Shown: piece by piece, positions 1 to 64,000 of the stretch
How positions within the stretch are numbered: the first letter of the stretch is position 1
How the letters are laid out: each line of letters begins with the position of its first letter
From: an uncultured Acidobacteriota bacterium
GTDB taxonomy: Bacteria > Acidobacteriota > Vicinamibacteria > Vicinamibacterales > Fen-181
Length of the DNA stretch: 64,000 nt
Assembly: GCA_963717945.1 (NCBI GenBank)
Contig: CAVQXT010000003.1
Location: forward strand, 385,880-449,879
Direction: 5' to 3'
Made by a program: the position numbers and the translations under genes
Notes under the pieces: model-generated
Database searches by the model: none
Told to the model about the DNA's origin: nothing
What the model saw: the letters and a program-made list of their open reading frames with translations, nothing else

Positions 1-408
<408 letters not shown>

Positions 409-598
409 CGGAGCCCGCTGCATGAGAAGCGTCCTGGTTCTCGGCGCGAACGGGGGGATCGCGCGCTGCGCGACCGATCTCCTCCGCGCGCAGACCGATG
501 CCCGGTTGACGCTGTACCTGCGCCCCGCGCGCGGGCCTCGCGCTCGGCGTGGAGCCGACCGGCCCGGGAGGCAGGCACGTTCCGGTCGGCCCGCCGCG

Positions 599-1159
599 TC
601 AGGAGCCGAACGACCTTGCGAAGAGGCCTTCGATCGCCTTGAGGCCGTTGGCCTGCAGCGAGCGCGTGCCTGTGCCCGTGAAGTGCGGATGCGTGATCAC
701 CGGGCCGGCGCCGCCCTCGTACGCCCGCCATTCGCCGTCCGCGCAGGTGAACCATCCGTCCTTCGCCTGATCGAACACGTTCAGTGGCTTGTTGCAGAGC
801 TTGGCGAACTCGGCGCCCCAGCCGGTGCCGCCGCGCACCGTGCCGTCCTCGAGAACCACGCCGACGACGTAGATCTCCTGGCCGTGGTTCACCTGGTACC
901 ACAGTGTCTGCAGCACCTTGCGGATTGTCGGCGCGTCGGTGTACCGCCGGCGCATCAGGCGCGACACGTACTCGAGGCTGACGTCGCCCGCCCGGAGTTC
1001 CTCGTGGTTCAACACCCTGACTCCTCGACGGCGCTCGATCTTGTGCCCGTCGAACGTGAAGTTCACCTCTTCCACACCGTACCGTTCCGCACAGGCGCCG
1101 AACGCCGACTCTGCGCCGGGCGCGCCGCCGCTGAACAGGATGCACTCGTCAGACTTCAT
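599..1159 (-). CDS. hypothetical protein, SLOG-superfamily-like Rossmann fold (YpsA/MoCo-carrier-like)
   Basis: 186-aa ORF with non-shadow composition. The N-terminal ILFSGGAPGAESAFGACAERYG resembles the SGGxxGxxxxA nucleotide-binding loop of SLOG/YpsA-type proteins, followed later by a GGTGWG motif. No signal peptide. Confidence 0.6.
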   Translation of the reverse strand: MKSDECILFSGGAPGAESAFGACAERYGVEEVNFTFDGHKIERRRGVRVLNHEELRAGDVSLEYVSRLMRRRYTDAPTIRKVLQTLWYQVNHGQEIYVVGVVLEDGTVRGGTGWGAEFAKLCNKPLNVFDQAKDGWFTCADGEWRAYEGGAGPVITHPHFTGTGTRSLQANGLKAIEGLFARSFGS

Positions 1160-1187
1160 TGCTTGGTCTCCAGATGAACGCCCCCAC

Positions 1188-1664
<477 letters not shown>

Positions 1665-1806
1665 CTGTCGATTGTACTCCACGCCTGCCGACCGTCGTCG
1701 TGCATGCGGCGCGCCAGCCCGACGTGAACGGGCCACGCGTCGCCAAAGCGCGTCTGTCGAGGCCAAGTTGGCGCCCGGAAAGAAGACGGCGATAATCGTC
1801 GTCACG

Positions 1807-3018
1807 ATGCGGTGCGACGAGATCCGACTGACTGGTTCTGGAGGCGCCAATCGCGTCATGGAGGCGGAGATGAAGCGCCTCATGACGCGGTCGCCGTTCG
1901 AGATTCGGCTGCCCGATCCGAGGCGGGAGGGCGAAGGGACGCTCTTGTACCCCTTCGACCCGCGCATCGCGTGGGTGGCCGCGTGCCATCATCGGACATC
2001 CTCCCGGATTTCGTGGGACCTCTTCTCGAGCCCGGCCGTGCGGCTCGAGCCGCTCTTTGCCGACCTGTTGCCGGCACTGAAGGCCGACGACCGGCTGCCG
2101 CGGACGAAGAAGACGCTTCGCTTCTCGGTGGATCTCGGATCCTCGCAGGACTTCGAAGCCGGACCGCTCCAACTGCGCGGCGTCGTGAAGAACGCGCTGC
2201 TCGAGGCGCTGGAGTCGCGCGGCGTCAGGGGCGAGGTGGACGCCGACAGGCCGGACGTCGTGTTTGTGGCCAGGCGCGCCGGGACGCCGGAGCACCGCCG
2301 CACCGTGGTCGGCATCGACATCGGCCTTGGCGCGCGCCACCGCCGCGGCGCGCGCGTGACCTCGGGCCCCGCGCCGCTGCGCGAGACGCTGGCGGCGCAA
2401 CTGATCATGCTGTCGCGGTGGGACGCGCGAAGCGAGCCCCTCGTGGACCCGATGGCCGGGAGCGCCACGATTGCCATCGAGGCGGCGGGGCTTGCGGTGG
2501 GAGCGGCGATCCGCCGGCCGTCCGATCTCCCCTTCCGCCACCTGGCGCTCTTCGAGGGCCTGCCCAACGAAACTCCGGACCTCTTTCCCGGAACGGTTCC
2601 TCAGATCCTGTCGCTCGACGTGGACGAAGAGCGGATCGGCACGATGGTCGGGAACCTGCGCGCCGCGGGGCTCACGGGCCCGTCCTACAAGGCGTCGATC
2701 GTCATCGGGCAGAAGGACATCCGCGGGCTGACGCCGGCATACGTCGCCGGGATGCTGCCGAAGTCGGCGACCATGAGGCCGGGCGTCTTCTGCTTCAACC
2801 CGCCGTACGGCGTTCGCATCGGCGGGGAAGCCGGCGAGCGCCGGCTTCTCGAGCTGTACGCCGCGATGGGCCGGACGCTCGCGCAGTTCAGAGGCTGGCG
2901 TGCCGCGTGCTTCGTCGCCAACCGCGGCTTCGTCGAGGCGTTCGGCCACCACCCGAAGATGACCAAGCCCGCCTCCAACGCCGAACTGCCCGGCGCGTTC
3001 CTGGTCTACGACCTGTAG
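1807..3018 (+). CDS. THUMP-domain class I SAM-dependent RNA methyltransferase (RlmL/COG0116-like)
   Basis: Contains PLRETLAAQLIMLSRWDARSEPLVDPMAGSATIAIEAA (SAM-binding region) and the FNPPYGVRIG catalytic motif. The ORF was trimmed to the ATG at 1807. Confidence 0.85.
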   Translation: MRCDEIRLTGSGGANRVMEAEMKRLMTRSPFEIRLPDPRREGEGTLLYPFDPRIAWVAACHHRTSSRISWDLFSSPAVRLEPLFADLLPALKADDRLPRTKKTLRFSVDLGSSQDFEAGPLQLRGVVKNALLEALESRGVRGEVDADRPDVVFVARRAGTPEHRRTVVGIDIGLGARHRRGARVTSGPAPLRETLAAQLIMLSRWDARSEPLVDPMAGSATIAIEAAGLAVGAAIRRPSDLPFRHLALFEGLPNETPDLFPGTVPQILSLDVDEERIGTMVGNLRAAGLTGPSYKASIVIGQKDIRGLTPAYVAGMLPKSATMRPGVFCFNPPYGVRIGGEAGERRLLELYAAMGRTLAQFRGWRAACFVANRGFVEAFGHHPKMTKPASNAELPGAFLVYDL

Positions 3019-3072
3019 CAGGCTGGGCCGTCAACGCACTCGAGAAACGGGACGACCGGACCGATTCTCGGC

Positions 3073-4461
3073 CTACCGGCGGCGCCGTCCCGGCGGCTTC
3101 GCCGCCCCGCTCCCCGACCGGGACCCCACCGGCGCGTACTTGTCGAGGATCGCCTGGATCCGCGCGCTGCTGCCGCCCCGCTCGATCGGGCGAGGGCCGC
3201 CGTGCCGGGCAGGCCGTCCCGGCTGAGCCGGGGTCGTGGAACCGGCGGGGCGCGGTCCCGCGTGGCGCGGCCCGCGCGCGGCGCGCGCCGCCCTGAGCCG
3301 TTCGCGCACCGGGATCTCGAGGCGCTCGGTGGTCTTGCGCGCGTAGTCGAAGCCGGGGAGCGTCACGCGCGGGAGCGACTTGCCCAACACCCGCTCGATG
3401 GCCGCGAGGTCGCCTTCCTCGTCGGGCGACACCAGCGTGAACGCGTCGCCGGTCGCGTCGGCGCGCGCCGTGCGGCCGACGCGATGGACGTAGGAATCCG
3501 GGTCGGCCGGCACGTCGAAGTTGACGACGTGGCCGAGGTCCTCGACGTCGATGCCCCTGGCCACGATGTCGGTCGCCACCAGCACGCGGTGCTCGCCGTT
3601 CTTGAAGCCGGCGAGCGCCGCCGTGCGCTGGCTCTGGCTGCGGTTGCCGTGGATCTTCGCCGTCGAGATCCCGTTCCGCGCGATGAACTCCGCGAGGCGG
3701 TTGGCGCGGTGCTTGGTCCGCGTGAAGACGATGGCGTCGGCGATGATGTCCTGCTTCAGGAGCTCGACGAGCAGCGCCGACTTGAGTTCGCGGGCCACCG
3801 GGTAGACCGCCTGTGTGATGCCGACGGCCGGGGCCGACTTCCGTTCGAGGTTGATCATCACCGGGTCGCGGAGCATCTCGCGCGCCAGCGCCACGATCTC
3901 GCGCGGCATCGTCGCGCTGAAGAAGAGCGTCTGGCGTTTGGCGGGGATCTGCTTCAGCACGCGGCGGATGTCGGGCAGGAACCCCATATCGAGCATCCGG
4001 TCCGCTTCGTCGAGGACCAGCACCTCGAGCGCCGCCAGCCGGGCGTATGGGCGCCGCAGGTGATCCAGGAGCCGGCCCGGCGTCGCGATCACCACGTCCA
4101 CGCCGCTGCGGAAGGCGTGCTCCTGCGGCCCGAGGCCGACTCCGCCGAACACGGCCGCGCCGGTGATGCCGGTGTGCACGGCCAGTTCCTCGAGGTGGGC
4201 GTGGATCTGCGCGGCGAGCTCGCGAGTCGGCGTGAGGATGAGCGCGCGGGTCCGACGCCGCGGCGCCGACACCAGGCGGTTGAGGATCGGGAGCAGGAAT
4301 GCGGCCGTCTTGCCGCTGCCCGTCATGGCCGTCGCACAGACGTCCCTGCCGGCCGCCGCCGGCGGAATCGCCTGTTCCTGGATTGGCGTCGGGCGCTCGA
4401 ATCCGAGTTCCCTGACCGCGCGCGTCAGGTCAGGGTGAAGGGGCAGCTTGGAAAACGGCAT
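3073..4461 (-). CDS. rhlE: DEAD-box ATP-dependent RNA helicase with Arg/Gly/Pro-rich C-terminal tail
   Basis: Contains a Q-motif (PTPIQEQAIP), Walker A (AMTGSGKTAAF), the DEAD box (VLDEADRMLDMGF), SAT and an HRVGRTARA-like motif. Full-length 462-aa ORF. Confidence 0.93.
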   Translation of the reverse strand: MPFSKLPLHPDLTRAVRELGFERPTPIQEQAIPPAAAGRDVCATAMTGSGKTAAFLLPILNRLVSAPRRRTRALILTPTRELAAQIHAHLEELAVHTGITGAAVFGGVGLGPQEHAFRSGVDVVIATPGRLLDHLRRPYARLAALEVLVLDEADRMLDMGFLPDIRRVLKQIPAKRQTLFFSATMPREIVALAREMLRDPVMINLERKSAPAVGITQAVYPVARELKSALLVELLKQDIIADAIVFTRTKHRANRLAEFIARNGISTAKIHGNRSQSQRTAALAGFKNGEHRVLVATDIVARGIDVEDLGHVVNFDVPADPDSYVHRVGRTARADATGDAFTLVSPDEEGDLAAIERVLGKSLPRVTLPGFDYARKTTERLEIPVRERLRAARAARGPRHAGPRPAGSTTPAQPGRPARHGGPRPIERGGSSARIQAILDKYAPVGSRSGSGAAKPPGRRRR

Positions 4462-4517
4462 ACAGCAGCATACCCCACCGCGAATCGGGCGAGATCGCAG
4501 ACGCCTCGCTGGCGTTC

Positions 4518-4994
4518 CTATCCCCGCCGCGCCGCCTCGATGGCGGCGATGTCGATCTTCTTCATCGGCATCATCGCCGCGAAGGCGCGCTTTGCCTCAG
4601 CGCCGCCAGCCGCGAGCGCATCAGTCAGCGCGCGCGGGGTGATCTGCCACGAGAGGCCCCACCGGTCCTTGCACCAACCGCAATCGCTTTCCGTGCCGCC
4701 GTTGCCGACGATCGCGTTCCAGTAGCGGTCCGTCTCTTCCTGGTCGTCGGTCGCGACCTGGAAGGAAAAGGCCTCGCTGTGCCTGAACACCGGGCCGCCG
4801 TTGAGACCGAGACAGGGAATGCCGAGGACGGTGAACTCCACCATCAGGACATCGCCCTCCTTGCCGCCGGGATAGTCACCGGGCGCCTTGTGAACGGCGG
4901 TCACCTTGCTGTCCGGAAACGTGGCGGCATAGAACCGCGCCGCTTCGAGCGCGTCCTTGTCGAACCAGAGGCAGATCGTGTTCTTCGGCTTCAT
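4518..4994 (-). CDS. VOC/PhnB-like protein (3-demethylubiquinone-9 3-methyltransferase-type domain)
   Basis: Only the last 158 aa of the 865-aa ORF look real: MKPKNTICLWFDKDALEAARFYAATFPDSKV...DCGWCKDRWGLSWQITP, typical of this family. The ATG is at 4994. The upstream extension is Arg/Gly shadow sequence antisense to the next gene. Confidence 0.85.
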   Translation of the reverse strand: MKPKNTICLWFDKDALEAARFYAATFPDSKVTAVHKAPGDYPGGKEGDVLMVEFTVLGIPCLGLNGGPVFRHSEAFSFQVATDDQEETDRYWNAIVGNGGTESDCGWCKDRWGLSWQITPRALTDALAAGGAEAKRAFAAMMPMKKIDIAAIEAARRG

Positions 4995-5168
4995 GTTCGC
5001 GTGCTCCTTGTGCTCGATGGAGGTGAACACCGCCCACTCTGCCAGTGTAAGCGAGCCCAAGGCAGATGATGGCGTTCCGCGCCGGCGCCACCTCAGCCGG
5101 CCGTATGCCCCCGCTTGATCGGCGCCCGCGTCTAAGTTACTGTGCGCGCCACCGAAAGGAATGTCCCC

Positions 5169-8100
5169 ATGACTCGTAGACCGTCGCGCGTTCGCCTCGC
5201 GATCCGCCTGCTCACGCTCGCCGCCGCCGCCGCCCTCTATGTCGCCGTGCAGGCGCAGAGCCCCGAGGTCAGTCCCGGCCTCTACGCGGGACTCCAATGG
5301 CGCAACATCGGCCCGTTCCACGGCGGCCGGATCTCCGCGGTCGCGGGCGCGATCGGCGAAGCCGGCACCTTCTACATGGGCACGCCGCAGGGCGGCGCCT
5401 GGAAGACGACGAGCGCCGGCGCGAGGTGGGATCCGATCTTCGACGACGTGACGGAGGCCGACGGCATCGGCGCCATCCAGGTCGCGCCGTCGGACCCGAA
5501 CATCGTTTACGTCGGCACCGGCGATTCGGTCGGCGGCCCCTCCGGCAACGGGATGTACAAGTCCTCGGACGCCGGCAGGACGTGGACGCGCATCGGCCTC
5601 GAAGAGGCGTTGAAGATCAACAAGCTCGTCGTCGATCCCAAGGACCCGAATCTCGTCCTGGCGTCCGCGACCGGCGACCCCGCGGGCCGCGGAAGCGGCG
5701 TATTTCGGTCGGCCGACGGCGGTCGGACGTGGCAGAAGGTGCTCGATCCCGAAGGCGGGGGCGGGACACGCGACCTGGAGTATGCGTTCGATCTGCCGAC
5801 GGTGATGTTCGCGACGACGCAAGGGACGTCGGCCCCGCGCGGCGGAGCCCCAGGGGCCGCCGGCGGCGCCGGCACGCCGGCCGGGAAGCCCGCCAGGCTC
5901 TTCAAGTCGAGTGACGAAGGCAAGACCTGGACGGAGATCAAGTCCCTGCCCGCCTATCCCGGCCGCATCAGCGTGGCGGTCGCGATGCACACGAGCGGCC
6001 AGCGCGTCTACGTCGTCGGCGGCGCCATCGAGAACGGGTCGGGCGTCTGCCGCTCCGACGATGGCGGCGCGACGTGGAAGCACGTCGGGAACGGCGAATC
6101 TCGTGTCAGCAACGGACAGGGGAATTACGGTTCGGGCGTATGGGTCGATTCGCAGAATCCCGACGTCGTGTACGTCGCCAGCGTCCCGCTCTATCGCTCG
6201 ACCGACGGCGGCAATACGTTCACGGTGTTCAAGGGCGCCCCCGGGGGCGAGGACTACCACTGCATGTGGATCGATCCGACCAACGGCCGGCGCATGCTGC
6301 TCGGCGCCGACCAGGGCGCGAGCGTGACGCTCGACGGCGGGCAGACGTGGAGTTCCTGGTACAACCAGCCGGTCGGGCAGATCTACCACGTGTCCACCGA
6401 CACGCGCTATCCGTACTGGGTGATGGGGGCCGAGCAGGACACCGGCGCGGTGATGACCCGAAGCCGCGGCAACTTCGGGCAGATCAACGTCTTCGACCAG
6501 TCGCCGCTCCCCTCGTCCGAGTTCGGCACGATCACGCCCGACCCGCTCCACCCGGAGATCCTCTACGGCGTCGGGTACGGCGCGGGACAGGGCGGGGGCA
6601 CGCTCATCAAGATCGACATGGCGACCGGGCAGTGGGGGAACGTCGCGCCGAATTTCGGCGCCGACTCGACGAAGTACCGTGCCTCGCGCGATTTCTGGAA
6701 GCGCTTCGACACGGCGTTCGAGCCGACGGCGATGTACGTCGGGTATCAATGCCTGCTCGTCACGCGCGACGGCGCGAAGACGTGGAGGGCGTTCAGCCCC
6801 GATCTGACCACGCCGAAAGGCCAGCCGCTGGTTCCGTGCGGCACGCCTCCTCCGCCCGCCCCTGCCGCCGCGGCCGGCGCGCGCGGCGCAACGCCCGCAG
6901 GTCCGGCCGGGCCGGCGGGAGGGGGGCGCGGCGGCGGGCCCGCCCCGGCGATCGCCGATTTCTCGCTCTCCACCGTCAGGAAAGGCGTGGTGTGGACGGT
7001 GAGCAGCAACGGGCAGATCTTCAACACGATCGACGGCGGCCTCCACTGGGACAACGTGAGCAACATCGCCGACGCGCCGGCGTCGGTCTCGTTCGCCACG
7101 ATCGAGGCCGGGCACCAGGACGTCGGCACGGCCTATCTCGCCGGCCGGGCGACCGCTCCGCGGGGCGGTGCGGCCGCCGCCGCGTCACCTGCCGACACCG
7201 ACGCGCCGCTCATCTGGCGCACGCACGATGGCGGCAGGACGTGGACGAAGATCGTCAAGGGGCTGCCGACCGGCGAGCGTACCGGCAGCTGGGTCAACGT
7301 CGTCCGCGAAGATCCGAAACAGAAGGGGCTGCTCTTCGCCGGAACCGAAACGACGGTCTACGTGTCGTTCGACGATGGCGACGACTGGCAGCCGCTGCGG
7401 CAAAACCTGCCGAGCACGTCGATCCGCGACATGGTCTTCCACACCGACCATCACATGAACGATCTCGTGATCGTCACCTACGGCCGCGGCTTCTGGGTGC
7501 TCGACGACATGAGCCCGCTGCGCGAGCTGGCCGTCAAGGCGCAGCAGATCGCGGCCGCGCCGGCCTGCCTCTTCAAGCCGGGCGACGCCATCCGGGCGCG
7601 GATGAACGCGAACTGGGACCAGCCGATCAACCGTGACGAGCCGCACGCGCCGAACCCGCCGTACGGCGCGATCATCTACTACCACCTCGGTCAGCCGCCG
7701 CGCGGCGAGATGACGCTGAAGGTCCTCGACGCGGCGGGGCACCTGGTCCGCACGATGTCGAGCACGGCGCCCCCGCCAATCGTGGGCGCGCTGTACACCG
7801 ACCGATGGCTGGCGACGCCCGCGAGCCGCTCGCTGCCGACCGGCGCGGGGATGCACCGCGTCAACTGGGACCTGCGCTACGACGACCCGCCGGCGCTCAG
7901 CCGCGACTTCCAGAACCAGATGAACGCGATCGAAGGTCTGGTAACGCCCGGGCCGCACGGCCCGCAGGCGCTGCCCGGCACCTACACGCTCGAGCTGACG
8001 GTTGACGGCGCCGTGTACAGGCAGCCCGTCGTGGTGCGCAACGACCCGCGCATCGGCGAGAGCCCGGCCGTGATGGCCGCGCTGCGCGAGCAGCACGCGC

Positions 8101-8636
8101 TCACCGCGCTCGCGTATCGAGGCGCGACCGACACGTACAGCGCCAACGACGAGGTGACGGCCGTCCGCAGCGCGCTCGCGGCGCTCAGGCGCGGACAGCT
8201 CCCGGAGGACGTGGCCGCGCGGGCGACGGCGCTCGACGCCGCGCTCGGGGCGTTCGGCGGCGCAGCCGGCGGGCGAGGAGGCCGCGGCGGCGGTGGCGGG
8301 TTCGGAGCGGGAGGCCGCGGCGGCGGTCCGGCCGCGCCGGGTGCCGTGACGTCGTTTGTCGCGCTCAACGGCACGTTCAACAGCCTGGTCAGCCTGATGC
8401 AGGTGGGCCTCGACATGGCGCCGACCAAGGCGCAAATCGAAACCTGGACGAGCGGGTGCAGGTCTTACAACGCCACCGTCGCGGCGTGGAAGAAGGCCCA
8501 GGCGGGGGACCTGGCGGAGTTCAACGCGCTGCTCGCGAAGAAGAGTCTGCCGGCGCTGGCCGTGACACCGACGAAACTGACCGACCGGGTCTGCACGTTC
8601 GCGCCTCAGGCGCCGCCCGCGTCGAAGCGGCCGTGA
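5169..8636 (+). CDS. secreted BNR/Asp-box repeat protein (sortilin/VPS10-like beta-propeller glycosidase-like)
   Basis: Signal peptide MTRRPSRVRLAIRLLTLAAAAALYVAVQA. At least 10 Asp-box motifs of the form SxDxGxTW (SSDAGRTWTR, SADGGRTWQK, SSDEGKTWTE, SDDGGATWKH, THDGGRTWTK and others). An AAGGA Shine-Dalgarno lies 8 nt before the ATG at 5169; an alternative GTG lies at 5142. Confidence 0.88.
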   Translation: MTRRPSRVRLAIRLLTLAAAAALYVAVQAQSPEVSPGLYAGLQWRNIGPFHGGRISAVAGAIGEAGTFYMGTPQGGAWKTTSAGARWDPIFDDVTEADGIGAIQVAPSDPNIVYVGTGDSVGGPSGNGMYKSSDAGRTWTRIGLEEALKINKLVVDPKDPNLVLASATGDPAGRGSGVFRSADGGRTWQKVLDPEGGGGTRDLEYAFDLPTVMFATTQGTSAPRGGAPGAAGGAGTPAGKPARLFKSSDEGKTWTEIKSLPAYPGRISVAVAMHTSGQRVYVVGGAIENGSGVCRSDDGGATWKHVGNGESRVSNGQGNYGSGVWVDSQNPDVVYVASVPLYRSTDGGNTFTVFKGAPGGEDYHCMWIDPTNGRRMLLGADQGASVTLDGGQTWSSWYNQPVGQIYHVSTDTRYPYWVMGAEQDTGAVMTRSRGNFGQINVFDQSPLPSSEFGTITPDPLHPEILYGVGYGAGQGGGTLIKIDMATGQWGNVAPNFGADSTKYRASRDFWKRFDTAFEPTAMYVGYQCLLVTRDGAKTWRAFSPDLTTPKGQPLVPCGTPPPPAPAAAAGARGATPAGPAGPAGGGRGGGPAPAIADFSLSTVRKGVVWTVSSNGQIFNTIDGGLHWDNVSNIADAPASVSFATIEAGHQDVGTAYLAGRATAPRGGAAAAASPADTDAPLIWRTHDGGRTWTKIVKGLPTGERTGSWVNVVREDPKQKGLLFAGTETTVYVSFDDGDDWQPLRQNLPSTSIRDMVFHTDHHMNDLVIVTYGRGFWVLDDMSPLRELAVKAQQIAAAPACLFKPGDAIRARMNANWDQPINRDEPHAPNPPYGAIIYYHLGQPPRGEMTLKVLDAAGHLVRTMSSTAPPPIVGALYTDRWLATPASRSLPTGAGMHRVNWDLRYDDPPALSRDFQNQMNAIEGLVTPGPHGPQALPGTYTLELTVDGAVYRQPVVVRNDPRIGESPAVMAALREQHALTALAYRGATDTYSANDEVTAVRSALAALRRGQLPEDVAARATALDAALGAFGGAAGGRGGRGGGGGFGAGGRGGGPAAPGAVTSFVALNGTFNSLVSLMQVGLDMAPTKAQIETWTSGCRSYNATVAAWKKAQAGDLAEFNALLAKKSLPALAVTPTKLTDRVCTFAPQAPPASKRP

Positions 8637-8758
8637 AGTCAACGGCCCGCCATCCAACAGCGATGGGTGTTCCGCGGCTTCGCGCAGCGGTCGGTGTGTT
8701 CCGCGGTTGGTTCTGCGGTTTTGACGAATCCGACGGCCGTGGATACACTCCTCCGGTC

Positions 8759-10459
8759 ATGAGACACACGGCCGTGCTCGCCGGTCTGCTCCTGGTCTGC
8801 GCCGTCGTTCTTCCGATATCCGGCCAGATGCCGCAAAGCGGTGAGGACCGGACGGCCGCGCGGTCGATGGTCATCACCCGCGGCGGAATCGTGGCGAGCG
8901 ACCAGGTGCTGGCCTCGCAGGCGGCCGCCGAGATCCTGGCGCGCGGCGGGTCCGCGGCCGACGCGGCGATTGCGGCCAATGCCGCGATGGGCGTGCTCGA
9001 GCCGATGATGAACGGGATCGGCGGCGATCTGTTCGCCATCGAGTACGACGCGAAGACCGGCGCGCTCTCCGGCCTCAACGCGAGCGGGTGGGCCCCGGAG
9101 AAGATGACGCCCGAGCTGTTCAGACAGAAGGGCCTGACCCGGGTTCCCGAGCGCGGCATCGACTCGGTCACTGTTCCGGGAGCCGTCGCCGGCTGGGCGG
9201 CGCTCCACGCGAAATTCGGAAAGCTGCCCTGGAAGGAGCTGTTCCGCCCCGCCATCTACTACGCGCAGAACGGCTTCCCGATCACGCCGTTCGTCGCGGC
9301 CTGGTGGAAGGACAACGCGGCGGTCCTCGAGCGGTACGGCGCGACGCTGTACCTGCCGGGGGGCAAGACGCCGCAAGTCGGCGAGATCTTCCGGAACCCG
9401 GACCTCGCGCGCACGCTGCAGCTCATCGCCGACCAGGGCCCCGAGGCCTTCTACAAGGGCGCGATCGCGAAGGCGATTCTCGAGACGTCCGGCAAGGCGG
9501 GCGGCGTCATGTCCGGCGCTGACCTCGCCCTGTTTCAGCCCGAGTGGGTCGCGCCGATTTCGACGACCTATCGCGGCTGGACCGTCTACGAGCTGCCGCC
9601 GAACGGCCAGGGCATGGCGGCGCTCGAGATGCTCAACATCATGGAGCGGTTTCCGCTCGCCGAGGGCGGGTTCGACAACGCCGCGGCCTTCCACGTGAAG
9701 ATGGCGGCCCAGCAGCTCGCCTACGCGGACCTGAACAAATACCTCGCCGACCCGCGCTTCGCCAGCGTGCCGGTCAAGGGCATCCTGTCGAAGGAATTCG
9801 CCGCCGAGCGCGCGCGAACGATCGCCGCCGACAAGGCGAACTGCTCGGTCGGCCCTGGCAACCCGGTTCCGTTCGGGGGAGAAACCACCTACCTCACCAC
9901 GATCGACCGCGACGGCAACATCGTGTCGCTCATCCAGAGCCTCTACAACGAGTTCGGCTCGGCGGTCGTCGTCGATGGCTACGGCTTCCCGCTGCAGGAT
10001 CGCGGGGCCCTGTTCTCCCTCGATCCCGCGAGCCCGAACGTGATCGCGCCGCGCAAGCGCCCGTACCACACGATCATCCCGGGGTTCATGCAGAAAGGCG
10101 ACCTGCACGTCGGGTTCGGCATCATGGGCGGGGCCAATCAGCCGCAGGCGCACGCCCAGTTCGTCTCGGACGTCGTGGATTACGGGATGGACCTGCAGGG
10201 CGCGCTCGAAGCGCCTCGCTTCCGCAACGTGGCGCTCTCCGGCTGCAATTACTACGTCGAGAACCGCGTGCCCGAGGCCGTTCGCGCGCAGTTGACGAAG
10301 ATGGGGTACGCGATTCGCCTCCGCGGCGCCTTCTCGAGCGTCGTGGGGGGCGGGCACGCGGTGATGTACGACGCGGCGACCGGCATGAAGTACGGCGCGT
10401 CGTCGCCCCGGAAGGACGGGGCGGCCATTCCGGAGCCCGCGCCGATCTTCAAGCAGTAG
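8759..10459 (+). CDS. ggt: gamma-glutamyltransferase
   Basis: Signal peptide from the ATG at 8759 (MRHTAVLAGLLLVCAV). Contains GGSAADAAIAANAAMGVLEPMMNGIGGD and the autoprocessing site GGETTYLTTIDRDGN. Confidence 0.93.
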   Translation: MRHTAVLAGLLLVCAVVLPISGQMPQSGEDRTAARSMVITRGGIVASDQVLASQAAAEILARGGSAADAAIAANAAMGVLEPMMNGIGGDLFAIEYDAKTGALSGLNASGWAPEKMTPELFRQKGLTRVPERGIDSVTVPGAVAGWAALHAKFGKLPWKELFRPAIYYAQNGFPITPFVAAWWKDNAAVLERYGATLYLPGGKTPQVGEIFRNPDLARTLQLIADQGPEAFYKGAIAKAILETSGKAGGVMSGADLALFQPEWVAPISTTYRGWTVYELPPNGQGMAALEMLNIMERFPLAEGGFDNAAAFHVKMAAQQLAYADLNKYLADPRFASVPVKGILSKEFAAERARTIAADKANCSVGPGNPVPFGGETTYLTTIDRDGNIVSLIQSLYNEFGSAVVVDGYGFPLQDRGALFSLDPASPNVIAPRKRPYHTIIPGFMQKGDLHVGFGIMGGANQPQAHAQFVSDVVDYGMDLQGALEAPRFRNVALSGCNYYVENRVPEAVRAQLTKMGYAIRLRGAFSSVVGGGHAVMYDAATGMKYGASSPRKDGAAIPEPAPIFKQ

Positions 10460-10535
10460 CCGGGCCGGCGGTTCTCGAGAAGACCAGCCGCGGGCGGACC
10501 GTTCCCGCCGCTCGGGCAGGACGGAGGAGGATCGG

Positions 10536-12509
10536 ATGAAGAAGATTTGGCGTGTCGTGCCCGTTTATACGGCAGTGTTCGTGCTCGTCGGTTCGCTGGC
10601 GCTGGTCGCGCAGCGAGGAGGAGCGGGAAGCGGTGACCAGGGGCCGAGGGGACTCGGCGGCCGCGGCGGCGCGCCGGCGGTGCCCAACACCGCGATGCAC
10701 CGCGTGGCCGGCGTCCGCGACGGCGTCTCGATTTTCCCGAAGACCAACTACTGGCAGACGCGGCCGCTGAAGGCGGGCGAATTCGACATCAAGCACTACC
10801 ACACGCCCGAGGAGTCGCTGGCGCTGCTGCGGATGTGGGCGCAGAAGTACCCGGACCTCGTCGACCTGTATTCGGTCGGCAAGTCGTTCGAAGGCCGCGA
10901 CATCTGGCAGATCACGATCGCGAACAAGAAGACCGGGAGAGACACCGACAAGCCCGCGTTCTTCATCGAGGGCGGACGCCACTCCGGCGAAGTGACCGGC
11001 ACCGAGACCGTCCTCTACTTGATCAATCACGTCCTCACGAGCTACGGAACCGACCCCGCCATCACGAAGCTGGTGGACACGAAGGCGCTCTACTGCAAGC
11101 CGAACAACAATCCCGACGGCAACAGCCTGTACCTGCTGACGGCGCAGAGCAACCGCAGCACCGTGCGTCCGTACGACGACGACGGCGACGGCCTGCTCGA
11201 CGAAGACCCGCCGGAGGACTTGAACGGCGACGGGTTCATCACGCAGATGCGCCAGTTGGTCGGCCCCGGCAAGGGCAACGCGAAGAAGGACCCGCGCGAC
11301 CCGAAGGGCCGGCTGATGATGCGGGTGGCGCAGGGCGAAGGCGACTACGTGCTGTTCTCCGAGGGGATCGACAACGACAACGACGGCCGCATCAACGAGG
11401 ACGGCATCGGCGGCCTGGACCTTCACCGCAACTACCCGGAGAACTGGCGGCCGATGCGGGAGGCGACGGGCCGGGGCTACACCCAGGGCGGCTCGGGCGA
11501 GTACCCCCTCTCCGAGACGGAAACGCGCGCCGTCTTCCTGTTCCTGATGACGCACCCGAACGTGGCGGCCGCGCAGACGCTCGACACGTCGGTCCCGATG
11601 ATCCTGCGCGGGCCGTCCACCGAGCGCGACGAGGTGGCGATGACGCCCGACGACCTGGCCCTGCACAAGGCGTGGGACAAGAAGGGGCTCGAGATCACCG
11701 GGTACCCGTGGGCCGGCGACACCTACTACGTCTACGCGAACCGGTCCCGCGGCGGGCGCGGCGGTGCGGCGCCGGCCGAGGAGCGCGGCGGAAGCCCGAT
11801 CTTCGGGCACAGCCCCGACTTCGGATACTCCTACTTCGGCGTGCCCTGGTACGGCGACGAGATCTGGAACGGCGGCAACGTCGGCGACTACGACAAGGAC
11901 GGAACCGCCGACGAGTGGGACCGCCTGAAGTATTGCGACGAGCAGCGGCCGGGCAAGGGCGACTTCATCGACTGGAAGCCGTTCAGGCACCCGACGCTCG
12001 GCGAGGTGGAAATCGGCGGCTGGAACCCGAAGTTCTGGTCGCAGAATCCGCCGCCCGACCTGCTCGAAACCTGGGCCAGGAACGAGGCGATGTGGAACCT
12101 GTGGATCGCGCAGCAGTTGCCGCAGGTGAAGATCGTCTCCGCCGTCGCGACGCCCGCCAAGGCCGCGCCGGTGAAGGGCCGGAAGGTGGCGCCGGTCATC
12201 GAAGGCGAGTACGACCTGGCGGTCACCGTGACCAACGAAGGGCTGATGCCGACCGCTCTCGACATCGCCAAGCGCGTGAAGATCGTCAGGCCCGACAGCC
12301 TCGGCATCGTGCTCTCCGGGGCGACGCTCGCGCCGGCGGCCGAAGGCCGGGCGGCGCAGCGCCCGACGCAGGAACTCGGGTGGCTGAAGGCCGGGGAGAA
12401 GAAGACCATCACCTGGCGCGTGAAGGGCACGGGCAAGGCGACGATCAACCTGTCGTCCACCCGCGGCGGCATCGACAAGAAGGAAGTGGCGATCGCTCCG
12501 GCCGGCTGA
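10536..12509 (+). CDS. M14-family zinc carboxypeptidase, secreted
   Basis: Signal peptide, an FFIEGGRHSGEVTG motif (HxxE zinc motif in M14 context), a calcium-site-like DDDGDGLLDEDPPEDLNGDG, and a long C-terminal domain. Confidence 0.8.
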   Translation: MKKIWRVVPVYTAVFVLVGSLALVAQRGGAGSGDQGPRGLGGRGGAPAVPNTAMHRVAGVRDGVSIFPKTNYWQTRPLKAGEFDIKHYHTPEESLALLRMWAQKYPDLVDLYSVGKSFEGRDIWQITIANKKTGRDTDKPAFFIEGGRHSGEVTGTETVLYLINHVLTSYGTDPAITKLVDTKALYCKPNNNPDGNSLYLLTAQSNRSTVRPYDDDGDGLLDEDPPEDLNGDGFITQMRQLVGPGKGNAKKDPRDPKGRLMMRVAQGEGDYVLFSEGIDNDNDGRINEDGIGGLDLHRNYPENWRPMREATGRGYTQGGSGEYPLSETETRAVFLFLMTHPNVAAAQTLDTSVPMILRGPSTERDEVAMTPDDLALHKAWDKKGLEITGYPWAGDTYYVYANRSRGGRGGAAPAEERGGSPIFGHSPDFGYSYFGVPWYGDEIWNGGNVGDYDKDGTADEWDRLKYCDEQRPGKGDFIDWKPFRHPTLGEVEIGGWNPKFWSQNPPPDLLETWARNEAMWNLWIAQQLPQVKIVSAVATPAKAAPVKGRKVAPVIEGEYDLAVTVTNEGLMPTALDIAKRVKIVRPDSLGIVLSGATLAPAAEGRAAQRPTQELGWLKAGEKKTITWRVKGTGKATINLSSTRGGIDKKEVAIAPAG

Positions 12510-12541
12510 TCCGCGGGGCGACAGCTGTTCCAGTGACGTTG

Positions 12542-12571
12542 TGCACGGGCGACGCCGGGGTCGCCCGTGCA
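12542..12571 (+). terminator. GC-rich hairpin downstream of the M14 peptidase gene
   Basis: TGCACGGGCGAC-GCCGGG-GTCGCCCGTGCA forms a perfect 12-bp stem with a 6-nt loop, 33 nt after the stop. There is no U-tract. Confidence 0.45.
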
Positions 12572-12746
12572 GTAACGCGCCCCAGCTCGACGGTGCGCCG
12601 CGCGAACTCCTGCACGAACTCCTGCACCACATTCCATTCCGTCGTGTCTGTGCTACGCTGGAGAAACACCAATAGAACAGTCCCGCCGCCGCTGCCGGAG
12701 GACTGTCCGGACGACAGCGACGGCGGATAACGCGGAGGCCAGGAAC

Positions 12747-13166
12747 ATGCCAGCAGCGGAACCTCGAAAAGAGTCCGACAGCGTTACGGGCTTGAAGGCG
12801 AAGACGCTCGAGCCGAGCCTCACGGTTGACGACCTTCAGCGGAGCATCCGTTTCTACGAGGGGCTGGGTTTCACCGTCGAAGACAGGTGGGAGGACAAGG
12901 GCGTCCTCCTCGGCGTGATGTTGAAGGCCGGGGAGGCCCGGCTCGGGATTACGCAGGACGACTGGAAGAACGGCCGCGACCGGCGCAAGGGCGTGGGCAT
13001 GCGCGTCTATCTCACGACCGCGCAGGACCTCGGGCGTCTTGCCGGCAACGCGAAATCGGCCGGCATCACGCTCGACACGGAGCCGCACGACACGCCCTGG
13101 GGCAGCCGCGCCTTCGACGTGACCGACCCGAGCGGGTTCAAGTTGACGATCTCGACCCGCGCCTGA
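12747..13166 (+). CDS. VOC (glyoxalase/bleomycin-resistance) family protein
   Basis: 139 aa with LEPSLTVDDLQRSIRFYEGLGFTVEDRWE...PWGSRAFDVTDPSGFKLTIS, the typical betaalphabetabetabeta module pattern. GGAGG lies upstream of the ATG. Confidence 0.85.
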   Translation: MPAAEPRKESDSVTGLKAKTLEPSLTVDDLQRSIRFYEGLGFTVEDRWEDKGVLLGVMLKAGEARLGITQDDWKNGRDRRKGVGMRVYLTTAQDLGRLAGNAKSAGITLDTEPHDTPWGSRAFDVTDPSGFKLTISTRA

Positions 13167-13225
13167 CGGCGGGACCGGCGCCGGGACCGCGCGGGCGGTT
13201 CACCGAGGCCGGCGTCTTGCGGTGG

Positions 13226-13260
13226 CGGGCGGCGGCGCAGGGCTTCCTGCGCGCCGCCCG
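13226..13260 (+). terminator. GC-rich hairpin downstream of the VOC gene
   Basis: CGGGCGGCGGCGCAGG-GCTT-CCTGCGCGCCGCCCG forms a stem of about 15 bp with one bulged G, 60 nt after the stop. There is no U-tract. Confidence 0.4.
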
Positions 13261-13417
13261 CTCTGGTTCGCGCGGAAGTACTCCTCCAGGCAGGCAGCCC
13301 CTTCTCCTGCGGTCGGGACGCTCACCGCGACCTTATAGGCCGGCGGCGTTCCCGCCCTGCCGCCCTGTTCCACCATCGGCATTCAGTGTTCGCGGGCACT
13401 TGCCGGCACTCGGGGTA

Positions 13418-13446
13418 TTGACTAGGTCTAAAGGCGGACTCAATCT
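13418..13446 (+). promoter_or_regulatory. candidate sigma-70-type promoter for katG
   Basis: TTGACT (13418-13423), a 17-nt spacer, then CAATCT (13441-13446). This would give a leader of about 130 nt before the AAGGAGAG Shine-Dalgarno and the ATG at 13582. Confidence 0.3.
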
Positions 13447-13569
13447 ATCTCCATGCCTGCTGGTTCAGCCGACCGCGCCCGTCCGACGCGCCGTTATCGG
13501 AGCCGGAGGAGAGAAGCACGTCGCGAAGTCTTGTTGCCCGCCGTGCCTGGCAATCGCGAAGCAATCTAA

Positions 13570-15756
<2,187 letters not shown>

Positions 15757-15900
15757 TCCTCTCTCCGGGCTGGCGTTCCTGACCGGAAGGGAAGAGGCGC
15801 TCGGGGTTCGCGCCGCCTCGCCTGATGAAGGAAGATCGTCGCGCCCTTCTCGAGCGTCGGTCGCCCGATCGTGCCTCGAATGGTCTAGGATACGGAGCGT

Positions 15901-16485
15901 ATGGCGACCGGGGGCGGCCAGGACATCACCGCGCTGCTCACCGCCTGGCGGGAGGGCGAATCAGGCGCCCTCGACCGCCTCATGGAACTCGCCTACCCGG
16001 AACTTCGCCGCATCGCCCACCAGCAACTCGGACGGCGCCGCCCGGGCGAGAGCCTCGAGTCTGCCGCCCTCGCCAACGAGGCGTACCTGAAACTGGCGCG
16101 CTCCGGCGGGATCGACTGCGAGAACCGTGTGCACTTCCTGGCGCTCTGCGCGCAGGTGATGCGCCGCATCCTCGTGGACCACGCGCGCCAGCGCGCGTCC
16201 GCCAAGCGCGGAGGAGACGCCGCCCGGGTGCCCCTCGCCGACTGTGTTGCTTCAGGCGGCGACGCGAACGGCGTCGAGGTGCTCGACCTCGACGCGGCGC
16301 TCGACGTGCTCGCCCGCCTCGACCCCCGCAAGAGCCGCCTCGTGGAACTGCGCTACTTCGCCGGGCTCACGCTGGAGGAAGTGGCTGGCGTTCTCGACAT
16401 CTCGGTCGAGACCGCCAAGCGCGACTGGCGGATGGCCAGGGCGTGGCTGCTTGCGGAACTGACCCGCGAGCGCCCCGCGACCTAG
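15901..16485 (+). CDS. ECF-type RNA polymerase sigma factor (kinase-associated type)
   Basis: 194 aa. The N-terminal DITALLTAWREGESGALDRLMELAYPELRRIAHQQL and the C-terminal region-4 segment LVELRYFAGLTLEEVAGVLDISVETAKRDWRMARAWL are typical of the ECF group found next to Ser/Thr kinases. Confidence 0.88.
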   Translation: MATGGGQDITALLTAWREGESGALDRLMELAYPELRRIAHQQLGRRRPGESLESAALANEAYLKLARSGGIDCENRVHFLALCAQVMRRILVDHARQRASAKRGGDAARVPLADCVASGGDANGVEVLDLDAALDVLARLDPRKSRLVELRYFAGLTLEEVAGVLDISVETAKRDWRMARAWLLAELTRERPAT

Positions 16486-16513
16486 CCCGCCGACAACCCT
16501 GCTGGCGACCAGC

Positions 16514-19500
16514 CTACTTCACGGGGCCAAGATACCGGTCGAACCAGGAGAGGGCCTCCCTGGTCAGCACGGGGTAGTTCGGCGCCAGGTCGCCGTGGCC
16601 CCCCGGCCAGTGGATCAGGCGCTTGTCGCGATCGGACGCCCCGAGCAGGGCGAGCATCCGGCGTTGCGACGGCTCGACCGGAAACACAAAGTCGTAAAGG
16701 CCCGAGGCCATCAGGGTGGGCACCTTGAAGCGGGGGATGAAGTTGAACGGATCGGCCTCGGCGAGCTTGAGGCGCTTCGGCGTCAGCCCGACACTGAACA
16801 GGACCGCGGACCTGAGCCGATCCTCACCGACGGCGAGGATCGGCACGAGCGTGGCTCCGCGGCTCAGGCCGAAGACGCCGAGGCGCTCGCGGTCCACATC
16901 CGCGCGGCTCGCCAGGTAATCGATGCAGCGGCGGAATTCCTTCGATTCCGCCACCAGGCGGTCTCGCGACTCGTTCGGGCCGGCGGGCGGCGCGGCGTAG
17001 CGCCGCTGGTAGTAGCCCTTCAGCGCCGGGTGCAGGAAGGCCCGCCCGCTCTTGACGATGAACTCGAAGATTCGCTCCTCGCCGGCTTCCGGCGTGGGGA
17101 GCCTCGTCGCCATGCCGGGGTTCGCGTAGAGGACCGCCTGGTAAGGCGGTCTCCCGCGCTTGGGAGTGTAGAAGTACGCCGTGATCCGTTCGTTCGGGAT
17201 CGCCGACGCGAACGACACCGTCTCCCGCCTCCAGTCCTTCGTCTCCACGACGGCGCCCTCCGCACGCCCGTCGAGGCGGGCCGGATCGTAGGCGTAGAGG
17301 CTCCGGTAGAGCTCGAACACATCGTCCGGAACGGGCGTGACGTCGCGACGGTCCGTCGGCTCCGGCGTCACCGGCGCGTCGAGCGCCAGCGCGTCGCGCG
17401 CCCCGTCGCGCACGCAGCGGAATCCGTTCTCCGGCGAGCGATCCCAGGGCGAGCGCGCGTCGGGTTCGGCGAACGTCCACACCGGCTGGTTCCAGGCGCC
17501 GCCTCGGACATAGCGCTGCCCGGCCACTTCGTTCGAGCACCACTCCTTCACGTTGCCGGCCATGTCGAGCGTGCCGTAGGCGCCGAGGCCCGGGGACGAA
17601 CCGACCGGGGCCGGCCCGTCGCCGCGGAAGTTGCTCAGTTCCACCACCTCCCAGAACCAGCCCGGGCTCGCCGCCCGCTGCCAGTGGTAGATGGAGGGCA
17701 GGCGCTTTCCCGCAAACTCCGCGTACGCCGCGGCCTCGTACCAACTCACGCCGTTGACCGGGTAGTCGCCGTGGCCGCTCGGATACTCGCCTCCGCTCCA
17801 GGTGGAGGGGCCGGGCTGGCCGGTGGAATCCCGGAACAGCTGCGCCGCCTCGCTCCAGGAGAGCGTGCGTCCGTCCCTGATGAACGCCTGCTTCCAGTAC
17901 TGCCGCTGCCGGTACCCGCCGCGATCCACGAACTCCTTGAACTGCCGGTTGGTGACTTCGAGCCGGTCGATCGCAAACGGACCGACCTGCACATCGTCGA
18001 GCGTGCCGACGCCGGCAATGCCGGCCGGGACGCGCAGCATCCCCGGCGGCAGACTTCCCACGGGATCGAGATCGAAGACCACCGCGTTGCCCCCGCGGAC
18101 TTCGGCGCTCGCGGTGATGGTCTCGAATCCCGGCTTCTGCACGCGGACGCGGTAGAACCCGATTGGCAGCAGCTTCGTGGTGAACGGCGTGGTTCCGAGG
18201 CGCACCCAGTCCTCGTCGTCCGGCCGGTAGCCGGTGGCCCAGACCTCCGCGCCGGGCGGGTTCGTCGCGAAGGTCGCCGCCATCGCGATCCTGTCGCGAA
18301 CCTGTGCCACGGCAGGATCGACGGGCGCGATCGAGCCCGCGCGGCGGAGGAGTCGAGAGGCCGCCTCGTAATTGCCCGCCTCGACCAGCCGGGAGATCTC
18401 GGGCACCGCCTGCTGTCTCACCCAGCGGACCTGGGAACCGTGCCGGGAGAGGCGCGCCCCGGCGTAGCCCAGCAGAAGGAGAAGTGCGGCCGCGGCGACC
18501 GCATATCGCGGCCGGCGCAAGCGGGCCAGGGCCCTGCGCCACCGAACGGGCTGGCGCTGCGCCTCCCCGAGCACATCTCGCACCGCAGCCATGCTCTCCG
18601 GCCGGCCGCTGGCGTCTTTGCTGAGACACCGGCGCAGGAGGCCGACGACACCAGGTGGAATGCCTCCGGGCAACGCTTTCCAGTCGGGCTCCTGTTCGAG
18701 GACGGCCGCGATCGTTTCCGCGTCGGAACCGCCGGCGAACGCGCGCGTGCCCGCAAGCAGTTCGAAACACAGGCATCCGAACGCCCAGATATCCGCCCGG
18801 TGGTCGACTTCGACGCCGCGCGCCTGCTCGGGGCTCATGTACCCGGGCGTGCCGACGATGAGCCCGGCCTGCGTGCCGACCGTTGTGCCGGCCGGCGTCT
18901 CCGCCGGCTCCGCGAAGGGTGTCGTCGCCTTCGCCACGCCGAAGTCCAGCACCTTGACGCGCCCGTCCGGCGTGAGCCTGATGTTGGCCGGCTTCAGATC
19001 CCGGTGGACGATCCCATGCTCGTGCGCAGCCCGGATCGCGTCGGCCACCTGGCAGGCGCAGTCGAGAGCGGTGGCCACATCGAGCGGCCCGCGAAGCGGT
19101 TCCCCCTCCACCAACTCCAGCACGAGGTAGGCGAGGCCGTCCGACTCCTCGAGGCCGTAGATCGCGGCGATGTTCGGGTGGTTGAGCGCCGCCAGCGTTC
19201 GCGCCTCGCGGTGGACGCGTGCCAGCCGGCGGGCGTCGCTCGCGAATTCGGGAGGCAGCGTCTTGATCGCGACGTCGCGGCCGAGCTTGTTGTCGTGGCC
19301 GCGGTACACCTCGCCCATTCCGCCGGCGCCGATGAAGGAGAGCAGGTCGTAGGTTCCGAGTGTGCGCCCGACCAGCGAGCCGCGGTCAGGCGTCGCGGTG
19401 TCCGGTTGGAGGAACGCCGGTGTCTCGAGGAAGTCGCCGGCGCGCTCGTCGCTCGCCACGAGGAGGCCGACCTGGCGCTGCAGATCGGCCTCGCCGTGGC

Positions 19501-19600
19501 AGGCTTCGTCCAGGAAGGCCGCGCGGCCCTCGGGCGGCCGCTCGAGGGCCGCGTGAAACAGCTCCTCCGCCCGCCGCCAGCGATCCTGGTCGATGGCCAT
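16514..19600 (-). CDS. Ser/Thr protein kinase fused to TM helix, PEGA-like, FGE-sulfatase (SUMF1-like) and alpha/beta-hydrolase domains
   Basis: 1028 aa.
- **N-terminus:** RWRRAEELFHAALE...FLDEAC, as in sigma-associated kinases.
- **Kinase motifs:** GAGGMGEVY, VAIK, HRDLKPANI, DFG, SPEQ.
- **TM segment:** YAVAAAALLLLLGYAGA.
- **PEGA-like segment:** GFYRVRVQKPGFETI.
- **FGE-sulfatase block:** FAIDRLEVTNRQFKEFVDRGGY...GNVKEWC...RGGAW.
- **C-terminus:** resembles a dienelactone-hydrolase or prolyl-oligopeptidase fold (GLSRGA nucleophile elbow). Confidence 0.88.
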   Translation of the reverse strand: MAIDQDRWRRAEELFHAALERPPEGRAAFLDEACHGEADLQRQVGLLVASDERAGDFLETPAFLQPDTATPDRGSLVGRTLGTYDLLSFIGAGGMGEVYRGHDNKLGRDVAIKTLPPEFASDARRLARVHREARTLAALNHPNIAAIYGLEESDGLAYLVLELVEGEPLRGPLDVATALDCACQVADAIRAAHEHGIVHRDLKPANIRLTPDGRVKVLDFGVAKATTPFAEPAETPAGTTVGTQAGLIVGTPGYMSPEQARGVEVDHRADIWAFGCLCFELLAGTRAFAGGSDAETIAAVLEQEPDWKALPGGIPPGVVGLLRRCLSKDASGRPESMAAVRDVLGEAQRQPVRWRRALARLRRPRYAVAAAALLLLLGYAGARLSRHGSQVRWVRQQAVPEISRLVEAGNYEAASRLLRRAGSIAPVDPAVAQVRDRIAMAATFATNPPGAEVWATGYRPDDEDWVRLGTTPFTTKLLPIGFYRVRVQKPGFETITASAEVRGGNAVVFDLDPVGSLPPGMLRVPAGIAGVGTLDDVQVGPFAIDRLEVTNRQFKEFVDRGGYRQRQYWKQAFIRDGRTLSWSEAAQLFRDSTGQPGPSTWSGGEYPSGHGDYPVNGVSWYEAAAYAEFAGKRLPSIYHWQRAASPGWFWEVVELSNFRGDGPAPVGSSPGLGAYGTLDMAGNVKEWCSNEVAGQRYVRGGAWNQPVWTFAEPDARSPWDRSPENGFRCVRDGARDALALDAPVTPEPTDRRDVTPVPDDVFELYRSLYAYDPARLDGRAEGAVVETKDWRRETVSFASAIPNERITAYFYTPKRGRPPYQAVLYANPGMATRLPTPEAGEERIFEFIVKSGRAFLHPALKGYYQRRYAAPPAGPNESRDRLVAESKEFRRCIDYLASRADVDRERLGVFGLSRGATLVPILAVGEDRLRSAVLFSVGLTPKRLKLAEADPFNFIPRFKVPTLMASGLYDFVFPVEPSQRRMLALLGASDRDKRLIHWPGGHGDLAPNYPVLTREALSWFDRYLGPVK

Positions 19601-19649
19601 CGGCGCCCCGCTCCGGGCTCATTATAGGAGCGAAGGCTTCCGCGTCCCG

Positions 19650-20150
19650 CTACTCCTTGTTCTCCTGGCCGGGGAGCACCTTCGTCGCCGTCATGGTCAT
19701 GATCGGCGACAACGGGGTTCCGTTGGGCAGCGTCATCGACGTCATGATGGCTCGCATCTCCAGACCGTCGCCGTCGATGACGAACGCCCAGACCGAAAGT
19801 CGCTGCGCGACGCCGTCCCGGTAGGCCGTGAGCGTCAGCGTCCCCGTGCAGTCGTGGTTGATCGTGTAGGTCCCCTGCTTGGTGTCGGGTCCGACGACGC
19901 CGTTGGCGCTGCTGTTCTGCTCGCCCTCGAAGCCTCCGGCGTGATCGAACTCGTACCTGCCGACGGCGGCGGCGGCGACGACGACGGTGCCGCCCGTGGG
20001 AGTGGGCGCGATCACCGAACCCGTCTCGGTGTAGCCCCATGCGCCTCTCACGGTGGCGTTCGAGCAGCCGCGGCCCTGGGCGGCGGCGGCACCCGCCAGC
20101 CCGATGACGAGGACGACGACGCAGGCGATCCGGAAGCTGTGACGGTTCAT
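19650..20150 (-). CDS. secreted hypothetical protein
   Basis: Trimmed to the ATG at 20150, with AGGAGG 8 nt upstream. The signal peptide is MNRHSFRIACVVVLVIGLAGAAAAQ. The mature part is beta-rich with normal composition. Confidence 0.7.
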   Translation of the reverse strand: MNRHSFRIACVVVLVIGLAGAAAAQGRGCSNATVRGAWGYTETGSVIAPTPTGGTVVVAAAAVGRYEFDHAGGFEGEQNSSANGVVGPDTKQGTYTINHDCTGTLTLTAYRDGVAQRLSVWAFVIDGDGLEMRAIMTSMTLPNGTPLSPIMTMTATKVLPGQENKE

Positions 20151-20277
20151 TGAGTGCACCTCCTGATCTGTATTCCGCAAACGGGCCGCGGGAGGGGTCA
20201 CAGGCGTGACCGCGTGAGAGCGTCGCGCTCGTGCAAGACCATGCCTCCAGGCGCCACCGAGCCTGCTGAACGACCGC

Positions 20278-20577
20278 GTGCAGTTGTTCCTGGTTGGGGG
20301 AACGGCCGCGCTCGTCCCCGTGCTCTTCGGCCTCTATGCGTTATCCGGGGCGGGCGTCATCCGCCGACTGCCTCTCCTGCGAACGGTCCTGGTGGTGGTC
20401 GGAAGCCTGTTCCTCCTGCGCGGGTTGTTCATCATCCTCACGGTCCTGGTCGTCCTGGGTGTCAGGCCGGGACCGCTGTTCCCGGCCGGCGCCGGGACCC
20501 ACCTGGTCTTCCTCTCGGCCGGGGTCGCCTTCTTCGGGGGAGCCGTCCTCAACTGGAAGGCACTGAAGAGTCGCTAG
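20278..20577 (+). CDS. small integral membrane protein (3 predicted TM helices)
   Basis: 99-aa ORF with a GTG start and hydrophobic segments LFLVGGTAALVPVLFGLYAL, VLVVVGSLFLLRGLFIILTVLVVLGV and HLVFLSAGVAFFGGAVL. No recognisable family. Confidence 0.45.
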   Translation: MQLFLVGGTAALVPVLFGLYALSGAGVIRRLPLLRTVLVVVGSLFLLRGLFIILTVLVVLGVRPGPLFPAGAGTHLVFLSAGVAFFGGAVLNWKALKSR

Positions 20578-20599
20578 CCGGCGCGCCTGGCTTCACTCT

Positions 20600-21192
20600 C
20601 ACTGCGTCGTGAGCCGGGGCTCGCCCGGGCCCATGAGACGGGCAGTTCTCGCGCACGGCGCCGCATGTCGAGGCCGCGCCCGAGTGAACGCCGCGTCTCG
20701 GGTCTGCCGCTCGCAAAGCGGCCCCTCCCTGGCGACACAGTCGGGGCAGGTTTACGCTTTGCTCGGGCAGGTCCCTGCGGCGCGGCATAGGACCGACCGG
20801 GCCGCGTCGCCTCAGCGCTATTTTCTGAGCACTGCGTCATGAGCCGAGGCTCACCCTGACCCATGAAAACGGCATCTGCGGCCGATCGCGCACGGGGTGG
20901 CGCCGACACGTAGGCCCGGTCGCGATGTCTCGCCGGGCGGGTGGCGCCGGGCGTCCTCCGCGACCGACGCCACGCGTGGCGTCGGTGTCCGACTTGGCCG
21001 TCGCTCGTCGCTCGGCCAAGCCGGGCGCGGAGCCTCCCCCAGCGGGCCGAGCGCGATGCCCGTGACAAGCGCTTTGCGCGCGAGGACGCTGGGGGATCCC
21101 GGCGACAGGACCTGCCAGGCGCCAACCCGTCCCTTCCCAGCGGTCACCGTCGCCGAACGGGCCGCATCGCCTCGGCACTATTTTCTGAACAC
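20600..21192 (+). repeat. three degenerate direct copies of a composite intergenic repeat (units about 230 and 360 bp)
   Basis: - **Motif A:** CACTGCGTC(G/A)TGAGCCG(G/A)GGCTC(G/A)CCC...CCCATGA(G/A)A...GCGCACGG at 20600-20658 and 20830-20894.
- **Motif B:** GGGCCGC(G/A)TCGCCTC(A/G)GC(G/A)CTATTTTCTGA(G/A)CAC at 20797-20832 and 21157-21192.
- B abuts A at 20829/20830.
- A weaker third copy of A follows 21190. Confidence 0.7.
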
Positions 21193-21473
21193 GCCATGAC
21201 GATCTCGTGCGGCGACGCCCAAGGGCCTGTGTAGCCGACACTCCGCGGGATCTCCGCGAACCGCGGGTGCCTTCGCAGGGCCTCGTACGCAGGGACACCG
21301 AGGACGAGCACGCAGCCCGGCCGCTGGTTGCAGAGGCCGCTCATGCGGCGCAAGATCGCGGCGGCGGATTGCGGCGGCCGAGTGCGGCGGCAGATCATGT
21401 GCGGCGGCAGATCATTGACCCGGAGGGCGGACCGGGCCAACAATGAGCGCCACAGCCTGCTGGGAGGTGCTTC

Positions 21474-22232
21474 ATGGCGCAGCGTCTGATCGTCGGCTTG
21501 ATGATTCTCTCCGTCGCGTTCGCCGTATCTGCGTGCGGCAGACCCGCACCGGCCCCCGCCGGCCAATCCGCGGCGGCCGCTCCGCCCCAGCCGTCGGCGG
21601 ACACCGCCGCTCGCATGGCCGGTCACTTCGGCAAGGTCCGTGAGCTCGAGGAGGCGGTCATTCGCGGCGACCTCCAGTCCGCGAAGGCGGCCGGCCTGTG
21701 GATTGCCGACCACCAGGAGACCGCGGGCCTTCCGGCCGGCACGGAGAGCTACGTGACGGCGACGAAGGACGCCGCCAGAGCGGTGGCCGCCTCATCGTCG
21801 CTGGGCAACGCCGGCGTGGCCGCCGCGTTCGCCGTTGCCGCGTGCGGCGAGTGCCACGCTGCGGCCAAGGTCACGCCGAAGATGCCCGAGGTGAACGCGC
21901 CGCCGACGTCCACGGGTGGCGCGGCGCTCATGCGCGCGCATCAGTATGCGGTAGACCTCATGTACCGCGGGATGGTCGGACCGTCCGAGACCCTGTGGAA
22001 ACAGGGGGCCGAAGCGTTGAAGGGCTCCCCGCTCAGGGACAAGGACCTGGCGAAGGTCGCCAAGGAGATCGTCGCTTCCGAAACGCGTGTCCACGAGCTC
22101 GCCGGGCGTGCTGCCCAGGCGGCGGACGCCGGGTCGAGGATTGCGGTCTACGGGGAGCTGATCGGCGGCTGCGCCAGTTGCCATGCGATGCACGGCAGGG
22201 TGTTCGGGCCCGGGCTGCCGAAGTCCAGCTGA
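21474..22232 (+). CDS. di-heme lipoprotein, tandem cytochrome c-prime/class II-like modules
   Basis: Lipobox MAQRLIVGLMILSVAFAVSAC. Two CxxCH motifs (CGECH and CASCH) each sit at the C-terminal end of a helical segment of about 115 aa. GGGAGG lies upstream of the ATG. Confidence 0.8.
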   Translation: MAQRLIVGLMILSVAFAVSACGRPAPAPAGQSAAAAPPQPSADTAARMAGHFGKVRELEEAVIRGDLQSAKAAGLWIADHQETAGLPAGTESYVTATKDAARAVAASSSLGNAGVAAAFAVAACGECHAAAKVTPKMPEVNAPPTSTGGAALMRAHQYAVDLMYRGMVGPSETLWKQGAEALKGSPLRDKDLAKVAKEIVASETRVHELAGRAAQAADAGSRIAVYGELIGGCASCHAMHGRVFGPGLPKSS

Positions 22233-22255
22233 TCTCCTCAGAACCGGCGACTGAC

Positions 22256-22672
22256 ATGCCCTCGCGCCTTATCGTTCTTCTGCCGCCCCTGCTGGTCGTG
22301 GGCGCTCGCAACCCGCCCAATCCGCCGCCTCCCATCGGCACATGCCGAGACGAGCCGGGCAAGAGAGGCGTCGTCGTGTTCATCCGGTGGTCGACTTCGC
22401 GGACCGACCTGGCTGTGTTGGACCGCTTGACCCTCATCGAGAACTTTCTCGAGACCCAGCTCTCCATTGCGAACTCCGAAGGCCAGCGAACGCGGGCCTT
22501 CCAGGCGATGCGGGAGAAACTCATGTATATGCAGGGCCCCGGTGGCAACTGGTGGGATTGGATCGTCGTCTGCTACGTGCCCGACCAAAGTCGAAACTTG
22601 ACACTGCTGGTCGAGAACCCTGAGCCTCGCGAAGGCCAGGCGCGACTTTCCGCCGTGCCGCTCGGGATGTAG
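22256..22672 (+). CDS. hypothetical protein
   Basis: In-frame tail of ORF 21698-22672 starting at ATG 22256: MPSRLIVLLPPLLVVGARNPPNPPPPIG...WWDWIVVCYVPDQSRNLTLLVENPEP. Composition is non-shadow and codon usage is visibly more A/T-rich than in the neighbours. No family recognised. Confidence 0.5.
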   Translation: MPSRLIVLLPPLLVVGARNPPNPPPPIGTCRDEPGKRGVVVFIRWSTSRTDLAVLDRLTLIENFLETQLSIANSEGQRTRAFQAMREKLMYMQGPGGNWWDWIVVCYVPDQSRNLTLLVENPEPREGQARLSAVPLGM

Positions 22673-22806
22673 AGGAGCTGCGTCGCCGGAGAGCCAATTC
22701 CCGCTCGCCATCTGACGCACTGCTCGCCTGTCCGGCTCGCGGCTTCTGGCTCACGGCCCCAGGCCGCCGCTACTCCAACTCCGAAAGTCCGCCACCTGGC
22801 GGGACA

Positions 22807-23520
22807 CTACCACGTCACTTTCGTCTGCACCTCGTTGCTCCAGTGCTGATTCTTGTCCTTCAGCATCACCCGGAGGAGCCAGTACGCCCCAAGCGCCTGT
22901 CCGCTCGGAGAGTACTTGACCCGAACCAGGCTGTGCGTCTGGTCGATCGCCTCGATCTTGTTCGTCTTGATCGAGTAGTAATCGAAACCGGGCAGCAGCT
23001 TGAAGCCCGAGCGCGTCACCCCGATATTGATCTCCTGTTTCTCTCCCAGGCTGCCCGGCTCGTGCTCGGCGTGAAACGTGAATTCAATCTGCGTAAACCC
23101 GTATCCGGTGACGCTCCGAACGATCTGAACATCGGAGATGAACGGCACCGGCTGGGCTACGATAGTCACCGTCTTGCGGACGAGTCCTTCCGGTGTCTGG
23201 AGGGAAACCGCCCGTTTGCCGACAGGGGCGTCCTTCGCCACCGCGACGTCCACCGTCCAGCACCGCTTCCCTTCCATGGCGGCGGTCTCTTTGATCTCGC
23301 CGATCGTGATGCCCTCTGCCGGCTCGAAGCGGACCGACTCCACCTGACTGATCTTGTCGCTTGCGACGATGAAGGGCATTGATTGCCCCCGCCCGATGCT
23401 GCCTGGGTCCCAGAAGTAAGTCTTCACTTCCTTCTGGGCCAGTGCCGTGTTCGTGGAGAGCAGCGTCGCGACCAGGATCCCGGAGAGCACGAGAGGTCGC
23501 CGGAGGCACCTGAATGTCAT
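22807..23520 (-). CDS. secreted hypothetical protein (beta-sandwich-like, two segments)
   Basis: Trimmed to the ATG at 23520, with AGGAGA upstream. The signal peptide is MTFRCLRRPLVLSGILVATLLSTNTALA. Composition is Lys/Ile/Thr-rich, unlike the shadow ORFs. No family recognised. Confidence 0.7.
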   Translation of the reverse strand: MTFRCLRRPLVLSGILVATLLSTNTALAQKEVKTYFWDPGSIGRGQSMPFIVASDKISQVESVRFEPAEGITIGEIKETAAMEGKRCWTVDVAVAKDAPVGKRAVSLQTPEGLVRKTVTIVAQPVPFISDVQIVRSVTGYGFTQIEFTFHAEHEPGSLGEKQEINIGVTRSGFKLLPGFDYYSIKTNKIEAIDQTHSLVRVKYSPSGQALGAYWLLRVMLKDKNQHWSNEVQTKVTW

Positions 23521-23550
23521 GAGGTTCTCCTGATCTGGAATCACACGTGT

Positions 23551-23742
23551 TTAGCGCGGCGAACCACGACGCACGTCGTTCTGCACTGCGGGCTTCACGA
23601 ACGCGAGGAGTGCTTCCCAGTGGTCCAGCGACAGCAACACGCTGGCCGCTTCCACGTTATGGCGGGAACTGCCGGTATGACCCTCTCGCGCCATGACGCG
23701 CATCAGGGCCTCGAGGTCGGGCTTCTTGCTCCAGAAGGCCAT
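23551..23742 (-). CDS. small hypothetical protein (63 aa)
   Basis: ATG at 23742 with GGAGG 6 nt upstream. The sequence MAFWSKKPDLEALMRVMAREGHTGSSRHNVEAASVLLSLDHWEALLAFVKP... is helical. It ends 30 nt upstream of the next gene on the same strand. Confidence 0.5.
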   Translation of the reverse strand: MAFWSKKPDLEALMRVMAREGHTGSSRHNVEAASVLLSLDHWEALLAFVKPAVQNDVRRGSPR

Positions 23743-24042
23743 TTGCACCTCCGGGCGCGAAGACGGCGAGAGGGGACGTTCGAGTTTGCAGAAACTCCCC
23801 CTGTATACGCCCGCCAACCGGTTGAGTCAATGGAGCGTCGGGGGGCGCGGCCCCGCGAATCCAGATTGTGCGCCGGTCATCCCTGCTCGTACGCCTGCTT
23901 CAGGACGCCCACGTCCATCTTGTTCATTTGATGGTGTCCCTCACCTCCTCTGACCTGCCCGGCCAGCGTTGAACGACTCCTCCATACCAGTTCCTCGTTC
24001 GGCCGTTCTCTCGTGAACGGCGCGCCGCGGGGTCCGCCCCGC

Positions 24043-25011
24043 TCACGCCCCGGCTTCCCGGAACTGCACCGGCAGCCGGATCGCGTTGGCGGCGAGCCAG
24101 CCGTCGAAGTCGAGGAGCGCGGGGTTCAGCGAGCGCGACAGGCGCGTGTCGCGCAAGCGCAGGAACTCATCACCCAGCATGGCCTGGAACTGGAACATGT
24201 TCGCCAGGTCCTCGGCGCCAGGGAAGCCCAGGCCGCGGTAGGTGTCGAAGGGCACGTCCTCGAAGGTGACCGTGCGCCCGAGCGCGCGCCCCATCTTCGC
24301 CGCCATCTCCCCGCCGGTCAGGCATTCGCCGGCGATCCCGTAGCGCCGCCCGACCGCCGAGGGGCCCCTGCGGAACACGCCGTAGGCGCACTTGCCGATG
24401 TCTTCCGCCGAGATGCCCGGCAGCCTGGCGCCGCCGAGCGGCAGCGAGAGCACGAGGTTCCCGTCCGGCCCCTTGCGCGGCCCCATGCCGAAGCCGATGA
24501 AGTTGTCCCAGTAGAACGCGGCCAGCAGGTAGGAGGTCGGAGCCGCTTCCTCGGCGAAGACGTGGTCCACCTGCCCCTTGGAGTCGAAGTGCGGCACCTT
24601 GAACTCGCCCTGCAAGGTCGGCAGGCGAGCGTCGCCGGTCGGCACCCACCGGCGCGTGTCCTCGAGCGTGGACCAGACGACGTGCTCGACGCCCGCGGCA
24701 CGAGACGCCCGGGCCATGTTCAAGGCCTGACGGCCTTCGCGCTCCGCCGAGAGGTGCTCCCAGAAGTTGGTGACCGAGAACACGCCGTAGGCGCCGGCGA
24801 AAGCCCGCTCGAGGCTCGACGGCTTGTCGGCGTCGCCCTGCACGACCTCGACGCCGAGCGCGGCGAGCGCGCGGGCCTTCTCCGACTCGGGTCGGCGCGT
24901 GACGGCGCGCGCGCCGAACGGACCCCCGCGGTCGGCGGCGATGGCGCGAACGAGCCCTCCGCCCTGCGCTCCGGTGGCCCCAATCACGGCGATGACCTTC
25001 TTCTCGGACAT
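24043..25011 (-). CDS. NmrA-family NAD(P)-binding protein
   Basis: MSEKKVIAVIGATGAQGGGLVRA (Rossmann GxxGxxG) followed by ...KVPHFDSKGQVD...FYWDNF..., typical of NmrA/HSCARG-like proteins. Trimmed to the ATG at 25011, with GAGGAGG upstream. Confidence 0.88.
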   Translation of the reverse strand: MSEKKVIAVIGATGAQGGGLVRAIAADRGGPFGARAVTRRPESEKARALAALGVEVVQGDADKPSSLERAFAGAYGVFSVTNFWEHLSAEREGRQALNMARASRAAGVEHVVWSTLEDTRRWVPTGDARLPTLQGEFKVPHFDSKGQVDHVFAEEAAPTSYLLAAFYWDNFIGFGMGPRKGPDGNLVLSLPLGGARLPGISAEDIGKCAYGVFRRGPSAVGRRYGIAGECLTGGEMAAKMGRALGRTVTFEDVPFDTYRGLGFPGAEDLANMFQFQAMLGDEFLRLRDTRLSRSLNPALLDFDGWLAANAIRLPVQFREAGA

Positions 25012-25254
25012 GAGAGATCCTCCTCGGCGTCGGCGAGCCGTCGTCCGCGCGGCCTCACCCGGGCAGGCGAAGGCGCTGACAGAACGCACTGCCGCCCCTA
25101 TTTCCTCGAAGGTGCGGCAGCCGGGAGATCTGAGAAAGGAAACCCTGGCTTTAGTATAGAGCCGTTCCACTAGCGGCCGCGTGAGGCTGGGCTGGTCGCC
25201 GCGTACGGCTGAGGAAACGATCGTGGCAGCAGCCGAGAGCCCGGTTCTGCGGAG

Positions 25255-27057
25255 TCAGCGGCCGATCTTCGGCCCCCCTTCGACTCGCGTCAGCGGAAAT
25301 CCCCGAATCAAGTCCGGCTTCTTCAGCCCGTCGATCTGCTCCACCACGTTGAGGTCGTAGTCCACGACGCTGACACCGCGCTCGCCGACCGCGAAGAAGA
25401 TGCGGCCGTCCGGCTGGAACAGGACCTCCGTGGCCGGCGGAAACGACTTCAGCTTCTTCAGCGGTGCCGGCTGGTAGACGTCGAGTCCCTCCTTCGCCAC
25501 TACCAGTAGCAGGCCGAAGTTCGGCTCGTACCGCACGGTCGCCTTCGGGAACTGCGCCTCGGCGAGCAACGCGCCTTTCTCCATGTCGAACACCAGCATC
25601 TTGTTGAGTCCGATCGAGAAGAGACGCTCCCCGTTCGGCGCCAGCCACAGGGGCCGGGGCCCGAACACGCCGACAGGTCCCGTTGCGACCTTCAGCGGGT
25701 TCGTGAACGTCTTTGTCTCGACGACGGTGACGTCCGCCGTCACATCGTTGAACACGTAGACGAAGTTGCCGCTGGGCGAGAAGGCCATGTTCTGCACCGC
25801 GAGGGGAACCGTCGCCGTTGAACCGATGCCCGGCACCCCGGTCAGCTGATACTGTGCCTGGCTGAGCGTCTGAGCTGTCACGGCTGCCAGCGCCAGCAGC
25901 ATCTTCTTCCCTTCCCGCCCGCTCGTGAAGCGGCCGACCTGCCGCTTGCTCTCCAGGTCCACCACCACAACCGCATCGTCGATCTTGTTCACATAGAGGC
26001 GCGCCTGCGACGGGTCGAGCATAATCTCCCGGAACGTTCCAGGCGGAGGCAGCTTGGCGATCTCCGCGAGCGTTCGGGCATCGACGACGACACACTCCTT
26101 GCTGGAGCAGACGATCAGCCGGCCGGTCCTGCCGTCGAGCGCGGCGCCCTCGGCGACCGGGATGGACGCGGTCCGCACCACGCGCCCGTCCTCCACGAGC
26201 GAGAGCTGGCCCTGCTTCTTGGTCTTCCCAGCCATGAAGTAGCGGCTCGCCTCGCCGGTCGGGACAAACAGCAGCAACTCGTCACCCGCCGTGAGGAGAT
26301 CGCCGGAGAGCTTCCCGTCCGCGCCGACGACCGCGACGTGGTTCTCGAGCTCGAGGTACCGAAAATCCTGTGTGGCGGCGTCGTGCCACCGCACGGGAGC
26401 GGACGGCAGGGGGATCTTCTCGACGGCGCCGCTGGACATGTTCAACACGGCCATTTCTGGCGCAACCGGTGTCCCCATCTGGAAGCCGCCGCACGGGATG
26501 AACATGCGGTCGCCGACCGTCCAGGGTTCCAGCGGCGCGGACGTCAGCGGCACCTGGGCCACCGAGCGCCCCGTCGCGACCTCGAGCAGCGACACCATCG
26601 GCGTGATCTGCTTCTTCTTGTTCCTGCTCATTTGCCCCAGGCTGACGGCGACGATCCGGGCGTTGTCGGCGGTAAACGCGAGGAACTGCGGCCGGAAGGG
26701 GACCTCGTGGCGCGCGGCGATCGTGTAGTCGGCGGCGCGCACCAGCGTGACGTGGCTCGTGCTCCCCGGCTTCGGCCAGTACTCGTCGAGGACGCTCAAT
26801 AGGAACTTCCGGTCCGTTTCGCCGCGGCTGGCCACCGCCAGCAGCGTGCCGTCAGGGGATCGGACCACCGTGGTGACCTCGGCTCCGACCTCCAGCCTGG
26901 CCTTCACGTGTGGTCCCGGGTCCACGAGGACGACAGCTTCCGTCCCGCCTGTCACCCACCACTCCTGCGGCGGCGGCGCGTCCGCCGCGTGACCGGTGGC
27001 GACCAGCAGGAACGCGAGAAGGGTGGAACCGATAGGCCGGAGAGTCCGTGCGAGCAT
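25255..27057 (-). CDS. secreted beta-propeller repeat protein (YVTN/lactonase-like)
   Basis: Trimmed to the ATG at 27057, with GGAGG upstream. The signal peptide is MLARTLRPIGSTLLAFLLVATGHA. Repeated beta-strand blades are present (e.g. VVRSPDGTLLAVAS, FSPSGNFVYVFN, LAPNGERLFSIG). Confidence 0.75.
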   Translation of the reverse strand: MLARTLRPIGSTLLAFLLVATGHAADAPPPQEWWVTGGTEAVVLVDPGPHVKARLEVGAEVTTVVRSPDGTLLAVASRGETDRKFLLSVLDEYWPKPGSTSHVTLVRAADYTIAARHEVPFRPQFLAFTADNARIVAVSLGQMSRNKKKQITPMVSLLEVATGRSVAQVPLTSAPLEPWTVGDRMFIPCGGFQMGTPVAPEMAVLNMSSGAVEKIPLPSAPVRWHDAATQDFRYLELENHVAVVGADGKLSGDLLTAGDELLLFVPTGEASRYFMAGKTKKQGQLSLVEDGRVVRTASIPVAEGAALDGRTGRLIVCSSKECVVVDARTLAEIAKLPPPGTFREIMLDPSQARLYVNKIDDAVVVVDLESKRQVGRFTSGREGKKMLLALAAVTAQTLSQAQYQLTGVPGIGSTATVPLAVQNMAFSPSGNFVYVFNDVTADVTVVETKTFTNPLKVATGPVGVFGPRPLWLAPNGERLFSIGLNKMLVFDMEKGALLAEAQFPKATVRYEPNFGLLLVVAKEGLDVYQPAPLKKLKSFPPATEVLFQPDGRIFFAVGERGVSVVDYDLNVVEQIDGLKKPDLIRGFPLTRVEGGPKIGR

Positions 27058-27265
27058 GGGACCTCCAAGGAAGGAAGACGCCCACGACCTGGCTGATGCT
27101 GCGGCAGGTGACGCCCGAGCGGGTGAACCGGCGCCATCATACACCCCATCCGGCATGGTGTCTTGCCGGCCCCCGTTCAACCCGTCGACCGGCCGCACCT
27201 CCGCCCTTCCCTCCCGGACGAGGGGGTTCGTCAACGCCACCATCACCGCGGCCTGTCCAGGCCTT

Positions 27266-27673
27266 TCAGCTCGCCGGCTCGCAGTTCACAATCCACGGAA
27301 TGCCGAACCGAGCGACCGCCATCCCGAAGCCGGGGGACCAGAAGGTCTTCTGGAACGCCATGGTGACCTTGCCCTGTCCGCTCAACGCCTTGAAGATGCG
27401 TTCCGCCTCCGCGACGGCGGTCACGCTGATCGAGACGTTGAACCCATTCGGCGCGCTGTAATGCGGCGGCGGCGCGTCGGAACCCATCAGCGCCGTGCCG
27501 GCGATGACCAACTGCGCGTGAATCACCTTGTCGCGCCAGTCGGCCGGCACCCGGTCCTTCATGGGCGTCTCGCCAAAGGTCTGCATCGTGGTCTTGCCGC
27601 CGAAGATCTGCTCGTAGAACTTGAATGCGGCCGCGCACTGGCCGTTGAAGTTCACATAGGGGTTCAGTGTCAT
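27266..27673 (-). CDS. VOC/PhnB (YjdN-like) family protein
   Basis: MTLNPYVNFNGQCAAAFKFYEQIFGG...HAQLVIAGTALMGSD...FWSPGFGMAVARFGIPWIVN. The ATG is at 27673 with AAGGA upstream. An alternative GTG lies at 27685. Confidence 0.85.
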   Translation of the reverse strand: MTLNPYVNFNGQCAAAFKFYEQIFGGKTTMQTFGETPMKDRVPADWRDKVIHAQLVIAGTALMGSDAPPPHYSAPNGFNVSISVTAVAEAERIFKALSGQGKVTMAFQKTFWSPGFGMAVARFGIPWIVNCEPAS

Positions 27674-27896
27674 GGTGTCCTTCACCTTCTTTGGCCTGCC
27701 CAGTCAGCGTTGAAGGACTCGGACCCTCTTCGAACGGCCCGCGGGGCAGACACGTTGGCCTCTGGTCCCGCAACCGCAGGCCGCACCTGCCGGCGCCGCC
27801 GCCGATGAGCTGGATGAACGGGATCCCTACTCACCAGATTAGCAAGACGAGCGCGGCATACAATATCCGCACCCCTTCATTCGTCTACATCGGTAG

Positions 27897-28481
27897 ATGG
27901 ACAACGCGGCGGGCCTGGAGCCGATGGCACTCGACAGGGACCGGCGGATCTCGGAAGTGGTCGAGCGGGAGCAGTCCCGGCTGCGCCGCTTCATCCGCCG
28001 GCGGGTGCCCGACCCGCGCGACGTGGACGATGTCCTGCAGGACGTCTTCTACGAGTTGGTCGAAGCCAACCGCCTGCTGATGCCCATCGACCACGTCACC
28101 GGCTGGCTGTTCCGCGTGGCGCGCAACCGCATCACCGATCTCTTCAGGAAGAAGACGCCGGTGAGCTTGAGCGACGTCGTCGTCGTGGACGAGGGCGACG
28201 AACGGCTGCGCGTCGAGGACCTGCTGCCGTCGCCCGACGCGGGGCCGGAGGCGCTTTACGCCCGCGCGGTGCTGCTCGACGAGCTCGAGCGGGCGCTCGA
28301 CGAACTCCCGGCGGAGCAGCGCGAGGTGTTCGTCGCGCACGAGCTCGAAGGGCGCAGCTTCAAGGAGATGGCGGCCGAGACCGGGGTGAGCGTGAACACT
28401 TTGCTTTCGCGCAAGCGCTACGCGGTGCGGCACCTGCGCGAACGGCTGCAGGAGATTTACGACGAGTTCACGAAAGACTGA
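27897..28481 (+). CDS. ECF-type RNA polymerase sigma factor
   Basis: Region 2 (DVDDVLQDVFYELVEA...GWLFRVARNRITDLFRKK) and region 4 (LPAEQREVFVAHELEGRSFKEMAAETGVSVNTLLSRKRYAV). Confidence 0.88.
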   Translation: MDNAAGLEPMALDRDRRISEVVEREQSRLRRFIRRRVPDPRDVDDVLQDVFYELVEANRLLMPIDHVTGWLFRVARNRITDLFRKKTPVSLSDVVVVDEGDERLRVEDLLPSPDAGPEALYARAVLLDELERALDELPAEQREVFVAHELEGRSFKEMAAETGVSVNTLLSRKRYAVRHLRERLQEIYDEFTKD

Positions 28482-28491
28482 GGGACTGAAC

Positions 28492-28854
28492 ATGACAAGA
28501 ACAATGAAACTGATCATCCTGGCCCCGCTCGGGATCGTGGCCGTCGCGGTCTTCATCACCGTCGGCGGGGTGGTCGTCCAGTGGCTGTGGAACTGGCTGT
28601 TGCCGCCGATCTTCGGCTGGCGCCAGGTCACCTTCTGGCAGGCCGTCGGGATGCTCGCGCTCTGCCGGATCCTCTTCGGCGGGATCGGCCGCCACGGCTG
28701 CCACCACCACTCGGGGGACGGCTCTCGCGTCGGCGGCCGCTGGGGACGGATGACCCCCGAGGAGCGGGAACGGTTCCGGCAGCGCGTGCGCGAGATGTGC
28801 GGGTTCGGCCCGTCCACGAGCGAACCCAAGGCGCCGGAGCGATCCGATGCGTGA
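28492..28854 (+). CDS. small membrane protein with His/Cys-rich cytoplasmic tail, candidate cognate anti-sigma or sensor partner
   Basis: Starts 10 nt after the sigma gene stop. It has two TM helices, then GRHGCHHHSGDGSRVGGRWGRMTPEERERFRQRVREMCGF, which contains an LTxxQ-like MTPEE motif. Confidence 0.65.
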   Translation: MTRTMKLIILAPLGIVAVAVFITVGGVVVQWLWNWLLPPIFGWRQVTFWQAVGMLALCRILFGGIGRHGCHHHSGDGSRVGGRWGRMTPEERERFRQRVREMCGFGPSTSEPKAPERSDA

Positions 28855-28890
28855 CCGTATTCTCTCCCGGCGCCTCGACGGGGTGAGGGT

Positions 28891-29301
28891 TCAGGTCTCC
28901 GCCCGCTCCCAGTCCTCGACCTTGAGCCCCGCGACCCGCGAGAACTCTCGAAGGTTGTGCGTGACGAGCGTGAGGTTGTGGGCGAGAGCGGTCGCCGCGA
29001 TGAGCAGATCGTTCGGACCGATGGGCCTGCCAGCGGCCGAGAGAGACGCGCGCAGTGCTCCGTACTGCTCCGCGCACGCATCGTCGAACGGGAGGGAGAC
29101 GAGGGGCGCGAAGAAGGCGGCGAGGAGTCGCAGGTTCTCGGCCACGCGAGCGCTCCGGCGAGCCCCGTAGAGCAGTTCGGCGCGGGTAATCGACGATATC
29201 CGGATCTCGGACGGCGCCTGGCGTCGCAGGCGCGCGATGAGCGGCTCGCACGAGCCGTTCAGCACCCGGATGCACGCGTTGGTGTCGAGGAGATACGTCA
29301 C
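28891..29301 (-). CDS. vapC: PIN-domain toxin VapC
   Basis: The GTG at 29301 gives VTYLLDTNACIRVLNG...ISSITRAELLYGA...IGPNDLLIAATALAHNLTLVTHNLREF, with the PIN acidic residues D6, E and D. The start overlaps the vapB stop as GTGA. Confidence 0.9.
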   Translation of the reverse strand: MTYLLDTNACIRVLNGSCEPLIARLRRQAPSEIRISSITRAELLYGARRSARVAENLRLLAAFFAPLVSLPFDDACAEQYGALRASLSAAGRPIGPNDLLIAATALAHNLTLVTHNLREFSRVAGLKVEDWERAET

Positions 29302-29522
29302 CAGCGCTCCCGCTCTTCGAGGCGGCCCTGCGGCGGACGGATCAGGCGTCCACCCTTCCAGCCGCCGGCAACCCGTTTGAAGAAATCCTCGGGCCAGCCG
29401 AGGTCGACGTCCCGGCGAATGAGCTCGGCGAGGTAGCGCGAGACCGGCACGCCGCGGGCCCTGGCGCGCGCCGCGATGCGCGCCGCGAGAGGCTTGGGGA
29501 CGTAGGTGTGGAGTTGTGGCAT
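29298..29522 (-). CDS. vapB: VapB-type antitoxin (ribbon-helix-helix-like)
   Basis: The ATG at 29522 gives MPQLHTYVPKPLAARIAARARARGVPVSRYLAELIRRDV... (74 aa), with a 4-nt overlap onto vapC. Confidence 0.85.
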   Translation of the reverse strand: MPQLHTYVPKPLAARIAARARARGVPVSRYLAELIRRDVDLGWPEDFFKRVAGGWKGGRLIRPPQGRLEERERW

Positions 29523-29534
29523 GGCCGTCACCCT

Positions 29535-29562
29535 CACATATATGTGGACTATGTGCATTGTA
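29535..29562 (-). promoter_or_regulatory. vapBC promoter -10 box and palindromic operator
   Basis: The minus strand reads TACAAT (29562-29557), followed by the perfect 12-bp palindrome CACATATATGTG (29535-29546), just upstream of the vapB ATG. Confidence 0.55.
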
Positions 29563-29609
29563 ACACGGCGCGGGCAATCACAAGGGTCGGGGGCAACCAC
29601 CAGGCGAAC

Positions 29610-29630
29610 GGGCGACCACAAGGGTCGCCC
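29610..29630. repeat. REP-like GC hairpin (GGGCGACC-n5-GGTCGCCC)
   Basis: An 8-bp perfect stem immediately after the GH15 stop. A partial second copy of CACAAGGGTCG lies at 29579-29589. The same GGCGAC/GTCGCC stem core recurs in the 12542 hairpin. Confidence 0.6.
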
Positions 29631-32065
29631 CTACGGGACGATCTGCACCGAGAAGTCGGTGCCTTCCCAGCGATGGTCGTCTGTCCAGCGGAGCGTGAAG
29701 AGCACGGTCGCCCCCGGCTCGAGCGCGGGTGTGGGCAGGTCGGCCACGAACATGCCCACGCCGGTGTCGCGCGTCTCCACGTCGAGCGACGTGCGCCAGT
29801 CGTCGGCGCTCCAGCGCACGGTCGCGGGTTTCGGCGCTTCGATCCTGAGGGTGCGCCCGGCCGGGCACGCGCGGCACTTGTTGTTCAACCGCCATGACAC
29901 GTGCGCCGCCTGGCGTCGCTCGACCAGGTACCGCTGCACGGTCTGAAGAGGCATGTCGAACACGCGCCCGTCGGCGAGCGACCGGCGGAGCTTCACGTAT
30001 TCGGCGTGCGCCCAGACCAGCGGCATCGCCGAGCCGGACGGGCGGCCGAAGTACAGCTCCTTGTCTGGCAGATCGGCGGCGTCCCACACCTGCTCGGGCA
30101 GCAAGCCCCCGCCGCACGCGAACGCCTCGAGCGCGCGAAGCAGGCGGAGAGCCTCGTCGCGCCGGCCCGCCGCCAGCTCGTAGTGGGCGCGCTCGCCCGT
30201 CAGCAGCGGCCACGCCCGCCCGACGCCGGTTCCGTCAAACGGCTCCCCGTCCTCGTGCTCGCCGTAGCCGTCGTCGTTGTACCGGTGCCACGCCGGCCCG
30301 AACGGCGTCTCCACCTTCAGCAGCGCGTCGATCACCTTCACGGTGTCGACGATCCGCGGGTCGTCCGGGGCGCGCAGGCCGAAGCGGACCAGCGCCAGCG
30401 CGTCCGGGCTGACGACCGACCGGGCCGGCTCGGAGCTGTCCGCGACCGGGCGGTTCTTGATCGGCACCCAGCCCTCGTTGAGCGACGCGGCCTCGGCGAC
30501 CTCCGGCGGCGCGATGCGCACGTAGTAACCGCGAACGCCGTGCTGGCGCGCGAGGTCGGTGTCGCTCACGTAGGTCCAGCGCTCGATGCCGTCGTTCCAC
30601 GCGTCGGCCGTCTCCCTCAGGTAGCCGGCGATCGAGGGCTCGCCGTTCGCCTCGGCCTGGTCGGCGGCGGCGAGCAGCGCGGCAATCTCGACCGCGAGCG
30701 TGAAGGGCGAGAGCCCGGGATCCTCTTCCCAGCGGTCCTGCGGCGACACCGGCCCGTTGCGCGACGACGAAACGCCGCGGCCCGGCGCGTCATCGCCCAG
30801 AACCGCGCCTGGTCGCCGTCTTCGAGCGCCCCCTCGCGCCTGGCCATCTCGACGAGGAGGATCGGGAACGCGGTCTCGTCCATCTGGATGCCGCTCCAGT
30901 AGGGCGTGCCGTCGAGCCACATGTTCTGCGGCCAGTGCCCGTCGGCCTCCTGCGTGGCCTCGAGGAAGTGCAGCATCTGGTGCACGTCTTCTTTCGCGCC
31001 GGCGGCGAGCAGGCCGCCGGCCGTCTCCGCCAGGTCGCGCGGCCAGACGAGGTGGTAGCCGCCGATGTCGTCGTCGCCCTTGGCCTGGCCCCACGGCGTC
31101 GCCAGGGCGGCGATCGACGCGGACGGGGCGTGCTTGGATTCGTGCGTGCGCATGACGGCCGCGCTGATGCGGCCGAGATCGGGGGCGCCCGGTGCGACCG
31201 CCATGCCGCGCAGGCCTCCTGGCCTGCCGTCCAGGGCGCCGATCCCGCCAAGCCAGCGCTGCCAGTCGCCGACGTAGAGATCGCGGGCGGCCGCGAAGCC
31301 GTCCAGGAGGCTCGCGCGCGCCTGCTGTCCCGCCTCCGCCGCGGTCGGGCCGAAGCCGAGCGCCAGGACGACCTCGCCGCCCGAGGCGGCGAGGTCGATC
31401 TCGCCCGTCAACGCGACGTTGCCGTTCTCGGCGCGACCGTATTGCCAGGTCATGACGCCGTTCCGCGTCAGGTCCTGCCACCCGTCCGAGGTTCCGACGA
31501 AACCGGCCGAGCGCGCCAGCCACGGCGCCGAGCAGGCCAGCGCGAGCGCGTGGCCGTCCCGCTCGGCGAACAGCATGGGCACGCCTTTGTACTCGCCCAC
31601 CCACGCCGTGTTCCCCGCGCCGTGGTTCGCGAGGTGCGGCGCGAGCAGCGCGTAGAGGTGATAGTCGGCCAGGGCGCCCTGGAGCGGCTCGAACCGGACC
31701 TGTTGCAGCAGCGTGTCGCGCCGCGGATCGGTGAGCACGTCCTTCTCGATGCGGTACCGCCCGTCGACGCACGTGTTGGTCAGCCGGAAGGCGGGCACGC
31801 CGTCGGCGAGCCAGGCGACCGCGTGATTGGCGTGCCGTTTCTCTTCCGAGAAGAACCCCCGTCCGTCGGTGACGATCAGGCCGAGATCGCGCGTGTTGGC
31901 CTGGTCCACGCGCGGGCAGCTCACCTCGTTCAGGATGCCGTGGCTGACGGTGAACCAGACGCGGCTGTCGCGGCCGAGCGCGGTGCCGACCGCGCTCTTG
32001 GCGGCCGACGTCCAGCGCGGCGACAGCCCCGGCCAGCCGGGGGCGGATGCGGTGTCGTCGGTCAT
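29631..32065 (-). pseudogene. GH15 glucoamylase/glucodextranase-family glycoside hydrolase, reading frame broken near 30759-30772
   Basis: - **N-terminal ~430 aa:** from ATG 32065 in the frame of ORF 30617-32866 (MTDDTASAPGWPGLSPRWTSAAKSAVGT...YHLVWPRDLAETAGGLL...ARFWAMTRRAAAF).
- **C-terminal ~375 aa:** in the frame of ORF 29631-31772 (RNGPVSPQDRWEEDPGLSPFTLAVEIAALL...LPEQVWD...).
- Together these make one full-length GH15 protein. Confidence 0.8.
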
Positions 32066-33186
32066 CTGGTCCCCCCTGCGGCCGCGCCCCACTCGACGAC
32101 CGACTTGATCTCGTCGGCCGGGTGCGTGGCCAGCGCCGCGGCGAAGTCCGAGCAGGTGTGGCGGTGCGTGATGAGCCCGGTGACCAGGTCGCGCCAGCGC
32201 AGCATCGCGTAGCCCAAATCGTCGACGGCCATCTGGAAATGACCGCGGGAGGCGTTGACGCTGCCCACCATCGCGAGGTTCTCGAGCACGAGCCGGCGGA
32301 TCAGCTCCGAGCCCGGGATGTCGAGCGGGCGGCTCCCGCCGGGGATGCCGGTCAGCACGTAGACGCCGTTTCGGCCGAGCGCGTCGAGCAGGTCGAACTC
32401 CAGCGACGCGACGCCGGTCGCCTCGACGATCACCTCGACGAGCCCGACCGCGGCAGTCAGCTTGTCGGGGGTCGCCTGCCGCCCATCGACATAGTGGCCG
32501 CCGATCGCGCCGAGCCACCGCGGCCGGGCCGTGTTCGCGTCCACGACGTCGAGGCCGTACACCTCGGCGCCGCGGCGGCGCAGGGCCATCGCGGCCAGCA
32601 GGCCGATCGGGCCGAGGCCGGCGACCAGGCAGCGGCGGCCGTCGAGCCAGTCGGGCGCCGCGCCCGCGTCGGGCAGGCGGGCCGTCTGGACTCGCACCGC
32701 CTCGTCGATCGCTTTCTCGGCCACCGAGAGCGGCTCGGCGAGCACGCCGACCGGCTCCAGCTCGGGCGGCACCTTGACGACGAACTGTTCCCTGTCCACG
32801 ACGAACTCGCACTGGTACCCGTCGAGCCCCCAGATGCCGCGCTCGCGGTAGTCGCCGGTGCTGCACATGTCGGGCCGGTTCATCCGGCAGGGGAGGCAGC
32901 GATCGCAGCCGCGCCTGACCGTGAACACGGCCAAGTCGCCCGGCCGCACGCGGGTCACCGCGCCGCCGACGGCGACGACACGGCCGAGCATCTCGTGGCC
33001 GATCACGAGATCCTGCTGGCCGGCCGGGAGCAGGGCGCGGCCCCCTCCGGCCTCTTCGCGATCGGTGCCGCAGATGCCGACGCGCAGCACCTGCACCTTG
33101 ACGTCGTCGTCGGCGACCACCTGCGGCTCGGGTCGATCCACCAGCCTCACCACCTTGGTTCCAGGGACGACCGCGATGGCCTTCAT
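32062..33186 (-). CDS. zinc-dependent MDR-family glucose 1-dehydrogenase-like oxidoreductase
   Basis: MKAIAVVPG...LRVGICGTDRE...VIGHEMLGRVV...CDRCLPCRMNRPDMC (structural-Zn Cys cluster)...VAGLGPIGLLAAM. The start overlaps the MFS stop and the stop overlaps the GH15 start, both as ATGA. Confidence 0.85.
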   Translation of the reverse strand: MKAIAVVPGTKVVRLVDRPEPQVVADDDVKVQVLRVGICGTDREEAGGGRALLPAGQQDLVIGHEMLGRVVAVGGAVTRVRPGDLAVFTVRRGCDRCLPCRMNRPDMCSTGDYRERGIWGLDGYQCEFVVDREQFVVKVPPELEPVGVLAEPLSVAEKAIDEAVRVQTARLPDAGAAPDWLDGRRCLVAGLGPIGLLAAMALRRRGAEVYGLDVVDANTARPRWLGAIGGHYVDGRQATPDKLTAAVGLVEVIVEATGVASLEFDLLDALGRNGVYVLTGIPGGSRPLDIPGSELIRRLVLENLAMVGSVNASRGHFQMAVDDLGYAMLRWRDLVTGLITHRHTCSDFAAALATHPADEIKSVVEWGAAAGGTR

Positions 33187-34424
33187 CTCGATCCCTCCTT
33201 CTCTGCGCGGCGCGCCGGCGTCAGCGGTCCTGCCCCGGCCGGGGGGGCCGCGATCGCCCACGCGAGGCCGAACGCCACGCCGCCAAGGGCCAGCATCGCT
33301 ACCGCGGTGTAGCCCCAGAGGCTGGCGGCCCAGCCGGCCGCGGCGGCCCCGGCCACGCCCGCCACGGCCGTCGCCGCGTTGAAAATGCCGAGCCCAGCGC
33401 CCTTGCCGACCGGAGACAGCTCCGCCGCCATCGCCGTCCCCGCGACGCTCAACGGCGACCACGCCAGCACGACGACGATGAAGCAGCCGAGCGCGAGGCT
33501 GTCGCGATCGATCAGTCCGGGCGTGTGCCCCAGCACCGCCAGCGCCGCGAAGGCCGCGAGCCGCACCGACAGTCCGGCCCGCAGAACGCGGAGCGGCCCC
33601 CGTTCCTCGGCCCAACGCCCGGCCGGCGAGTAGAGGAGCAGCCCGAGCGTGGCCGCCAGGGCGAAGGCGGTGGACGAGCGGGCGGGCGTCACGCCAAAGC
33701 CCTGCCTCATCAGCACGGGGTAGAGCGCGAAGACCGCGGATGCGCCTCCGAACGAGACCAGCCACAGGAGCGTGAATCCGCCGAACGGCGAGCGCAGCGC
33801 CGAGCGCATCGCGGACAGCGCGCCCGCGTCCGGGTAGTGGAACAGGCGCTGGGGCGAGAGGAGCGACGTCTCGCACTGTCGGACCGGGTGCAGCAGGACG
33901 GGAGCAGGCGAGGCGGACGCCTTCGGCGTCTCGGTCGAGAACCATCCCTGGACGGCGGCTACGGCGGCAATCAGCGATCCCACCGCGAGCCCGGCGAGCG
34001 CGTGCGCGAGGCCGAACACGCCGGCGAGCAGCAGCCCGGCGACCTGGCCGCCCCCGTAGAAGGTCTGCAGCCAGCCGATCCGCCCGTCCCACTCCGACTC
34101 GGGATGGACCTCCACCACGAACAGGTTCGCCACCGTCGCGCTGGCGGCCGCGGCGACGCCGAGGCCGAGGGCGAGCGCCAGCCGCGCGGCCGGCGCGTCC
34201 AGCACGGCGAACAGCGCGACTCCGCCCGAGAGAACCAGGAGGCCGCCCGAGAGCAGGAAGCGATGCAGGCGATAGCGGTCGGCCAGGGTGCCCCATACCG
34301 GGGCGCTCAGCCCGCCCAGGCTGAAGGCGGCCATCACCAGGCCGACCTGGCCGGGGTTTCCGCCGCCGCCGGCCACGAGCGGCAGGGCAATCGGGAGCAG
34401 GCCGGCCACGACCGCGCCCTGCAT
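33183..34424 (-). CDS. MFS transporter
   Basis: 413 aa with about 12 hydrophobic segments and the MFS loop motif GTLADRYRLHRF. It is the first gene of the sugar operon. Confidence 0.85.
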   Translation of the reverse strand: MQGAVVAGLLPIALPLVAGGGGNPGQVGLVMAAFSLGGLSAPVWGTLADRYRLHRFLLSGGLLVLSGGVALFAVLDAPAARLALALGLGVAAAASATVANLFVVEVHPESEWDGRIGWLQTFYGGGQVAGLLLAGVFGLAHALAGLAVGSLIAAVAAVQGWFSTETPKASASPAPVLLHPVRQCETSLLSPQRLFHYPDAGALSAMRSALRSPFGGFTLLWLVSFGGASAVFALYPVLMRQGFGVTPARSSTAFALAATLGLLLYSPAGRWAEERGPLRVLRAGLSVRLAAFAALAVLGHTPGLIDRDSLALGCFIVVVLAWSPLSVAGTAMAAELSPVGKGAGLGIFNAATAVAGVAGAAAAGWAASLWGYTAVAMLALGGVAFGLAWAIAAPPAGAGPLTPARRAEKEGSR

Positions 34425-34509
34425 GGCGTAGGCGGCGTACCACGGCTCGATGAGAGAGGTCGACGTATGAATTTAGTGTAAACGAGTCATCGGAACTGAC
34501 GATGAGGAA

Positions 34510-36621
34510 TCACTGTTTCCTGGCGGCCCGCGCGTATTCGAGGTTCGTGCGCGCCTCGGCCAGGTCGGGCTGCCACCGCAGCGCCTCGGTGAACTCCGCG
34601 ATTCCCTCGTCGATCCGCCCGACGGTCGCCAGCGCGGTGCCCAGGTTGGCATGGGCCTGGGCAAAATCCGGCTTGAGCCGAATGGCGGCGCGGTACTCGC
34701 TCATCGCGGCGTCCAGCTGCCCCCGGCCTGCCAGCACGTTTCCGAGATTGAAATGGCCCTCCGCGAAATCCGGATGGAGCCTGAGCGTCTCGGTGAACTC
34801 GGCGGCGGCGGCGTCGACGCTCCCCGTGCCGAGCAGGACGCGCCCCAGGTTGTAATGCGCGTCGGCATCCTCCGGCGCCAGCCTCACCGCCTCGCGCAGG
34901 TGCCCGAGCCCTTCCTGCGCGCGCCCGTGTTCGGCCAGCGCCAGGCCGAGCCGCGTCTGCGCGTTGGCGTAGTCGGGCCAGCGCGCGACGGCGTCCTCGT
35001 AGGTCGCGATCGCGGCGTCCGCATGCCCAAGCTGGCTCTCGGCCATGGCCAGGCTCACGCGCGCTTCGCGGAGATTCGGGTTGATCCGAACCGCTTCGAT
35101 GAGATGTGGCAGCGCCTCCACGGCTCGGCCGCGCGCGAGCAGTGCCTCGCCGAGGTTGTTCTGCGCGCCGGCGAAGGACGGGCTGATCCTGACCGCCTCG
35201 CTGAACCGCGCGATCGCCTCGTCCAGGCGCCCCTGGAGCCTGAGCTGGAGGCCGAGGCCGTCGAGGGCGACGAAGTTGTTGCGCGTGACCGCCAGCGCGT
35301 GCTCGAACAGCGTCGTCGAGGTGCGCCAGACCTGCACCTGGTTCCAGGTGAGGATCGCGCACGCGACGGAGAAGACGGCCGCGAGACCGGCGAGCGGAAC
35401 GCGCGTCCACGGCCGCCTCGCGGCAATCTCGGCGGCGCCCCACGCGATCATCACCGACAGGCCGATCGCGGGAATGTAAGTGTAGCGGTCCGCGCGCGCC
35501 TGGCTCCCCACCTGCACGAGGCCGACGACCGGCACCAGCGTCCCGAGATACCAGCCCCAGCCGACGGCCAGGTAGGGGCTCGCCGCGAGCCTGCGCACCA
35601 CGAACACCGAAACGGCGGCGAGCGCGGCTACCGCGAAGGCCGTCTGCCACCACGGCATCGCCGGCTCGTAGGGATAGAACACCGCCAGGCCCTTCGGCCA
35701 GCAGAACGACGCGGCGTAAGCCACGTAGGACCAGAGGGCATTGGCCACGCGCAGGCCGGCCGGCGCGCGATCGAACGGGACGACGGCGCCCGCAGCGTGC
35801 TGCGCGACGTAGGTGACGATCGCGGCGGCGGCCGTCAGGGCGAGCAGCGGCACTTTCTCCAGGACCAGGCGGCGTACCGCGCGTGATTCGCCGGCGGCCG
35901 GCCGCAGGCGGCCGAGCGGCCACACGTCGAGCAGCAGGAGCACGAACGGCAGCGTGACGATCATCGACTTCGACAGCAGGCCGAGGACGAACGGCACCGC
36001 GACGAGGAGATACCGCCGCCAGCCGGGCCGCCTGACGTAGTGCGCGTAGCCGACAAAGGCCAGCATCCAGAACAGGCCGCTCAGCACGTCCTTCCGCTCC
36101 GCCACCCAGGCCACCGACTCGACGTGCACCGGGTGGATCCCGAACAGGAGGGCGACCAGGGCGCTCGGCCAGCGCGCGCCGGTCATCCGCCTCATGGCGA
36201 CGAACAGCAGGAGGGTGCCGAGCGCGTGCAGCGCGAGATTGGCCAGGTGGTGGAACCCGCTGTCGAGGCCGAAGGCCGACACGACGGCCATGTGCGAGAT
36301 CCAGGTCAGAGGAAACCAGTTGCCGTCGTGGAAGGTGGTGAGCGCCCACTGCACGCCGGCCCAGGTCAGCCCGGCCTTGACCTGCGGATTGGCGGTGACA
36401 TATTGCGGGTCGTCGATCGAGAGGAACCGGCACCCGGAGACCTGGCTGTAGACAATGATGGTGGTGACGAGGATGATCGCCGCGAGGCCGACGTCCACCG
36501 GGCGCCAGCGGCCCGCCGCGCCCACCAACGGTTCAGGCGGCCTGACGCCCGCGCGCGGCTGGCCCGCCTTCTTTCGCCTCGGTTGTTCCGCGTCGCGCCT
36601 CCGCGCCGGTGCCGCACGCAT
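34510..36621 (-). CDS. GT-C fold glycosyltransferase (PMT/TMTC-like) with C-terminal TPR repeats
   Basis: Trimmed to the ATG at 36621. The N-terminal multi-TM region contains FLSIDDPQYVTANPQVKAGL...FHDGNWFPLTWISHM...GIHPVHVESVAWVAERKDVL, typical of TMTC/PMT_2-like enzymes. At least 8 TPR units follow (e.g. AIARFSEAVRISPSFAGAQNNLGEALL). Confidence 0.85.
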   Translation of the reverse strand: MRAAPARRRDAEQPRRKKAGQPRAGVRPPEPLVGAAGRWRPVDVGLAAIILVTTIIVYSQVSGCRFLSIDDPQYVTANPQVKAGLTWAGVQWALTTFHDGNWFPLTWISHMAVVSAFGLDSGFHHLANLALHALGTLLLFVAMRRMTGARWPSALVALLFGIHPVHVESVAWVAERKDVLSGLFWMLAFVGYAHYVRRPGWRRYLLVAVPFVLGLLSKSMIVTLPFVLLLLDVWPLGRLRPAAGESRAVRRLVLEKVPLLALTAAAAIVTYVAQHAAGAVVPFDRAPAGLRVANALWSYVAYAASFCWPKGLAVFYPYEPAMPWWQTAFAVAALAAVSVFVVRRLAASPYLAVGWGWYLGTLVPVVGLVQVGSQARADRYTYIPAIGLSVMIAWGAAEIAARRPWTRVPLAGLAAVFSVACAILTWNQVQVWRTSTTLFEHALAVTRNNFVALDGLGLQLRLQGRLDEAIARFSEAVRISPSFAGAQNNLGEALLARGRAVEALPHLIEAVRINPNLREARVSLAMAESQLGHADAAIATYEDAVARWPDYANAQTRLGLALAEHGRAQEGLGHLREAVRLAPEDADAHYNLGRVLLGTGSVDAAAAEFTETLRLHPDFAEGHFNLGNVLAGRGQLDAAMSEYRAAIRLKPDFAQAHANLGTALATVGRIDEGIAEFTEALRWQPDLAEARTNLEYARAARKQ

Positions 36622-36709
36622 GGCATAAGCATAGCCGTACTCTGTTATCGTATCCTTCGATCCGGCGCGCCAAGGTTGTCGTCCCCGCTTCTTCCTGGTG
36701 GAGGTGCCC

Positions 36710-38344
36710 GTGTCCGACGCGTGGCTCGAGATCAATGAGGGATCGGGACCGCACCGCGTGCCGATCGAGAAGGACGTCTTCACCGTCGGGCGCCGGGCTG
36801 GCAACGACCTGAAGCTGAGCGCCGCCGACATCTCCCGCGAGCACGCCGAGATCGTGCGCGACGGCGAGGGCTTCCTCATCCGCGATCGGCAGTCGAGGTT
36901 CGGGACCTTCGTCAACGCGACCCGGGTGACCGAGCAGGTCCTGAAACACGGCGACGTCGTCCGGCTCGGCCAGGGCGGCGGCATGGAGATGGTCTTCTTC
37001 TGCGAGCCGGTGGCGCCGCTGCGCGCGTCGAGCGGAACGCCGGCCGAGCGCACGATCACCTCTGCCGGCGGCGACCTGCACCAGGTGGCCGCGCTGCTCG
37101 AAGGGCTCCGCGCCCTCGGCTCGGCGCGGCTGCTCGACGACGTGCTGGCGCTGGTCATCGACTCGGCCATCGACCTGAGCGGCGCCGAGCGAGGATTCAT
37201 CATGCTCGCCGACGGCGAGGGCCGGCTGGAGTTCAAGCTGGCGCGCGGCCGCGGCCGCCTGACCCTGCCGGGGCTGACCTTCGAGACCAGCCGCAAGATC
37301 CCGGAAGAGGTCTTCCAGACCGGCACGACCCGCGTGGAGCTCGACCTGCTCGACGGCGGCGTGGCGGGCGCCCACGCGAAGACGATCGCCATCGGCATCC
37401 GGCACGTGTTCTGCGTGCCGCTGCGCCTGGTGCGCTACGTGGACAAAGAGGACAGCCTGTCGGAGCCGCGGCGGATCGGCGTGCTCTACCTCGACAGCCG
37501 CGAGCGCGGGACGCTCGCCTCGAGGGCGATCCACGGCGGCCTCGAGACGCTGGCCACCGAGGCCGCCGTCGCCATCGAGAACGCCAGGCTCTACCGCGAG
37601 GCGGTGGAGAAGGCGAAGATGGAGCAGGAGATGCGGATCGCGGCCGAGATCCAGCAGGCCCTGCTGCCGCCGCCCGAGTGGTCGGCGGCCCATTTCGAGG
37701 CGGTCGGCCGGAGCGTGCCGTGCCGCGGGATCGGCGGCGACTTCTTCGAGTACCTGACGATGGCCGACGGGTCGGCCGGCTTCGTGGTGGCCGACGTGTC
37801 GGGCAAGGGGGCGCCGGCGGCGCTGCTGACGGCGGTCACGCAGGGGGCGCTGGCGACGCAGACCTCCTTCGGCGGCGGGCCGGCGGACGCGCTCGCGCGC
37901 GTCAACCAGGTCCTGATCCGCCGCGCCACCGGGTCGCGCTTCGTCACGCTGTTCTTCGCCGCGCTGTCGGAGGACGGCCGCCTCACCTGCTGCAATGCCG
38001 GGCACAACCCGCCCATCCTCGTCTCCGGGTCCACGGTGCGCCGGCTGGAGACGGGCGGTCTCATCTGCGGGCTGTTCGAGCACGCGACCTACCAGGAAGA
38101 GACGATCCAGCTGCAGCCGGGCGACGTGCTGCTCATTTTCAGCGACGGCATCTCGGAGGCGATGAACGCCGCCGGCGACGAGTTCGGCGACGATCGCATC
38201 GTCAGCTGCCTGCAGCAGCACGCCCGCGCGAGCGTCAACGAGGTGCTCGAGTGCCTCGTGCAGACGGTCAAGTCGTTCGCGTCCGGCACCGTGCAGAGCG
38301 ACGACATTACGGCCGTCGTCGTTCGCTACCGCGGCACACCGTAG
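36710..38344 (+). CDS. FHA-GAF-PP2C (SpoIIE-type) serine phosphatase
   Basis: - **FHA:** FTVGRRAGNDLKLSAADISREHAEIV...RFGTFVN.
- **GAF:** central region.
- **PP2C:** EIQQALLPP...GGDFFEY...VADVSGKGAPAALLTA...SDGISEA.
- GGAGGTG precedes the GTG at 36710. Alternative GTG codons lie at 36698 and 36704. Confidence 0.88.
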   Translation: MSDAWLEINEGSGPHRVPIEKDVFTVGRRAGNDLKLSAADISREHAEIVRDGEGFLIRDRQSRFGTFVNATRVTEQVLKHGDVVRLGQGGGMEMVFFCEPVAPLRASSGTPAERTITSAGGDLHQVAALLEGLRALGSARLLDDVLALVIDSAIDLSGAERGFIMLADGEGRLEFKLARGRGRLTLPGLTFETSRKIPEEVFQTGTTRVELDLLDGGVAGAHAKTIAIGIRHVFCVPLRLVRYVDKEDSLSEPRRIGVLYLDSRERGTLASRAIHGGLETLATEAAVAIENARLYREAVEKAKMEQEMRIAAEIQQALLPPPEWSAAHFEAVGRSVPCRGIGGDFFEYLTMADGSAGFVVADVSGKGAPAALLTAVTQGALATQTSFGGGPADALARVNQVLIRRATGSRFVTLFFAALSEDGRLTCCNAGHNPPILVSGSTVRRLETGGLICGLFEHATYQEETIQLQPGDVLLIFSDGISEAMNAAGDEFGDDRIVSCLQQHARASVNEVLECLVQTVKSFASGTVQSDDITAVVVRYRGTP

Positions 38345-38365
38345 AAGGCTCAAGGCTCAAGGCCC
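38345..38365. repeat. heptamer tandem repeat (AAGGCTC x2 + AAGGCCC)
   Basis: Read directly. It lies between convergent stops at 38344 and 38391. Its reverse complement, TGAGCCT, matches the heptamer family at 53314. Confidence 0.8.
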
Positions 38366-38390
38366 ATGGCGGGGCTCCGGGCGTCGGGCC

Positions 38391-39548
38391 TCATTGCTTG
38401 AGCCCCTTGGCGAGCGCTTCCAGATAGGCCGCCAGGTTCTTCATCTCGCCGGGCTCGAACTTGGGCCAGAACGAGGTGCGCTCGGCCATCGTGCGGTGCA
38501 TCGCGGGGGCGTGATTCCACATCGCCGAGGCCAGGCCGGCGCGGTCGGTGCGCCGGGCCAGGCCGGCCAGGTTCGGCGCGCCGCCGCCGTCCTTGTGGCA
38601 CGACGCGCAGCCCTTCCTGTCGAACACCGCCGCCCCCGCCTTCGGGTCTCCCTCCTGCCCCACGTAGCCGAGGAAGTAGAGGTCGGCGATGAGGTCCGCC
38701 ATCTCCGTGCCGGTGAACTGCGGGAACCTGATCCCTTTCGCTCCCATCCGCGCGCTCATGGCGTAGCTGTGGTCCCACAGCAGCCCGGTGATCTCGGACG
38801 CGGTCTTCGAGAGCGTCGAGCGGGCGAGGTCCGGCGCCGACCGCCCGGGTCCGTCGTGACACGCGCCGCAGCCCTTGCTCCGGTAAACCGCCGCTCCCCT
38901 GGTCGGGTTCGGCAGCGGCTCCAGGACGACGTCGCGTCCCGGCCGCTGGCCCTCGGCGCGGATGAAGGCCTGGATGTCGGCCATGTCGTGCCCGGAGAAC
39001 TCCGGGATCGGCGTGCCGGTGCGCACCTGCGCCTGCTGCATGCGCGGGCCGGCGTTCCACATCGCCTGCGCCAGCGCCGTTGACGACGTGAAGGCGCTGA
39101 AGCGATCGAGCGCGCCGCCCATGTCCCCGCCGCGCTTTCCGAGCGAGTGGCAGCTGACGCACTGCAGCCGGGCGTAGGTCTGCGCGCCCCGCGCCGCGTC
39201 GCCCGGCTCGTCGAACAGGCGCAGGTAGTAGAGGTAGCTCAGGATGTCGGCCATCTCCGCCGGGTCGAGCGTCGGCCACGCCTCGCCGAGCCGCGACACC
39301 CGGTCGATCATCTGCGGCGTGTGGTTCCAGAAATCGCCGACCAGCTCGTAGAACGACTTGCCGGCGACCGCCACGCTCATCTCGGGGCCGAGGTGCCCGC
39401 CGTGGCCCCAGACCGAGTGGCACTCGGTGCACCGCTTCTCCTCGAAGCGCTGCCGGCCGAGGAACGGGTTGCCCTCCTGGGCCGACGCCGGGCCGGCCGC
39501 GAGGGCCGCCACGACGGCGGCCGCCGCCGCGAAGGCTCGTGTGCTCAT
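38391..39548 (-). CDS. tetraheme c-type cytochrome (four class I-like domains), periplasmic
   Basis: Signal peptide MSTRAFAAAAAVVAALAAGPASA. Four CxxCH motifs (CTECH, CVSCH, CGACH, CASCH) are spaced about 100 aa apart, and each is followed by a W(N/D)Hxxx M-type segment. The start overlaps the NrfD-like stop as ATGA. Confidence 0.9.
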   Translation of the reverse strand: MSTRAFAAAAAVVAALAAGPASAQEGNPFLGRQRFEEKRCTECHSVWGHGGHLGPEMSVAVAGKSFYELVGDFWNHTPQMIDRVSRLGEAWPTLDPAEMADILSYLYYLRLFDEPGDAARGAQTYARLQCVSCHSLGKRGGDMGGALDRFSAFTSSTALAQAMWNAGPRMQQAQVRTGTPIPEFSGHDMADIQAFIRAEGQRPGRDVVLEPLPNPTRGAAVYRSKGCGACHDGPGRSAPDLARSTLSKTASEITGLLWDHSYAMSARMGAKGIRFPQFTGTEMADLIADLYFLGYVGQEGDPKAGAAVFDRKGCASCHKDGGGAPNLAGLARRTDRAGLASAMWNHAPAMHRTMAERTSFWPKFEPGEMKNLAAYLEALAKGLKQ

Positions 39549-40897
39549 CGCTCCACCGCCGCCATATCGTCGGGAAGGTACGACGCCACGCGCTCGGAGA
39601 CCTCGTGCACCGACAGGTCGCGGCCCTCCTGGATCTCCCAGATCGAGATGATCGGGAAGAACTTGGTCGCCACCATGTAGACCAGGACGAACCCGGCCAG
39701 CGTGCCCGCCATGATCGACAGCTCGACCCACGACGGCATGTAGTGCACCGACGCCGCCTGCAGCCGCGGGTGGAGCGAAGTCGGGACGACGATGTTGAAC
39801 CGCTCCAGCCACATGCCGATGACGACCGCGATCGACGCGACGACGCACCCGGTCACGTTGCGCGTCTTCCGGCGCGCCATCAGCGCGAAGGGGATGAAGA
39901 AACAGCAGGCCACCATCGTCCAGAACGGGATCGCGAACTCCCCGGTCAGCTTGGCGTAGAGCGTGGCCAGCTCCGACGCCTCGCCGCCGTACCAGACGGT
40001 GAGGTGCTCGGCGAAGGTGAAGTAGAACCACAGCACCGTCGTCACCAGCAGCAGCAGCCCCATGTTGTTGAAGTGCACGTCTTTGAAGTACGCCTCGAGG
40101 CGGTAGACGCGCCGCAGGATCGCCATCGCGATGATGAGCGCCGCGATCCCCGAGAAGATGGCGCCGACGACGAAGTAGGGGCCGAAGATCGCGCTGTGCC
40201 ACATCGGCTTCAGCGTCAGCGCGAAGATCCAGCCGATGACGGTGTGGACCGAGACCGCGACCGGGATCACCGCCACGGCGAGAATCCCGATGATCCGCTC
40301 GAGCGTCGCGCGGGCGGCCGGCGTGTCGTGGTAGCCGATCGCGAGGAACGAGTACAGCGCGCGGGGGCGGAGCCCGAGGTCGCGGATGCGCGCGAGGTCC
40401 GGGATCATCGGCACGTACAGGTAGACGGAGCTGGCCGTGAAGTAGAGCGTGATGCTCAGAACGTCCCAGAGGAGGGGCGAGAACGGCTGCGAGTGGAGGA
40501 AGATGTTCAGCACGCGGTCCGGCCGGCCCAGGTCGAGGATCGGCTGCACGGCGCCGAAGCCGATGACGAGCACCGTGATGAACTCGGCCGACCGCGTGAT
40601 CGACCGCCGCCACTCCGCGTTCGCCACGCGGAGGATCGCCGAGATGAGCGTGCCGGCGTGCGAGATGCCGATGAAGAACACGAAGCAGATGATGTAGATG
40701 CCCCAGTACTCGGGCGTGTTCAGGCCGGTCGCGCCCAGGCCGTCGCGCAGCTGGTAGGCGTAGGCGAAGGCGCCCCACAGGGCGACGGCGGCCATCAGCG
40801 CGGCCCAGCGCCAGAACACCTTCGTCGTGCGCACCAGCGGCATGAGCAGCACGCGCTCGTCCTGGGGCAGCTTCGAGACGATTTCAAGATCGGTCAC
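39545..40897 (-). CDS. NrfD/PsrC-family integral membrane quinone-interacting subunit
   Basis: 450 aa with a GTG start and about 10 TM helices. The N-terminal region FWRWAALMAAVALWGAFAYAYQLRDGLGATGLNTPEYWGIYIICFVFFIGISHAGTLISAILR is typical of NrfD/PsrC/ActC. Confidence 0.88.
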   Translation of the reverse strand: MTDLEIVSKLPQDERVLLMPLVRTTKVFWRWAALMAAVALWGAFAYAYQLRDGLGATGLNTPEYWGIYIICFVFFIGISHAGTLISAILRVANAEWRRSITRSAEFITVLVIGFGAVQPILDLGRPDRVLNIFLHSQPFSPLLWDVLSITLYFTASSVYLYVPMIPDLARIRDLGLRPRALYSFLAIGYHDTPAARATLERIIGILAVAVIPVAVSVHTVIGWIFALTLKPMWHSAIFGPYFVVGAIFSGIAALIIAMAILRRVYRLEAYFKDVHFNNMGLLLLVTTVLWFYFTFAEHLTVWYGGEASELATLYAKLTGEFAIPFWTMVACCFFIPFALMARRKTRNVTGCVVASIAVVIGMWLERFNIVVPTSLHPRLQAASVHYMPSWVELSIMAGTLAGFVLVYMVATKFFPIISIWEIQEGRDLSVHEVSERVASYLPDDMAAVER

Positions 40898-40901
40898 AGC
40901 A

Positions 40902-41585
40902 CTATTCCCGTCGTGACAGGTAGTAGACCTTCGGCTCGGTGCCCAGCCCCTCCTGGAGGCGGAAGGCGCGCGGGTCGCGCGCCAGTTCCGCGACCCGGTG
41001 CGCCGGGTCGTCGAGATTGCCGAACACGATCGCCCCGGTCGGGCAGCTGTCGGCGCAGGCGGTCGTGAAGTCCTGCTCGCGCAGCGGGCGTTTCTCGACC
41101 CGCGCGTTCTCCCGCGCCTTCTGCAGCCGGTGGCTGCAGAACGTGCACTTCTCGATGACGCCCACCGGCCGCACCGACACGTCGGGGTTCAGCCCCGGCA
41201 GCGTCGACTCGGGGTGATTCGGCCGGTGCCAGTTGAAGTACTTGACGGTGTACGGGCAGGCGTTGGCGCAGTACCGGCAGCCGATGCACCGGGCGTAGAT
41301 CTGGTTGACGATCCCCTCGCGGTCGATCGACGTCGCCTGCACCGGGCACACCAGCGTGCAGGGCGGCCGGTCGCAGTGCATGCACGGCTGCGGCACGAAC
41401 CGCGTCCTGAGGTCCGGCCACTCGCCCTCGATGTCCACGCGCACCTGCATCCACGAGATCGTGCGGTGCTCGGCGGCGGCCTGCGACCCCCCCACGGCGA
41501 CGTTGTTCTCGGACCGGCAGGCCACCTCGCACGCCTGGCAGCCGTTGCACTTGTCGAGGTCGATGACCATTCCCCAGCGGGCCAT
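40902..41585 (-). CDS. 4Fe-4S ferredoxin-type iron-sulfur subunit (PsrB/NrfC/DmsB-like)
   Basis: MARWGMVIDLDKCNGCQACEVAC..., CMHCDRPPCTLVCP, CIGCRYCANACP, CTFC and CADSCP give four Cys clusters. Confidence 0.92.
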   Translation of the reverse strand: MARWGMVIDLDKCNGCQACEVACRSENNVAVGGSQAAAEHRTISWMQVRVDIEGEWPDLRTRFVPQPCMHCDRPPCTLVCPVQATSIDREGIVNQIYARCIGCRYCANACPYTVKYFNWHRPNHPESTLPGLNPDVSVRPVGVIEKCTFCSHRLQKARENARVEKRPLREQDFTTACADSCPTGAIVFGNLDDPAHRVAELARDPRAFRLQEGLGTEPKVYYLSRRE

Positions 41586-41595
41586 GCCAGTCTCC

Positions 41596-43992
41596 TCAGA
41601 GCCGGATCACTCGCACTCGCGTCGACGGCCAGTCCGGCAGGCCGCTCACCGGATCGACCGCCCGGCCCACCGCCGAGAGCGGGTTGGCGCCGTTCGGCTC
41701 GCCCCACCCCTCGTCGTTGCTCGGGGCGCCCTGAGCCTCTGGAAGGGCGACGCGAGAGTGCAGGCCGTACGGCACGCTGACGACGCCCGGCTGCGCGCCG
41801 AGCGTCACCCGGACGGTCGCCTCGAACCGGCCGCGGCTCGATTCGACCCGCACGCGCTGGCCCGACTCCAGCCCCGCACTGCGCGCCGTCTCGGGGCCAA
41901 TCTCGATCCACGTCTCCCACGCGCTGCCGTTGAGCGCGCCGAGGTGCTCGAGCAGCCACGGCATCAGGGGCGTCCCGCCGGACGCGAGCGTCATAACGCG
42001 GAACGGGACCAGCTGCAGGGGAAATTCGCGGAGCCCGTTGTCCTGCGCCTGCGGCGACGCGTCGATCGGGAGGAACCCCTCCGCCAGGGCGCGGCCGGAC
42101 TTCGCCAGGCGCTCCCTGGCCTCGACGGGGAACATCCAGACGCGGCCGTCGGGGAGCTGCGACCGGCCGGCGCCGTCCTCGTAATCGACCAGCGGATCGA
42201 ACCAGCCGCCGGACTCGACGATGGTCTGCCAGAACTCCTCGGGCTTCTGCCCGTGGGGAAGCCACCAGCCGCGCCCCTCGACCTCGCCCAGCTCGCGCTG
42301 CCTGAATCGATCGACGAACGCGCTCCCCCGTCCGGCGCTCGCCAGCGAGAGGCCGCGCTCGTGGACCAGGTCCTCGACCGACTTCCACCGGGCCCACGCC
42401 GCCGCGCTCCCGCCCATCCGCGACGCGAGGCCGAGGATGACGTCGCCGGTGGCGCGCGTGTTCACCAGCGGCTTGACGACGGGACGGACCACGCCCCACA
42501 CCGGCGAGGGCACGGCGGCCGGCGCCACGGCGTCCTGCCAGCGTTCGAGATACGTGTGGTCGGGCAGGATCAGGTGGGCCGATCGCGCGCTCTCGTCGAA
42601 GAAGGGAGAGAACGACACGACCAGCGGCACCCGCGCGAGCGCCTGGCGGGCCGCCTCCGGATCGGGCAGCGAGGCCACCGGGTTCGCGTGGTAGAGGAAC
42701 AGGACCTGCGTCGACCCGGCGGCGTGGCCCTCGCCCGATGGCCAGGTCGTCGCCGTGAGCGGCGCGCTCGCGAGATCGATCTCGCCCGGCGCCCTGCGCT
42801 CGGCCGGGCCCGGCAGCGGCGGCATCGGGCCCTGCACCAGCAGCCCGCCCGGCCGGCCGAGCCGGCCGGTCAGCGTGTTGAGCGCGTGAATGGCCAGCGC
42901 GTCCGACAGGCCCCCGGTGCGCCACGCGACCGCCTGGTCCCACACCGCCACGGCGCGCCGCGCGCCGCCGAACTGCTTGGCGAGCGCGGTGAGCGTCGCC
43001 ACCGGCACGCCCGTGCGCGCCGACACCTCGTCCGGGCGGCCGTGCCTCAAGACCAGCGTCCGGAAGCCGACGTGCGTCACGCCGTCCGCGCCGGTCCAGT
43101 CGTCCCAGCCCGCCACCTGCCGGGCGACCTGGTCGGGGTCGTAGAGCCCTTCCTTGACGATGACGTAGGCAAGGCCCAGCGCGAGCGCGCCGAACGTCCC
43201 CGGCCGGACCGCGACGAACTGGTGCGCGCCGACCGCGGTTCGAGACAGCCGGACATCCACCTGCACCCAGCGCGGCGACCGGCCGGGAGGTTCGGCGTCG
43301 CGGGCGCGCGCGGCCTGGAGCGGCGACCACCAGGCGTCCGACAGCGCCGCGCCGAAGGAGAGCACGAAATCGGCGCCGGCCAGATCGAACGCCGGGGCCG
43401 TCGCGATCCCCTGGCACAGGCGCATGAGGTCGGCGGACCCGTCCCGGTAATCGTCCACCGACACGCGCGTCGTCCCCATGACGCCGCAGAATCCCGCGAG
43501 GAGTTCGCCCATGACGCCGGAGACGTCCCCGACCATCCACTCGACCGGCGTCGCGCCCCCGGGCCGATACGCGGACTCGAGCGCCGACGCGACGCGATCG
43601 AGCGCCGCGTCCCATCCGATCGGCTTGAACTGGTCGGACCCGGGCGGCCCGACGCGCACCAGCGGCCCCTTCAGCCTCGCGGGGTGATAGAGCAGCTGGA
43701 GTCCCGCGCGCCCCTTGGGGCACAGCCCGCCCTGGCTCACCGGGTGGAGCGGGTTGCCGTCGATGCGGACCGGCCGGCCGTCGATGAGGCGGACCCTGAT
43801 CCCGCAGTGCGCGGGGCACAGCAGGCACGTGGAGGCGACAAACGTCTCGTCGTTCGGCGCCCAGTCCGGTCCCACGTGAGGCGAGGCCAGCGGGAACTGA
43901 TGCGAGAGGGCGCCGAGGCCGAAGCCGATGCCGGCACCCGCCGCGCCGACCAGGAAGCTCCGTCGGGAAATGGCCACCTCGCGCCCCCTCAC
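41596..43992 (-). CDS. Tat-exported molybdopterin-oxidoreductase-family catalytic-type subunit (PsrA/ActB1/QrcB-like)
   Basis: The GTG at 43992 overlaps the upstream stop as GTGA. It has a twin-arginine signal (AISRRSFLVGAAGAGIGFG) and an intact FS0 motif CLLCPAHC-x27-C. The rest is MopB-like, with a C-terminal beta-barrel domain (RVRVESSRGRFEATVRVT). An alternative GTG lies at 43977. Confidence 0.88.
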   Translation of the reverse strand: MRGREVAISRRSFLVGAAGAGIGFGLGALSHQFPLASPHVGPDWAPNDETFVASTCLLCPAHCGIRVRLIDGRPVRIDGNPLHPVSQGGLCPKGRAGLQLLYHPARLKGPLVRVGPPGSDQFKPIGWDAALDRVASALESAYRPGGATPVEWMVGDVSGVMGELLAGFCGVMGTTRVSVDDYRDGSADLMRLCQGIATAPAFDLAGADFVLSFGAALSDAWWSPLQAARARDAEPPGRSPRWVQVDVRLSRTAVGAHQFVAVRPGTFGALALGLAYVIVKEGLYDPDQVARQVAGWDDWTGADGVTHVGFRTLVLRHGRPDEVSARTGVPVATLTALAKQFGGARRAVAVWDQAVAWRTGGLSDALAIHALNTLTGRLGRPGGLLVQGPMPPLPGPAERRAPGEIDLASAPLTATTWPSGEGHAAGSTQVLFLYHANPVASLPDPEAARQALARVPLVVSFSPFFDESARSAHLILPDHTYLERWQDAVAPAAVPSPVWGVVRPVVKPLVNTRATGDVILGLASRMGGSAAAWARWKSVEDLVHERGLSLASAGRGSAFVDRFRQRELGEVEGRGWWLPHGQKPEEFWQTIVESGGWFDPLVDYEDGAGRSQLPDGRVWMFPVEARERLAKSGRALAEGFLPIDASPQAQDNGLREFPLQLVPFRVMTLASGGTPLMPWLLEHLGALNGSAWETWIEIGPETARSAGLESGQRVRVESSRGRFEATVRVTLGAQPGVVSVPYGLHSRVALPEAQGAPSNDEGWGEPNGANPLSAVGRAVDPVSGLPDWPSTRVRVIRL

Positions 43993-44525
43993 CTGTGACA
44001 GGCGATGCAGTTGGCCGGCACGTTCCGCCGCTCGTGGCAGTCGGTGCACGTCTTCATGACGATCTGCACCAGCGGCCGCGGCGGCGGGGCCGTCGTGTCG
44101 GCGATGGCGCCGTGGCAGGTCGCGCAGGGCAGGCCGGCCACGGTGACGTGGCGCCGGTGGGAGTAATACACGTGGTCGGGCAGCCGGAACGTCTTCCGGA
44201 ACACCGGCGGCGTCGGGCTCGCGGCGAGCGTGATGAGCTTCCGCTCCTCGGGCGACTTGGTCATCGGCTGCTGGTGACACCCGACGCAGAGCGCGAGGTC
44301 GGGCAGGCCCGAGTGCTGGTGATCGGCGTAGTACTGGTGGCAGGTCGAGCAGTCGAGCCCGGCGTCCTTGACGTGCTTCCGATGGTTGAACTGGATCGGC
44401 TGGACGACGGCGCCGTTCGGGTCGAACGCGGCACGTCCGGCGGCGAAGCCCGCGACCGCCATCAGCACGGTGAACGCGCCGAGGGCGAGCCTCCTGGTTG
44501 GACCGAGCTTCTCATCGACGTTCAC
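43989..44525 (-). CDS. membrane-anchored pentaheme c-type cytochrome (cytochrome c3/c7, ActA/QrcA-like)
   Basis: 178 aa with a GTG start and AGGAG upstream. The N-terminal TM anchor is LALGAFTVLMAVAGFAAG. Five CxxCH motifs are present: CSTCH, CVGCH, CATCH, CTDCH, CIACH. Confidence 0.9.
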   Translation of the reverse strand: MNVDEKLGPTRRLALGAFTVLMAVAGFAAGRAAFDPNGAVVQPIQFNHRKHVKDAGLDCSTCHQYYADHQHSGLPDLALCVGCHQQPMTKSPEERKLITLAASPTPPVFRKTFRLPDHVYYSHRRHVTVAGLPCATCHGAIADTTAPPPRPLVQIVMKTCTDCHERRNVPANCIACHR

Positions 44526-44580
44526 GCTTCGGCTCCTGCACGCTCGCCGCCGCCACGTTGCACGTCCCGCCCGCCGGCGG

Positions 44581-45069
44581 TCAGGCCGATTCGGCCTGGC
44601 TTCCCGGGTCGAGCGTCCGCTGCAGCTCCCGTGCCCAGAGCGCCTGGAACATCGTGAGACGGCTGACCATCAGTTCCGAGATCCCCGTGCGAACCACGCG
44701 CTCGATCACCGGGTCGGCCGCAAAGAGCTTTTCGAGGTCGAGCCGCCCGAACGCCAGGATCTCGGCGGGCGCCGCCGCGCGTGCCGACAGGGTGAAGCGG
44801 AACGGCCGGACGAGCGCAGACCAGCCGACCGTCTTGCCCGGTCCGACCGCTTCGACGGTGATGTCCTTGACGACGCCTCCGACGTTGATCGGCAGGCACA
44901 GGTCCACCAGACCGCGGACGACGAGGCTGATGTACTGCGCGCTGTCGCCGAGCAGGAAGAGGTAGTCGCCGCTCCCGAGCGACCGCTTCCGCGCGATGGC
45001 GTCCAGGCGCATCAGCTTCGCGGCATCGAGACCGTCGAACAGCTCGGCCGCGCGGAGGGACTCCAGCAT
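44581..45069 (-). CDS. stand-alone cyclic-nucleotide-binding (cNMP/Crp-like effector) domain protein
   Basis: 162 aa. ELFDGLDAAKLMRLDAIARKRSLGSGDYLFLLGDSAQYISLVVRGLV...VGWSALV fits the cNMP-binding beta-roll. There is no C-terminal HTH. Confidence 0.8.
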   Translation of the reverse strand: MLESLRAAELFDGLDAAKLMRLDAIARKRSLGSGDYLFLLGDSAQYISLVVRGLVDLCLPINVGGVVKDITVEAVGPGKTVGWSALVRPFRFTLSARAAAPAEILAFGRLDLEKLFAADPVIERVVRTGISELMVSRLTMFQALWARELQRTLDPGSQAESA

Positions 45070-45125
45070 GCGACCTTCCTTGGAAAACCGTTGTAGGGCG
45101 GGTCTTCAGACCCGCCGCCGCGCGC

Positions 45126-45189
45126 CGGCCCTGTCCGCCTTCGCCCGGCTACGGCGGATCCGCCGTAGCGCTTCGCGCGGAGGCGGAAA
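45126..45189 (-). repeat. 64-bp structured intergenic repeat, copy 1 (identical to 54773-54836 in inverted orientation)
   Basis: The reverse complement of 45126-45189 equals 54773-54836 at 64 of 64 positions by my alignment, and similarity extends about 9 nt further. The centre is the perfect 22-bp palindrome GCTACGGCGGATCCGCCGTAGC (45148-45169). Confidence 0.85.
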
Positions 45190-45284
45190 GGGCCGGCCTA
45201 CGTACGAATTCGTACTGGAGACCGACGGCCGCCCAGCCGGCCCCAGAATGGCTGAGCGGCCCAATCGGCCCGGGGGCTCCAGCG

Positions 45285-45626
45285 TCAGTGCGCGTGAAGA
45301 GACGTGCCGACCCGGCGGTAGAGGTTGTCCACCGATGGCTGATGGACGAACTGCGCCACCACCGCCTGCTCGAGCCGGACGTGGTGTTCGAGACGGCTGA
45401 CCATCGCCTCGTTGAAGGCCGAAGCGGCCGGCGTGACCGCCCCGTCGGCGGGCGCGAAGAAACCGGGGACGGCGACGATGGCGGAAGCTCTGGCCGCCGC
45501 GTCTCCCAGCCGGCCCTTGGCCTGCCGCGCGCGTTCGGCCTCGCTGCTCTGATAGCCCATCGCGAGCATCAGGACCATCCCTCCGAACAGGACCGCCACG
45601 ACGACAACGACCAGAGCTGATTCCAT
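45285..45626 (-). CDS. small single-pass membrane protein (113 aa)
   Basis: ATG at 45626 with GGGAGG upstream. MESALVVVVVAVLFGGMVLMLAMGY forms a TM helix and the rest is soluble. It sits directly behind a sigma-54 promoter. Confidence 0.65.
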   Translation of the reverse strand: MESALVVVVVAVLFGGMVLMLAMGYQSSEAERARQAKGRLGDAAARASAIVAVPGFFAPADGAVTPAASAFNEAMVSRLEHHVRLEQAVVAQFVHQPSVDNLYRRVGTSLHAH

Positions 45627-45654
45627 CGTGCGCCTCCCTTCGAGGGACGTCATG

Positions 45655-45669
45655 AGCAAGTCCCGTGCC
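45655..45669 (-). promoter_or_regulatory. sigma-54 (-24/-12) promoter
   Basis: The minus strand reads GGGCACG-GGAC-TTGCT against the consensus TGGCACG-N4-TTGCW, with exact GG/GC spacing. The -12 element lies about 30 nt upstream of the ATG at 45626. Confidence 0.7.
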
Positions 45670-45801
45670 CCGTCGCCGGCCGCGGCGGTCATCCGACGAA
45701 GAGGCGCGAAATGACGGCAGGCAGGGCGCGGAACACGGTGACGGCCGGTCGTGCGGCACGACGGGGGGCTGACGGAACCGACAGGTCGGCCCGCGGCGGG
45801 G

Positions 45802-45817
45802 CTGACAGGAGTGTCAG
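45802..45817. promoter_or_regulatory. candidate enhancer (UAS) palindrome CTGACAG-GA-GTGTCAG
   Basis: TGACA-N4-TGTCA inverted repeat about 135 nt upstream of the sigma-54 promoter at 45669, overlapping the regulator stop codon. A near-identical site lies at 49246-49261. Confidence 0.5.
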
Positions 45818-47223
45818 GATCTCCGGTTCGCCGGGCGATCGGCGGCCGGGCGGCGCGCCGGGGCTCCCCCGCGTTGACGCTCGAGCAGCCGGTAGAAGGT
45901 CCGCTCCGACATGCCGAGCGCGTGAGCGGCCTTCGCCCGGTTCCCGCCCACCTTGGTGAGCACCCACTGGATGTGGCGGCGCTGCATCTCGCGCAGCGAC
46001 GGGATCTCCTCCCCGTCGGGCCGCGCGAGCGTCGGGCCCTCGGGCCGCAGGCTCACCGGCAGGTCCTCGACGTGGATGACGTCGCCGTCGCAGAGCACCA
46101 CGCTCTGCTCGATCACGTGGATCAGCTCGCGCACGTTGCCCGGCCAGCCGTGCCGCTGCAGCAACTCGAGCGCGTCGTCGCCCACCCGCTTGGCGCAGGA
46201 GAAGCGGCGGTTGAACCGCGCGATGAAGTGATCGACCAGGCAGGGGATGTCCTCGGGCCGGGTCCTGAGCGGCGGGATGGTCAGCGTGAAGGTGGCCAGC
46301 CGGTAATAGAGATCCTCGCGGAAATGACCGCGGGCGGTCGCCTGCGTGAGGTCCCGGTTGGTGGCCGCCACGACGCGCACGTCGACGGCGATCTCGCGCG
46401 TGCCGCCGAGGCGGCGGAAGCGGCCCGTCTCGAGCACGCGGAGCAGCTTGGCCTGGGCCTCGGGGCTGGTGTCGCCCACCTCGTCGAGGAAGATCGTCCC
46501 GCCGCTGGCCACCTCGAACAGCCCGTGCTTCAGGCGATCGGCGCCGGTGAACGCCCCCTTCTCGTGGCCGAAGACCTCGGTCTGGAACAGCTCGTCGTGG
46601 AGCGCCGCGCAGTTGACCGCGACAAACGGCGCCTCGCGCCGCCCGCTCTGCGTGTGGAGCAGCGTGGCGACCAGCTCCTTGCCGACGCCGGTTTCGCCCA
46701 GGATGAGCGTGGTCGAATCGGTGCGGGCGATCCGTTCGACCGCGTCGAGCAGCTTGCGGTTGGCGGCGCTCGCGCCGACGAACTCGACGCCGCGGTCGGG
46801 CACGGCGTACCCGTCTTCGAGCACGCGCTGCCGGGTGAGGAGCCGCACGTGCTCGTGCGTCTTCTGGATCGTCATCTCCAGCTTGGCGATCGGGCACGGC
46901 TTCTCGAGGTAGTCGTGGGCGCCGACGCGGATCGCCCGGACCGCCGTGTCGATCGTCCCGTGGCCGGTCAGGACGACGATGCCCGCCGCGACCGACCGGC
47001 GGCGCAGCTCCTCGAGCACGTCGAGGCCGTCCATGTCGGGCAGGCGCAGGTCGAGGAGGATCACGTCCACGTCCGCGCTCGCGGCCGGGTCGAGCGCCTC
47101 CTGGCCGGACGCGCGCGTCTCGACGGCGTAGCCCCGGCGCGCCAGCTCCGCGCCCATGACGCGCCGGAACGCGGCGTCGTCGTCGACGAGCAGCACGCGG
47201 ATCGCGGTGTCGGGACTGGTCAC
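45814..47223 (-). CDS. sigma-54-dependent response regulator (receiver-AAA+-Fis HTH, NtrC family)
   Basis: The GTG at 47223 overlaps the kinase stop as GTGA.
- **Receiver:** RVLLVDDD...DLRLPDMDG.
- **Walker A:** GETGVGKE.
- **GAFTGA loop:** EKGAFTGA.
- **Other AAA+ motifs:** FLDEVG and GNVRELIH.
- **C-terminal HTH:** GNRAKAAHALGMSERTFYRLL. Confidence 0.93.
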   Translation of the reverse strand: MTSPDTAIRVLLVDDDAAFRRVMGAELARRGYAVETRASGQEALDPAASADVDVILLDLRLPDMDGLDVLEELRRRSVAAGIVVLTGHGTIDTAVRAIRVGAHDYLEKPCPIAKLEMTIQKTHEHVRLLTRQRVLEDGYAVPDRGVEFVGASAANRKLLDAVERIARTDSTTLILGETGVGKELVATLLHTQSGRREAPFVAVNCAALHDELFQTEVFGHEKGAFTGADRLKHGLFEVASGGTIFLDEVGDTSPEAQAKLLRVLETGRFRRLGGTREIAVDVRVVAATNRDLTQATARGHFREDLYYRLATFTLTIPPLRTRPEDIPCLVDHFIARFNRRFSCAKRVGDDALELLQRHGWPGNVRELIHVIEQSVVLCDGDVIHVEDLPVSLRPEGPTLARPDGEEIPSLREMQRRHIQWVLTKVGGNRAKAAHALGMSERTFYRLLERQRGGAPARRPAADRPANRRS

Positions 47224-49115
47224 AAGGCCTCCGCGCCCGAGAGGGGGAAGACGACCTCGATGCACGAGCCGCGCCCGACGGCGCTCTCGACCAGCCGGAC
47301 GTCGCCGCCGAAGCGGCGCATGAACCGGCGCGAGAGGAAGAGGCCGAGGCCGGTGCCGTCCGGCTTCTCGGTCCGGAACGGCTCGAACAGGTGTCGCTGG
47401 GCCTCCGGCGGAATGCCGCAGCCGTTGTCGCGCACCTGCAGGCGCACCTGCTCGCCGACGTCGACGCGCACGGCCACCCGCCCGCCGCGCCCGCCGCACG
47501 ACTCGATGGCGTTGACGAGCAGGTTCAGCACCACGTGCTGCACGACCTCGGTGTTGGCCGAGACGATGGGGATCGGGCCGCTCCGGTCGCGGACCAGCTC
47601 GACCTCCGCCGCGCGCGCGGCCGGGGCGGCGAGCGAGAGGACGCCGTCGACGACTTCGCCGAGATCGATCGGCTCGGTGGCCGGCGGGATGCCGCGGGCG
47701 AAACGCAGGAACTGCCGGGTGATCGTGCGGCACCGCATCACCTGGTCGCGAATCACCGAGGCGCTGTCGCGGATCGCCTCGAGCGTGGCGGCGTCGGGCG
47801 GGCCGTCGGCCGGGCCCGGGAGCTGGTCGAGGATCCCCTCGGCGCAGGTGAGCGTCGTGGCGAGCGGCGTGTTGACCTCGTGCGACAGGCCGGACGCCAG
47901 GATGCCCAGCGAGGACAGGCGCTCGAACTCGGCGAGATGCTCCTCACCCCGGACGCGATCGGTGATGTCGCGCCACGCCTCGACCACCTGCCCGACCGAC
48001 CCGTCCTCGGCGTAGACCGGAGACGCGTAGATCTCGTAGATGCGCTCGTCGCCGCCGTCGGACGCGGGCATGCGGTAGGTGGCCTGCGCGAGGCGCCCCG
48101 TGGACAGGCACCGCGCCGTCGGGCACTCGGGGTCGTCGCCGCAGGGCAGGACGTGGCCCGTCACGCGGCGGCACTCCTGCCCGCGCAGCGCGTCGGGATG
48201 CGCGCCGAGCCACGTGGCGATCGACCGGTTGGCCGCGACCACCTTGAAGTCCCGCCCGAGCACGATCAGGCCGTCGTCGAGGCCGTTGAGGACGCCGGAG
48301 AGCTGCTGCTCCCGGCGCTTGATCTCCTCGACCAGGCGCGAGGTCGCGTCGGCCATGGCGTTGAAGTCGGTGGCCAGCGACGCGATCGCGTCGCCGCCCG
48401 AGGTGTCGGCCCGCTCCTCGAGCGCGCCGCCGGCGATGGCGCGCGCGGTCCGCGTGAGCGCCGAGAGCCGCGAGAGGACGACCCGGCGCAGATGCCACCC
48501 CAGGCCGCCGAGCATGACCAGCGCCACGATGCCCGACCCGGCGCCGAGGCGCCAGGCGTCGCTGCGGAACTGCGCCTGCACCTGCGAGAGCGACACGTCG
48601 AGCACCATCATGCCGTTCCAGCGCGTGGCGGGGTCGTGGCAGCGGTGGCATTCCGGGCGGTTCTCGATCGGCAGCACGGTCCTGAGGACGCCGACGCCGT
48701 TCTCCTGGAAGGTGACCCAGCGCTTGCGGTCGGCCGGGCTCTCCGCGTGGCAGACCAGGCAGGTGGGCGACGACCTCGACGTGCGGACACCGACCTCGGC
48801 CGGCCGGCTCGACAGCTTGATGATCCCGTCGTGGTCGACGATCATCGCGCGCAGGACCTCGGGCTCGTGGCCGACGTCCCGGAGAATCCCGCCGATGAGC
48901 CCGGTGTCCCGCGCCAGCATGTCGTGCCGGAGGGCGGTCTCGAGGAGGCGGTTCTCGAGCTCGGCGGCGCCGCGGCGCGCGGCCACGGCGTGGTCGTACT
49001 GAAGGGCAGAGAGCAGGTAGAGGCCGCCGGCCAGCGGACCGAGCAGGAGCAGGCTCACCCCCAGCGCAATCCGGGCCGTGAGCCGCTCGACGTGGGGGAC
49101 TCGCAGGCGTCTCAT
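47220..49115 (-). CDS. sensor histidine kinase: periplasmic di-CxxCH domain, HAMP, Cys-rich PAS, HisKA, HATPase
   Basis: 631 aa.
- **Membrane topology:** two TM helices flank a periplasmic domain of about 160 aa.
- **Periplasmic domain:** contains CLVCH and CHRCH.
- **HAMP:** AIASLATDFNAMAD.
- **PAS:** carries ECRRVTGHVLPCGDDPECPTARC.
- **H-box:** SGLSHEVNTPL.
- **N/G boxes:** NLLVNAIES, DNGCGI, GTGLGL. Confidence 0.92.
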   Translation of the reverse strand: MRRLRVPHVERLTARIALGVSLLLLGPLAGGLYLLSALQYDHAVAARRGAAELENRLLETALRHDMLARDTGLIGGILRDVGHEPEVLRAMIVDHDGIIKLSSRPAEVGVRTSRSSPTCLVCHAESPADRKRWVTFQENGVGVLRTVLPIENRPECHRCHDPATRWNGMMVLDVSLSQVQAQFRSDAWRLGAGSGIVALVMLGGLGWHLRRVVLSRLSALTRTARAIAGGALEERADTSGGDAIASLATDFNAMADATSRLVEEIKRREQQLSGVLNGLDDGLIVLGRDFKVVAANRSIATWLGAHPDALRGQECRRVTGHVLPCGDDPECPTARCLSTGRLAQATYRMPASDGGDERIYEIYASPVYAEDGSVGQVVEAWRDITDRVRGEEHLAEFERLSSLGILASGLSHEVNTPLATTLTCAEGILDQLPGPADGPPDAATLEAIRDSASVIRDQVMRCRTITRQFLRFARGIPPATEPIDLGEVVDGVLSLAAPAARAAEVELVRDRSGPIPIVSANTEVVQHVVLNLLVNAIESCGGRGGRVAVRVDVGEQVRLQVRDNGCGIPPEAQRHLFEPFRTEKPDGTGLGLFLSRRFMRRFGGDVRLVESAVGRGSCIEVVFPLSGAEAL

Positions 49116-49245
49116 CGACCCCGGCCGCCTCCTGCGCCCGCGCAGATGTCAGTGTTGAGCCAAAACCAGTCTAGCAGGATCGCCGCAAATGGCCGCCGGC
49201 GAGGCCCCTCGACCCCGGCGAAGCCCGTCAATGGCGACCCTTGGA

Positions 49246-49294
49246 CTGACAGTTGTGTCATGTCGCGACAACGGTTACTCTGTCATCCATGACA
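49246..49294. promoter_or_regulatory. cluster of three overlapping or adjacent palindromes (candidate enhancer sites) upstream of the decaheme operon
   Basis: - CTGACAG-TT-GTGTCAT at 49246-49261.
- TGTCATGTCGCGACA at 49256-49270.
- TGTCA-TCCA-TGACA at 49281-49294.
- They lie 134-182 nt upstream of the sigma-54 promoter at 49428. Confidence 0.5.
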
Positions 49295-49427
49295 TGCCGG
49301 CGGCAGGCCCGGCTCGTCTTGTCATCGGGCTTCACCCGCGCCCGGGCGTGCGAACCCGTTGACCATCCTTCGCAAATCACACCTTTTCATGCAGCGCCCG
49401 TGCCCGGTCGTCCGGGGCAGCCCGCGA

Positions 49428-49442
49428 GGAACGGGGATTGCT
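49428..49442 (+). promoter_or_regulatory. sigma-54 (-24/-12) promoter
   Basis: AGGAACG-GGGA-TTGCT against the consensus TGGCACG-N4-TTGCW, with correct GG/GC spacing. It ends 73 nt upstream of the ATG at 49515. Confidence 0.65.
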
Positions 49443-49514
49443 CGAACGGCAGACCGGGCCCTCACCGGCCCCGAGGCCTGACGCGTCTCGCGCGGCCTGA
49501 ACCCGGAGAACGAC

Positions 49515-50492
49515 ATGGTGCGCTTGTCCCGGTTGGGAAGCCTGTCGGCATTCATGCTCATGTGGGCCGCCGCGGCCGCCGCGCAGCAGGGCGGGGCGGT
49601 CAAGGCCGCCCTGGCGGCTGACGAGGTCTGCACCGCGTGCCACAACGAGACGTGGGCGAAGCCGATCCTCGCGATCTACCAGACGCCACACGGCAACAGG
49701 GCCGACCCGCGAACGCCGGGCTGTCGGACCTGTCACGGCCCGAGCGAGGGCCACCTGAGCGACTTCAACACGTCACCCGACGTCGTGTTCGGCGCGGCGT
49801 CGAAGCGGCTGTCGCCGGCCGCCAAGCGCAACGCCTCGTGCCTCGCGTGCCACGACTCGAAGGTGCTGGCGCGGACCAACTGGATCGGCAGCCAGCACGA
49901 GAGCCATGGCGTGGCCTGCACCAGCTGCCACAACATCCACGCGCCCGATCAGAAAGTCCTCGTCAGGGCCACACAGGCGGAGGTCTGCTACGCCTGTCAC
50001 AAGGCCCAGCGCGCGCAGGTCCGCCGCATCTCGGCCCACCCGCTCGCGGTGACCGGCATCGGCAGCCCGCCGAAGATGGTCTGCTCGGACTGCCACAACC
50101 CTCACGGCTCGACCGGCCCCCAGCTTCTCGTCAAGAACACGGTGAACGAGACCTGCTACACGTGCCACGCCGAGAAGCGCGGCCCGTTCCTCTGGGAGCA
50201 CAGCCCGGTCGTGGACAGCTGCGTGAACTGCCACACGCCGCACGGCTCGACCAACGCGGCGCTGCTGAAGGTGCGCGCGCCCTTCCTGTGCCAGGAGTGT
50301 CACAGCGGGGATCACGCCGCGCAGATCAACAGCGGCGCCAACCTCGGCACCGGGGCCGTGACCACGGTCAACGGCGTGCAGCAGCCGGCCGCCGCCGCGC
50401 CGCGGGCGCAGCTCGCCGCCCGCGCCTGCCTGAACTGCCACGTGCTCATTCACGGGTCGAATCACCCGGCGGGGGCCAAGTTCCAGCGCTGA
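49515..50492 (+). CDS. periplasmic decaheme c-type cytochrome, MtrA/DmsE/MtoA/PioA family
   Basis: 325 aa with a signal peptide. Exactly ten CxxCH motifs are present: CTACH, CRTCH, CLACH, CTSCH, CYACH, CSDCH, CYTCH, CVNCH, CQECH, CLNCH. Both the spacing and the size are typical of MtrA-type cytochromes. Confidence 0.9.
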   Translation: MVRLSRLGSLSAFMLMWAAAAAAQQGGAVKAALAADEVCTACHNETWAKPILAIYQTPHGNRADPRTPGCRTCHGPSEGHLSDFNTSPDVVFGAASKRLSPAAKRNASCLACHDSKVLARTNWIGSQHESHGVACTSCHNIHAPDQKVLVRATQAEVCYACHKAQRAQVRRISAHPLAVTGIGSPPKMVCSDCHNPHGSTGPQLLVKNTVNETCYTCHAEKRGPFLWEHSPVVDSCVNCHTPHGSTNAALLKVRAPFLCQECHSGDHAAQINSGANLGTGAVTTVNGVQQPAAAAPRAQLAARACLNCHVLIHGSNHPAGAKFQR

Positions 50493-50496
50493 GCGC

Positions 50497-53238
50497 ATGG
50501 AACCTGGAACGACGAGTATGACCATCAACGCGAACACAATCGGTGCGCGGATCCAGACGATGGCCGCGCGATGGCTGCTTGCCGCGGCGATGATTGTCGC
50601 GGCCGCCGGCCAGGCTGCCGCGCAGGGCGCGGCCCCGCCCGCCGCGCAGGCGGCGAGCCAGCCTGCCGCGCCGAGCGCGAGCGACCTCACCAGGCCCGCC
50701 AGCACCGTGGAGGTCGGCGCGGGAGGCGTGAGCGACGGGTCCTACAAGGCGGGCGAGTACAACGGCCTGCAGAAGCAGGGCGGCTTCTTCATCGGCGATT
50801 TCGACATTCGCGGCGGAGGGGCCTACGACAGCGGCGACGCCACGCGGTACCGCGTCAAGGGCACCGACCTCGGCCTCTCGACGCGCAGCTTCAGCGCGGA
50901 CTACGGCGTGCAGGGCTCCTTCCGCCTGACGTTCGGCTTCAGCGAACTGCGCGCGAACCGGTCCGACAGCTACCAGACGCCCTACAACGGCGCCGGCACC
51001 GACGCGCTGACGCTGCCGGCGACCTGGCTGGTCCCCACGGTGGCGGGGTCCTCCTCCTCCAACAACGCCGTCAACACCACGAGCGCGAGAGGCCTCGTCC
51101 CGTCGATCGCCCTCGCGCCGTACATCGACACCCAGGCCGGGTCACCGACGATCGGCACGCTCATCACGCCCAACGCGACCCAGACCTCGCTCGTCAACGC
51201 CGCGGTCGCGGCCGACCTGCCGCTGTTCCACGGGTTCGGGGTGTACACCACCCGCAAACGCTTCGACGCGGGCTTCAGCCTCAACGTCGGCACCGAGTGG
51301 ACGATCGACGCGACGTTCACGCCCGAGCGCAAGAGCGGGACGAAACTGATGGGGACGGTGTCTCGAACGACGGGCGGCGACATCTCCACCGTGATCCCCG
51401 ACAGGATCGACAGCGGCACCGACCAGATCGGCCTGAACGTCACCTACAGGCACGGGAAGGGCGTCTTCCAGGGCGGCTACTACGGCTCGTTCTTCACCAA
51501 CAACGTCCCCTTCATGTCGTGGCAGAACTGGGCGACGTCGGCGTTCACGACCAACACGATGAGCAGCGCGCCGAGCAACAGCTTCAACCAGATCAACGGG
51601 TCCGCCGCGTACGCCCTCACGCGCACGACGAAGCTGACGGCCTTCGGCGCCTACGGCCGCAATACGCAGGACGACAAGTTCCTCACCGACGCCAGCACGC
51701 CGGTCGTCCCGGTCAACTCGCTCAACGGCCTCGTCGTCAGCTCCGCGTTCAACGTGAAGCTCACCAGCCGGCCCGCCAGGAAGCTGAACCTGACGGCGGC
51801 CTACAAGTTCGACAATCGCGACAACCGCACGGCGATCAACATCTTCCAGTATGCGGACGCCAGCGAGTCGGCTTCGGTGAACGCCAACTTCCCGGCCGGC
51901 CCGACCAACCCGCTCGGCGCGGTCCTCGCCCAGAACGCCAACGCCAATCGGCCCTACAGCAGGAGGCTGAACCAGTTCTCGGGTGAAGCCGACTACGCCC
52001 TGGCGCCCGGGCAGCACGTCACGGCCGGCTACCAGTTCCAGCGGGTCAGCCGCGACTGCCCCGGCTCGTGGATTTCCTGCGCGGATGCCGGGACCACCAA
52101 CGAGCACACCCTCCGCGCCGAGTGGCGGGCCACCGCCGGATCCGCCTGGACCGGCAGGCTCGCCTATGAGTACTCGCAGCGCCGGTCGCCGGACTACAAC
52201 GAGGACGCGTTCCTCGCGCTGGTTCCCTACGCGAGCGTGATCCCGGCCGGGCAGACGATGTCGGCCGTGGAGGCGCTGAACACGTACGGGCTGACCGGCT
52301 ACGGTCCGGTGCAGGGTTACAACGGCGGCGTGTTCGTGAACGGCACCTTCTTCCCGAACAACAACGCCCTCTCGAACAGCCTCTACGCGAACAACAACCG
52401 GATCAGCGAGCTCATCGGCATGCGGCGGTACTACGTCTCCGACCGGAACCGCAACAAGCTGCGCGCCGCGGTCACCTGGATGGCGACCGACGCGTTCACG
52501 CTCCAGGCGGGGCTCGACTACAACAAGGACTCCTACCCGGGCGCGACGTACGGCCTGCAGCGGTCCGACACCTGGGCGGCCAACGTGGACGGGTCGTACG
52601 CGCTCGGCGACAAGGTCAGCGTGGACGTGTACTACACGCTCGAGGCGCTCGGCAACGGCACCGCCGGGAACAGCTACACGGCCAACAGCAACACGGCCGG
52701 CGTCAACGGCTTCACGGCGCTGTCGGGCAACGCGTGCGACGGCTACACGACGCTGCAACAGCGCAACAACAACAACAAGCTCGACCCCTGCCTGAACTGG
52801 TTCACCGACATGGCCGACCGCGTGCACACCGTGGGCGTCGGGCTGAGGGGGAGAATCCAGAAGCTGGACGTGACGGCCAACGTCATGACGAGCCGGGCCA
52901 GCAGCACCAACAACGTCAGCGGCGGGAACTGGGCGAACAACCCGCTGGCGCTCGCCGGCGCGCCCGCCGGGACGGTTGCCGCCTTCTTCATCCCCGCGGC
53001 GGCGATGCCCGCCGTGACCGCGCACGTGTCGGAGATTCGCGTGAACGCGACCTACCCGGTCGCCAAGGGGCAGTCGCTCCGCCTGCTGTATTCCTACATG
53101 CGCACCAACTCGGCGGACTGGCTCTACGAGGGGACGGAGATGGGGCTGGGGACGCCGAGCGGCGTGCTGCCGACAAACGAGCAGCCGTTCGACTTCGCCG
53201 TGCACGTCTTCGCGGTGTCGTACATCGTGCGCTTCTAA
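50497..53238 (+). CDS. MtrB/PioB-family outer-membrane beta-barrel (decaheme-associated porin)
   Basis: Starts 4 nt after the decaheme gene. It has a signal-like MAARWLLAAAMIVAAAGQAAAQ and the N-terminal GVSDGSYKAGEYNGLQKQGGFFIGDFDIRGGG signature. The body is rich in alternating beta-strands with Tyr/Asn/Gly, and the terminal sequence is ...FAVSYIVRF with a C-terminal Phe. The start is uncertain (50497, 50518 or 50560). Confidence 0.8.
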   Translation: MEPGTTSMTINANTIGARIQTMAARWLLAAAMIVAAAGQAAAQGAAPPAAQAASQPAAPSASDLTRPASTVEVGAGGVSDGSYKAGEYNGLQKQGGFFIGDFDIRGGGAYDSGDATRYRVKGTDLGLSTRSFSADYGVQGSFRLTFGFSELRANRSDSYQTPYNGAGTDALTLPATWLVPTVAGSSSSNNAVNTTSARGLVPSIALAPYIDTQAGSPTIGTLITPNATQTSLVNAAVAADLPLFHGFGVYTTRKRFDAGFSLNVGTEWTIDATFTPERKSGTKLMGTVSRTTGGDISTVIPDRIDSGTDQIGLNVTYRHGKGVFQGGYYGSFFTNNVPFMSWQNWATSAFTTNTMSSAPSNSFNQINGSAAYALTRTTKLTAFGAYGRNTQDDKFLTDASTPVVPVNSLNGLVVSSAFNVKLTSRPARKLNLTAAYKFDNRDNRTAINIFQYADASESASVNANFPAGPTNPLGAVLAQNANANRPYSRRLNQFSGEADYALAPGQHVTAGYQFQRVSRDCPGSWISCADAGTTNEHTLRAEWRATAGSAWTGRLAYEYSQRRSPDYNEDAFLALVPYASVIPAGQTMSAVEALNTYGLTGYGPVQGYNGGVFVNGTFFPNNNALSNSLYANNNRISELIGMRRYYVSDRNRNKLRAAVTWMATDAFTLQAGLDYNKDSYPGATYGLQRSDTWAANVDGSYALGDKVSVDVYYTLEALGNGTAGNSYTANSNTAGVNGFTALSGNACDGYTTLQQRNNNNKLDPCLNWFTDMADRVHTVGVGLRGRIQKLDVTANVMTSRASSTNNVSGGNWANNPLALAGAPAGTVAAFFIPAAAMPAVTAHVSEIRVNATYPVAKGQSLRLLYSYMRTNSADWLYEGTEMGLGTPSGVLPTNEQPFDFAVHVFAVSYIVRF

Positions 53239-53240
53239 TG

Positions 53241-53298
53241 GATCGGGACGAATTTCAGTTTGTGCCACCGATGGCAGATTCCGAAATTCGTCCCGATC
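53241..53298. terminator. 16-bp perfect inverted repeat with nested 5-bp hairpin after the barrel gene
   Basis: GATCGGGACGAATTTC (53241-53256) pairs with GAAATTCGTCCCGATC (53283-53298). The loop contains TGCCA-ccga-TGGCA. It starts 3 nt after the TAA stop. Confidence 0.55.
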
Positions 53299-53313
53299 GA
53301 ATTCCCCCGGCCT

Positions 53314-53364
53314 TGAGCCCTGAGCCCTGAGCCGCCCTGGCCAGAGCCTCGAGCCTCGGGCCTA
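53314..53364. repeat. heptamer arrays (TGAGCCC x2, TGAGCCG ... GAGCCTC x2, GGGCCTA)
   Basis: Read directly. The arrays lie between convergent genes and run into the cytochrome c stop codon. Confidence 0.8.
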
Positions 53365-53703
53365 CTTCGCCGCCTTGAGCGTCTGCAGGTAGGCCACCAC
53401 CGCGTCGATGTCGCCCGGCTGCCACGCCACCTTCGGCATCTTGATCTTCTCGTTGGGGAATTCCTTCAGGGGGTCGGCCAGGATCGACTTGATCTTGGCG
53501 GCGTCGAGGCGGTCGGTGACGCCGTCGAGCGGCTTGCCGATCTTGCCGCCCTTGCCCGCGACAAGGTGACACATCGAGCAGTGGTTCTTGACCGCCAGTT
53601 CCTGGCCCTTGGCCACGGCCTTGGCGTCCTGGGCTGCCGCGTAGCCGGACAGCGCCACGGTACACACGACGGCGAGAAGCGTGAAGGAAGTACGTTGTGC
53701 CAT
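53362..53703 (-). CDS. monoheme class I c-type cytochrome, periplasmic
   Basis: 113 aa. Signal peptide MAQRTSFTLLAVVCTVALSGYAAA, a single CSMCH, and a distal Met candidate in KIKMPK. Confidence 0.9.
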   Translation of the reverse strand: MAQRTSFTLLAVVCTVALSGYAAAQDAKAVAKGQELAVKNHCSMCHLVAGKGGKIGKPLDGVTDRLDAAKIKSILADPLKEFPNEKIKMPKVAWQPGDIDAVVAYLQTLKAAK

Positions 53704-53822
53704 CGGCTCATCCTGTTGAGGTCGGACCCGGGCGGTCGCGCGTCACGAGCGGGGCCGCGCCCTGGTCCGGTGGTGCCGGCCCCGATGGCATGACTGCAAA
53801 TCCCGGGCCGGTGCCGGCTTCC

Positions 53823-53949
53823 GGCTCCAGGCTTCAGGCTCTCGGCCTTGCCGCACGAGCCCTCGCATCTGAAGGGCAGGGGTTCCAGCATTTCCGGCAG
53901 TGTGACACCCGTGACGCCGCCGAAAGTCGAGAGCCGAAAGCCGAGAGCC
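53823..53949. repeat. two complementary heptamer arrays (GGCTCCA GGCTTCA GGCTCTC GGCCTTG ... GAGAGCC GAAAGCC GAGAGCC)
   Basis: The arrays lie at 53823-53850 and 53929-53949. GGCTCTCGGC (53837-53846) is perfectly complementary to GCCGAGAGCC (53940-53949). They sit in the divergent region between the cytochrome c gene and aqpZ. Confidence 0.7.
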
Positions 53950-54033
53950 TCGTGTGGCGGAACTGATTGACGTGTGGCCAAAAGGTCGCCAGAATCCCCG
54001 CGTCGGGTCCTAGCGACCACAAAGGAGGATGTC

Positions 54034-54759
54034 ATGCCCATGTCACGGCGCGCGCTGGCTGAGTTTGTGGGGACCTTCTGGCTCGTCTTCGGTGGGTGCG
54101 GCAGCGCCGTGCTGGCCGCTGGGTTTCCGGGCTTCGGCATCGGCTTCACCGGCGTGGCGCTGGCCTTCGGCCTGACGCTGCTGACGATGGCCTTTGCGAT
54201 CGGACATATCTCCGGGTGTCACATCAATCCCGCGGTGACGGTCGGACTGGTCGTCGGCAAGCGGTTCCCCGCTTCCGAGCTGCTGCCATACGTCGTCGCA
54301 CAGGTAGCGGGCGCCATCGTGGCGTCGCTCGCGCTGTACTTCATCGCGAGCGGGTCGGCGGGGTTCAGCCTGGCCGGCGGCTTCGCCTCGAACGGGTACG
54401 GCGCGCACTCGCCGGGCCAGTACTCGCTGGCGGCGTGCCTGCTCGCCGAGGTCCTGCTGACGTTCATGTTCCTCTTCGTGATCCTCGGCGCGACCGACGC
54501 GCGCGCGCCGAAGGGGTTCGCGCCGATCGCCATCGGGTTGTGCCTGACGCTCATCCACCTCATCGGGATCCCGGTGACCAACCTGTCGGTGAACCCCGCA
54601 CGAAGCACCGGCCCGGCGGTCATCGTGGGCGGCTGGGCGATCCAGCAACTCTGGCTCTTCTGGGTGGCGCCGATCGTCGGGGCCGCGCTCGCGGGCCTGG
54701 CCTACCCGCTGGTGGCCGAGGCGCCGGCGCACGAGAAGGCCGAGGCCAAGGCGGCGTAG
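54034..54759 (+). CDS. aqpZ: aquaporin Z
   Basis: The ATG at 54034 is preceded by AAGGAGGA. Contains [19 protein letters not shown] and two NPA boxes (HINPAVT, SVNPARS). Confidence 0.95.
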
Positions 54760-54772
54760 TGCAGGGCGGCCG

Positions 54773-54836
54773 TTTCCGCCTCCGCGCGAAGCGCTACGGC
54801 GGATCCGCCGTAGCCGGGCGAAGGCGGACAGGGCCG
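54773..54836 (+). repeat. 64-bp structured intergenic repeat, copy 2
   Basis: Identical to the reverse complement of 45126-45189. It begins 14 nt after the aqpZ stop and has the same sense relative to the upstream gene as copy 1. Confidence 0.85.
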
Positions 54837-54854
54837 ACGCCGGCGTGTTCGCCG

Positions 54855-55637
54855 ATGACCATGCAGTTGTTCTTGCCGTTCAGGAAGCCTGAGGCGCCGC
54901 GCGCGGCCGAGCCCGCGCGCGACGTGATCACCGCCGGGCGCCGCGTGTGGACGGTCACTTACGTGAGGCACCCCCGCGCGCGCAATTACGTCTTGCGCGT
55001 CGCGGAGGACGGCAGCCTCAGGGTGACGATCCCGCGCGGCGGCTCGCGGAAAGAAGCGGAGCGGTTCGCGCGGCACAAGGCGGACTGGATCGAGCGCGAG
55101 CGGTACCGGCGAGAGATCGAACGCGGGCGCCACGGCCGGTGGGAGGACGGGCGCCCGGTGATGCTCCGCGGCGAGGCGGTGCGCCTGGAGGTGGACCCGG
55201 TCGGGCGATGGGCGCGGCTGGGCGAGGAGCGAGTCGCGCTCGGCGGGGGTGGGCCCGCCTCGCTGTCTGCGTCGGTGACGCGTCATCTCCGCGGTGTGGC
55301 GGCGCGGGAACTGCCGGCGAGGCTGCTGGAGCTGGCGGCCTCGCTCGGACACGAGGTCACCGGGGTGACGGTCCGGGACCAGCGGAGCCGGTGGGGCTCC
55401 TGCTCCCCGAGCGGCCGCATCTCGCTCAACTGGAGGCTCGTCCAGGCCCCTCCCTCCGTGCGCGACTACGTGCTGCTCCACGAATTGACACACCTGGCCG
55501 TCGGCAATCACTCCGGCCGGTTCTGGAAGAAGCTCGAGGCGGTGTGCCCGTGGCACCGCGAGGCGCGCGCCTGGCTCCGCGCGAGTGACCTGGCCGGGGG
55601 GACGGGCAGGGATTTGGAACTGCCGTCCGCATGGTAA
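54855..55637 (+). CDS. YgjP-like (DUF45/M48-type) zinc metalloprotease
   Basis: In-frame tail of ORF 54096-55637 from the ATG at 54855. Contains ...RSRWGSCSPSGRISLNWRLVQAPPSVRDYVLLHELTHLAVGNHSGRFW, with the HExxH motif in its typical context. Confidence 0.8.
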   Translation: MTMQLFLPFRKPEAPRAAEPARDVITAGRRVWTVTYVRHPRARNYVLRVAEDGSLRVTIPRGGSRKEAERFARHKADWIERERYRREIERGRHGRWEDGRPVMLRGEAVRLEVDPVGRWARLGEERVALGGGGPASLSASVTRHLRGVAARELPARLLELAASLGHEVTGVTVRDQRSRWGSCSPSGRISLNWRLVQAPPSVRDYVLLHELTHLAVGNHSGRFWKKLEAVCPWHREARAWLRASDLAGGTGRDLELPSAW

Positions 55638-56785
55638 GCCGTGAATTGGCCGTCCCGGATTTCCAGCAGCGTCGCCCGCCCGCCGAATGCCTCCTCGAGC
55701 ATGCCCGTGTCGAGAAGGAAGACGCGATCCCCGAAGCGAACCGTCACGTCGGTCTTCGATACGACGGTGTGGCCGAGGACGATGTACCGGGCCTGGAGGC
55801 GCTCGAGCATCGCTTTCACCGCATCGATGAGCCCTTCTTCCGGTGCCTCGGCCAGGCCGCGGTACCAAAGCGGGCCTTCAGGCGAGGCCGCCATCCAGCG
55901 CTGGTAGCCCAGCAGCTTCAGCGCCGCGCGGTCCCCGGCCGGCGTCGACGTCTCTCCGCCCGCCTGTAGCCACTTCAGCTCCTCCTCCGCGAACCGGACT
56001 CCCTCGGCGAGCGTCATGTACCGCCAGACCACCTTGCTGTCGACGAGCGTGCTCCAGATCGAGTCGAACGCCGCCAGTTCCGCGCGCACCCGGTCGTCCA
56101 GTTCCCGGACGCTTCCCAATTCGAGCGTCGGATTCAGGCCGCCATGCAGGAACAGGCCGTCGTCGATCTGGACGACCGCGTGGTGCGCGCGGATCCACCG
56201 CCCGTACTTGCCGGCCGGTCCGAACCCGTCGCGGTACTCGACGAAGCCCGGCGGATGCTGGTCCATCCAGGCCTGGCGGGTGGTTTCATCGGGAGGCGGA
56301 ACCGCCGGGTGGGAGCGGCCATCGTGGGCCGCCAGGAACCCGAGGTAGTCGCGGAACGCCTGCTCGCGCCGCTTCTCGGAGGTTCCGGTGACAAAGGTGC
56401 GGTAGATCTCCGGCGTTACGTACCGCAGGTCGCCCATCACGTTCATGACTTCGTGGTTCCCGAGAAGCGGTATCACCTTGCCGCCCGCTTTCGGGGCCTG
56501 GCGTTCGAGCGACATCAGCAGGTCGAGGCACTCGCGCGACCGGGCGCCCCGATCGATCACGTCGCCCAGCTGCACCAGCGTGGTCGAGCCGCCGGTCCAC
56601 TTGAGGTTGCCGTCGATGAGCCGTGTGCGCTGCAGCAATGCCACCAGTTCCGTGTAGGCGCCGTGCACGTCCGGCACGACGACCACGCGCGCGGGAGCAG
56701 GGGGCGCCGCGTGCAGCGTGAGGAGCAGCGCGGCGAGGAGGCAGGCCGGGAGGGTCTGCCGTGCCAGCTGGTGACGGGTCTTCAT
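55508..56785 (-). CDS. secreted calcineurin-like metallophosphoesterase
   Basis: Signal peptide, then VVVPDVHGAY...QLGDVIDRG...LLGNHEV metallophosphoesterase motifs. The last ~40 codons overlap the convergent gene and look low-complexity, so the true end is uncertain. Confidence 0.8.
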   Translation of the reverse strand: MKTRHQLARQTLPACLLAALLLTLHAAPPAPARVVVVPDVHGAYTELVALLQRTRLIDGNLKWTGGSTTLVQLGDVIDRGARSRECLDLLMSLERQAPKAGGKVIPLLGNHEVMNVMGDLRYVTPEIYRTFVTGTSEKRREQAFRDYLGFLAAHDGRSHPAVPPPDETTRQAWMDQHPPGFVEYRDGFGPAGKYGRWIRAHHAVVQIDDGLFLHGGLNPTLELGSVRELDDRVRAELAAFDSIWSTLVDSKVVWRYMTLAEGVRFAEEELKWLQAGGETSTPAGDRAALKLLGYQRWMAASPEGPLWYRGLAEAPEEGLIDAVKAMLERLQARYIVLGHTVVSKTDVTVRFGDRVFLLDTGMLEEAFGGRATLLEIRDGQFTAYHADGSSKSLPVPPARSLARSQARASRCHGHTASSFFQNRPE

Positions 56786-56856
56786 ACTCCACCGACTCTA
56801 TCAGGCACGCCGCCAGGCCCGATCCGGGCTGACACCAACCGCCGGGTCTCGGCCGT

Positions 56857-58101
56857 TCACATGCCCGAGGCGGCGACGCAGGACTTGTCGAACGCGCGCT
56901 GGATGCGCCGCGGGTCGCCGACGAGTGCAAGGAACTCGTTGAGGTATTTCCTGGCGTCCTGGCGAGTTCCCTGCGTGAGATCCGGGACGGCGTCGACAAG
57001 CGCCAGCAGGTCCGGCCCCTTCGCGCGAAGCGTCGCCAGAAAAGGCTCGAACTCCTTGGCGGCGCGGCACGGCCCCCGGTACAGGCGGTCGCGGACCGAG
57101 TAGATCCCGAGCCGTTTGTCCGTCAAGGCGTACCGGGTGTTGACCAGCCCGGAGTAGTCGAAGTCGTAGCCGATCGGGTAGAGCGTCCCGCCGCGGTCCG
57201 ACACGATCTTGACGTTGTGCAACGCCAGGATCGAGTAGTCCGTGTTGCCGATCATGAATTCCACGAGCGACATCCAGGTGAGCGTGTCCTGGTCGAGCAA
57301 CTTGAACGTCCGATTGGGAAGCGCGGCGACCCGCCCCTCGAGCCGCCGGGCGAGCTCGTCGTCGTGCTCGACGAGAATCCCGTATCGGGGGACCGGTGTC
57401 CTCTTCCTCGCCGAGTCGACATAGGTCGCCCTGACCAGGCGTGTCCTGAATGACTTCGGGGTCAAGGCGGCGTAGAGCCGGTAGGCCAGGTACTCGCTCA
57501 GCACGTACTGCTCGTAGTACTTCTCGTTCTCGCAATGGGTCACCAGCTTCAGCTCGCGCTGGCCGTCGAGGACCGTGCCCGACACGTCCTTCTTCGAGAA
57601 CTCGAGCCGGAGCGGGACCACCGAGCACACCCGCACGTTCCGGCGGGCGTGGCCGCGCGCGCTGAGCTGCACCGGGATCGAGACGGTCCTGCCGCCTTCC
57701 CCCTGCAGTCGCATCTCGCCCGGGAAGCGCCTGGTGCTGTTCTCGTCGCGCTCCCCGTTGATCGCGGTGAAGTCCGCGGTGAGCGTGAAGGCGAGCGGCT
57801 CGTCGCTCCCGAACAGCGGCCGGTTCTCGGCCTCGGCGCGGCTCGACGCCAGCTTCTCGGCGTCGGGCCACGGCTCGTTGAACTTGGCGAACGGGTCCTT
57901 TTTGGCGGGCGTCGTCGCGGCGGGCTTTTGCCCGGCCTGCTCCGAGAATCCCGGTTCGAGACCGGACGCCGCCGGCCCCGGCGTCGCGCGCGACGCGGCG
58001 GATGCCGCCGGGCTCGCGATCGCGGGGAACACGAGGCCAACGAGCGCGGCGACCACGCTCCCGGCCGCGAGCCGACGAACGGAGGCCGATCGACCCGCCA
58101 T
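56857..58101 (-). CDS. secreted conserved hypothetical protein
   Basis: The ATG at 58101 gives the signal peptide MAGRSASVRRLAAGSVVAALVGLVFPAIA. A low-complexity linker is followed by a well-composed ~300-aa domain (...HCENEKYYEQYVLSEYLAYRLY...FMIGNTDYSILALHNVKIV...). The family is not recognised. The ORF opens at 58158. Confidence 0.7.
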   Translation of the reverse strand: MAGRSASVRRLAAGSVVAALVGLVFPAIASPAASAASRATPGPAASGLEPGFSEQAGQKPAATTPAKKDPFAKFNEPWPDAEKLASSRAEAENRPLFGSDEPLAFTLTADFTAINGERDENSTRRFPGEMRLQGEGGRTVSIPVQLSARGHARRNVRVCSVVPLRLEFSKKDVSGTVLDGQRELKLVTHCENEKYYEQYVLSEYLAYRLYAALTPKSFRTRLVRATYVDSARKRTPVPRYGILVEHDDELARRLEGRVAALPNRTFKLLDQDTLTWMSLVEFMIGNTDYSILALHNVKIVSDRGGTLYPIGYDFDYSGLVNTRYALTDKRLGIYSVRDRLYRGPCRAAKEFEPFLATLRAKGPDLLALVDAVPDLTQGTRQDARKYLNEFLALVGDPRRIQRAFDKSCVAASGM

Positions 58102-58239
58102 CGCCATACTCCCTGATGATGATGACATCACCGTATGCCCGACGGGAGGTGAAGTCAACAGAGGTGCAGTCGGCCGGCGGCACGGCGTGGCGGGTGCGCT
58201 ACAATACCGGCGCGCCCAACGGTTGGGGCAGGAGTTCCC

Positions 58240-59031
58240 ATGGCTGCTCGATCAGGTCGCCCACCCGGGAAGCCCGCGCCCAGGCGGGTCCGCGACCTGC
58301 TGCAACGGCACGAGAAGACGCGCGGGCTGCTCGTCGCGTTCGAAGGGCCTGACGGCTCCGGCAAGACGACGCAGCGCAAGCTTTTCGCGCGGTGGCTCGA
58401 GAGCGAGGGCCACGCCGTGCTCATTACCAAGGGCGGGGCGTCTCCGCTCATCAAGCCGCTGCTCGAGGCGCGTCGAAAGGCGCACGCCCTCAGCCCCGAA
58501 GAGCTCTGCCTGCTCCAGGCCGCCGACTTCCGGCATCGGCTCGAGCAGGAGATCCTCCCCGCGCTGTGGAGCGGCCAGGTGGTGATCGCCGACCGGTACC
58601 TCTTCACCGGCCTCGCGCGCGACGCGGCCCGCGGCCTGGATCTCGACTGGGTGCTCCACGCGTACTCTCCGCTGTTCTGGCCCGACATCGTCTTCAACTT
58701 CACGGTGTCGCTCGACACGTCCACCAGTCGCGTCGCGTCCGCCCGCGCGCCGAAGTTCTACGACGCCGGCCAGGACGTGACCCACCTCCAGGACCCCATC
58801 AGCAGCTACCGGGCGTTCGCCTCGCGGGTGATGCGCGAGTACGAGAACCTGGCCGTGATCTTCCGGTTCGTCAACGTGGACGGCGAGCGGCCGATCTACG
58901 AACAGCACAAGCGCATCCGCCGGCTGTTCCAGGAGGGGCGGCGAACCGTGTGGGGCGAGTGGAACATCGAAGCGCTGACCGAGTGGCTCGACTGGGCCGC
59001 CGCGGTCCCGGAGGTGGGGCGTGAGTCGTAA
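58240..59031 (+). CDS. thymidylate-kinase-family protein with intact P-loop
   Basis: LLVAFEGPDGSGKTTQRKLFARWLESEGHAV (P-loop), LLQAADFRHRLEQEILPAL, and ADRYLFTG (DRY motif). An extra C-terminal region of about 60 aa is present. Confidence 0.75.
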   Translation: MAARSGRPPGKPAPRRVRDLLQRHEKTRGLLVAFEGPDGSGKTTQRKLFARWLESEGHAVLITKGGASPLIKPLLEARRKAHALSPEELCLLQAADFRHRLEQEILPALWSGQVVIADRYLFTGLARDAARGLDLDWVLHAYSPLFWPDIVFNFTVSLDTSTSRVASARAPKFYDAGQDVTHLQDPISSYRAFASRVMREYENLAVIFRFVNVDGERPIYEQHKRIRRLFQEGRRTVWGEWNIEALTEWLDWAAAVPEVGRES

Positions 59032-59590
59032 GGACCAGGCCTCGGGGCGGCTGATCGCCGTCGAGGGCACGCGGGGCGCCGACCTGCGCAAGGCGGCGAA
59101 AGCGCTCCGCCGGCGCCTGGTGTCGCGCAAGGTCCGTGTCGGGATCAGCTGGTGGGACGCGTCGGGAGCCTTCTTCGAGATGGGGCTGGGCAAGCGGAAG
59201 CACCGGGTGGCCTCGCCGCGCACGCTCATGCTGCTCTACGCCGCCGACCTGCTGTTCCGGCTGCGGTGGGAGATTCGCCCGGCTCTCGCGGAGGGCGGCA
59301 CCGTGATTGCGGCTCCCTACCTCGAGACCGCGGTCGCGCTCGGCCGCGCGTGCGGGCTGTCGCGGAACTGGCTGGCGTCGCTGTTCAGCTTCGCGCCGCC
59401 GCCCGACGTCTGCCGTCGCATCGAGGAGCGCAGGAAGGCCGCGGGCTGGAAGGGCAATGCGCAGGCCGGGTTCGCCGAGTTCTCGAGCGCGGCGCTGGAC
59501 GCGGGGTCGCCGTCGTTCGAACCGGTCCGCCTGCGCCGGGAGACGATCGCGCTCCTCGACAAGTCTGCCAGGCGCGGGCGCGTCACCTGA
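59021..59590 (+). CDS. thymidylate-kinase-like paralogue with degenerate P-loop (pseudokinase-like)
   Basis: The GTG start overlaps the upstream gene by 11 nt. RLIAVEGTRGADLRKAAKAL replaces GxxGxGKT. LLYAADLLFRLRWEIRPAL...VIAAPYLETA parallels the Tmk fold, but DRY is replaced by APY. Confidence 0.6.
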   Translation: MSRKDQASGRLIAVEGTRGADLRKAAKALRRRLVSRKVRVGISWWDASGAFFEMGLGKRKHRVASPRTLMLLYAADLLFRLRWEIRPALAEGGTVIAAPYLETAVALGRACGLSRNWLASLFSFAPPPDVCRRIEERRKAAGWKGNAQAGFAEFSSAALDAGSPSFEPVRLRRETIALLDKSARRGRVT

Positions 59591-60434
59591 CGGGCCTGGC
59601 GCGCCCAGGGGCCGGTCCGCCCGCCAGGCGGCGGAAGACGCGGTCCATCTGCCCGAGGCATCGGGGGTCGTGAACGACCACCGCAACCTCGCGCCTGAAG
59701 TCCAGGCTCAGCGCCGAGAGCGACAGGCTGCCGAGGGCGCCGATCTTCCCGTCGACGAGCAGCATCTTTCCGTGCGGGATGTACTGCCCGAGCCCCTCCC
59801 GGCCCAGCACCGTCACCTCCACGCCCTCCGCCCGCTTCGTCTTCAACAACTGCAGGATGGCGGGGTCGGTCACCTTCGGATCGACGATCCGGATGCTGCG
59901 CCGCGCCTGGTCGAGCAGCCGCGTCAACGCGCGGCGGGCGTGCTCGGGCCCGACGATGAGCCGGCTGCCGAGGCGGGAGGGCGGCGACGAACCCGCGCCG
60001 CGGGAATCGGCCGCGAACAGCCGCCGCAATCCCGCGACCACCGCCGGGTCGTGGGTGGTCAGCAGAAAGTCGCAGGTGCTGGTGAAGCACCGCCGGGTGA
60101 AGTTCAACGACGCGACGAGCGCCGGGCCGTCGTCGGCGACGAGGTACTTCGCGTGGTACTTGACGACCGGATCGGCAAAGCGGTACAGCGACGCGCCCAT
60201 GCTCTCGAGGACGCCCCACAGCTCGTCGAGGCGCTTGGTCCCCCCCTTGGCCCGCGGCGTGACCAGCACCGACACGTCCACGCCGCGCTTGAGCGCCGCC
60301 CCGATCGCGTCCAGGATCCGGAAATCGTCGCATCGGAAGAGCGACAGGACCAGCCGTTCCCGCGCCCCGCCCATGACGCGGAGCACCGAGGACGCCCGCT
60401 GGTTCGCGGTGAAGACGAAGCGCTCGGCCTGCAT
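59583..60434 (-). CDS. phospholipase D-family protein with two HKD motifs
   Basis: In-frame tail of ORF 59583-62315 from the ATG at 60434. The HKD motifs are YHAKYLVADD and PHGKMLLVDG. There is no TM helix or signal peptide. The start lies 2 nt after the ABC gene stop. Confidence 0.85.
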   Translation of the reverse strand: MQAERFVFTANQRASSVLRVMGGARERLVLSLFRCDDFRILDAIGAALKRGVDVSVLVTPRAKGGTKRLDELWGVLESMGASLYRFADPVVKYHAKYLVADDGPALVASLNFTRRCFTSTCDFLLTTHDPAVVAGLRRLFAADSRGAGSSPPSRLGSRLIVGPEHARRALTRLLDQARRSIRIVDPKVTDPAILQLLKTKRAEGVEVTVLGREGLGQYIPHGKMLLVDGKIGALGSLSLSALSLDFRREVAVVVHDPRCLGQMDRVFRRLAGGPAPGRARPVR

Positions 60435-60436
60435 GA

Positions 60437-62161
60437 TCAACTCCCGGAGTCGAAGACGGTCCATCCCTTCTCGAGCTCGACCTGCATGTCGCAGACCGCC
60501 AGCGTGTCGAGCCGGTGGGCGATCATGAACGTCGTCCGGCCCTGCATGAGCCGCTGCATCGCCTCCAGGATGATCGCCTCGGTCTTCACGTCCACCGAGC
60601 TGGTCGGCTCGTCGAGGATGAGGATGGGCGCGTCTTTCAGGAAGGCGCGGGCGAGCGAGATGCGCTGGCGCTCGCCGCCCGACAGGCGCATGCCGCGCTC
60701 GCCGACCGGCGTGTCGAATCCGGCGGGCAGCGCGGTGATGAAATCGTACGCGTTGGCCAGGCGCGCCGCCTCGTACACCTCGTCGCGGCTCGCGCCCTCC
60801 CGGCCGTAGGCGATGTTCTCGGCGATGCTCGTCGAGAAGAGCAGCTGGTCCTGCAGCACGAGCGCGAACTGGCGGCGCAGATCCGCGAGGTGGTAGTCGG
60901 GCAGGTCCACGCCGTCCAGCCGGATGACGCCGCTGGTCGGGTCGTAGAATCGCATCAGCAGGCCCATCAGCGTGCTCTTGCCGGCGCCGGTCATGCCCCG
61001 GATGCCGACCCTGGTTCCGGGCGGCGCCGCGAACGAGATGCGGTGCAGCACGGGACGGTCCGAGTCGTAGGCGAACGACACGTCGAGGAACAGGAGGTCG
61101 CCGCGCGCGCGCCCGATGCGTACCGCGTCGCGGCGCTCGGCGACCTCGGGCAACTCGTCGAGCAACGCGAAGGCGCGGTCCGCGCTGGCGAGGGCCGCCT
61201 GCAGGTCGGCGGTCTTCTTGCTGAGCGTCTTGAGCGGCTTGTAGATCTGCTGCAGATACGCCATCACGAGCAGCAGGTTGCCGAGCGAGAGGCTGCCGGC
61301 CCGTACCTGCTGCACGCCGATCAGCAGCGCGGCGGCGCTGCCCGCCGCCATCGCCACGCCGACGAAGACGTCGAAGGCCCCCTGCAGCGCGGCCACGTCG
61401 ACCTCTCGCCGAACGCGAGTGTTGGATTGTTCCAGGAATCGGTCGTGCTCGCGGTCCTCCCGGCCGAACGCCTTGACGACGCGCACCGACGCGAGCACCT
61501 CCTGCACGACGCCCATCGCCGAGCTGTCCAGCTTCTTGATTTCCTTCCAGCGTCTCCTCAGGCGCGGCCCGAACGTGCGGACGAGCACGAACAGGACGGG
61601 GCTGACCGACAGCGCCACGGCGGCCAGGCGCCAGTCGATGCGCACGGTGACGTAGATCATCGCCACCAGTGTGACCGCGGCGCCGCACAGCGGGATGAGG
61701 CCGTCGATGAGGACACGCTGGATGGACGGGGCGTCGTACTGGATGCGGTAGGTGGAGTCCGACGTGCCGCGCGTGTCGTGGTAGGAGAGCGACAGGCGCT
61801 GCACGTGACGGAACAGCCGGGAGCGGAAATCCTGCGAGAGCTTCTCGCCCGTATACGTCTGGAGCAGCCCCGTCGTCAGTTCCTGCAGCGAGCCGAGGAG
61901 CGCGGTCGCGAGCATGAGGCCGGCGGCCACCGTCAGGAGCGCCGTCGGCGACGCCACGATGTGGCCCGGGAGCAAGGCGTTGAGCCAGGCCGGGAGCGGC
62001 TTGGAGCCGATCACGGTGTCCACGGCGATCTTCAGCGGGAGGGGCACGAGCAGGGCGAGCGGCGTCGACAGCAGTTGCAGGAGGAGGATGCCGGCGATAT
62101 GCCCCCAGTAAGGCCGTGCATACGCCCCGAGCCGGCGGTAGAGCGCCAGGTGCGCCGCCAT
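60437..62161 (-). CDS. ABC exporter, fused permease/ATPase (MsbA-like type I exporter)
   Basis: 574 aa with six N-terminal TM helices. Walker A is GMTGAGKST, the signature is LSGGERQRISLARA, and Walker B is ILILDEPTS. Confidence 0.92.
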   Translation of the reverse strand: MAAHLALYRRLGAYARPYWGHIAGILLLQLLSTPLALLVPLPLKIAVDTVIGSKPLPAWLNALLPGHIVASPTALLTVAAGLMLATALLGSLQELTTGLLQTYTGEKLSQDFRSRLFRHVQRLSLSYHDTRGTSDSTYRIQYDAPSIQRVLIDGLIPLCGAAVTLVAMIYVTVRIDWRLAAVALSVSPVLFVLVRTFGPRLRRRWKEIKKLDSSAMGVVQEVLASVRVVKAFGREDREHDRFLEQSNTRVRREVDVAALQGAFDVFVGVAMAAGSAAALLIGVQQVRAGSLSLGNLLLVMAYLQQIYKPLKTLSKKTADLQAALASADRAFALLDELPEVAERRDAVRIGRARGDLLFLDVSFAYDSDRPVLHRISFAAPPGTRVGIRGMTGAGKSTLMGLLMRFYDPTSGVIRLDGVDLPDYHLADLRRQFALVLQDQLLFSTSIAENIAYGREGASRDEVYEAARLANAYDFITALPAGFDTPVGERGMRLSGGERQRISLARAFLKDAPILILDEPTSSVDVKTEAIILEAMQRLMQGRTTFMIAHRLDTLAVCDMQVELEKGWTVFDSGS

Positions 62162-62337
62162 CGTTCCTCCGTCCGCGGAGCCATTCGCGCGTGGGCGCGC
62201 TCACCTCCGCCGCCGCACGCGGAGAGACGGCGACCATTCTACTCGCGTCCACGGACAATTCCACCGCGGTTGACCCCCTCTCGATCCATTCGGTAAACTC
62301 GCGAGACGCACTCACGCCAGTAGAGTTGCCGCAATCA

Positions 62338-62411
62338 GGGGTCGGATCGGTTTTCCCGACTTACAAGTCCGGGCTTTCAATATTGTCATCCGGGAAAACC
62401 GCTCCGACCCC
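62338..62411. repeat. 21-bp imperfect inverted repeat flanking a 32-nt A/T-richer loop, upstream of the aconitase gene
   Basis: GGGGTCGGATCGGTTTTCCCG (62338-62358) against CGGGAAAACCGCTCCGACCCC (62391-62411) gives 20 of 21 complementary positions. Pairing is extendable by 2-3 bp on the outside. Confidence 0.75.
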
Positions 62412-62432
62412 TGGGGCCGCACGGAGGAATCA

Positions 62433-64000
62433 ATGGGCAGTTCCGTGACACGGAAGATCATCGAGGCGCACCTGGTCGAGGGCCGGTGGGCGGCCGGCAG
62501 CGAAATCGCCATCCGCATCGACCAGACGCTCACGCAGGACGCCACCGGGACGATGGCCTACCTGCAGTTCGAGGCGATCGGCATCCTGCGCGTGAAGACC
62601 GAGCTGTCGGTCAGCTACGTGGACCACAACACGCTCCAGAGCGACTTCAGGAACGCCGACGACCACAGCTACCTGCGCACCGTCGCGGCGAAGCACGGCG
62701 TCGTGTTCTCGCGGCCGGGCAACGGGATCTGCCACCAGCTCCACCTCGAGCGCTTCGCCCGCCCCGGCAAGACGCTGATCGGCAGCGACAGCCACACGCC
62801 CACCGCGGGAGGGATCGGCGCGCTCGCGATGGGCGCCGGCGGCCTCGACGTCGCCTGCGCGATGGCCGGCGAGCCGTTCCGCATCAAGGTCCCCAAGGTC
62901 GTGGGGATCAAGCTCACCGGCGACCTGCGCCCCTGGGTCTCGGCCAAGGACATCATCCTCGAGCTGCTGCGCCGCGTGGACGTCAAGGGCGGCGTGGGCA
63001 GGGTGTTCGAGTACTTCGGCGAGGGCGTGAAGCGGCTCTCGGTTCCCGACCGCGCCACCATCACCAACATGGGCACCGAGACCGGGTGCACGACGTCGAT
63101 CTTCCCGAGCGATCGCGTCACCAAGGCCTTCCTCAAGGCGCAGGGACGCGAAGACCAGTGGGTGCGTCTCGAGGCCGACCGGCGCGCGGGGTTCGACGAG
63201 GTGATCGAGATCGACCTCGGCGCCCTCGAGCCGCTGGCCGCCACGCCGCACAGCCCGGGCGCGGTCAGGTCGATCCGCGAGATCGGGAAGATCCCGGTCC
63301 AGCAGGTCTGCATCGGATCGTGCACCAACTCGTCGCTCAGGGACATGAAGGTGGCGGCGGCGGTGCTGAAGGGCAAGACGATCGCCGAGACGCTGCACCT
63401 GACGGTGAGCCCCGGCAGCCGGCAGGTGGTCGAGCACCTGGCCGCGGCCGGCGACCTCCGGGACCTGGTGGCGGCCGGCGCGCGCATCCTCGAGAACGCC
63501 TGCGGCCCGTGCATCGGGATGGGCGCGGCCCCGCCGTCCGGCGCGGTGTCGGTGCGCACCTTCAACCGCAACTTCGAGGGGAGGAGCGGCACCAAGGACG
63601 CGGCGGTCTACCTCGTGTCGCCCGAGGTCGCCGCGGCGACGGCGCTCAGCGGCGCCCTGACCGACCCGCGCGACCTGGGCGCGGCGCCCGCGATCAAGCT
63701 GCCGAAGCGGTTCTTCGTCAACGACAACATGTTCCTCCAGCCGCTGGACGAGGCGGCGGCGCCCGGCGCCGCGATCCTCCGCGGGCCGAACATCGCGCCG
63801 CTGCCGGCCTTCCCGCCGCTGCCCGACGTCCTCGAGGGGCCGGCGCTGCTGAAGGTGGGCGACAACATCACGACCGACCACATCATGCCGGCCGGCGCGA
63901 AGGTGCTGCCGCTCCGGAGCAACATCCCCGAGATCTCGAAGTACGTCTTCGAGGCGGTGGACCCGACCTTCGCCAGGCGCGCCAGGGACGCCGGCGGCGG
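62433..64000 (+). CDS. aconitate hydratase (aconitase family), 5' partial, continues past window end
   Basis: Not in the ORF track because no stop falls in the window. The ATG at 62433 is preceded by GGAGGA. The translation is MGSSVTRKIIEAHLVEG...IDQTLTQDATGTMA...GSDSHTPTAGG...CIGSCTNSS...NACGPCIGMG...NRNFEGRSG, which carries the aconitase Fe-S ligand motifs. Confidence 0.9.
   Translation, partial: MGSSVTRKIIEAHLVEGRWAAGSEIAIRIDQTLTQDATGTMAYLQFEAIGILRVKTELSVSYVDHNTLQSDFRNADDHSYLRTVAAKHGVVFSRPGNGICHQLHLERFARPGKTLIGSDSHTPTAGGIGALAMGAGGLDVACAMAGEPFRIKVPKVVGIKLTGDLRPWVSAKDIILELLRRVDVKGGVGRVFEYFGEGVKRLSVPDRATITNMGTETGCTTSIFPSDRVTKAFLKAQGREDQWVRLEADRRAGFDEVIEIDLGALEPLAATPHSPGAVRSIREIGKIPVQQVCIGSCTNSSLRDMKVAAAVLKGKTIAETLHLTVSPGSRQVVEHLAAAGDLRDLVAAGARILENACGPCIGMGAAPPSGAVSVRTFNRNFEGRSGTKDAAVYLVSPEVAAATALSGALTDPRDLGAAPAIKLPKRFFVNDNMFLQPLDEAAAPGAAILRGPNIAPLPAFPPLPDVLEGPALLKVGDNITTDHIMPAGAKVLPLRSNIPEISKYVFEAVDPTFARRARDAGG

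Follow-up and report, generated by a model that had tools for sequence, protein, structure and literature searches.

An MtrAB-type outer-membrane conduit beside an ACIII/Qrc-type quinone module in an uncultured member of the Acidobacteriota: a candidate electron pathway across the cell envelope

Introduction

Several described systems resemble parts of the locus reported here. Outer-membrane conduits of the MtrAB type serve electron exchange with iron minerals; in Shewanella, CymA feeds such a conduit. MtoAB and PioAB, conduits of Fe(II) oxidation, operate without an MtrC/OmcA-type surface cytochrome, and MtoD of Sideroxydans is reportedly a class-I-type carrier suited to inward electron flow. 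Class-I cytochromes c with a Met are expected to be high-potential proteins. Among the inner-membrane complexes, QrcABCD works as a quinone reductase, and ACIII is a quinol:cytochrome c oxidoreductase (PMC13059093). In a published model for Mariprofundus, Cyc2-Cyc1-ACIII, ACIII serves an extracellular electron pathway from the inner membrane (PMC5566968), and the same idea has been put forward for clusters of ACIII-like genes in MBNT15 (PMC9386147). That an ACIII-type complex might serve such a pathway is already in print, then, but no such proposal is known for a conduit of the MtrAB type or for the complex described below, and we found no description of that pairing in the literature searched. 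The first-pass annotation knew of no described system wired in this way; this stands for the particular pairing, and not for the general idea.

The locus and its outer-membrane conduit

The locus lies in a window of 64 kb, the whole stretch of DNA analysed, and has three parts, as first annotated: a conduit, a quinone module and a two-component/sigma-54 circuit. Coding-like ORFs (GC3 0.82–0.97) lie exactly at the coordinates first given for all ten genes. Five of these encode a total of 22 CxxCH motifs: ten in a decahaem cytochrome, five in a pentahaem, four in a tetrahaem, one in a monohaem and two in a sensor kinase. Among the other listed coding-like ORFs of the window, CxxCH occurs only in 21474–22232 (two motifs), so the motifs cluster far more than chance would allow. 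A scan of 41 window ORFs found no gene for NapC/CymA, cytochrome b or Rieske proteins, in keeping with the earlier statement that no CymA/NapC-type or bc1 gene is present, and the window encodes no MtrC/OmcA-type surface cytochrome, as was also noted. KatG is encoded in the same window; we counted it toward the outward direction of flow.

The conduit genes (49515–53238) were originally described as an MtoAB/PioAB-type pair, and both pass the curated profiles. The decahaem (49515..50492, + strand; 325 aa, Sec signal, periplasmic) belongs to the MtrA/MtoA/DmsE family, scoring 274.7 bits against TIGR03508 (DmsE family; cut-off 192.2) and 224.8 bits against MtrA (6r2q_A; PDB 6R2Q), with 10/10 CxxCH aligned. 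The ORF of the outer-membrane beta-barrel (50497..53238, + strand; 913 aa) begins 4 nt past the decahaem gene. It scores 327.8 bits against TIGR03509 (MtrB/PioB; cut-off 240.05), the profile on which the earlier assignment was staked, and 383.8 bits against PF11854 over its full length (profile positions 7–635 of 635), and it matches MtrB (6r2q_B) with an E-value of 1e-20. Convergent with the barrel gene is that of a periplasmic monohaem class-I cytochrome c (53362..53703, − strand; 113 aa; PF00034, 47 bits) with a CSMCH motif and a KMPK Met. The monohaem gene adjoins that of the barrel in related loci L001, L002, L009 and L010; in L011 the equivalent gene comes after the barrel.

The quinone module

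The five genes of the module, all on the − strand, follow one another closely (11, 10, 4 and −4 nt apart). The first encodes a pentahaem cytochrome c (43989..44525; 178 aa) with five CxxCH and, by hydropathy, a single N-terminal hydrophobic anchor. By sequence it resembles both ActA and QrcA: its best solved relatives are the ActA chains 8k9e_A, 6btm_A, 6f0k_A and 6lod_A, and it scores 87.9 bits against the QrcA model (cut-off 180).

The second gene encodes a MopB-family subunit (41596..43977; 793 aa; PF04879, PF00384, PF01568), Tat-exported according to TAT_signal_seq (17.4 bits, cut-off 16.7). Among the family models QrcB scores highest (289.5 bits, cut-off 440), ahead of PhsA (175) and TtrA (72). 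We therefore rejected membership of the Psr/Phs/Ttr/Arr enzymes, and the subunit does not fall in a substrate-reducing clade such as Ttr or Psr, a placement that the first-pass annotation had singled out as telling against its reading. The FS0 [4Fe-4S] motif is kept (C51, C54, C58, C86), its cysteines being invariant in 117/117 MopB sequences, as are D179 and G180. At the Mo-ligand position, alignments to ArrA, PsrA, NapA and FdhF place a conserved VDDYRDG loop, with no Cys or Sec. The subunit might nevertheless be catalytic, in a role that our model does not use; the invariant FS0 motif points that way, as do DxR and LP..YLERW motifs common to active enzymes.

The FeS subunit (40902..41585) is ferredoxin-like, with 16 Cys in four motifs for four clusters. 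It scores 301.8 bits against the QrcC model (cut-off 400) and 168 against DsrO; of the NCBIfam models, QrcC fits it best, as QrcB does MopB. The protein lacks a signal peptide, and export together with MopB is presumed. The integral membrane subunit (39545..40897) is of the NrfD family (PF03916, 123 bits) and the ActC type; hydropathy plots show about 10 hydrophobic segments. Its best solved relative is ActC of ACIII (6f0k_C; 232.7 bits, E 1e-67, residues 23–423), versus only 44.6 bits for the QrcD model, and the ActC R395 motif GMWFERF is kept as GMWLERF. This subunit is the presumed site of quinol/quinone exchange.

The first 4 nt of the tetrahaem gene (38391..39548) overlap the end of the NrfD gene, and the gene follows that of NrfD in nearly all loci with that flank present. 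Its periplasmic product (385 aa, Sec signal; PF00034, 85 bits; PF13442, 81 bits) is made up of four class-I cytochrome c domains in tandem. Each contains a CxxCH together with the motif W(N/D)H..xM, and the Met after each CxxCH is conserved in a domain alignment of 64 homologues. This subunit stands in for ActE in the module, as the point where electrons leave or enter. The module is thus neither a canonical ACIII nor a canonical Qrc, but an ACIII/Qrc-type hybrid of ActA-like pentahaem, QrcB-like MopB, QrcC-like FeS, ActC-like NrfD and four-domain class-I cytochrome subunits.

Two further genes precede the pentahaem gene in the operon. The first after promoter P1 encodes a small protein (45285..45626, − strand; 113 aa) that, by hydropathy, spans the membrane once near its N terminus; its start, MESALVV, is preceded by the ribosome-binding site GAAGGGAGG. 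A Pfam search gave no match for it, and it is conserved in L002 and L009–L012 (47–78% identity). Between P1 and the pentahaem gene there is also a stand-alone cyclic-nucleotide-binding-domain protein (44581..45069, − strand; 162 aa; PF00027, 36.4 bits) without a DNA-binding domain, conserved at this position only in Vicinamibacterales-type loci.

Regulation

The two operons are preceded by matching sigma-54 (−24/−12) promoters. The pattern GGNACGNNNNTTGCT occurs only twice in 64 kb, each time upstream of one operon and in the correct orientation: P1 (GGCACGGGACTTGCT; 45655..45669, − strand) before the module and P2 (GGAACGGGGATTGCT; 49428..49442, + strand) 73 nt ahead of the decahaem ATG. The chance expectation is 0.16, but the pattern was refined after the sites had been seen, and conservation in relatives is therefore the stronger evidence. 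The GG-N10-GC of P1 keeps a constant spacing to the ATG in L002, L009, L010 and L011, where the rest of the intergenic region is 49% identical; P2 is identical in L002, and L010 has GGAACGCGATTTGCT within the same intergenic region. Farther upstream are palindromes, candidate activator-binding sites: CTGACACTCCTGTCAG (45802..45817) for P1, with a second TGTC..GTCAG box about 20 nt downstream, and CTGACAGTTGTGTCA (49246..49260), followed by TGTCATCCATGACA, for P2, located some 170 nt ahead of that promoter and conserved in L002 and L010. Their shared form, CTGACA-N5-GNCA, occurs in the window only at these two positions (chance expectation 0.30), and the CTGACA block upstream of P1 is invariant in six loci.

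A likely activator is encoded between the operons. This NtrC-type response regulator (45814..47223, − strand; REC, AAA+ and HTH_8) scores 222 bits for PF00158 (Sigma54_activat), 100 for PF00072 and 34 for PF02954, and has the GAFTGA loop at residue 223, bearing out the proposed two-component system with two sigma-54 promoters. Its presumed partner is a histidine kinase (47220..49115, − strand) composed, from Pfam and TM positions, of TM1, a periplasmic domain, TM2, HAMP, PAS, HisKA and HATPase. The periplasmic domain carries two CxxCH (C119, C156), as do the kinases of L002, L010, L011, L013, L023 and L034. It scores 26.6 bits against the PF21563 Mcp40H-20 sensor (cut-off 27), and around the second CxxCH it aligns to haem-sensor domains of Geobacter, 3b47 (E 9.7e-5) and 3b42. 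The domain is predicted to bind c-haem covalently, as a GSU0935/GSU0582-type sensor. 'Heme-sensing', the label first given to this circuit, is accordingly a misnomer: the kinase would contain haem rather than sense it.

Distribution in relatives

In uncultured relatives, 14 distinct MAG loci have the conduit next to the module, so the two gene sets do co-occur, and in three arrangements. Type I is divergent (the window, L002/L030, L009/L017, L010/L020, L018, and L019 with L001). In type II (L011, L025, L027, L035), one promoter serves module, decahaem, barrel and monohaem; a different decahaem (38.6% identity) begins 18 nt after the module, followed by a barrel (about 20% identity, PF11854) and the monohaem, and this one-operon form draws on a different MtrAB lineage. 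Type III (L003, L005–L008) combines the window's barrel lineage (53–59% identity) with a diverged module (MopB 33%, FeS 55%, NrfD 58% identity).

MtrAB is present in 7/9 Vicinamibacterales-type module loci with informative flanks and, of about 80 species-level module loci, only in those of Vicinamibacterales type. The module is widespread without it, in Polarisedimenticolia and in about 50 Gemmatimonadota loci, where it often lies among multihaem cytochromes. The link between conduit and module is therefore lineage-specific. Adjacency could reflect shared regulation instead of dedicated wiring, a possibility raised by the occurrence of the module without MtrAB in most lineages. We nonetheless think it quite likely that the two are functionally coupled. 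The suggestion that the module takes the role of CymA is upheld in part: co-occurrence with the conduit agrees with it, but a module found on its own in most lineages is better described as a general complex linking quinone to cytochrome c, which was recruited to the conduit, than as a dedicated substitute.

A proposed pathway and its direction

From the families to which the genes belong, their linkage across relatives and the conservation of promoters and palindromes, we infer that the block forms a single co-regulated pathway for carrying electrons across the envelope of this Vicinamibacterales-like acidobacterium. The five-subunit inner-membrane complex would exchange electrons with the menaquinone pool at the ActC-like NrfD subunit; these would pass through the four-cluster FeS subunit, and possibly the FS0 cluster of MopB, to the anchored pentahaem, and from there to the subunit of four class-I cytochrome c domains. 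The latter and the adjacent monohaem would bridge the periplasm to the MtrA-type decahaem, which, held in the MtrB/PioB-type barrel, would expose haems at the cell surface. The complex probably feeds the conduit, and would do the job that CymA does in Shewanella. Both operons would be switched on together when the c-haem kinase, a redox or gas sensor, phosphorylates the NtrC-type activator, which would bind the CTGACA..TGTCA palindromes upstream of both promoters.

The chain is reversible in principle, and sequence by itself accommodates metal reduction and Fe(II) oxidation alike. Inward flow—Fe(II) oxidation or electron uptake, the Mto/Pio flavour initially preferred—is not established. It would suit class-I cytochromes with conserved Met (compare MtoD) better than would reduction of low-potential Fe(III) oxides, it agrees with the lack of a surface cytochrome shared with MtoAB and PioAB, and the Qrc family, which supplies the best models for MopB and FeS, acts as a quinone reductase; the ActC-like quinone subunit and the wide distribution of the module point instead to quinol oxidation. 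We favour outward flow, from menaquinol through the complex, cytochromes c and conduit to an extracellular acceptor, because ACIII, source of the closest relative of the quinone subunit, oxidizes quinol (PMC13059093), and because the module is so widespread without MtrAB, often among multihaem cytochromes in Gemmatimonadota. This fits a general quinol-to-cytochrome-c role for the module, with the conduit as one sink that was joined to it. The full pathway, outward direction included, is offered tentatively, as somewhat more likely to need revision than to stand whole. Candidate acceptors are chelated or organic Fe(III), Mn oxides and humic quinones. If flow is outward, a soil heterotroph short of oxygen would have in this pathway an outlet for its respiration.

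Gene content of the locus

Genes were told from spurious open reading frames (ORFs) by codon-position G+C; the G+C content of the window is ~70%. The locus at 38391-53703 holds 12 genes and is even in GC content throughout. On the minus strand, in order of transcription, come genes for a sensor kinase (47220-49115), a response regulator (45814-47223), a small protein with a single transmembrane segment (45285-45626), a stand-alone cNMP-binding protein (44581-45069), a pentahaem cytochrome (43989-44525), a MopB subunit (41596-43977), an iron–sulfur (FeS) subunit (40902-41585), an NrfD subunit (39545-40897) and, last, a tetrahaem cytochrome (38391-39548). The genes from pentahaem to tetrahaem, referred to here as ‘the module’, lie close together, the gaps between them being 11, 10, 4 and -4 nt. 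A gap of 215 nt separates the small ORF from the cNMP gene, and the same gap varies from 34 to 163 nt in relatives. On the plus strand lies ‘the conduit’, a decahaem cytochrome gene (49515-50492) followed by a barrel gene (50497-53238), with which a monohaem cytochrome gene (53362-53703, minus strand) is convergent. The first-pass annotation had counted 22 CxxCH motifs in five proteins of the locus, and our count agrees: 10 in the decahaem, five in the pentahaem, four in the tetrahaem, one in the monohaem cytochrome and two in the kinase. Elsewhere in the 64 kb, a single coding-like ORF carries such motifs (21474-22232, plus strand). It encodes 252 aa with two CxxCH and no Pfam match, and may be an uncharacterised dihaem cytochrome. 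An Rfam scan of 38000-54000 gave zero matches at E values up to 0.1, and a terminator scan found none. A sigma-70 scan gave a single weak promoter-like site, upstream of an aquaporin gene.

The outer-membrane conduit

The barrel protein scores 327.8 bits against TIGR03509 (MtrB/PioB; cut-off 240.05) and 383.8 bits against PF11854 (cut-off 23), covering profile positions 7-635 of 635, and it aligns with MtrB (6r2q_B) at an E value of 1e-20. On these scores it is assigned to the MtrB/PioB family of outer-membrane barrels. Its gene starts 4 nt past the decahaem stop codon, and an equivalent decahaem–barrel pairing occurs in the related loci L002-L011. The decahaem scores 274.7 bits against TIGR03508 (DmsE family; cut-off 192.2) and 224.8 bits against MtrA of the Shewanella baltica MtrCAB structure (6r2q_A), with ten of ten haem motifs in register, and is likewise assigned to the MtrA/MtoA/DmsE family. 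The pair thus passes curated family models for both partners, as expected from its initial reading as an MtoAB/PioAB-type conduit.

Two absences reported in that reading are borne out. No MtrC/OmcA-type surface decahaem is found among the window ORFs, the only additional CxxCH-bearing one being that at 21474-22232, and the OmcA/MtrC model yields nothing better than a 22-bit partial match to the pentahaem. Nor is there a NapC/CymA-type or bc1 feeder: genes for NapC/NirT tetrahaem, CbcL-type, cytochrome b and Rieske proteins were all missing from the 41 window ORFs scanned. The monohaem cytochrome that adjoins the barrel belongs to class I and keeps this position in relatives. MtoD is the class-I monohaem cytochrome of the mtoDAB-cymA cluster, and the protein described here is MtoD-like by class and position.

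The conduit therefore resembles MtoAB of Sideroxydans lithotrophicus ES-1 and PioAB of Rhodopseudomonas palustris TIE-1 in being two-part, with no MtrC-type surface cytochrome, and the MtoAB cluster in having both a class-I monohaem cytochrome beside it and a quinone-interacting inner-membrane partner nearby. It differs from these systems in its partner, a complex of five subunits (NrfD, FeS, MopB, pentahaem and tetrahaem) in place of a NapC/CymA tetrahaem or CbcL-like MtoC; there is no HiPIP, the host phylum is Acidobacteriota, a dedicated sigma-54 two-component system is present, and Fe(II) oxidation is no more than a possibility. With MtrCAB-CymA of Shewanella oneidensis it shares an MtrA-aligned decahaem, an MtrB-related barrel and a common logic, from quinol dehydrogenase to periplasmic cytochromes to porin–cytochrome. 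Unlike that system, it lacks MtrC/OmcA and CymA, its barrel is ~200 aa longer, and its carriers are class-I cytochromes rather than bis-His multihaems (CctA, FccA).

The inner-membrane module

The affinities of the module subunits, which rest on HMM and PDB bit scores, point to two families, ACIII (ActABCDEF; 6F0K, 6BTM, 6LOD, 8K9E) and QrcABCD (Desulfovibrio/Nitratidesulfovibrio). The NrfD subunit, with 10 segments, has ActC of ACIII as its closest solved relative (6f0k_C, 232.7 bits, E 1e-67; 6btm_C, 213.9 bits) and retains the ActC R395 motif as GMWLERF; against the QrcD model it scores 44.6 bits, where the cut-off is 570. By these measures it is classed as ActC-like, not QrcD-like. ActF chains give weak matches, to the same single NrfD. 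This is the only NrfD gene of the locus, from which ActD, ActF (the second NrfD-like subunit) and monohaem ActE are absent. The pentahaem has one N-terminal anchor and ActA chains as its closest relatives. The FeS subunit has 16 cysteines in four motifs, and MopB carries a twin-arginine signal, recognized by a model match. The tetrahaem sits at the ActE position and consists of four class-I cytochrome c domains, with a Met conserved ~40 residues past each CxxCH.

QrcA, QrcB and QrcC are the top NCBIfam models for three of the subunits, and the gene order (multihaem, MopB, FeS, NrfD) is that of QrcABCD. Scores nevertheless fall under the equivalog cut-offs in all cases (0/4 subunits): 87.9 bits for the pentahaem against QrcA (cut-off 180), 289.5 for MopB against QrcB (440) and 301.8 for FeS against QrcC (400). 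Further differences from Qrc are the extra tetrahaem subunit, a host that is no sulfate reducer, and a neighborhood without cytochrome c3, hydrogenase or formate dehydrogenase. Like ACIII, the module has an anchored ActA-like pentahaem, a MopB-like subunit, a four-cluster FeS protein and a class-I cytochrome as its last subunit. Unlike ACIII, it encodes MopB and FeS as separate genes, and not in the fused or paired, cofactor-less form of ActB; MopB has an N-terminal [4Fe-4S] motif (‘FS0’); a protein of four class-I domains replaces ActE; and no cytochrome oxidase adjoins the locus. Taken together, the membership tests class the module as neither canonical ACIII nor Qrc.

Precedents for ACIII-type complexes in extracellular electron transfer exist. 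For Fe(II) oxidisers, a published proposal pairs Cyc2 with ACIII at the inner membrane (PMC5566968), and the Cyc2-Cyc1-ACIII model for Mariprofundus ferrooxydans PV-1 resembles the present system in its ACIII-type inner-membrane end and periplasmic monohaem link. ACIII-like clusters of MBNT15, proposed for iron reduction, include an ActE-like four-haem protein (PMC9386147). Both of these, unlike the present locus, are models without genetic linkage to MtrAB, in which the ACIII is canonical or another variant, and the outer-membrane partner is a fused Cyc2 or has not been identified.

The MopB subunit

MopB has an unexpected feature. Redox cofactors are absent from QrcB and ActB1 according to published descriptions (PMC13059093, PMC6303296), whereas MopB keeps all four cysteines of FS0, without exception in 117/117 homologues (57-88% identity) and also in a second lineage, the ‘group-2’ MopBs, that is merely 33% identical. 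Further features recall catalytic enzymes. Lys88, in a C-x-K-G motif, is invariant; the motifs DVR and LPDHTYLERW align with DPR and LP..YLER of ArrA and PsrA; and the protein is closer to ArrA and PsrA (123 and 115 bits) than to ActB chains (29-53 bits). MopB could on this basis be an active Mo/W-bisPGD enzyme, with Asp179 or a neighbor as metal ligand, acting on a soluble substrate in the periplasm or at the cell surface. That would make the locus a DmsEFAB-like arrangement or a new oxidoreductase for oxyanions or sulfur compounds, tied to quinone and cytochromes. The DmsE and DmsF proteins of Shewanella, which supply a MopB/FeS reductase at the cell surface, offer a precedent.

We regard catalysis by MopB as highly improbable. 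The Mo-ligand position has no Cys, Sec or conserved Ser, aligning to S173, D176, Y177 or D179 according to the template. This region lies in a conserved loop, VDDYRDG, that is missing from the group-2 MopBs, which accompany the same barrel lineage. The top family model is the non-catalytic QrcB, and the scores against models of catalytic enzymes are low: 175 bits for PhsA (cut-off 694), 128 for ArrA (1600) and 72 for TtrA (1750). By ligand residue and family scores, MopB is accordingly placed outside the catalytic CISM enzymes Psr, Phs, Ttr and Arr. It also evolves faster than its partners, with identities in L010 and L011 of 64-71% as against 80-91% for FeS and NrfD. Unlike DmsAB, MopB and FeS would be held at the inner membrane, given an NrfD anchor, a membrane-anchored pentahaem and closely packed genes; a DmsEFAB-like surface reductase was rejected on these grounds and because many loci contain the module only. 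FS0 is instead probably an electron relay. An AlphaFold2 model of MopB, built from a 28-sequence alignment, was too poor for use (mean pLDDT 55, pTM 0.53). At residues ~743-756 the protein has an insertion of ~14 residues, ALPEAQGAPSNDEG, that most of 116 close homologues lack.

Regulation

The response regulator has REC, sigma-54 AAA+ and HTH_8 domains and a GAFTGA loop, and is identified from these, with its cognate -24/-12 promoters, as an NtrC-type sigma-54 enhancer-binding protein. A loose scan for such promoters (TGGCAC-N5-TTGC, up to two mismatches) gave 37 matches where 54 were expected and was uninformative, so that conservation across loci and a tighter motif were used instead. The sequence GGNACGNNNNTTGCT occurs in the window only at 45655-45669 (minus strand), as candidate promoter P1 of the module operon, and at 49428-49442 (plus strand), as candidate promoter P2 of the decahaem–barrel operon; 0.16 occurrences are expected by chance. 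In L002, L009, L010 and L011, the spacing between the GG-N10-GC of P1 and the first ATG is constant, the remaining intergenic region being 49% identical. P2 is identical in L002 and recognizable in L010. A palindrome, CTGACA-N4/5-TGTCA, is likewise present in the window only twice, at 45802-45817 and 49246-49260, and because it is kept across loci it is a plausible candidate for the activator-binding site. A third sigma-54-like element, GGGCACGGGCGCTGC, is oriented toward the kinase gene at 49391-49405 (minus strand) and could mediate autoregulation of the two-component operon; among relatives, only the closest, L002, has kept it.

The circuit had initially been called ‘heme-sensing’, which was a misreading: the kinase is a predicted haem-containing sensor. 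Both of its CxxCH motifs lie in a periplasmic domain flanked by two transmembrane segments. The region of the second motif aligns with 3B47 (E 9.7e-5 over 45 residues including the CxxCH) and also with 3B42, and the protein scores 26.6 bits against PF21563 (cut-off 27). These structures are the haem-c PAS-like sensors GSU0935 and GSU0582 of Geobacter sulfurreducens. Unlike them, the domain in the present protein is carried by a HAMP-PAS histidine kinase rather than a chemoreceptor, contains a second CxxCH and has a sigma-54 activator as its output.

Linkage of conduit and module in relatives

A barrel search of species-representative genomes yielded eight loci in Acidobacteriota metagenome-assembled genomes (MAGs), and a search with a MopB alignment confirmed 170 stretches, the 80 best of which were carried forward as loci; exact-protein-sequence look-ups supplied further annotated contexts. 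All 80 loci come from MAGs, so that no cultured host is identified. MAGs of Vicinamibacterales that bear the locus derive from soil, fen, permafrost and groundwater.

Adjacency of the two gene sets proved not to be peculiar to this contig. Among relatives, 14 distinct loci place the conduit next to the module, and three arrangements are seen. Type I, found in the window and in L002/L030, L009/L017, L010/L020, L018 and L019 with L001, is divergent. In type II (L011, L025, L027 and L035) the module is followed after 18 nt by a different decahaem (38.6% identity), a barrel and a monohaem cytochrome, the whole forming one 14-kb operon with a single promoter; the barrel has ~20% identity to that of the window and still belongs to PF11854. 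Type III (L003 and L005-L008) joins the barrel lineage of the window (53-59% identity) to a strongly diverged module (MopB 33%, FeS 55% and NrfD 58% identity) and an OmpR-type two-component system. The chief argument for functional coupling, which we consider quite probable, is that conduit and module have been paired repeatedly, each in more than one version. That the adjacency is a chance or island effect, functionally meaningless, is scarcely credible to us. Divergent transcription in the window and the mobility of the module among contexts would permit it, but the 14 loci with their three arrangements and differing flanking genes, the regulatory motifs common to both operons and the uniform GC content of the block speak against it, and the synteny data strongly disfavor it.

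Among the best 80 of the 170 stretches, MtrAB is present in 7/9 Vicinamibacterales-type module loci with informative flanks, and is absent from all Polarisedimenticolia-type loci and from all ~50 Gemmatimonadota loci. The link is thus lineage-specific. Loci L023 and L024, of Vicinamibacterales type, possess the complete regulator and module set, and no conduit lies inside their flanks. Respiratory genes are frequent neighbors of the module in Gemmatimonadota, among them those for Rieske/cytochrome b proteins, cytochromes of 9 to 19 haems and a paralogous octahaem-FeS-NrfD-tetrahaem set. Being widespread, mostly without MtrAB and with varied neighbors, the module appears to be an autonomous quinone-to-cytochrome-c complex that is recruited to various periplasmic and outer-membrane partners. 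QrcB-type naming is found among the homologues, JGI labeling some MopB proteins ‘menaquinone reductase, molybdopterin-binding-like subunit’.

The same distribution could be taken to mean that the module is a plain ACIII-type quinol:cytochrome c oxidoreductase serving the general pool (oxidases, N-oxide reductases), with MtrAB adjoining it through a common low-oxygen regulon and no dedicated electron path. The module-only loci, L023 and L024 included, and the tetrahaem output subunit that the module always possesses are in keeping with this. Other observations speak against it: type II places a different MtrAB lineage immediately behind the tetrahaem gene in the same operon, type III joins the same barrel lineage to a diverged module, and one motif pair is common to both promoters. 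Two or three independent recruitments are hard to account for without functional coupling, and a common cytochrome c pool would in practice link module and conduit anyway. We consider a general-pool role with no dedicated path improbable, and prefer coupling of the two.

Some related loci have contents of their own. In L062, L072 and L085 (Gemmatimonadota), the five-gene module lies beside Rieske/cytochrome b genes and octahaem-FeS-NrfD-tetrahaem paralogues, in neighborhoods that include cytochromes with 9, 11, 12 and 19 CxxCH; the 19-haem protein (L085, 3185-5989) also contains, as a fusion, a membrane domain resembling cytochrome b561. The three loci may represent additional islands for extracellular electron transfer. 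In L013, L034, L082 and other Polarisedimenticolia-type loci, a gene for a pentahaem Cytochrome_C554-like protein (~400 aa), divergent from the haem-sensor kinase, fills the position held by decahaem and barrel in Vicinamibacterales-type loci.

Other features of the window

The gene next to the tetrahaem gene, with which it is convergent across a gap of 46 nt, encodes an FHA-GAF-PP2C/SpoIIE phosphatase (36698-38344, plus strand). Conservation of this gene is limited to the closest relative, L030, and it was rejected as a part of the system; L011 has separate FHA, PP2C and Ser/Thr kinase genes beside its conduit. A Ser/Thr protein kinase of 1028 aa fused to PEGA and FGE-sulfatase domains is encoded at 16514-19600 (minus strand), adjoining an ECF sigma factor gene (15901-16485, plus strand). 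A KatG-type catalase-peroxidase gene (13582-15756, plus strand; PF00141, 240 bits) implies exposure to oxygen or peroxide. At 29631-32866 on the minus strand, two long ORFs in different frames overlap by ~1.1 kb, with Glucodextran_N in 30617-32866 and the GH15 catalytic domain in 29631-31772; this looks like one frameshifted glucodextranase/glucoamylase gene, either a pseudogene or an assembly error.

Direction of electron flow

In the mechanism that we propose, quinone chemistry would take place at the ActC-like subunit, and electrons would travel by way of the FeS clusters, then the pentahaem, then the class-I cytochromes (tetrahaem and monohaem) to the decahaem inside the barrel. We lean toward outward flow, from quinol to an extracellular acceptor, because the quinone subunit has a known quinol oxidase as its nearest relative and because the module is widespread as a stand-alone complex. 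With direction included, the full model is tentative, plausible but short of probable.

The first-pass annotation had preferred inward flow for want of an MtrC, and its premise is sound: no MtrC/OmcA gene is present in the window. The preference itself is not one that we share. Were the same wiring used inward, extracellular Fe(II), Mn(II), reduced humics, a mineral or a cathode would deliver electrons to the decahaem, the monohaem and tetrahaem cytochromes would pass them to a terminal oxidase encoded elsewhere, and a fraction would enter the complex, working as a quinone reductase driven by proton-motive force. The class-I monohaem cytochrome beside the barrel, as with MtoD, counts for this direction, as does the tetrahaem Met after each CxxCH, a sign of probable His/Met (high-potential) carriers. 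So do the precedents: flow from cytochrome to menaquinone in Qrc, accompanied by uptake of cytoplasmic protons (PMC13059093, PMC6303296), the Cyc2-Cyc1-ACIII model published for Fe(II) oxidisers (PMC5566968) and the routing of electrons to quinone by ACIII of Gallionellaceae (PMC10734462).

We nonetheless judge inward flow to be the less likely direction, and unlikely overall. The quinone subunit resembles ActC and not QrcD (232.7 versus 44.6 bits). Transfer from high-potential cytochromes to menaquinone is uphill and is needed mainly by autotrophs, and we see no sign of autotrophy. The module would, moreover, have to run in reverse solely in those lineages that acquired MtrAB. Absence of MtrC need not preclude outward flow either, since MtrAB of Shewanella lacking MtrC reportedly still reduces soluble acceptors.

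Significance

Mtr/Mto conduits are the best-understood route for electrons between microbes and minerals, and their inner-membrane entry point differs by lineage. In Acidobacteriia, Baker et al. described MtrCAB with a tetrahaem cytochrome and no inner-membrane quinone oxidoreductase nearby (PMC8805035). We found no description, in the literature searched, of a Qrc/ACIII-type complex and an MtrAB conduit in one locus, or of this locus in Vicinamibacterales or Polarisedimenticolia. The porin–cytochrome pathway itself is known; the type of quinone module is new. We consider it somewhat probable that this ACIII/Qrc hybrid (pentahaem, FS0-retaining MopB, FeS, ActC-like NrfD and four-class-I cytochrome) is an unrecognized quinone interface for Mtr/Mto-type conduits. 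For a lineage of Acidobacteriota other than Acidobacteriia, the locus provides a specific candidate, with genetic linkage, for the inner-membrane step that has been missing. Its compact circuit, with a predicted c-haem kinase, a sigma-54 activator, two promoters and a common palindrome, is amenable to study by heterologous expression.

If functional, the module would be a new NrfD-based energy-converting complex of the ACIII/Qrc family, with FS0 kept in a subunit thought to be cofactor-less in relatives, and its core may serve other multihaem systems in Gemmatimonadota. If the hybrid reading is true, uncultured Vicinamibacterales own a complete, self-regulated extracellular electron route, and this lineage, widespread in soils, fens, permafrost and groundwater, would join the organisms that move electrons to or from iron, manganese and humic matter.

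Follow-up and report, generated by a model that had tools for sequence, protein, structure and literature searches.

The five-gene operon and its upstream genes

The window analysed here, a 64-kb stretch of DNA from an uncultured Acidobacteriota bacterium, carries five ORFs (A to E) on its minus strand at positions 38391-44525. The initial annotation had described them as a pentaheme-MopB-FeS-NrfD-tetraheme set, and all five were confirmed at the positions given there:

43989..44525, minus strand: A, membrane-anchored pentaheme cytochrome c, ActA/QrcA-like, 178 aa (five CXXCH motifs and an N-terminal hydrophobic helix)
41596..43992, minus strand: B, Tat-exported MopB-like subunit with an FS0 [4Fe-4S] motif and a degenerate Mo-bisPGD site, 798 aa
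40902..41585, minus strand: C, FeS subunit with four clusters, ActB2/QrcC-like, 227 aa (four ferredoxin-type groups with 16 Cys in total)
39545..40897, minus strand: D, NrfD-family integral membrane quinone/proton subunit, ActC-like, 450 aa (Pfam NrfD)
38391..39548, minus strand: E, periplasmic tetraheme cytochrome with four class I domains, 385 aa (signal peptide and four CXXCH motifs)

The ATGA overlap of D and E (39545-39548) and the 4-nt gap between C and D (40898-40901) were both found in the sequence, and B and C are separated by 10 nt. For A and B, the GTGA letters reported at 43989-43992 are present, but the overlap is uncertain: the gene call of the source contig places the start of B at the following GTG (43977), so that the two genes do not overlap but are 11 nt apart, and translational coupling of A and B is possible rather than certain. 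In the same gene call D has only 378 aa; N-terminal conservation and 450-aa calls in orthologous contigs speak for the longer, 450-aa form. The A-B-C-D-E order with five and four hemes was detected in more than 40 loci, from Acidobacteriota (Vicinamibacterales for the window), Rokubacteria/NC10, Nitrospinota, Planctomycetota, Binatia and Syntrophobacteraceae. Because gene order and heme counts were the same in every full-length orthologue examined, the arrangement is not a matter of chance.

Upstream of A, on the same strand, lie the following features:

44581..45069, minus strand: stand-alone cNMP-binding-domain protein, 162 aa, directly upstream of A (Pfam cNMP_binding)
45285..45626, minus strand: conserved 113-aa protein with a single N-terminal TM helix (tblastn)
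45656..45670, minus strand: candidate sigma54 -24/-12 promoter element GGGCACGGGACTTGC (one mismatch to TGGCAC-N5-TTGC)
45814..47223, minus strand: NtrC-type sigma54-dependent response regulator (Pfam Response_reg, Sigma54_activat, HTH_8)
47220..49115, minus strand: sensor histidine kinase with a two-CXXCH periplasmic domain followed by HAMP-PAS-HisKA-HATPase (Pfam)

The cNMP-binding protein is kept upstream of A in the Acidobacteriota loci and in loci L040, L044 and L085-L087. The 113-aa protein, which gave no NCBIfam or other family match, had tblastn matches in 14 related loci and is called as a gene in L084-L087. An NtrC-type regulator adjoins the operon in many loci, including L085-L087, and the sensor kinase, whose two CXXCH motifs read CLVCH and CHRCH in the translation, is conserved together with the operon. 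Equivalent sigma54-like elements were found upstream of the operon in L005, L008, L015, L040, L017, L019 and L021; a sigma54 scan of the window allowing two mismatches showed no enrichment over shuffles. The conserved unit comprises the kinase, the NtrC-type regulator, the small ORF, the cNMP-binding protein and A-B-C-D-E, with sigma54-like elements upstream. Transcription would start from the sigma54 promoter under the control of the adjacent NtrC-type regulator and heme-c sensor kinase.

The FS0 motif and the molybdenum site of B

B has a Tat motif (SRRSFL) and the FS0 motif Cys56-x2-Cys59-x3-Cys63-x27-Cys91, whose four Cys are kept in nearly all of 78 aligned relatives. The earlier proposal that B retains FS0 was thus correct; canonical ActB proteins (Paludisphaera, Methylobacterium) lack all four Cys. 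The Pfam domains Molybdop_Fe4S4, Molybdopterin and Molydop_binding were all found in B, and its AF2 model shows a full MopB fold that superposes on NapA, ArrA and PsrA (TM 0.64-0.70), which are closer than ActB. The N-terminal half of B is likewise nearer to ArrA and PsrA than to ActB. Psr, Arr and Arx enzymes (PsrABC 2VPZ, ArrAB 6CZ7, ArxABC) share with the window complex the Tat signal, FS0, the full MopB fold, an all-Cys four-cluster subunit and an NrfD anchor.

These features, together with a proximal cluster in C that is all-Cys, as in ArxB, and the Asp and Ser residues near the ligand loop of B (VSVDDYRDGS), are what would be expected if B were still an active Mo/W-bisPGD enzyme, as the initial annotation had suggested. 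The operon would then encode a heme-decorated Psr/Ttr/Arr-type reductase or oxidase for a periplasmic substrate, with electrons running from Mo through FS0 and FS1-4 to quinone and with the cytochromes as extra entry or exit points. We consider this quite improbable for several reasons. The canonical Mo-ligand motif GHSS(I/M)C(A/S)DGS is present in ArxA and, with the exception of L043, in the relatives that have only B-C-D and no pentaheme gene, while the window clade reads VDDYRDGS, with Tyr182 in the Cys column. In phmmer alignments, too, the Cys of ArrA, PsrA and NapA falls opposite the Cys-free RVSVDDYRD of B. Within the family, presence of the pentaheme gene coincides with loss of the canonical Cys. 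Cys193 (DLMRLCQG), put forward earlier as a candidate Mo ligand, exists in the sequence, but many close orthologues have Ser at this position and other clades Met or Thr; it was rejected, being unconserved and outside the canonical ligand column.

Other positions of the site have changed as well. The Asp of PGTD has given way to Phe, Tyr or Trp (Phe267 in B). The window clade also replaces the GSPN Asn, RG, NG, the AD(x)LP Asp and the domain-IV motif HAEGRxxN (669-676), which reads LASGGxxL in B. As a proxy for MGD binding, we used 168 columns invariant in ArxA and eight Cys-bearing relatives. B of the window keeps 105 of these (62%) and its clade 57-64%, compared with 73-88% for the other A-B-C-D-E clades, 73-95% for other relatives overall and 34-37% for ActB, which is structurally proven to be cofactor-less (Rhodothermus marinus ActB1 is described as lacking prosthetic groups). 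B is also the least conserved subunit and evolves faster than C and D: its identity to non-Acidobacteriota loci is 33-40%, against 54-63% for C and 49-61% for D. Neither a TorD-type chaperone nor a moa or mob gene was found in the 64-kb window; the reference Arx cluster carries a TorD-like chaperone. The window complex further departs from Psr, Arr and Arx in having two additional cytochrome subunits and an ActC-like D.

With Tyr182 in the ligand column, Cys193 unconserved and several otherwise invariant residues replaced, a catalytic molybdoenzyme is unlikely for the window clade. Judged by its residues, B of this clade has most likely lost its molybdenum site. Absence of a protein ligand to Mo is in itself compatible with function in a MopB enzyme, as in arsenite oxidase. 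Since other clades of the family keep up to 88% of the invariant residues, some members might still bind the Mo cofactor.

Kinship with alternative complex III and Qrc

Psr and Arr subunits are much poorer matches to A, C and D than are ActA, the C-terminal half of ActB and ActC, respectively. For A, which has five hemes in all orthologues, the best PDB matches were ActA chains (8k9e_A, 2.8e-20; 6f0k_A, 4e-17; ActA range 2.8e-20 to 4.8e-16). C matched the C-terminal half of ActB (6f0k_B, 6.8e-58) and then ArrB (2.7e-37), and D matched ActC (6f0k_C, 9.6e-68; 6btm_C, 4.7e-62), with no match to PsrC in the PDB sequence search. The best NCBIfam models for A, B and C were QrcA (score 87.9, cut-off 180), QrcB (289.2, cut-off 440) and QrcC (301.8, cut-off 400), and D scored 44.6 against QrcD (cut-off 570). 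The relationship to alternative complex III (ACIII) and Qrc proposed in the initial annotation is therefore well founded. Of the two options it had offered, a novel ACIII/Qrc variant or a heme-decorated reductase, kinship with ACIII/Qrc stands and a catalytic molybdoenzyme is unlikely.

The window complex resembles ACIII (ActABCDEF; Rhodothermus marinus 6F0K, Flavobacterium johnsoniae 6BTM, Roseiflexus 6LOD) in its N-terminally anchored pentaheme ActA-like subunit, its periplasm-facing MopB-like module with a four-cluster FeS module, and an ActC-like NrfD subunit of the 10-TMH type. D keeps 19 of 20 ActC half-channel residues (14/14 cytoplasmic, 5/6 periplasmic) as well as the quinol-pocket Asp169. 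An ordinary ACIII might be argued from these matches and channel residues, all the more as ACIII is accepted to vary by a split into ActB1/ActB2 and by loss of ActF/G. We regard such an assignment as unlikely and rejected it, on the following grounds. In a neighbor-joining (NJ) tree, D forms its own clade, sister to canonical ActC. Two of the three charged quinol-site residues of ActC are changed, His139 to Asp (Asp122 in D, Asp family-wide) and Asp253 to Ile or Val (Ile224 in D), so that the quinone chemistry may differ. In C, all 16 Cys are invariant across the family alignment, and group III reads CIGCRYC in the window and family compared with CVGTRYC in canonical ActB; the proximal cluster is predicted to be all-Cys, without the [3Fe-4S] signature CxxTxxC, whereas the quinol-proximal FeS1 of ACIII is described as [3Fe-4S]. 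B and C are encoded by separate genes, and FS0, absent from ActB, is kept in B.

Gene content also sets the two apart. The absence of ActD and ActF noted earlier was confirmed: tblastn with ActD, ActE and ActF of two reference clusters found none in the window, and no ActD, ActE, ActF or cox genes belonging to the A-B-C-D-E loci. There is no ActG and no adjacent oxidase either, whereas the canonical reference clusters have ActD, ActE and ActF along with coxB/ctaD. In L049 and L054, a separate canonical ActD-ActF-ActE set lies just upstream of A-B-C-D-E, indicating that both complexes coexist there as paralogues. Finally, as had been proposed, a tetraheme class I cytochrome takes the place of monoheme ActE. 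Every domain of E (Pfam Cytochrom_C and Cytochrome_CBB3) combines a CXXCH with an invariant Met in a W-N-H-x-P-x-M motif. The PDB sequence search gave no match of E to ActE and the structure search no whole-chain match; relatives of E form at least 287 clusters at 50% identity with E<=1e-30.

QrcABCD, the menaquinone reductase of Desulfobacterota, has the same core four-subunit order and a MopB-like subunit that probably lacks Mo. The split of B had been listed as a difference from Qrc, but it is none, as QrcB and QrcC are separate proteins. If the complex were a true Qrc, serving sulfate respiration as cytochrome c3:menaquinone oxidoreductase and carrying one more cytochrome gene, this would account for the architecture and for QrcA, QrcB and QrcC being the top-scoring curated models, and some JGI records call homologues 'menaquinone reductase, molybdopterin-binding-like subunit'. 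This identity is nevertheless very improbable, because none of the four subunits reaches its NCBIfam cut-off and D resembles ActC, not QrcD. B contains FS0, in contrast to QrcB as far as the latter is described as lacking a redox cofactor, and the fifth, tetraheme gene is an addition. The hosts are Vicinamibacterales, Rokubacteria and similar lineages rather than Desulfobacterota sulfate reducers, and no sulfate-reduction genes (dsr, apr, sat) were found within the 64-kb window.

Several traits of the operon have counterparts in published clusters. Split ActB with CX2CX3CX27C in ActB1 was described for the ACIII-like actAB1B2CDEF clusters of neutrophilic Fe(II) oxidisers (Kato et al. 2015, PMC4643136) and occurs in the actAB1B2CDE clusters of Nitrospirales, which, like the window complex, lack ActF and ActG (PMC12342949). 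It has been proposed that these clusters are linked to extracellular iron redox chemistry; by their descriptions they differ from the window complex in keeping ActD and monoheme ActE (and, in the Fe oxidisers, ActF). "Cluster 4" of the MBNT15 genome SHF-111, proposed for dissimilatory iron metabolism, combines ActABCD with a four-heme ActE-like protein away from oxidase genes; as described, it includes ActD, absent here (PMC9386147). Split ActB1/B2 with FS0, ActF loss and a four-heme ActE-like protein are thus already known one by one from genome papers. What is added here is that the module is a conserved sigma54/two-component-regulated unit and that it repeatedly, though not always, adjoins MtrA/PioB-type porin-cytochrome genes. 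The five-gene set is most likely a variant within the ACIII/Qrc relatives, not a new enzyme.

Proposed electron transfer and the porin-cytochrome neighbourhood

Our preferred reading, to which we assign a probability of roughly 0.6, is that A to E form an electron-transfer complex that faces the periplasm, interacts with quinone and has the architecture of ACIII/Qrc, and not an active molybdoenzyme; its function is most likely that of a quinone:cytochrome c electron-transfer module. From the observed genes, their synteny, homologies, conservation and cofactor motifs we infer loss of Mo, an electron path, a partner and a direction; the assembly outlined next follows the CISM, ACIII and Qrc families by analogy. 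B would be exported by Tat and carry along C, which has no signal peptide and is presumably co-exported. No longer binding Mo-bisPGD, B would be chiefly a scaffold with a single remaining [4Fe-4S] cluster (FS0), while the four [4Fe-4S] clusters of C would lead up to the quinone pocket of D, an ActC-type subunit whose proton half-channels are conserved. Two cytochromes would join this FeS wire to periplasmic redox partners: A, which is membrane-anchored and has five hemes, and E, which has four His/Met hemes and would be soluble or docked. Such an assembly would pass electrons between the quinone pool and cytochromes of the c type, with protons probably taken up, released or translocated through D in the process. 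We lean modestly towards quinol oxidation as the direction, because E looks like a high-potential His/Met cytochrome.

A candidate partner lies next to the regulatory genes:

49515..50492, plus strand: MtrA/DmsE/PioA-type periplasmic decaheme cytochrome, divergent neighbour (10 CXXCH)
50497..53238, plus strand: MtrB/PioB-type outer-membrane porin (Pfam MtrB_PioB, 2.1e-114)
53362..53703, minus strand: monoheme class I cytochrome c adjoining the porin (Pfam Cytochrom_C)

The decaheme cytochrome and the porin both scored above the cut-offs of their NCBIfam models (TIGR03508, 274.7 against 192.2; TIGR03509, 327.8 against 240.05). Both here and in several unrelated lineages, the module probably has the adjacent MtrA/PioB-type conduit, together with the monoheme cytochrome, as its electron partner. 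It would then fill the inner-membrane role that belongs to CymA, bc1 or ACIII in other extracellular electron-transfer chains. The neighbourhood is recurrent but not universal, as no porin-cytochrome genes were found within 10 kb of the operon in L086 and L087. Where present beside the operon, the MtrA/MtrB homologues occur in three arrangements: divergent from it (the window, L003-L006, L015 and L085), directly 3´ of E (L011, L012 and L020), and upstream or adjacent in Rokubacteria and Syntrophobacteraceae (L053, L063, L066, L072 and L075). In L012 and L020, homologues of the monoheme cytochrome come after MtrA/MtrB.

Organisation and spread of the five-gene operon

The operon comprises five consecutive ORFs, A to E, on the minus strand of the window (G+C ~70%), and the domains of all five products were confirmed with Pfam. 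The initial annotation of this gene set was correct.

Genes of the operon
A: 43989-44525, minus strand; 178 aa, five CXXCH motifs and a hydrophobic N-terminal helix; Pfam cytochrome c7/c3
B: 41596-43992, minus strand; 798 aa, SRRSFL Tat motif and Cys56-x2-Cys59-x3-Cys63-x27-Cys91; Pfam Molybdop_Fe4S4, Molybdopterin and Molydop_binding
C: 40902-41585, minus strand; 227 aa, 16 Cys; Pfam 4Fe-4S dicluster domains
D: 39545-40897, minus strand; 450 aa; Pfam NrfD
E: 38391-39548, minus strand; 385 aa, signal peptide and four CXXCH motifs; Pfam class I cytochrome c domains

Three junctions had been proposed to be translationally coupled. The ATGA overlap between D and E and the 4-nt gap between C and D stand (the B/C gap is 10 nt). 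A GTGA is likewise present where A meets B, but this overlap is not certain because the gene call of the source contig (ENA ERZ25039489 contig_38815, 748 kb) begins B at the next GTG, 43977. The long start of D, giving 450 aa, is backed by N-terminal conservation and by gene calls on orthologous contigs.

Acidobacteriota MAGs, mostly of Vicinamibacterales with some Polarisedimenticolia, supplied every close relative of B (57-89% identity), and no cultured strain is among them. Using tblastn with the five proteins, we found that more than 40 of 80 related loci share the gene order A-B-C-D-E, some of the others being interrupted by contig ends; loci with this order include members of Methylomirabilota/NC10, Rokubacteria, Nitrospinota, Planctomycetia, Binatia, Thermodesulfobacteriota and Syntrophobacteraceae. 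Heme counts are invariant across orthologues (five in A, four in E), and the tetraheme protein by itself gives 287 or more clusters (50% identity, E<=1e-30). Together, these findings show the gene set to be a genuine, ancient and widespread module. We found no biochemical work on this family in the literature, and it is not singled out in the NrfD-family survey.

Each of the four ~90-aa domains of E carries an invariant CXXCH and, ~36-40 residues further on, an invariant Met within a W-N-H-x-P-x-M motif, the pattern of His/Met class I cytochromes; such ligation is predicted for E. No whole-chain PDB match was found for the AF2 model of E (pLDDT 79), whose matches were limited to individual class I domains and to dihemes such as Kustd1711, cytochrome c4 and SoxAX. 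An MBNT15 genome has been described as carrying an ACIII-like cluster whose ActE-like protein has four hemes and for which a role in iron metabolism was proposed; our literature search returned no further paper on such a subunit. One E relative, P0242, is double in length (768 aa) with four matched stretches, and is probably a duplicated (octaheme) form of the tetraheme cytochrome.

Relationship to ACIII and Qrc

The placement of the operon beside alternative complex III (ACIII) and Qrc in the initial annotation was borne out by comparison with solved structures and family models. Among solved structures, D matched ActC (9.6e-68 to 3.6e-52), with no PsrC among its matches, and C matched the C-terminal half of ActB (6.8e-58) ahead of ArrB (2.7e-37) and PsrB. 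A matched ActA (2.8e-20), while E matched generic class I cytochromes only, with no ActE. The N-terminal half of B was nearest to ArrA (9.1e-35), PsrA and NapA, and its ActB match was confined to residues 423-523. The top NCBIfam models for A, B and C were QrcA, QrcB and QrcC, each under its cut-off (scores/cut-offs of 87.9/180, 289/440 and 302/400, respectively); D scored 110 with DsrP and just 44.6 with QrcD (cut-off 570). In a neighbour-joining tree of D, with ActC, ActF and ArxC references from annotated plasmids, an NrfD phylogeny that the initial annotation had recommended, the family formed its own clade, sister to canonical ActC.

When the list of Rhodothermus marinus ActC residues from the structure paper was mapped onto the phmmer alignment, all 14 residues of the cytoplasmic half-channel were conserved in D (His80, Thr83, Ser86, Arg97, Arg102, Glu105, Thr108, Tyr152, Ser156, Asp167, Arg172, Asp173, His218 and Glu421 in window numbering), as were five of six in the periplasmic half-channel, the exception being Tyr323, replaced by Thr. 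Trp82, Ile86, Phe89, Pro136, Leu166 and Asp169 of the quinol pocket are also conserved. ActC His139 and Asp253 correspond to Asp122 and Ile224 in D, and both are replaced in every aligned family member.

C differs from ActB in cysteine group III, which has the full CxxCxxCxxxCP pattern (CIGCRYC) as in ArxB; canonical ActB has CVGTRYC, the type of signature assigned to the quinol-proximal [3Fe-4S] cluster in the ACIII structure. From the all-Cys motif, the family is predicted to hold four [4Fe-4S] clusters plus FS0, the [4Fe-4S] cluster of B. As the initial annotation had noted for ActD and ActF, no ActD, ActE, ActF or cox gene was found in the window, nor in the other A-B-C-D-E loci apart from separate ACIII sets at two of them. 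In these two, L049 (638-3037) and L054 (31-2395), a canonical ActD-ActF-ActE set lies directly upstream of A-B-C-D-E, and the two types of complex therefore coexist in those genomes. Membership of canonical ACIII was rejected because of the missing ActD/E/F, the lack of the [3Fe-4S] signature and this coexistence; true Qrc was rejected because of the NCBIfam cut-offs and a D subunit that is not QrcD-like.

The separation of B from its FeS partner, which had been considered new, has precedents. In Fe-oxidiser clusters ActB is split into ActB1, with CX2CX3CX27C, and ActB2; Nitrospirales have actAB1B2CDE without ActF/G; and QrcB and QrcC are separate proteins. Papers later than the original Qrc paper describe QrcB as cofactor-less, which is the basis for taking it to lack FS0. 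These ActB1 proteins and true QrcB/C/D were compared with the family through their published descriptions.

Probable loss of the molybdenum site in B

B was aligned with 78 relatives, and a subset of these was then aligned with one bona fide ArxA plus two ActB proteins of the canonical fused type. The four FS0 Cys, whose presence the initial annotation had recognised, are kept in B and in nearly all 78 relatives, and all four are missing in canonical ActB. The suggestion that B might also remain a catalytic molybdoenzyme was not supported. In ArxA and in relatives with only B-C-D, which are without the pentaheme gene, the Mo-ligand loop reads GHSS(I/M)C(A/S)DGS, except in one such locus, L043 (GSMSVEGT). 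The Acidobacteriota clade to which the window belongs (the window clade) has VDDYRDGS, in which a nearly invariant Tyr182 fills the Cys column; Rokubacteria-type members have IRVRC(L/F)PPE, with the Cys shifted two positions, and the loop is variable in other clades. Cys193 of DLMRLCQG, previously put forward as a candidate Mo ligand, was rejected since it is not conserved: in an alignment of 64 sequences of the clade it falls outside the conserved columns, and Ser takes its place in seven related loci (L007, L012, L014, L016, L017, L019 and L020), with Met or Thr at this position in others. In the window clade, the PGTD motif is changed to PGTF/Y/W and the domain-IV HAEGRxxN (669-676) to LASGGxxL, and the residues lost include Asn176, Asp267, Arg353, Asn360, Asp473, Arg502 and Asp712.

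Share kept of the 168 columns invariant in ArxA and eight Cys-bearing relatives
Small group with multiheme A but without the ligand Cys: 85-95%
Other A-B-C-D-E clades: 73-88%
Window clade: 57-64%
Canonical ActB: 34-37%

These values form a graded series, which begins with the three-gene relatives with the canonical Cys and continues through multiheme-bearing relatives that have lost it (85-95%), Rokubacteria- and NC10-type members (73-88%) and the Acidobacteriota clade (~62%) to ActB (~35%).

Across phyla, B is the least conserved of the subunits compared: its identity is 33-40%, that of C 54-63% and that of D 49-61%. A catalytic subunit would be expected to show the reverse. The Arx reference cluster includes a TorD-type chaperone; no such gene was found within the 64-kb window, and neither were moa, mob, tat or terminal oxidase genes. 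The moa/mob/tat search had been proposed genome-wide and was run here on the window. The AF2 model of B (pLDDT 79, pTM 0.86) has a complete MopB fold and superposes on NapA, ArrA and PsrA with TM-scores of 0.64-0.70. The modelled scaffold thus appears intact, a generic MopB fold that leaves the cofactor content unsettled. Our interpretation is that the window clade has retained FS0 and has probably lost Mo-bisPGD; we consider it quite unlikely that Mo-bisPGD is retained.

The small group without the ligand Cys (L048, L050, L069, L073 and L076) is drawn from Nitrospiria, Nitrospinae, Glassbacteria and Poribacteria. Although 85-95% of the residues invariant in bona fide enzymes persist in these relatives, their ligand position holds Leu or Gly (GHSSILSDG). 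A multiheme cytochrome gene precedes B in these loci (B and A genes at L069:3702-6513, for example), with seven CXXCH in L048, L069 and L073. Their B proteins may be ligand-less yet pterin-binding.

Proposed regulation, porin-cytochrome neighbours and proposed role

Four genes lie upstream of A on the same strand. The first two encode a stand-alone cNMP-binding-domain protein and a small protein with a single TM helix; the next two encode an NtrC-type, sigma54-dependent regulator and a histidine kinase.

Features upstream of A
44581-45069, minus strand: cNMP-binding-domain-only protein, without a DNA-binding domain
45285-45626, minus strand: one-TM protein, 113 aa, no family match
45656-45670, before the small ORF: candidate sigma54 -24/-12 element, one mismatch
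47220-49115, minus strand: sensor histidine kinase, two CXXCH (CLVCH, CHRCH) in the periplasmic domain, weak Pfam Mcp40H-20_sensor match

The whole unit from kinase to E is conserved in Acidobacteriota, a Binatia locus and others, and the kinase is kept with the operon in many loci; its CXXCH motifs suggest a heme-c redox sensor. The cNMP-only and 113-aa proteins, both conserved between the regulator and A, could be regulatory, assembly factors or additional subunits. Comparable sigma54 elements occur at the equivalent position in seven other loci. A window-wide scan allowing two mismatches gave no enrichment over shuffles, and the sites carry weight only because of their position and recurrence in orthologues. 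Scanning 38000-49600 for sigma70 promoters and intrinsic terminators revealed none. In L084, the source-contig copy of the locus, coordinates agree with the window from E to the cNMP gene, and those of the small ORF, regulator and kinase are shifted by a single base, implying a 1-nt length difference in the ~45070-45285 intergenic stretch or a coordinate quirk.

The divergent neighbours of the module encode a DmsE/MtrA-family decaheme cytochrome and an MtrB/PioB porin (both above NCBIfam cut-offs), followed by a monoheme cytochrome c. MtrA/MtrB homologues are divergent to the module in the window and in L003-L006, L015 and L085, come right after E, in its orientation, in L011, L012 and L020, and are upstream or adjacent in the Rokubacteria and Syntrophobacteraceae loci L053, L063, L066, L072 and L075. 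PioAB homologues have already been noted in Acidobacteria and Rokubacteria. In L086 and L087, MtrA/MtrB homologues are absent within 10 kb of the module; an obligatory porin-cytochrome neighbourhood was therefore rejected, and the link is recurrent but not obligatory.

A-B-C-D-E lacks features that define ACIII, Qrc and active CISM enzymes, and the best classification for it is an uncharacterised ACIII/Qrc-type variant. Most likely it is a complex for quinone:cytochrome c electron transfer that combines an FeS wire of five clusters with two cytochrome arms; it would be under sigma54/two-component control and would often serve a porin-cytochrome conduit. We tentatively propose, at a probability of about one in three (0.35), that the family is an intermediate between Psr/Arr-type molybdoenzymes and cofactor-less ACIII/Qrc, in which FS0 would be retained as a fifth station in the FeS chain, passing electrons to tetraheme E, and that the module would be an unrecognised inner-membrane quinone coupler for PioAB/MtoAB-type conduits in Acidobacteriota, Rokubacteria and Syntrophobacteraceae. 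If so, an unstudied respiratory module would be common to many uncultured soil and groundwater lineages, including Vicinamibacterales, Polarisedimenticolia, Rokubacteria, NC10, Nitrospinota and Binatia. Its present names in annotation pipelines are "selenocysteine-containing dehydrogenase", Qrc or ACIII, and treating B as probably a non-molybdoenzyme would spare metagenome studies false metabolic predictions, for example of polysulfide, thiosulfate or arsenate respiration. Given the repeated PioAB/MtrAB linkage, the module would be a candidate, open to testing, for the inner-membrane step that is missing from extracellular electron exchange in these phyla, and the stepwise loss of the Mo site across clades would provide material on the origin of ACIII/Qrc from molybdoenzymes.

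Other genes in the window
13582-15756, plus strand: catalase-peroxidase
15901-16485 and 27897-28481: two ECF sigma factors
16514-19600, minus strand: Ser/Thr kinase-FGE-sulfatase-like fusion
36698-38344, plus strand: FHA-SpoIIE(PP2C) phosphatase

The phosphatase gene is convergent with E. At 32062-34443 (minus strand), the source annotation has a single 787-aa product that joins an MFS_1 domain to a zinc alcohol dehydrogenase domain; the window has the MFS ORF (33183-34424) in one frame and the dehydrogenase in another. The fused product may be a long shadow ORF, or may stem from a frameshift in this high-GC stretch.

Follow-up and report, generated by a model that had tools for sequence, protein, structure and literature searches.

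A candidate sigma-54 regulatory circuit with tandem enhancer dyads at an extracellular electron-transfer locus of a soil acidobacterium

The locus described here very likely encodes an NtrC-type two-component system that exerts sigma-54 control over an extracellular electron-transfer pathway through two promoters, P1 and P2, with probable feedback through a third, P3. P1 and P2 and the dyads upstream of them are real features of the analysed stretch of DNA (64 kb, called the window in the following), far beyond what chance would produce. In this soil acidobacterium, one probable redox signal would thereby likely switch on the outer- and the inner-membrane halves of the pathway together.

P1 (AGGAACGGGGATTGCT; 49427-49442, plus strand) is a predicted sigma-54 -24/-12 promoter 72 nt upstream of the ATG of the mtrA-like gene, and P2 (GGGCACGGGACTTGCT; 45670-45655, minus strand) is one 28 nt upstream of the ATG of a small-protein gene. 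A preliminary description had reported both sequences with their coordinates, the exact GG-N10-GC spacing of each and their targets, a decaheme/barrel operon for P1 and a small membrane protein gene for P2, and the sequence and the gene map bear it out in all these points. Its statement that the promoters face outward from the kinase/regulator pair holds for P1, which diverges from the pair, but not for P2, which lies 3' of the regulator gene and is co-directional with it. With a matrix trained solely on orthologous sites from other genomes, P1 (23.1 bits) and P2 (21.5 bits) rank first and second among the roughly 128,000 positions scored in the window, while the third-ranked sigma-54-type site reaches only 13.0 bits. 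Against the exact background, 0.0008 sites scoring as high as P1 and 0.003 scoring as high as P2 are expected per window. When two mismatches are allowed, the loose consensus TGGCACG-N4-TTGCW shows no enrichment (10 matches in the window, 8.8 expected), so such a match is by itself not evidence for a promoter. GG-N10-GC alone is an even looser criterion.

Upstream of each promoter lie two 16-bp dyads with the consensus CTGWCA-N4-TGWCAG, 33-34 bp apart in the window. The distal P1 dyad (CTGACAGTTGTGTCAT; 49246-49261) is the top UAS match in the window with 22.4 bits; the proximal one (CTGTCATCCATGACAT; 49280-49295) follows 34 bp away, centre to centre. With 12.8 bits this proximal dyad is weak in the window, which counts against the proposed circuit. 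On the P2 side, distal dyad A (CTGACAGGAGTGTCAG; 45802-45817) overlaps the TGA stop codon of the regulator gene (45814-45816), and proximal dyad B (45769-45784; CTGACGGAACCGACAG on the plus strand, CTGTCGGTTCCGTCAG on the gene strand) is found 33 bp from it, each scoring 19.9 bits. Scored with the ortholog-derived matrix, three of the four dyads take the first three places among the UAS matches in the window, each with an expectation of at most 0.018 per window against the exact background. The exact pattern TGWCA-N4-TGWCA is found at just three places in the 64 kb, all of them P1/P2 regulatory sites, and of the 41 TGWCA pentamers in the window, six lie inside 49141-49340 (Poisson P ~5e-9). 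The 16-mers at 49246-49261 and 45802-45817 are identical at 13 of 16 positions, as had been noted before, and the distances given for the dyads (134-182 nt from P1, 133-148 nt from P2) are correct. Two further palindromes had been listed beyond 49246-49261; the one at 49280-49295 is conserved, but the orthologs do not keep the other, TGTCGCGACA (49261-49270). The single palindrome listed for P2 is present, but its partner at 45769-45784 had been overlooked, so P2 has a pair as well.

The regulator gene (45814-47223, minus strand) encodes an NtrC-family response regulator and sigma-54 enhancer-binding protein with REC, AAA+ and HTH_8 domains (Pfam). Its AAA+ domain contains Walker A, Walker B and the GAFTGA loop, the last in agreement with the earlier observation. 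The best NCBIfam models for this protein are AtoC, NtrC and ZraR, all under cutoff, and among solved structures Aquifex NtrC4 and NtrC1 come closest to it. The gene shares a GTGA start/stop overlap with that of a sensor histidine kinase (47220-49115, minus strand), in which Pfam places a transmembrane helix, a periplasmic domain, a second transmembrane helix, and HAMP, PAS, HisKA and HATPase domains. The periplasmic domain has two CXXCH heme-c motifs (residues 119 and 156) and matches PDB 3B47 (E = 9.5e-5) and, with E = 0.053 only, 3B42. Both structures were deposited as methyl-accepting chemotaxis proteins; we take them to be Geobacter heme-c sensor domains. The cytoplasmic PAS domain carries a 4-Cys cluster. 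Since a diheme periplasmic loop is combined with a Cys-rich PAS domain, the kinase most likely senses the periplasmic redox state or a heme ligand. Judged by its predicted domains and sites, the locus belongs to the NtrC-type two-component/sigma-54 enhancer class. An rpoN gene was found neither in the window nor in any Vicinamibacterales locus covered; its presence in the genome is assumed because the enhancer-binding protein is intact.

The P1 operon (plus strand) comprises the genes of a DmsE/MtrA-family decaheme cytochrome (49515-50492) and an MtrB/PioB outer-membrane barrel (50497-53238), both assigned with Pfam and NCBIfam, and the matches to TIGR03508 and TIGR03509 both exceed the curated cutoffs. 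The first gene of the P2 unit (45285-45626, minus strand) encodes a protein of 113 amino acids with an N-terminal transmembrane helix and a conserved C-terminal LEHHVRLEQA..F motif that matched no Pfam or NCBIfam family. Its homologs, in close and distant loci alike, are always located directly 3' of a sigma-54 element. On the same strand follow the genes of a cNMP-binding protein (44581-45069), a QrcA-like multiheme cytochrome (43989-44525), a QrcB-like molybdopterin-family subunit (41596-43977), a QrcC-like FeS subunit (40902-41585), an NrfD/QrcD-like membrane subunit (39545-40897) and a tetraheme cytochrome c (38391 to ~39540), identified with Pfam, NCBIfam and an analysis of gene starts and heme counts. 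This order is constant wherever these genes occur in syntenic loci, and no terminator between P2-unit genes is predicted over 44400-45700. We infer that the small gene through the tetraheme cytochrome gene form one seven-gene P2 operon for a Qrc-like quinone module. However, in the window the small gene is separated from the cNMP gene by 215 nt that contain a hairpin, versus 30-110 nt in orthologs, which makes read-through to the qrc-like genes less certain here than there. The sole transcript match, a metatranscriptome contig of ~88% identity, covers both sides of P1 and does not distinguish start sites.

Conservation was followed in a close set of 13 related loci counting the window, with the short contig L085 as a 14th; eight loci with divergent mtrAB form the P1 set. 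The compared regulators are 67-84% and the small proteins 50-61% identical to those of the window. P2 is kept in 13/13 close loci and in L085, always ending 25-29 nt before the ATG of the small gene. Its dyads are 33 bp apart in 12 of the 13 loci and 32 bp apart in L001, whereas the distance from enhancer to promoter varies between 73 and 289 bp; such rigid dyad spacing together with a variable distance is typical of an enhancer. Dyad A is conserved in 13 loci and wholly non-coding in L086 and L087. P1 is kept as GGAAC-N5-TTGCT in all eight loci of its set; its dyads lie 115-298 bp upstream, at a distance of 33-34 bp from each other, and the distal one is conserved in L081-L083 and L095-L099. 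The intergenic flanks of both promoters are largely unalignable, but the -24, -12 and dyad positions do not vary.

The window contains exactly two tandem dyads, and every close syntenic locus apart from L085 contains one or two; all of them lie in P1 or P2 upstream regions, and none was detected in a control scan of 1.29 Mb of unrelated loci containing enhancer-binding proteins. Locus L100, with mtrAB and an OmpR-type system but without this regulator, has neither P1 (3.7 bits) nor dyads. The tandem-dyad signature is thus exclusive to the neighbourhood of this regulator. In L001, mtrAB-like genes stand at the end of the qrc-like operon with a single enhancer/promoter set, which places the same genes under the same predicted control via a different layout. 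Distant homologs of the small protein (~30-35% identity; L088-L094) likewise have GG-N10-GC promoters with TGACAG/TGTCAG dyads upstream. The conservation of P2 (13/13 and L085) and P1 (8/8), the restriction of the dyads to this regulator and the similar distant loci support the proposal that the pair controls both flanks. To call this direct sequence evidence of control, as the preliminary description did, is an overstatement: it is co-occurrence that points to the regulator as the putative dyad-binding protein, and we infer this binding, the sigma-54 dependence and the start sites as well as the operon extent, the signal and the direction of electron flow.

The third promoter, the conserved sigma-54-like P3 (GGGCACGGGCGCTGCA; 49405-49390, minus strand), is oriented towards the kinase gene, 21 bp behind P1. 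In the aligned loci, only the -24 and -12 positions of P3 and P1 are conserved within the P3-P1 block. P3 is probably an autoregulatory promoter of the kinase/regulator pair; unusually, the enhancer is located downstream of its predicted start site. An extended -10-like box (CCTGCTAGACTG, TG-n-TAGACT; 49167-49178, minus strand) was also found, about 50 nt 5' of the start codon of the kinase gene (ATG). It is kept, either unchanged or with at most two differences, in the window, L081-L084, L086, L087 and L096-L099. It was not called by a simple sigma-70 scan because it has no -35 match, but is probably the basal sigma-70-type promoter of the kinase/regulator operon.

It is possible, though less likely, that P3 is non-productive and is a docking site of the sigma-54 holoenzyme or another architectural element that modulates P1, for example by competing for the holoenzyme or positioning it; the sigma-70-like box would then be the sole promoter of the kinase/regulator pair. 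There is precedent in E. coli, for which non-productive and intragenic sigma-54 sites are described as widespread (PMC4591121). The downstream enhancer and the separate conserved box would fit a non-productive P3, and the gap to P1, fixed at 20-23 bp in six of eight loci (97 bp in L097, displaced in L098), suggests a structural constraint. However, both the -24 GGGCAYG and the -12 [C/G]TGCA of P3 are conserved with exact spacing and are oriented into the kinase gene, which argues for a working promoter, and autoregulated sigma-54 two-component operons and downstream enhancers do exist (zraSR; the ftr elements of Caulobacter flaN/flbG). A monoheme cytochrome c gene (53362-53703, minus strand) is preceded by a lower-confidence sigma-54-like element, P4 (CGGCCCGGGATTTGCA; 53795-53810, minus strand), and a similar element is seen in five of the six loci examined; there is no dyad near P4, only a single TGWCA half-site in the vicinity.

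It is quite improbable that P1 and P2 are genuine sigma-54 promoters whose dyads bind another factor, for instance of the CRP/FNR family, with the regulator binding elsewhere or acting from solution. FNR-type boxes have a 5-4-5 half-site geometry, which TGWCA-N4-TGWCA shares, and the P2 operon encodes a cNMP-binding protein; however, Pfam and NCBIfam detect no DNA-binding domain in the latter, and L100 has a Crp-family gene beside mtrAB yet no dyads. Moreover, dyad A abuts the regulator stop codon in every close locus in which the regulator gene lies upstream, which is all of them except L085, and the pairing of dyads at 33 bp, with a distance to the promoter that varies between 73 and 298 bp, resembles an enhancer, not a class I or II activator site. 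Finally, although GG-N10-GC is common at 70% GC and the generic consensus is not enriched, chance matches in a GC-rich genome, or conservation merely through close kinship, are effectively refuted by the matrix ranks, the low expectations, the dyad geometry, the empty control scan, the P3-P1 block and invariant sites amid mostly unalignable flanks in loci whose proteins have diverged considerably.

In the proposed circuit, the kinase and the regulator would be expressed at a low level, probably from the extended -10-like promoter. The kinase would respond to the redox state or a heme ligand and phosphorylate the regulator at Asp58. Regulator dimers would then occupy the paired dyads, which lie about three helical turns apart (49246-49295 serving P1, 45769-45817 serving P2), and nucleate the AAA+ ring. 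The ring would loop to sigma-54 holoenzyme in the closed complex at P1 or P2 and, with its GAFTGA loop engaged, spend ATP to open the promoter. P1 would yield the MtrA/MtrB-like outer-membrane porin-cytochrome, and P2 the small membrane protein, the cNMP-binding protein, the Qrc-like quinone-interacting complex and the tetraheme cytochrome. Transcription from P3, back to back with P1, would cross the P1 enhancer before it enters the kinase gene, probably as positive autoregulation.

Among known systems, AtoS/AtoC of E. coli is similar in layout. Its genes lie immediately upstream of the sigma-54-dependent atoDAEB operon and are co-directional with it, and AtoC binds paired inverted-repeat sites roughly 100-150 bp upstream of the atoDAEB promoter; the arrangement at P2 matches this. 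AtoC and AtoS are also the best-scoring NCBIfam models for the regulator and the kinase, but the scores remain far under the equivalog cutoffs (AtoC 403 versus 714 bits, AtoS 180 versus 646 bits). The site sequence, the periplasmic diheme sensor, the respiratory targets in place of acetoacetate catabolism and the second, divergent target operon are further differences. At glnAp2, controlled by NtrB/NtrC, two dyad-symmetric sites ~32 bp (about three helical turns) apart lie upstream of a GG-N10-GC promoter and promote oligomerisation of the REC-AAA+-HTH(Fis) activator. Dyad spacing and activator type are alike here, and the nearest solved structures of the regulator are NtrC-family proteins. 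However, CTGWCA-N4-TGWCAG is unrelated to the NtrC site and there are no nitrogen-assimilation genes in this locus. As an NtrC ortholog the regulator was rejected (381 versus a cutoff of 558.6 bits, NCBIfam).

P1 and P3 resemble the E. coli zra locus, where ZraS/ZraR and zraP have divergent sigma-54 promoters, one for the target and one autoregulatory, that share activator sites. There the sites lie between the promoters, whereas P1 and P3 stand back to back, 20-23 bp apart, with the enhancer on one side, downstream of P3; moreover, the regulator scores 364 against the ZraR cutoff of 760 (NCBIfam). The Caulobacter FlbD ftr elements at flaN/flbG, with divergent sigma-54 promoters and enhancers downstream of a start site, offer a precedent for activation of P3 from a downstream enhancer, but belong to a flagellar regulon and differ in site sequence and layout, and the match to FlbD is weaker (273 bits, NCBIfam). 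Our literature search found no publication that connects sigma-54 with Mtr, Mto or Pio genes. In Geobacter, sigma-54 and enhancer-binding proteins take part in regulating extracellular electron-transfer components, as part of the RpoN regulon (PMC2725144). This link to electron-transfer genes would be shared, and the periplasmic domain of the kinase matches 3B47/3B42. However, Geobacter belongs to another phylum, its conduits are of the Pcc/Omc type and not MtrAB/DmsE-type as here, and the sensor domain is fused to a histidine kinase in our locus instead of a chemoreceptor.

Two elements of the sigma-54 type flank the kinase/regulator pair, P1 (49427-49442, plus strand) in front of the mtrAB-like genes and P2 (45670-45655, minus strand) in front of the small-protein gene. 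Both have GG and GC exactly 10 nt apart in a TGGCACG-N4-TTGCW-like context. The elements listed in the preliminary description are all found in the window where it had placed them, and its distances between promoters and palindromes are correct. P1 matches 10 and P2 11 of the 12 specified consensus positions. Counting matches to the generic consensus is uninformative in DNA of 70% GC such as this window, since no enrichment was seen in the window with up to two mismatches (10 observed vs 8.8 expected). Phylogenetic footprinting was therefore used, with position matrices built from orthologous sites only and the window's own sites left out. The loci for comparison came from genomes scanned with the regulator (L001, a close and syntenic locus of a Vicinamibacterales MAG), from metagenomes scanned with the small protein (14 further loci) and from the genomic context of decaheme cytochrome homologs (L095-L100). 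Among approximately 128,000 positions scored with the ortholog-derived matrix, P1 ranks first with 23.1 bits and P2 second with 21.5 bits, and the next one reaches 13.0 bits. According to exact tail probabilities, the numbers expected per window are 0.0008 for P1, 0.003 for P2 and at most 0.018 for the strong dyads. The promoter elements lie upstream of their genes, point toward them and are under purifying selection, with conservation restricted to the -24 and -12 positions.

The enhancers of P1 and P2 share the 16-bp dyad consensus CTGWCA-N4-TGWCAG. At P1 the dyads are located at 49246-49261 and 49280-49295. Upstream of P2, one palindrome had been reported before, with 13 of 16 positions identical to its counterpart at P1; the identity is correct and the palindrome is present as dyad A (45802-45817), next to which a second site, dyad B (45769-45784), had been overlooked. 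The three best enhancer matches of the ortholog-derived matrix in the window start at 49246, 45802 and 45769. There are only 41 TGWCA pentamers in the 64 kb, but six of them lie inside 49141-49340, and the three exact TGWCA-N4-TGWCA dyads of the window all lie at regulatory sites. Further matches inside mtrA (49721, 50288, 50426) were discarded, since they are the TGTCAC/TGCCAC Cys-His codons of CXXCH motifs.

In all 13 close loci P2 keeps GG-N10-GC and an invariant TTGCT, and it ends 25-29 nt before the ATG of the small gene; an apparent exception in L095, the closest relative of the window (1 nt), is an artefact of a longer upstream gene call. The two P2 dyads of the close loci are always 33 bp apart, except for 32 bp in L001, and the distance from the proximal dyad to the -12 element ranges from 73 to 256 bp across loci. 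An enhancer behaves in this way, its internal spacing being fixed while its distance from the promoter varies. Over both promoters, the paired dyads lie upstream, 33-34 bp apart and 73-298 bp from the promoter, and are inherited together with the regulator. As dyad A overlaps the stop codon of the regulator gene in the window, its conservation could be ascribed to the coding sequence. However, in L086 and L087 the stop codon lies further upstream and dyad A is still kept, so coding constraint does not explain its conservation. In L085, a contig of 1.2 kb (1-498), P2 and dyad B are kept and an unrelated coding sequence takes the place of dyad A and the regulator gene, which reflects either a true rearrangement or a chimeric assembly.

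The distribution of tandem dyads, defined here as two sites of 12 bits or more at a spacing of 32-35 bp, argues for a specific relationship with this regulator. None occurs in 1.29 Mb of unrelated loci, each of which encodes some other sigma-54 enhancer-binding protein (EBP), there are exactly two in the window, and each close syntenic locus has one or two, except for the short contig L085. In the close loci they are always situated in the upstream regions of P1 or P2, and they occur only where the regulator is present. We therefore regard the dyads as putative binding sites of the adjacent regulator, forming its upstream activating sequence. The locus L100 (contig_24457, 3.07 Mb; 6794-7001) possesses mtrAB genes that are 71% identical to those of the window, but not this regulator; their neighbors are OmpR-type two-component systems and a gene of the Crp family. 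At these genes neither a sigma-54 element (best score 3.7 bits) nor dyads were detected, which indicates that the same conduit has been rewired to a different regulation. In L001 (12833-16542), the NrfD-like gene is directly followed, on the same strand, by a gene for a cytochrome c and by those of an MtrA/MtrB-like pair that has diverged (39% and 24% identical to the proteins of the window), so that the qrc-like operon has the mtrAB-like genes at its distal end. There is a single set of enhancer and promoter in L001 and nothing P1-like upstream of the kinase gene; both gene sets thus come under the same control in a different layout. Among the distant homologs, whose small protein is approximately 30-35% identical, a good sigma-54 element precedes the small gene, for example TGGCACGCCGGCTGCA or TGGCACGAGACCTGCT. 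The distant loci L088-L094 have TGACAG/TGTCAG dyads further upstream, mostly of 15 bp (CTGACAG-N-CTGTCAG, perfect in L090), and in some of them the kinase or the regulator gene is divergent from the small gene. These sites suggest that the half-site spacing changed by 1 bp along with the divergence of the regulator.

On the side of the mtrAB-like genes, GGAAC-N5-TTGCT of P1 is kept in all eight loci with divergent mtrAB. In seven of these eight P1 ends 72-95 nt before the ATG, and in the eight loci its dyads are 33-34 bp apart with their centers 115-298 bp upstream of the -12 element. Three elements that are absent from the preliminary description were found, of which P4 is taken up further below. 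The first one, P3 (GGGCACGGGCGCTGCA, 49405-49390, minus strand), matches the consensus in 10 of 12 positions, as well as P1 does. When the P3-P1 block was aligned with MAFFT, the sole conserved islands were GGAAC-N5-TTGCTC, which is P1, and TGCA-N6-CGTGCCCGG, which represents the -12 and -24 elements of P3 on the other strand. P3 is located 20-23 bp behind P1 in six of eight loci and faces the kinase gene across the P1 enhancer. Because of this orientation, the simplest reading is that P3 probably serves a positive autoregulation of the kinase and the regulator from a downstream enhancer. The second one is CCTGCTAGACTG (49167-49178) on the kinase strand, an extended -10-like box of the form TG-n-TAGACT, which is kept in nearly all loci at some 50 nt before the ATG of the kinase gene. 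It might plausibly be a basal promoter that primes the circuit.

The NtrC-family response regulator (45814-47223, minus strand) has a start codon that overlaps the stop codon of the sensor histidine kinase (47220-49115, minus strand) in the sequence GTGA. It consists of Response_reg (1e-28), Sigma54_activat (5e-66), AAA_lid_14 and HTH_8 domains, with D58 in the receiver domain and GETGVGK, FLDEVG and the previously noticed GAFTGA loop in the AAA+ domain, as in an NtrC-type EBP. The curated models that it matches best are AtoC (403, cutoff 714), NtrC (381, cutoff 558.6) and ZraR (364, cutoff 760). Since all these values are well below the NCBIfam equivalog cutoffs, the regulator belongs to the class and is an ortholog of no named EBP. 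The closest solved structures are those of Aquifex NtrC4 and NtrC1, LuxO and ZraR. The periplasmic loop of the kinase carries two CXXCH heme-c motifs (residues 119 and 156). The structures matched by its periplasmic domain (residues ~37-185), PDB 3B47 with E = 9.5e-5 and 3B42 with a weaker E = 0.053, are heme-c sensor domains from Geobacter. These two observations make a redox or heme-ligand signal the most likely input of the kinase. A four-cysteine cluster in its cytoplasmic PAS domain (CRRVTGHVLPCGDDPECPTARC, residues ~323-344) could bind a metal or an Fe-S center. Given the intact GAFTGA-bearing EBP, rpoN is presumed to be present in the host genome. Scanning the window and 100 loci for the RpoN box gave one match, in an unrelated Ardenticatenaceae gene, and none in the window or related loci, and literature searches for rpoN in Vicinamibacteria turned up nothing specific.

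The genes downstream of P1 encode a DmsE/MtrA-family decaheme cytochrome (49515-50492, plus strand; TIGR03508, 274.7 bits, cutoff 192.2) and an adjoining MtrB/PioB outer-membrane barrel (50497-53238, plus strand; TIGR03509, 327.8 bits, cutoff 240.05; PF11854, 2e-114), and hence a porin-cytochrome conduit of the MtrAB/PioAB/MtoAB/DmsEF type. No MtrC-like gene was noticed among the locus genes examined. Downstream of P2, all on the minus strand, follow the genes for a 113-aa membrane protein (45285-45626), a cNMP-binding protein without a DNA-binding domain (44581-45069), a QrcA-like multiheme cytochrome (43989-44525), a QrcB-like molybdopterin-family subunit (41596-43977), a QrcC-like FeS subunit (40902-41585), an NrfD/QrcD-like membrane subunit (39545-40897) and a tetraheme cytochrome c (38391 to ~39540). 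The four-subunit architecture and the gene order are shared with the menaquinone reductase QrcABCD. However, although QrcA, QrcB, QrcC and QrcD are their best matches, all four subunits score below the equivalog cutoffs (QrcA 88 vs 180, QrcB 288 vs 440, QrcC 302 vs 400, QrcD 45 vs 570), and the complex can therefore only be called Qrc-like and not an ortholog. The 113-aa protein belongs to no Pfam or NCBIfam family. In the window and in its homologs (L001, L081-L099) it has one transmembrane helix at the N-terminus and, at the C-terminus, the strongly conserved motif LE(H/Q)HVR(L/A)EQA(V/A)..F, and its gene is always the first one after the sigma-54 promoter and always followed by that of the stand-alone cNMP-binding protein.

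We infer that the P2 genes are co-transcribed, since their order is conserved, the gaps in most loci are short (30-110 nt) and no terminators are predicted. In the window and in L095 the small gene and the cNMP gene are separated by approximately 205-215 nt (215 nt in the window), vs 30-110 nt in most orthologs. In the window (45095-45285) this gap contains a GC-rich hairpin, GGCGGGTCTGAAGACCCGCC (~45100-45125), which one might take for a terminator that isolates the small gene; the terminator scan is negative there and a T-run is missing. Its core GGGTCTT.AGACCC together with TGTAGG recurs in L095 at an unrelated position, and it looks like a REP-like mobile insertion. The same gap holds a perfect 14-bp palindrome, GTACGAATTCGTAC (45202-45215). 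An intragenic element in the 3' end of the cNMP-binding gene, GGGCACGGGAGCTGCA (44621-44636, minus strand; 10/12 consensus positions), was rejected as an internal promoter of the qrc-like genes: it overlaps codons for the conserved residues W-A-R-E-L-Q and is degenerate in L086, L087 and L098, so that it is probably driven by the coding sequence.

The fourth element, P4 (CGGCCCGGGATTTGCA, 53810-53795, minus strand), is a weaker sigma-54-like one upstream of a monoheme cytochrome c gene (53362-53703, minus strand) that adjoins mtrB in every close locus. It is conserved in five of the six loci examined (the window, L095, L096, L098 and L099, absent from L097), but there is no TGWCA dyad nearby, and P4 was not accepted as a member of the same regulon. 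The leader of approximately 100 nt in this region is highly conserved among the window, L095 and L096. Upstream of P4 (53830-53960) some 70 nt are enclosed by two inverted repeats that are long and imperfect, GGCTCTCGGCTTTCGGCTCTCGACTTTCGGC and GCCGAGAGCCTGAAGCCTGGAGCCGGAAGCC; the arrangement is missing from the orthologs and may therefore be an inserted element.

No RNA runs with near-identical sequence to the region were found. Of the metatranscriptomes only two share 4% of words with it, and contigs from an assembly give no information on 5' ends. A 474-nt contig from a wetland metatranscriptome (~88% identical, depth 13) covers 49245-49605 of the window and contains, without a break, the enhancer, P3, P1 and the beginning of mtrA. 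It could stem from DNA carry-over or from read-through transcription in a relative and is uninformative.

In the mechanism that we propose, the -10-like box would provide a basal expression of the kinase and the regulator. Upon a signal, the phosphorylated regulator would bind both tandem-dyad enhancers, oligomerize and remodel the sigma-54 holoenzyme at P1, for expression of the mtrAB-like genes, at P2, for that of the small protein, the cNMP-binding protein, the Qrc-like complex and the tetraheme cytochrome, and probably at P3, for that of the kinase and the regulator themselves. Taken as a whole, and with slightly less than even confidence, we propose that a periplasmic heme-c redox-sensing kinase and its sigma-54 activator might act as a conserved master switch of soil Vicinamibacterales, of which more distant versions would exist in other metagenomic lineages. 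This switch would co-induce a whole route of extracellular electron transfer, comprising the MtrAB-type conduit of the outer membrane, a Qrc-like quinone module of the inner membrane and soluble cytochromes. Its three promoters would be arranged in an unusual way: two of the sigma-54 promoters, back to back at a distance of 20-23 bp, would draw on a single enhancer, upstream of one and downstream of the other.

Conduits of the MtrAB/PioAB/MtoAB type drive microbial iron and manganese redox cycling. To our knowledge, those of abundant soil Acidobacteriota are known mainly from gene surveys, and we know of nothing on the timing of their expression. If the proposal is true, the regulator would be the first one described to act through sigma-54 on an Mtr/Mto/Pio-type conduit, as far as our literature searches show, and the circuit would offer a first and concrete regulatory handle on electron transfer and metal redox metabolism in an abundant, largely uncultured soil lineage. 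Moreover, the Qrc-like complex, the small membrane protein and the cNMP-binding protein would be linked to the outer-membrane conduit, since all of them appear to form one co-regulated pathway. The circuit of sensor, activator, 16-bp dyad and promoters could also be used for the prediction of regulons in MAGs, by searching for tandem CTGWCA-N4-TGWCAG followed by GG-N10-GC. Since it can be rebuilt in E. coli, the inducing signal could be found without culturing the organism. The back-to-back pair P1/P3 with its one-sided enhancer would be a compact natural test case for the geometry between enhancer and sigma-54 promoter.

Sigma-54 has been linked to electron-transfer genes in Geobacter (PMC2725144), and a survey of the distribution of Mtr systems does not discuss regulators of this kind (PMC8805035). 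Our literature searches revealed no paper that ties sigma-54 to Mtr, Mto or Pio conduits or to Vicinamibacteria. The architecture itself is that of the NtrC class, whose mechanism is textbook knowledge; new here are the regulon, the type of sensor and the unusual back-to-back promoter pair, as a solid prediction. Several of its features have counterparts among known systems. The arrangement at P2 resembles that of atoSC-atoDAEB, and the pairing of dyads at a distance of three helical turns recalls the NtrC sites at glnAp2. The putative autoregulation is reminiscent of zraSR, and the ftr elements of Caulobacter are a precedent for a downstream enhancer.
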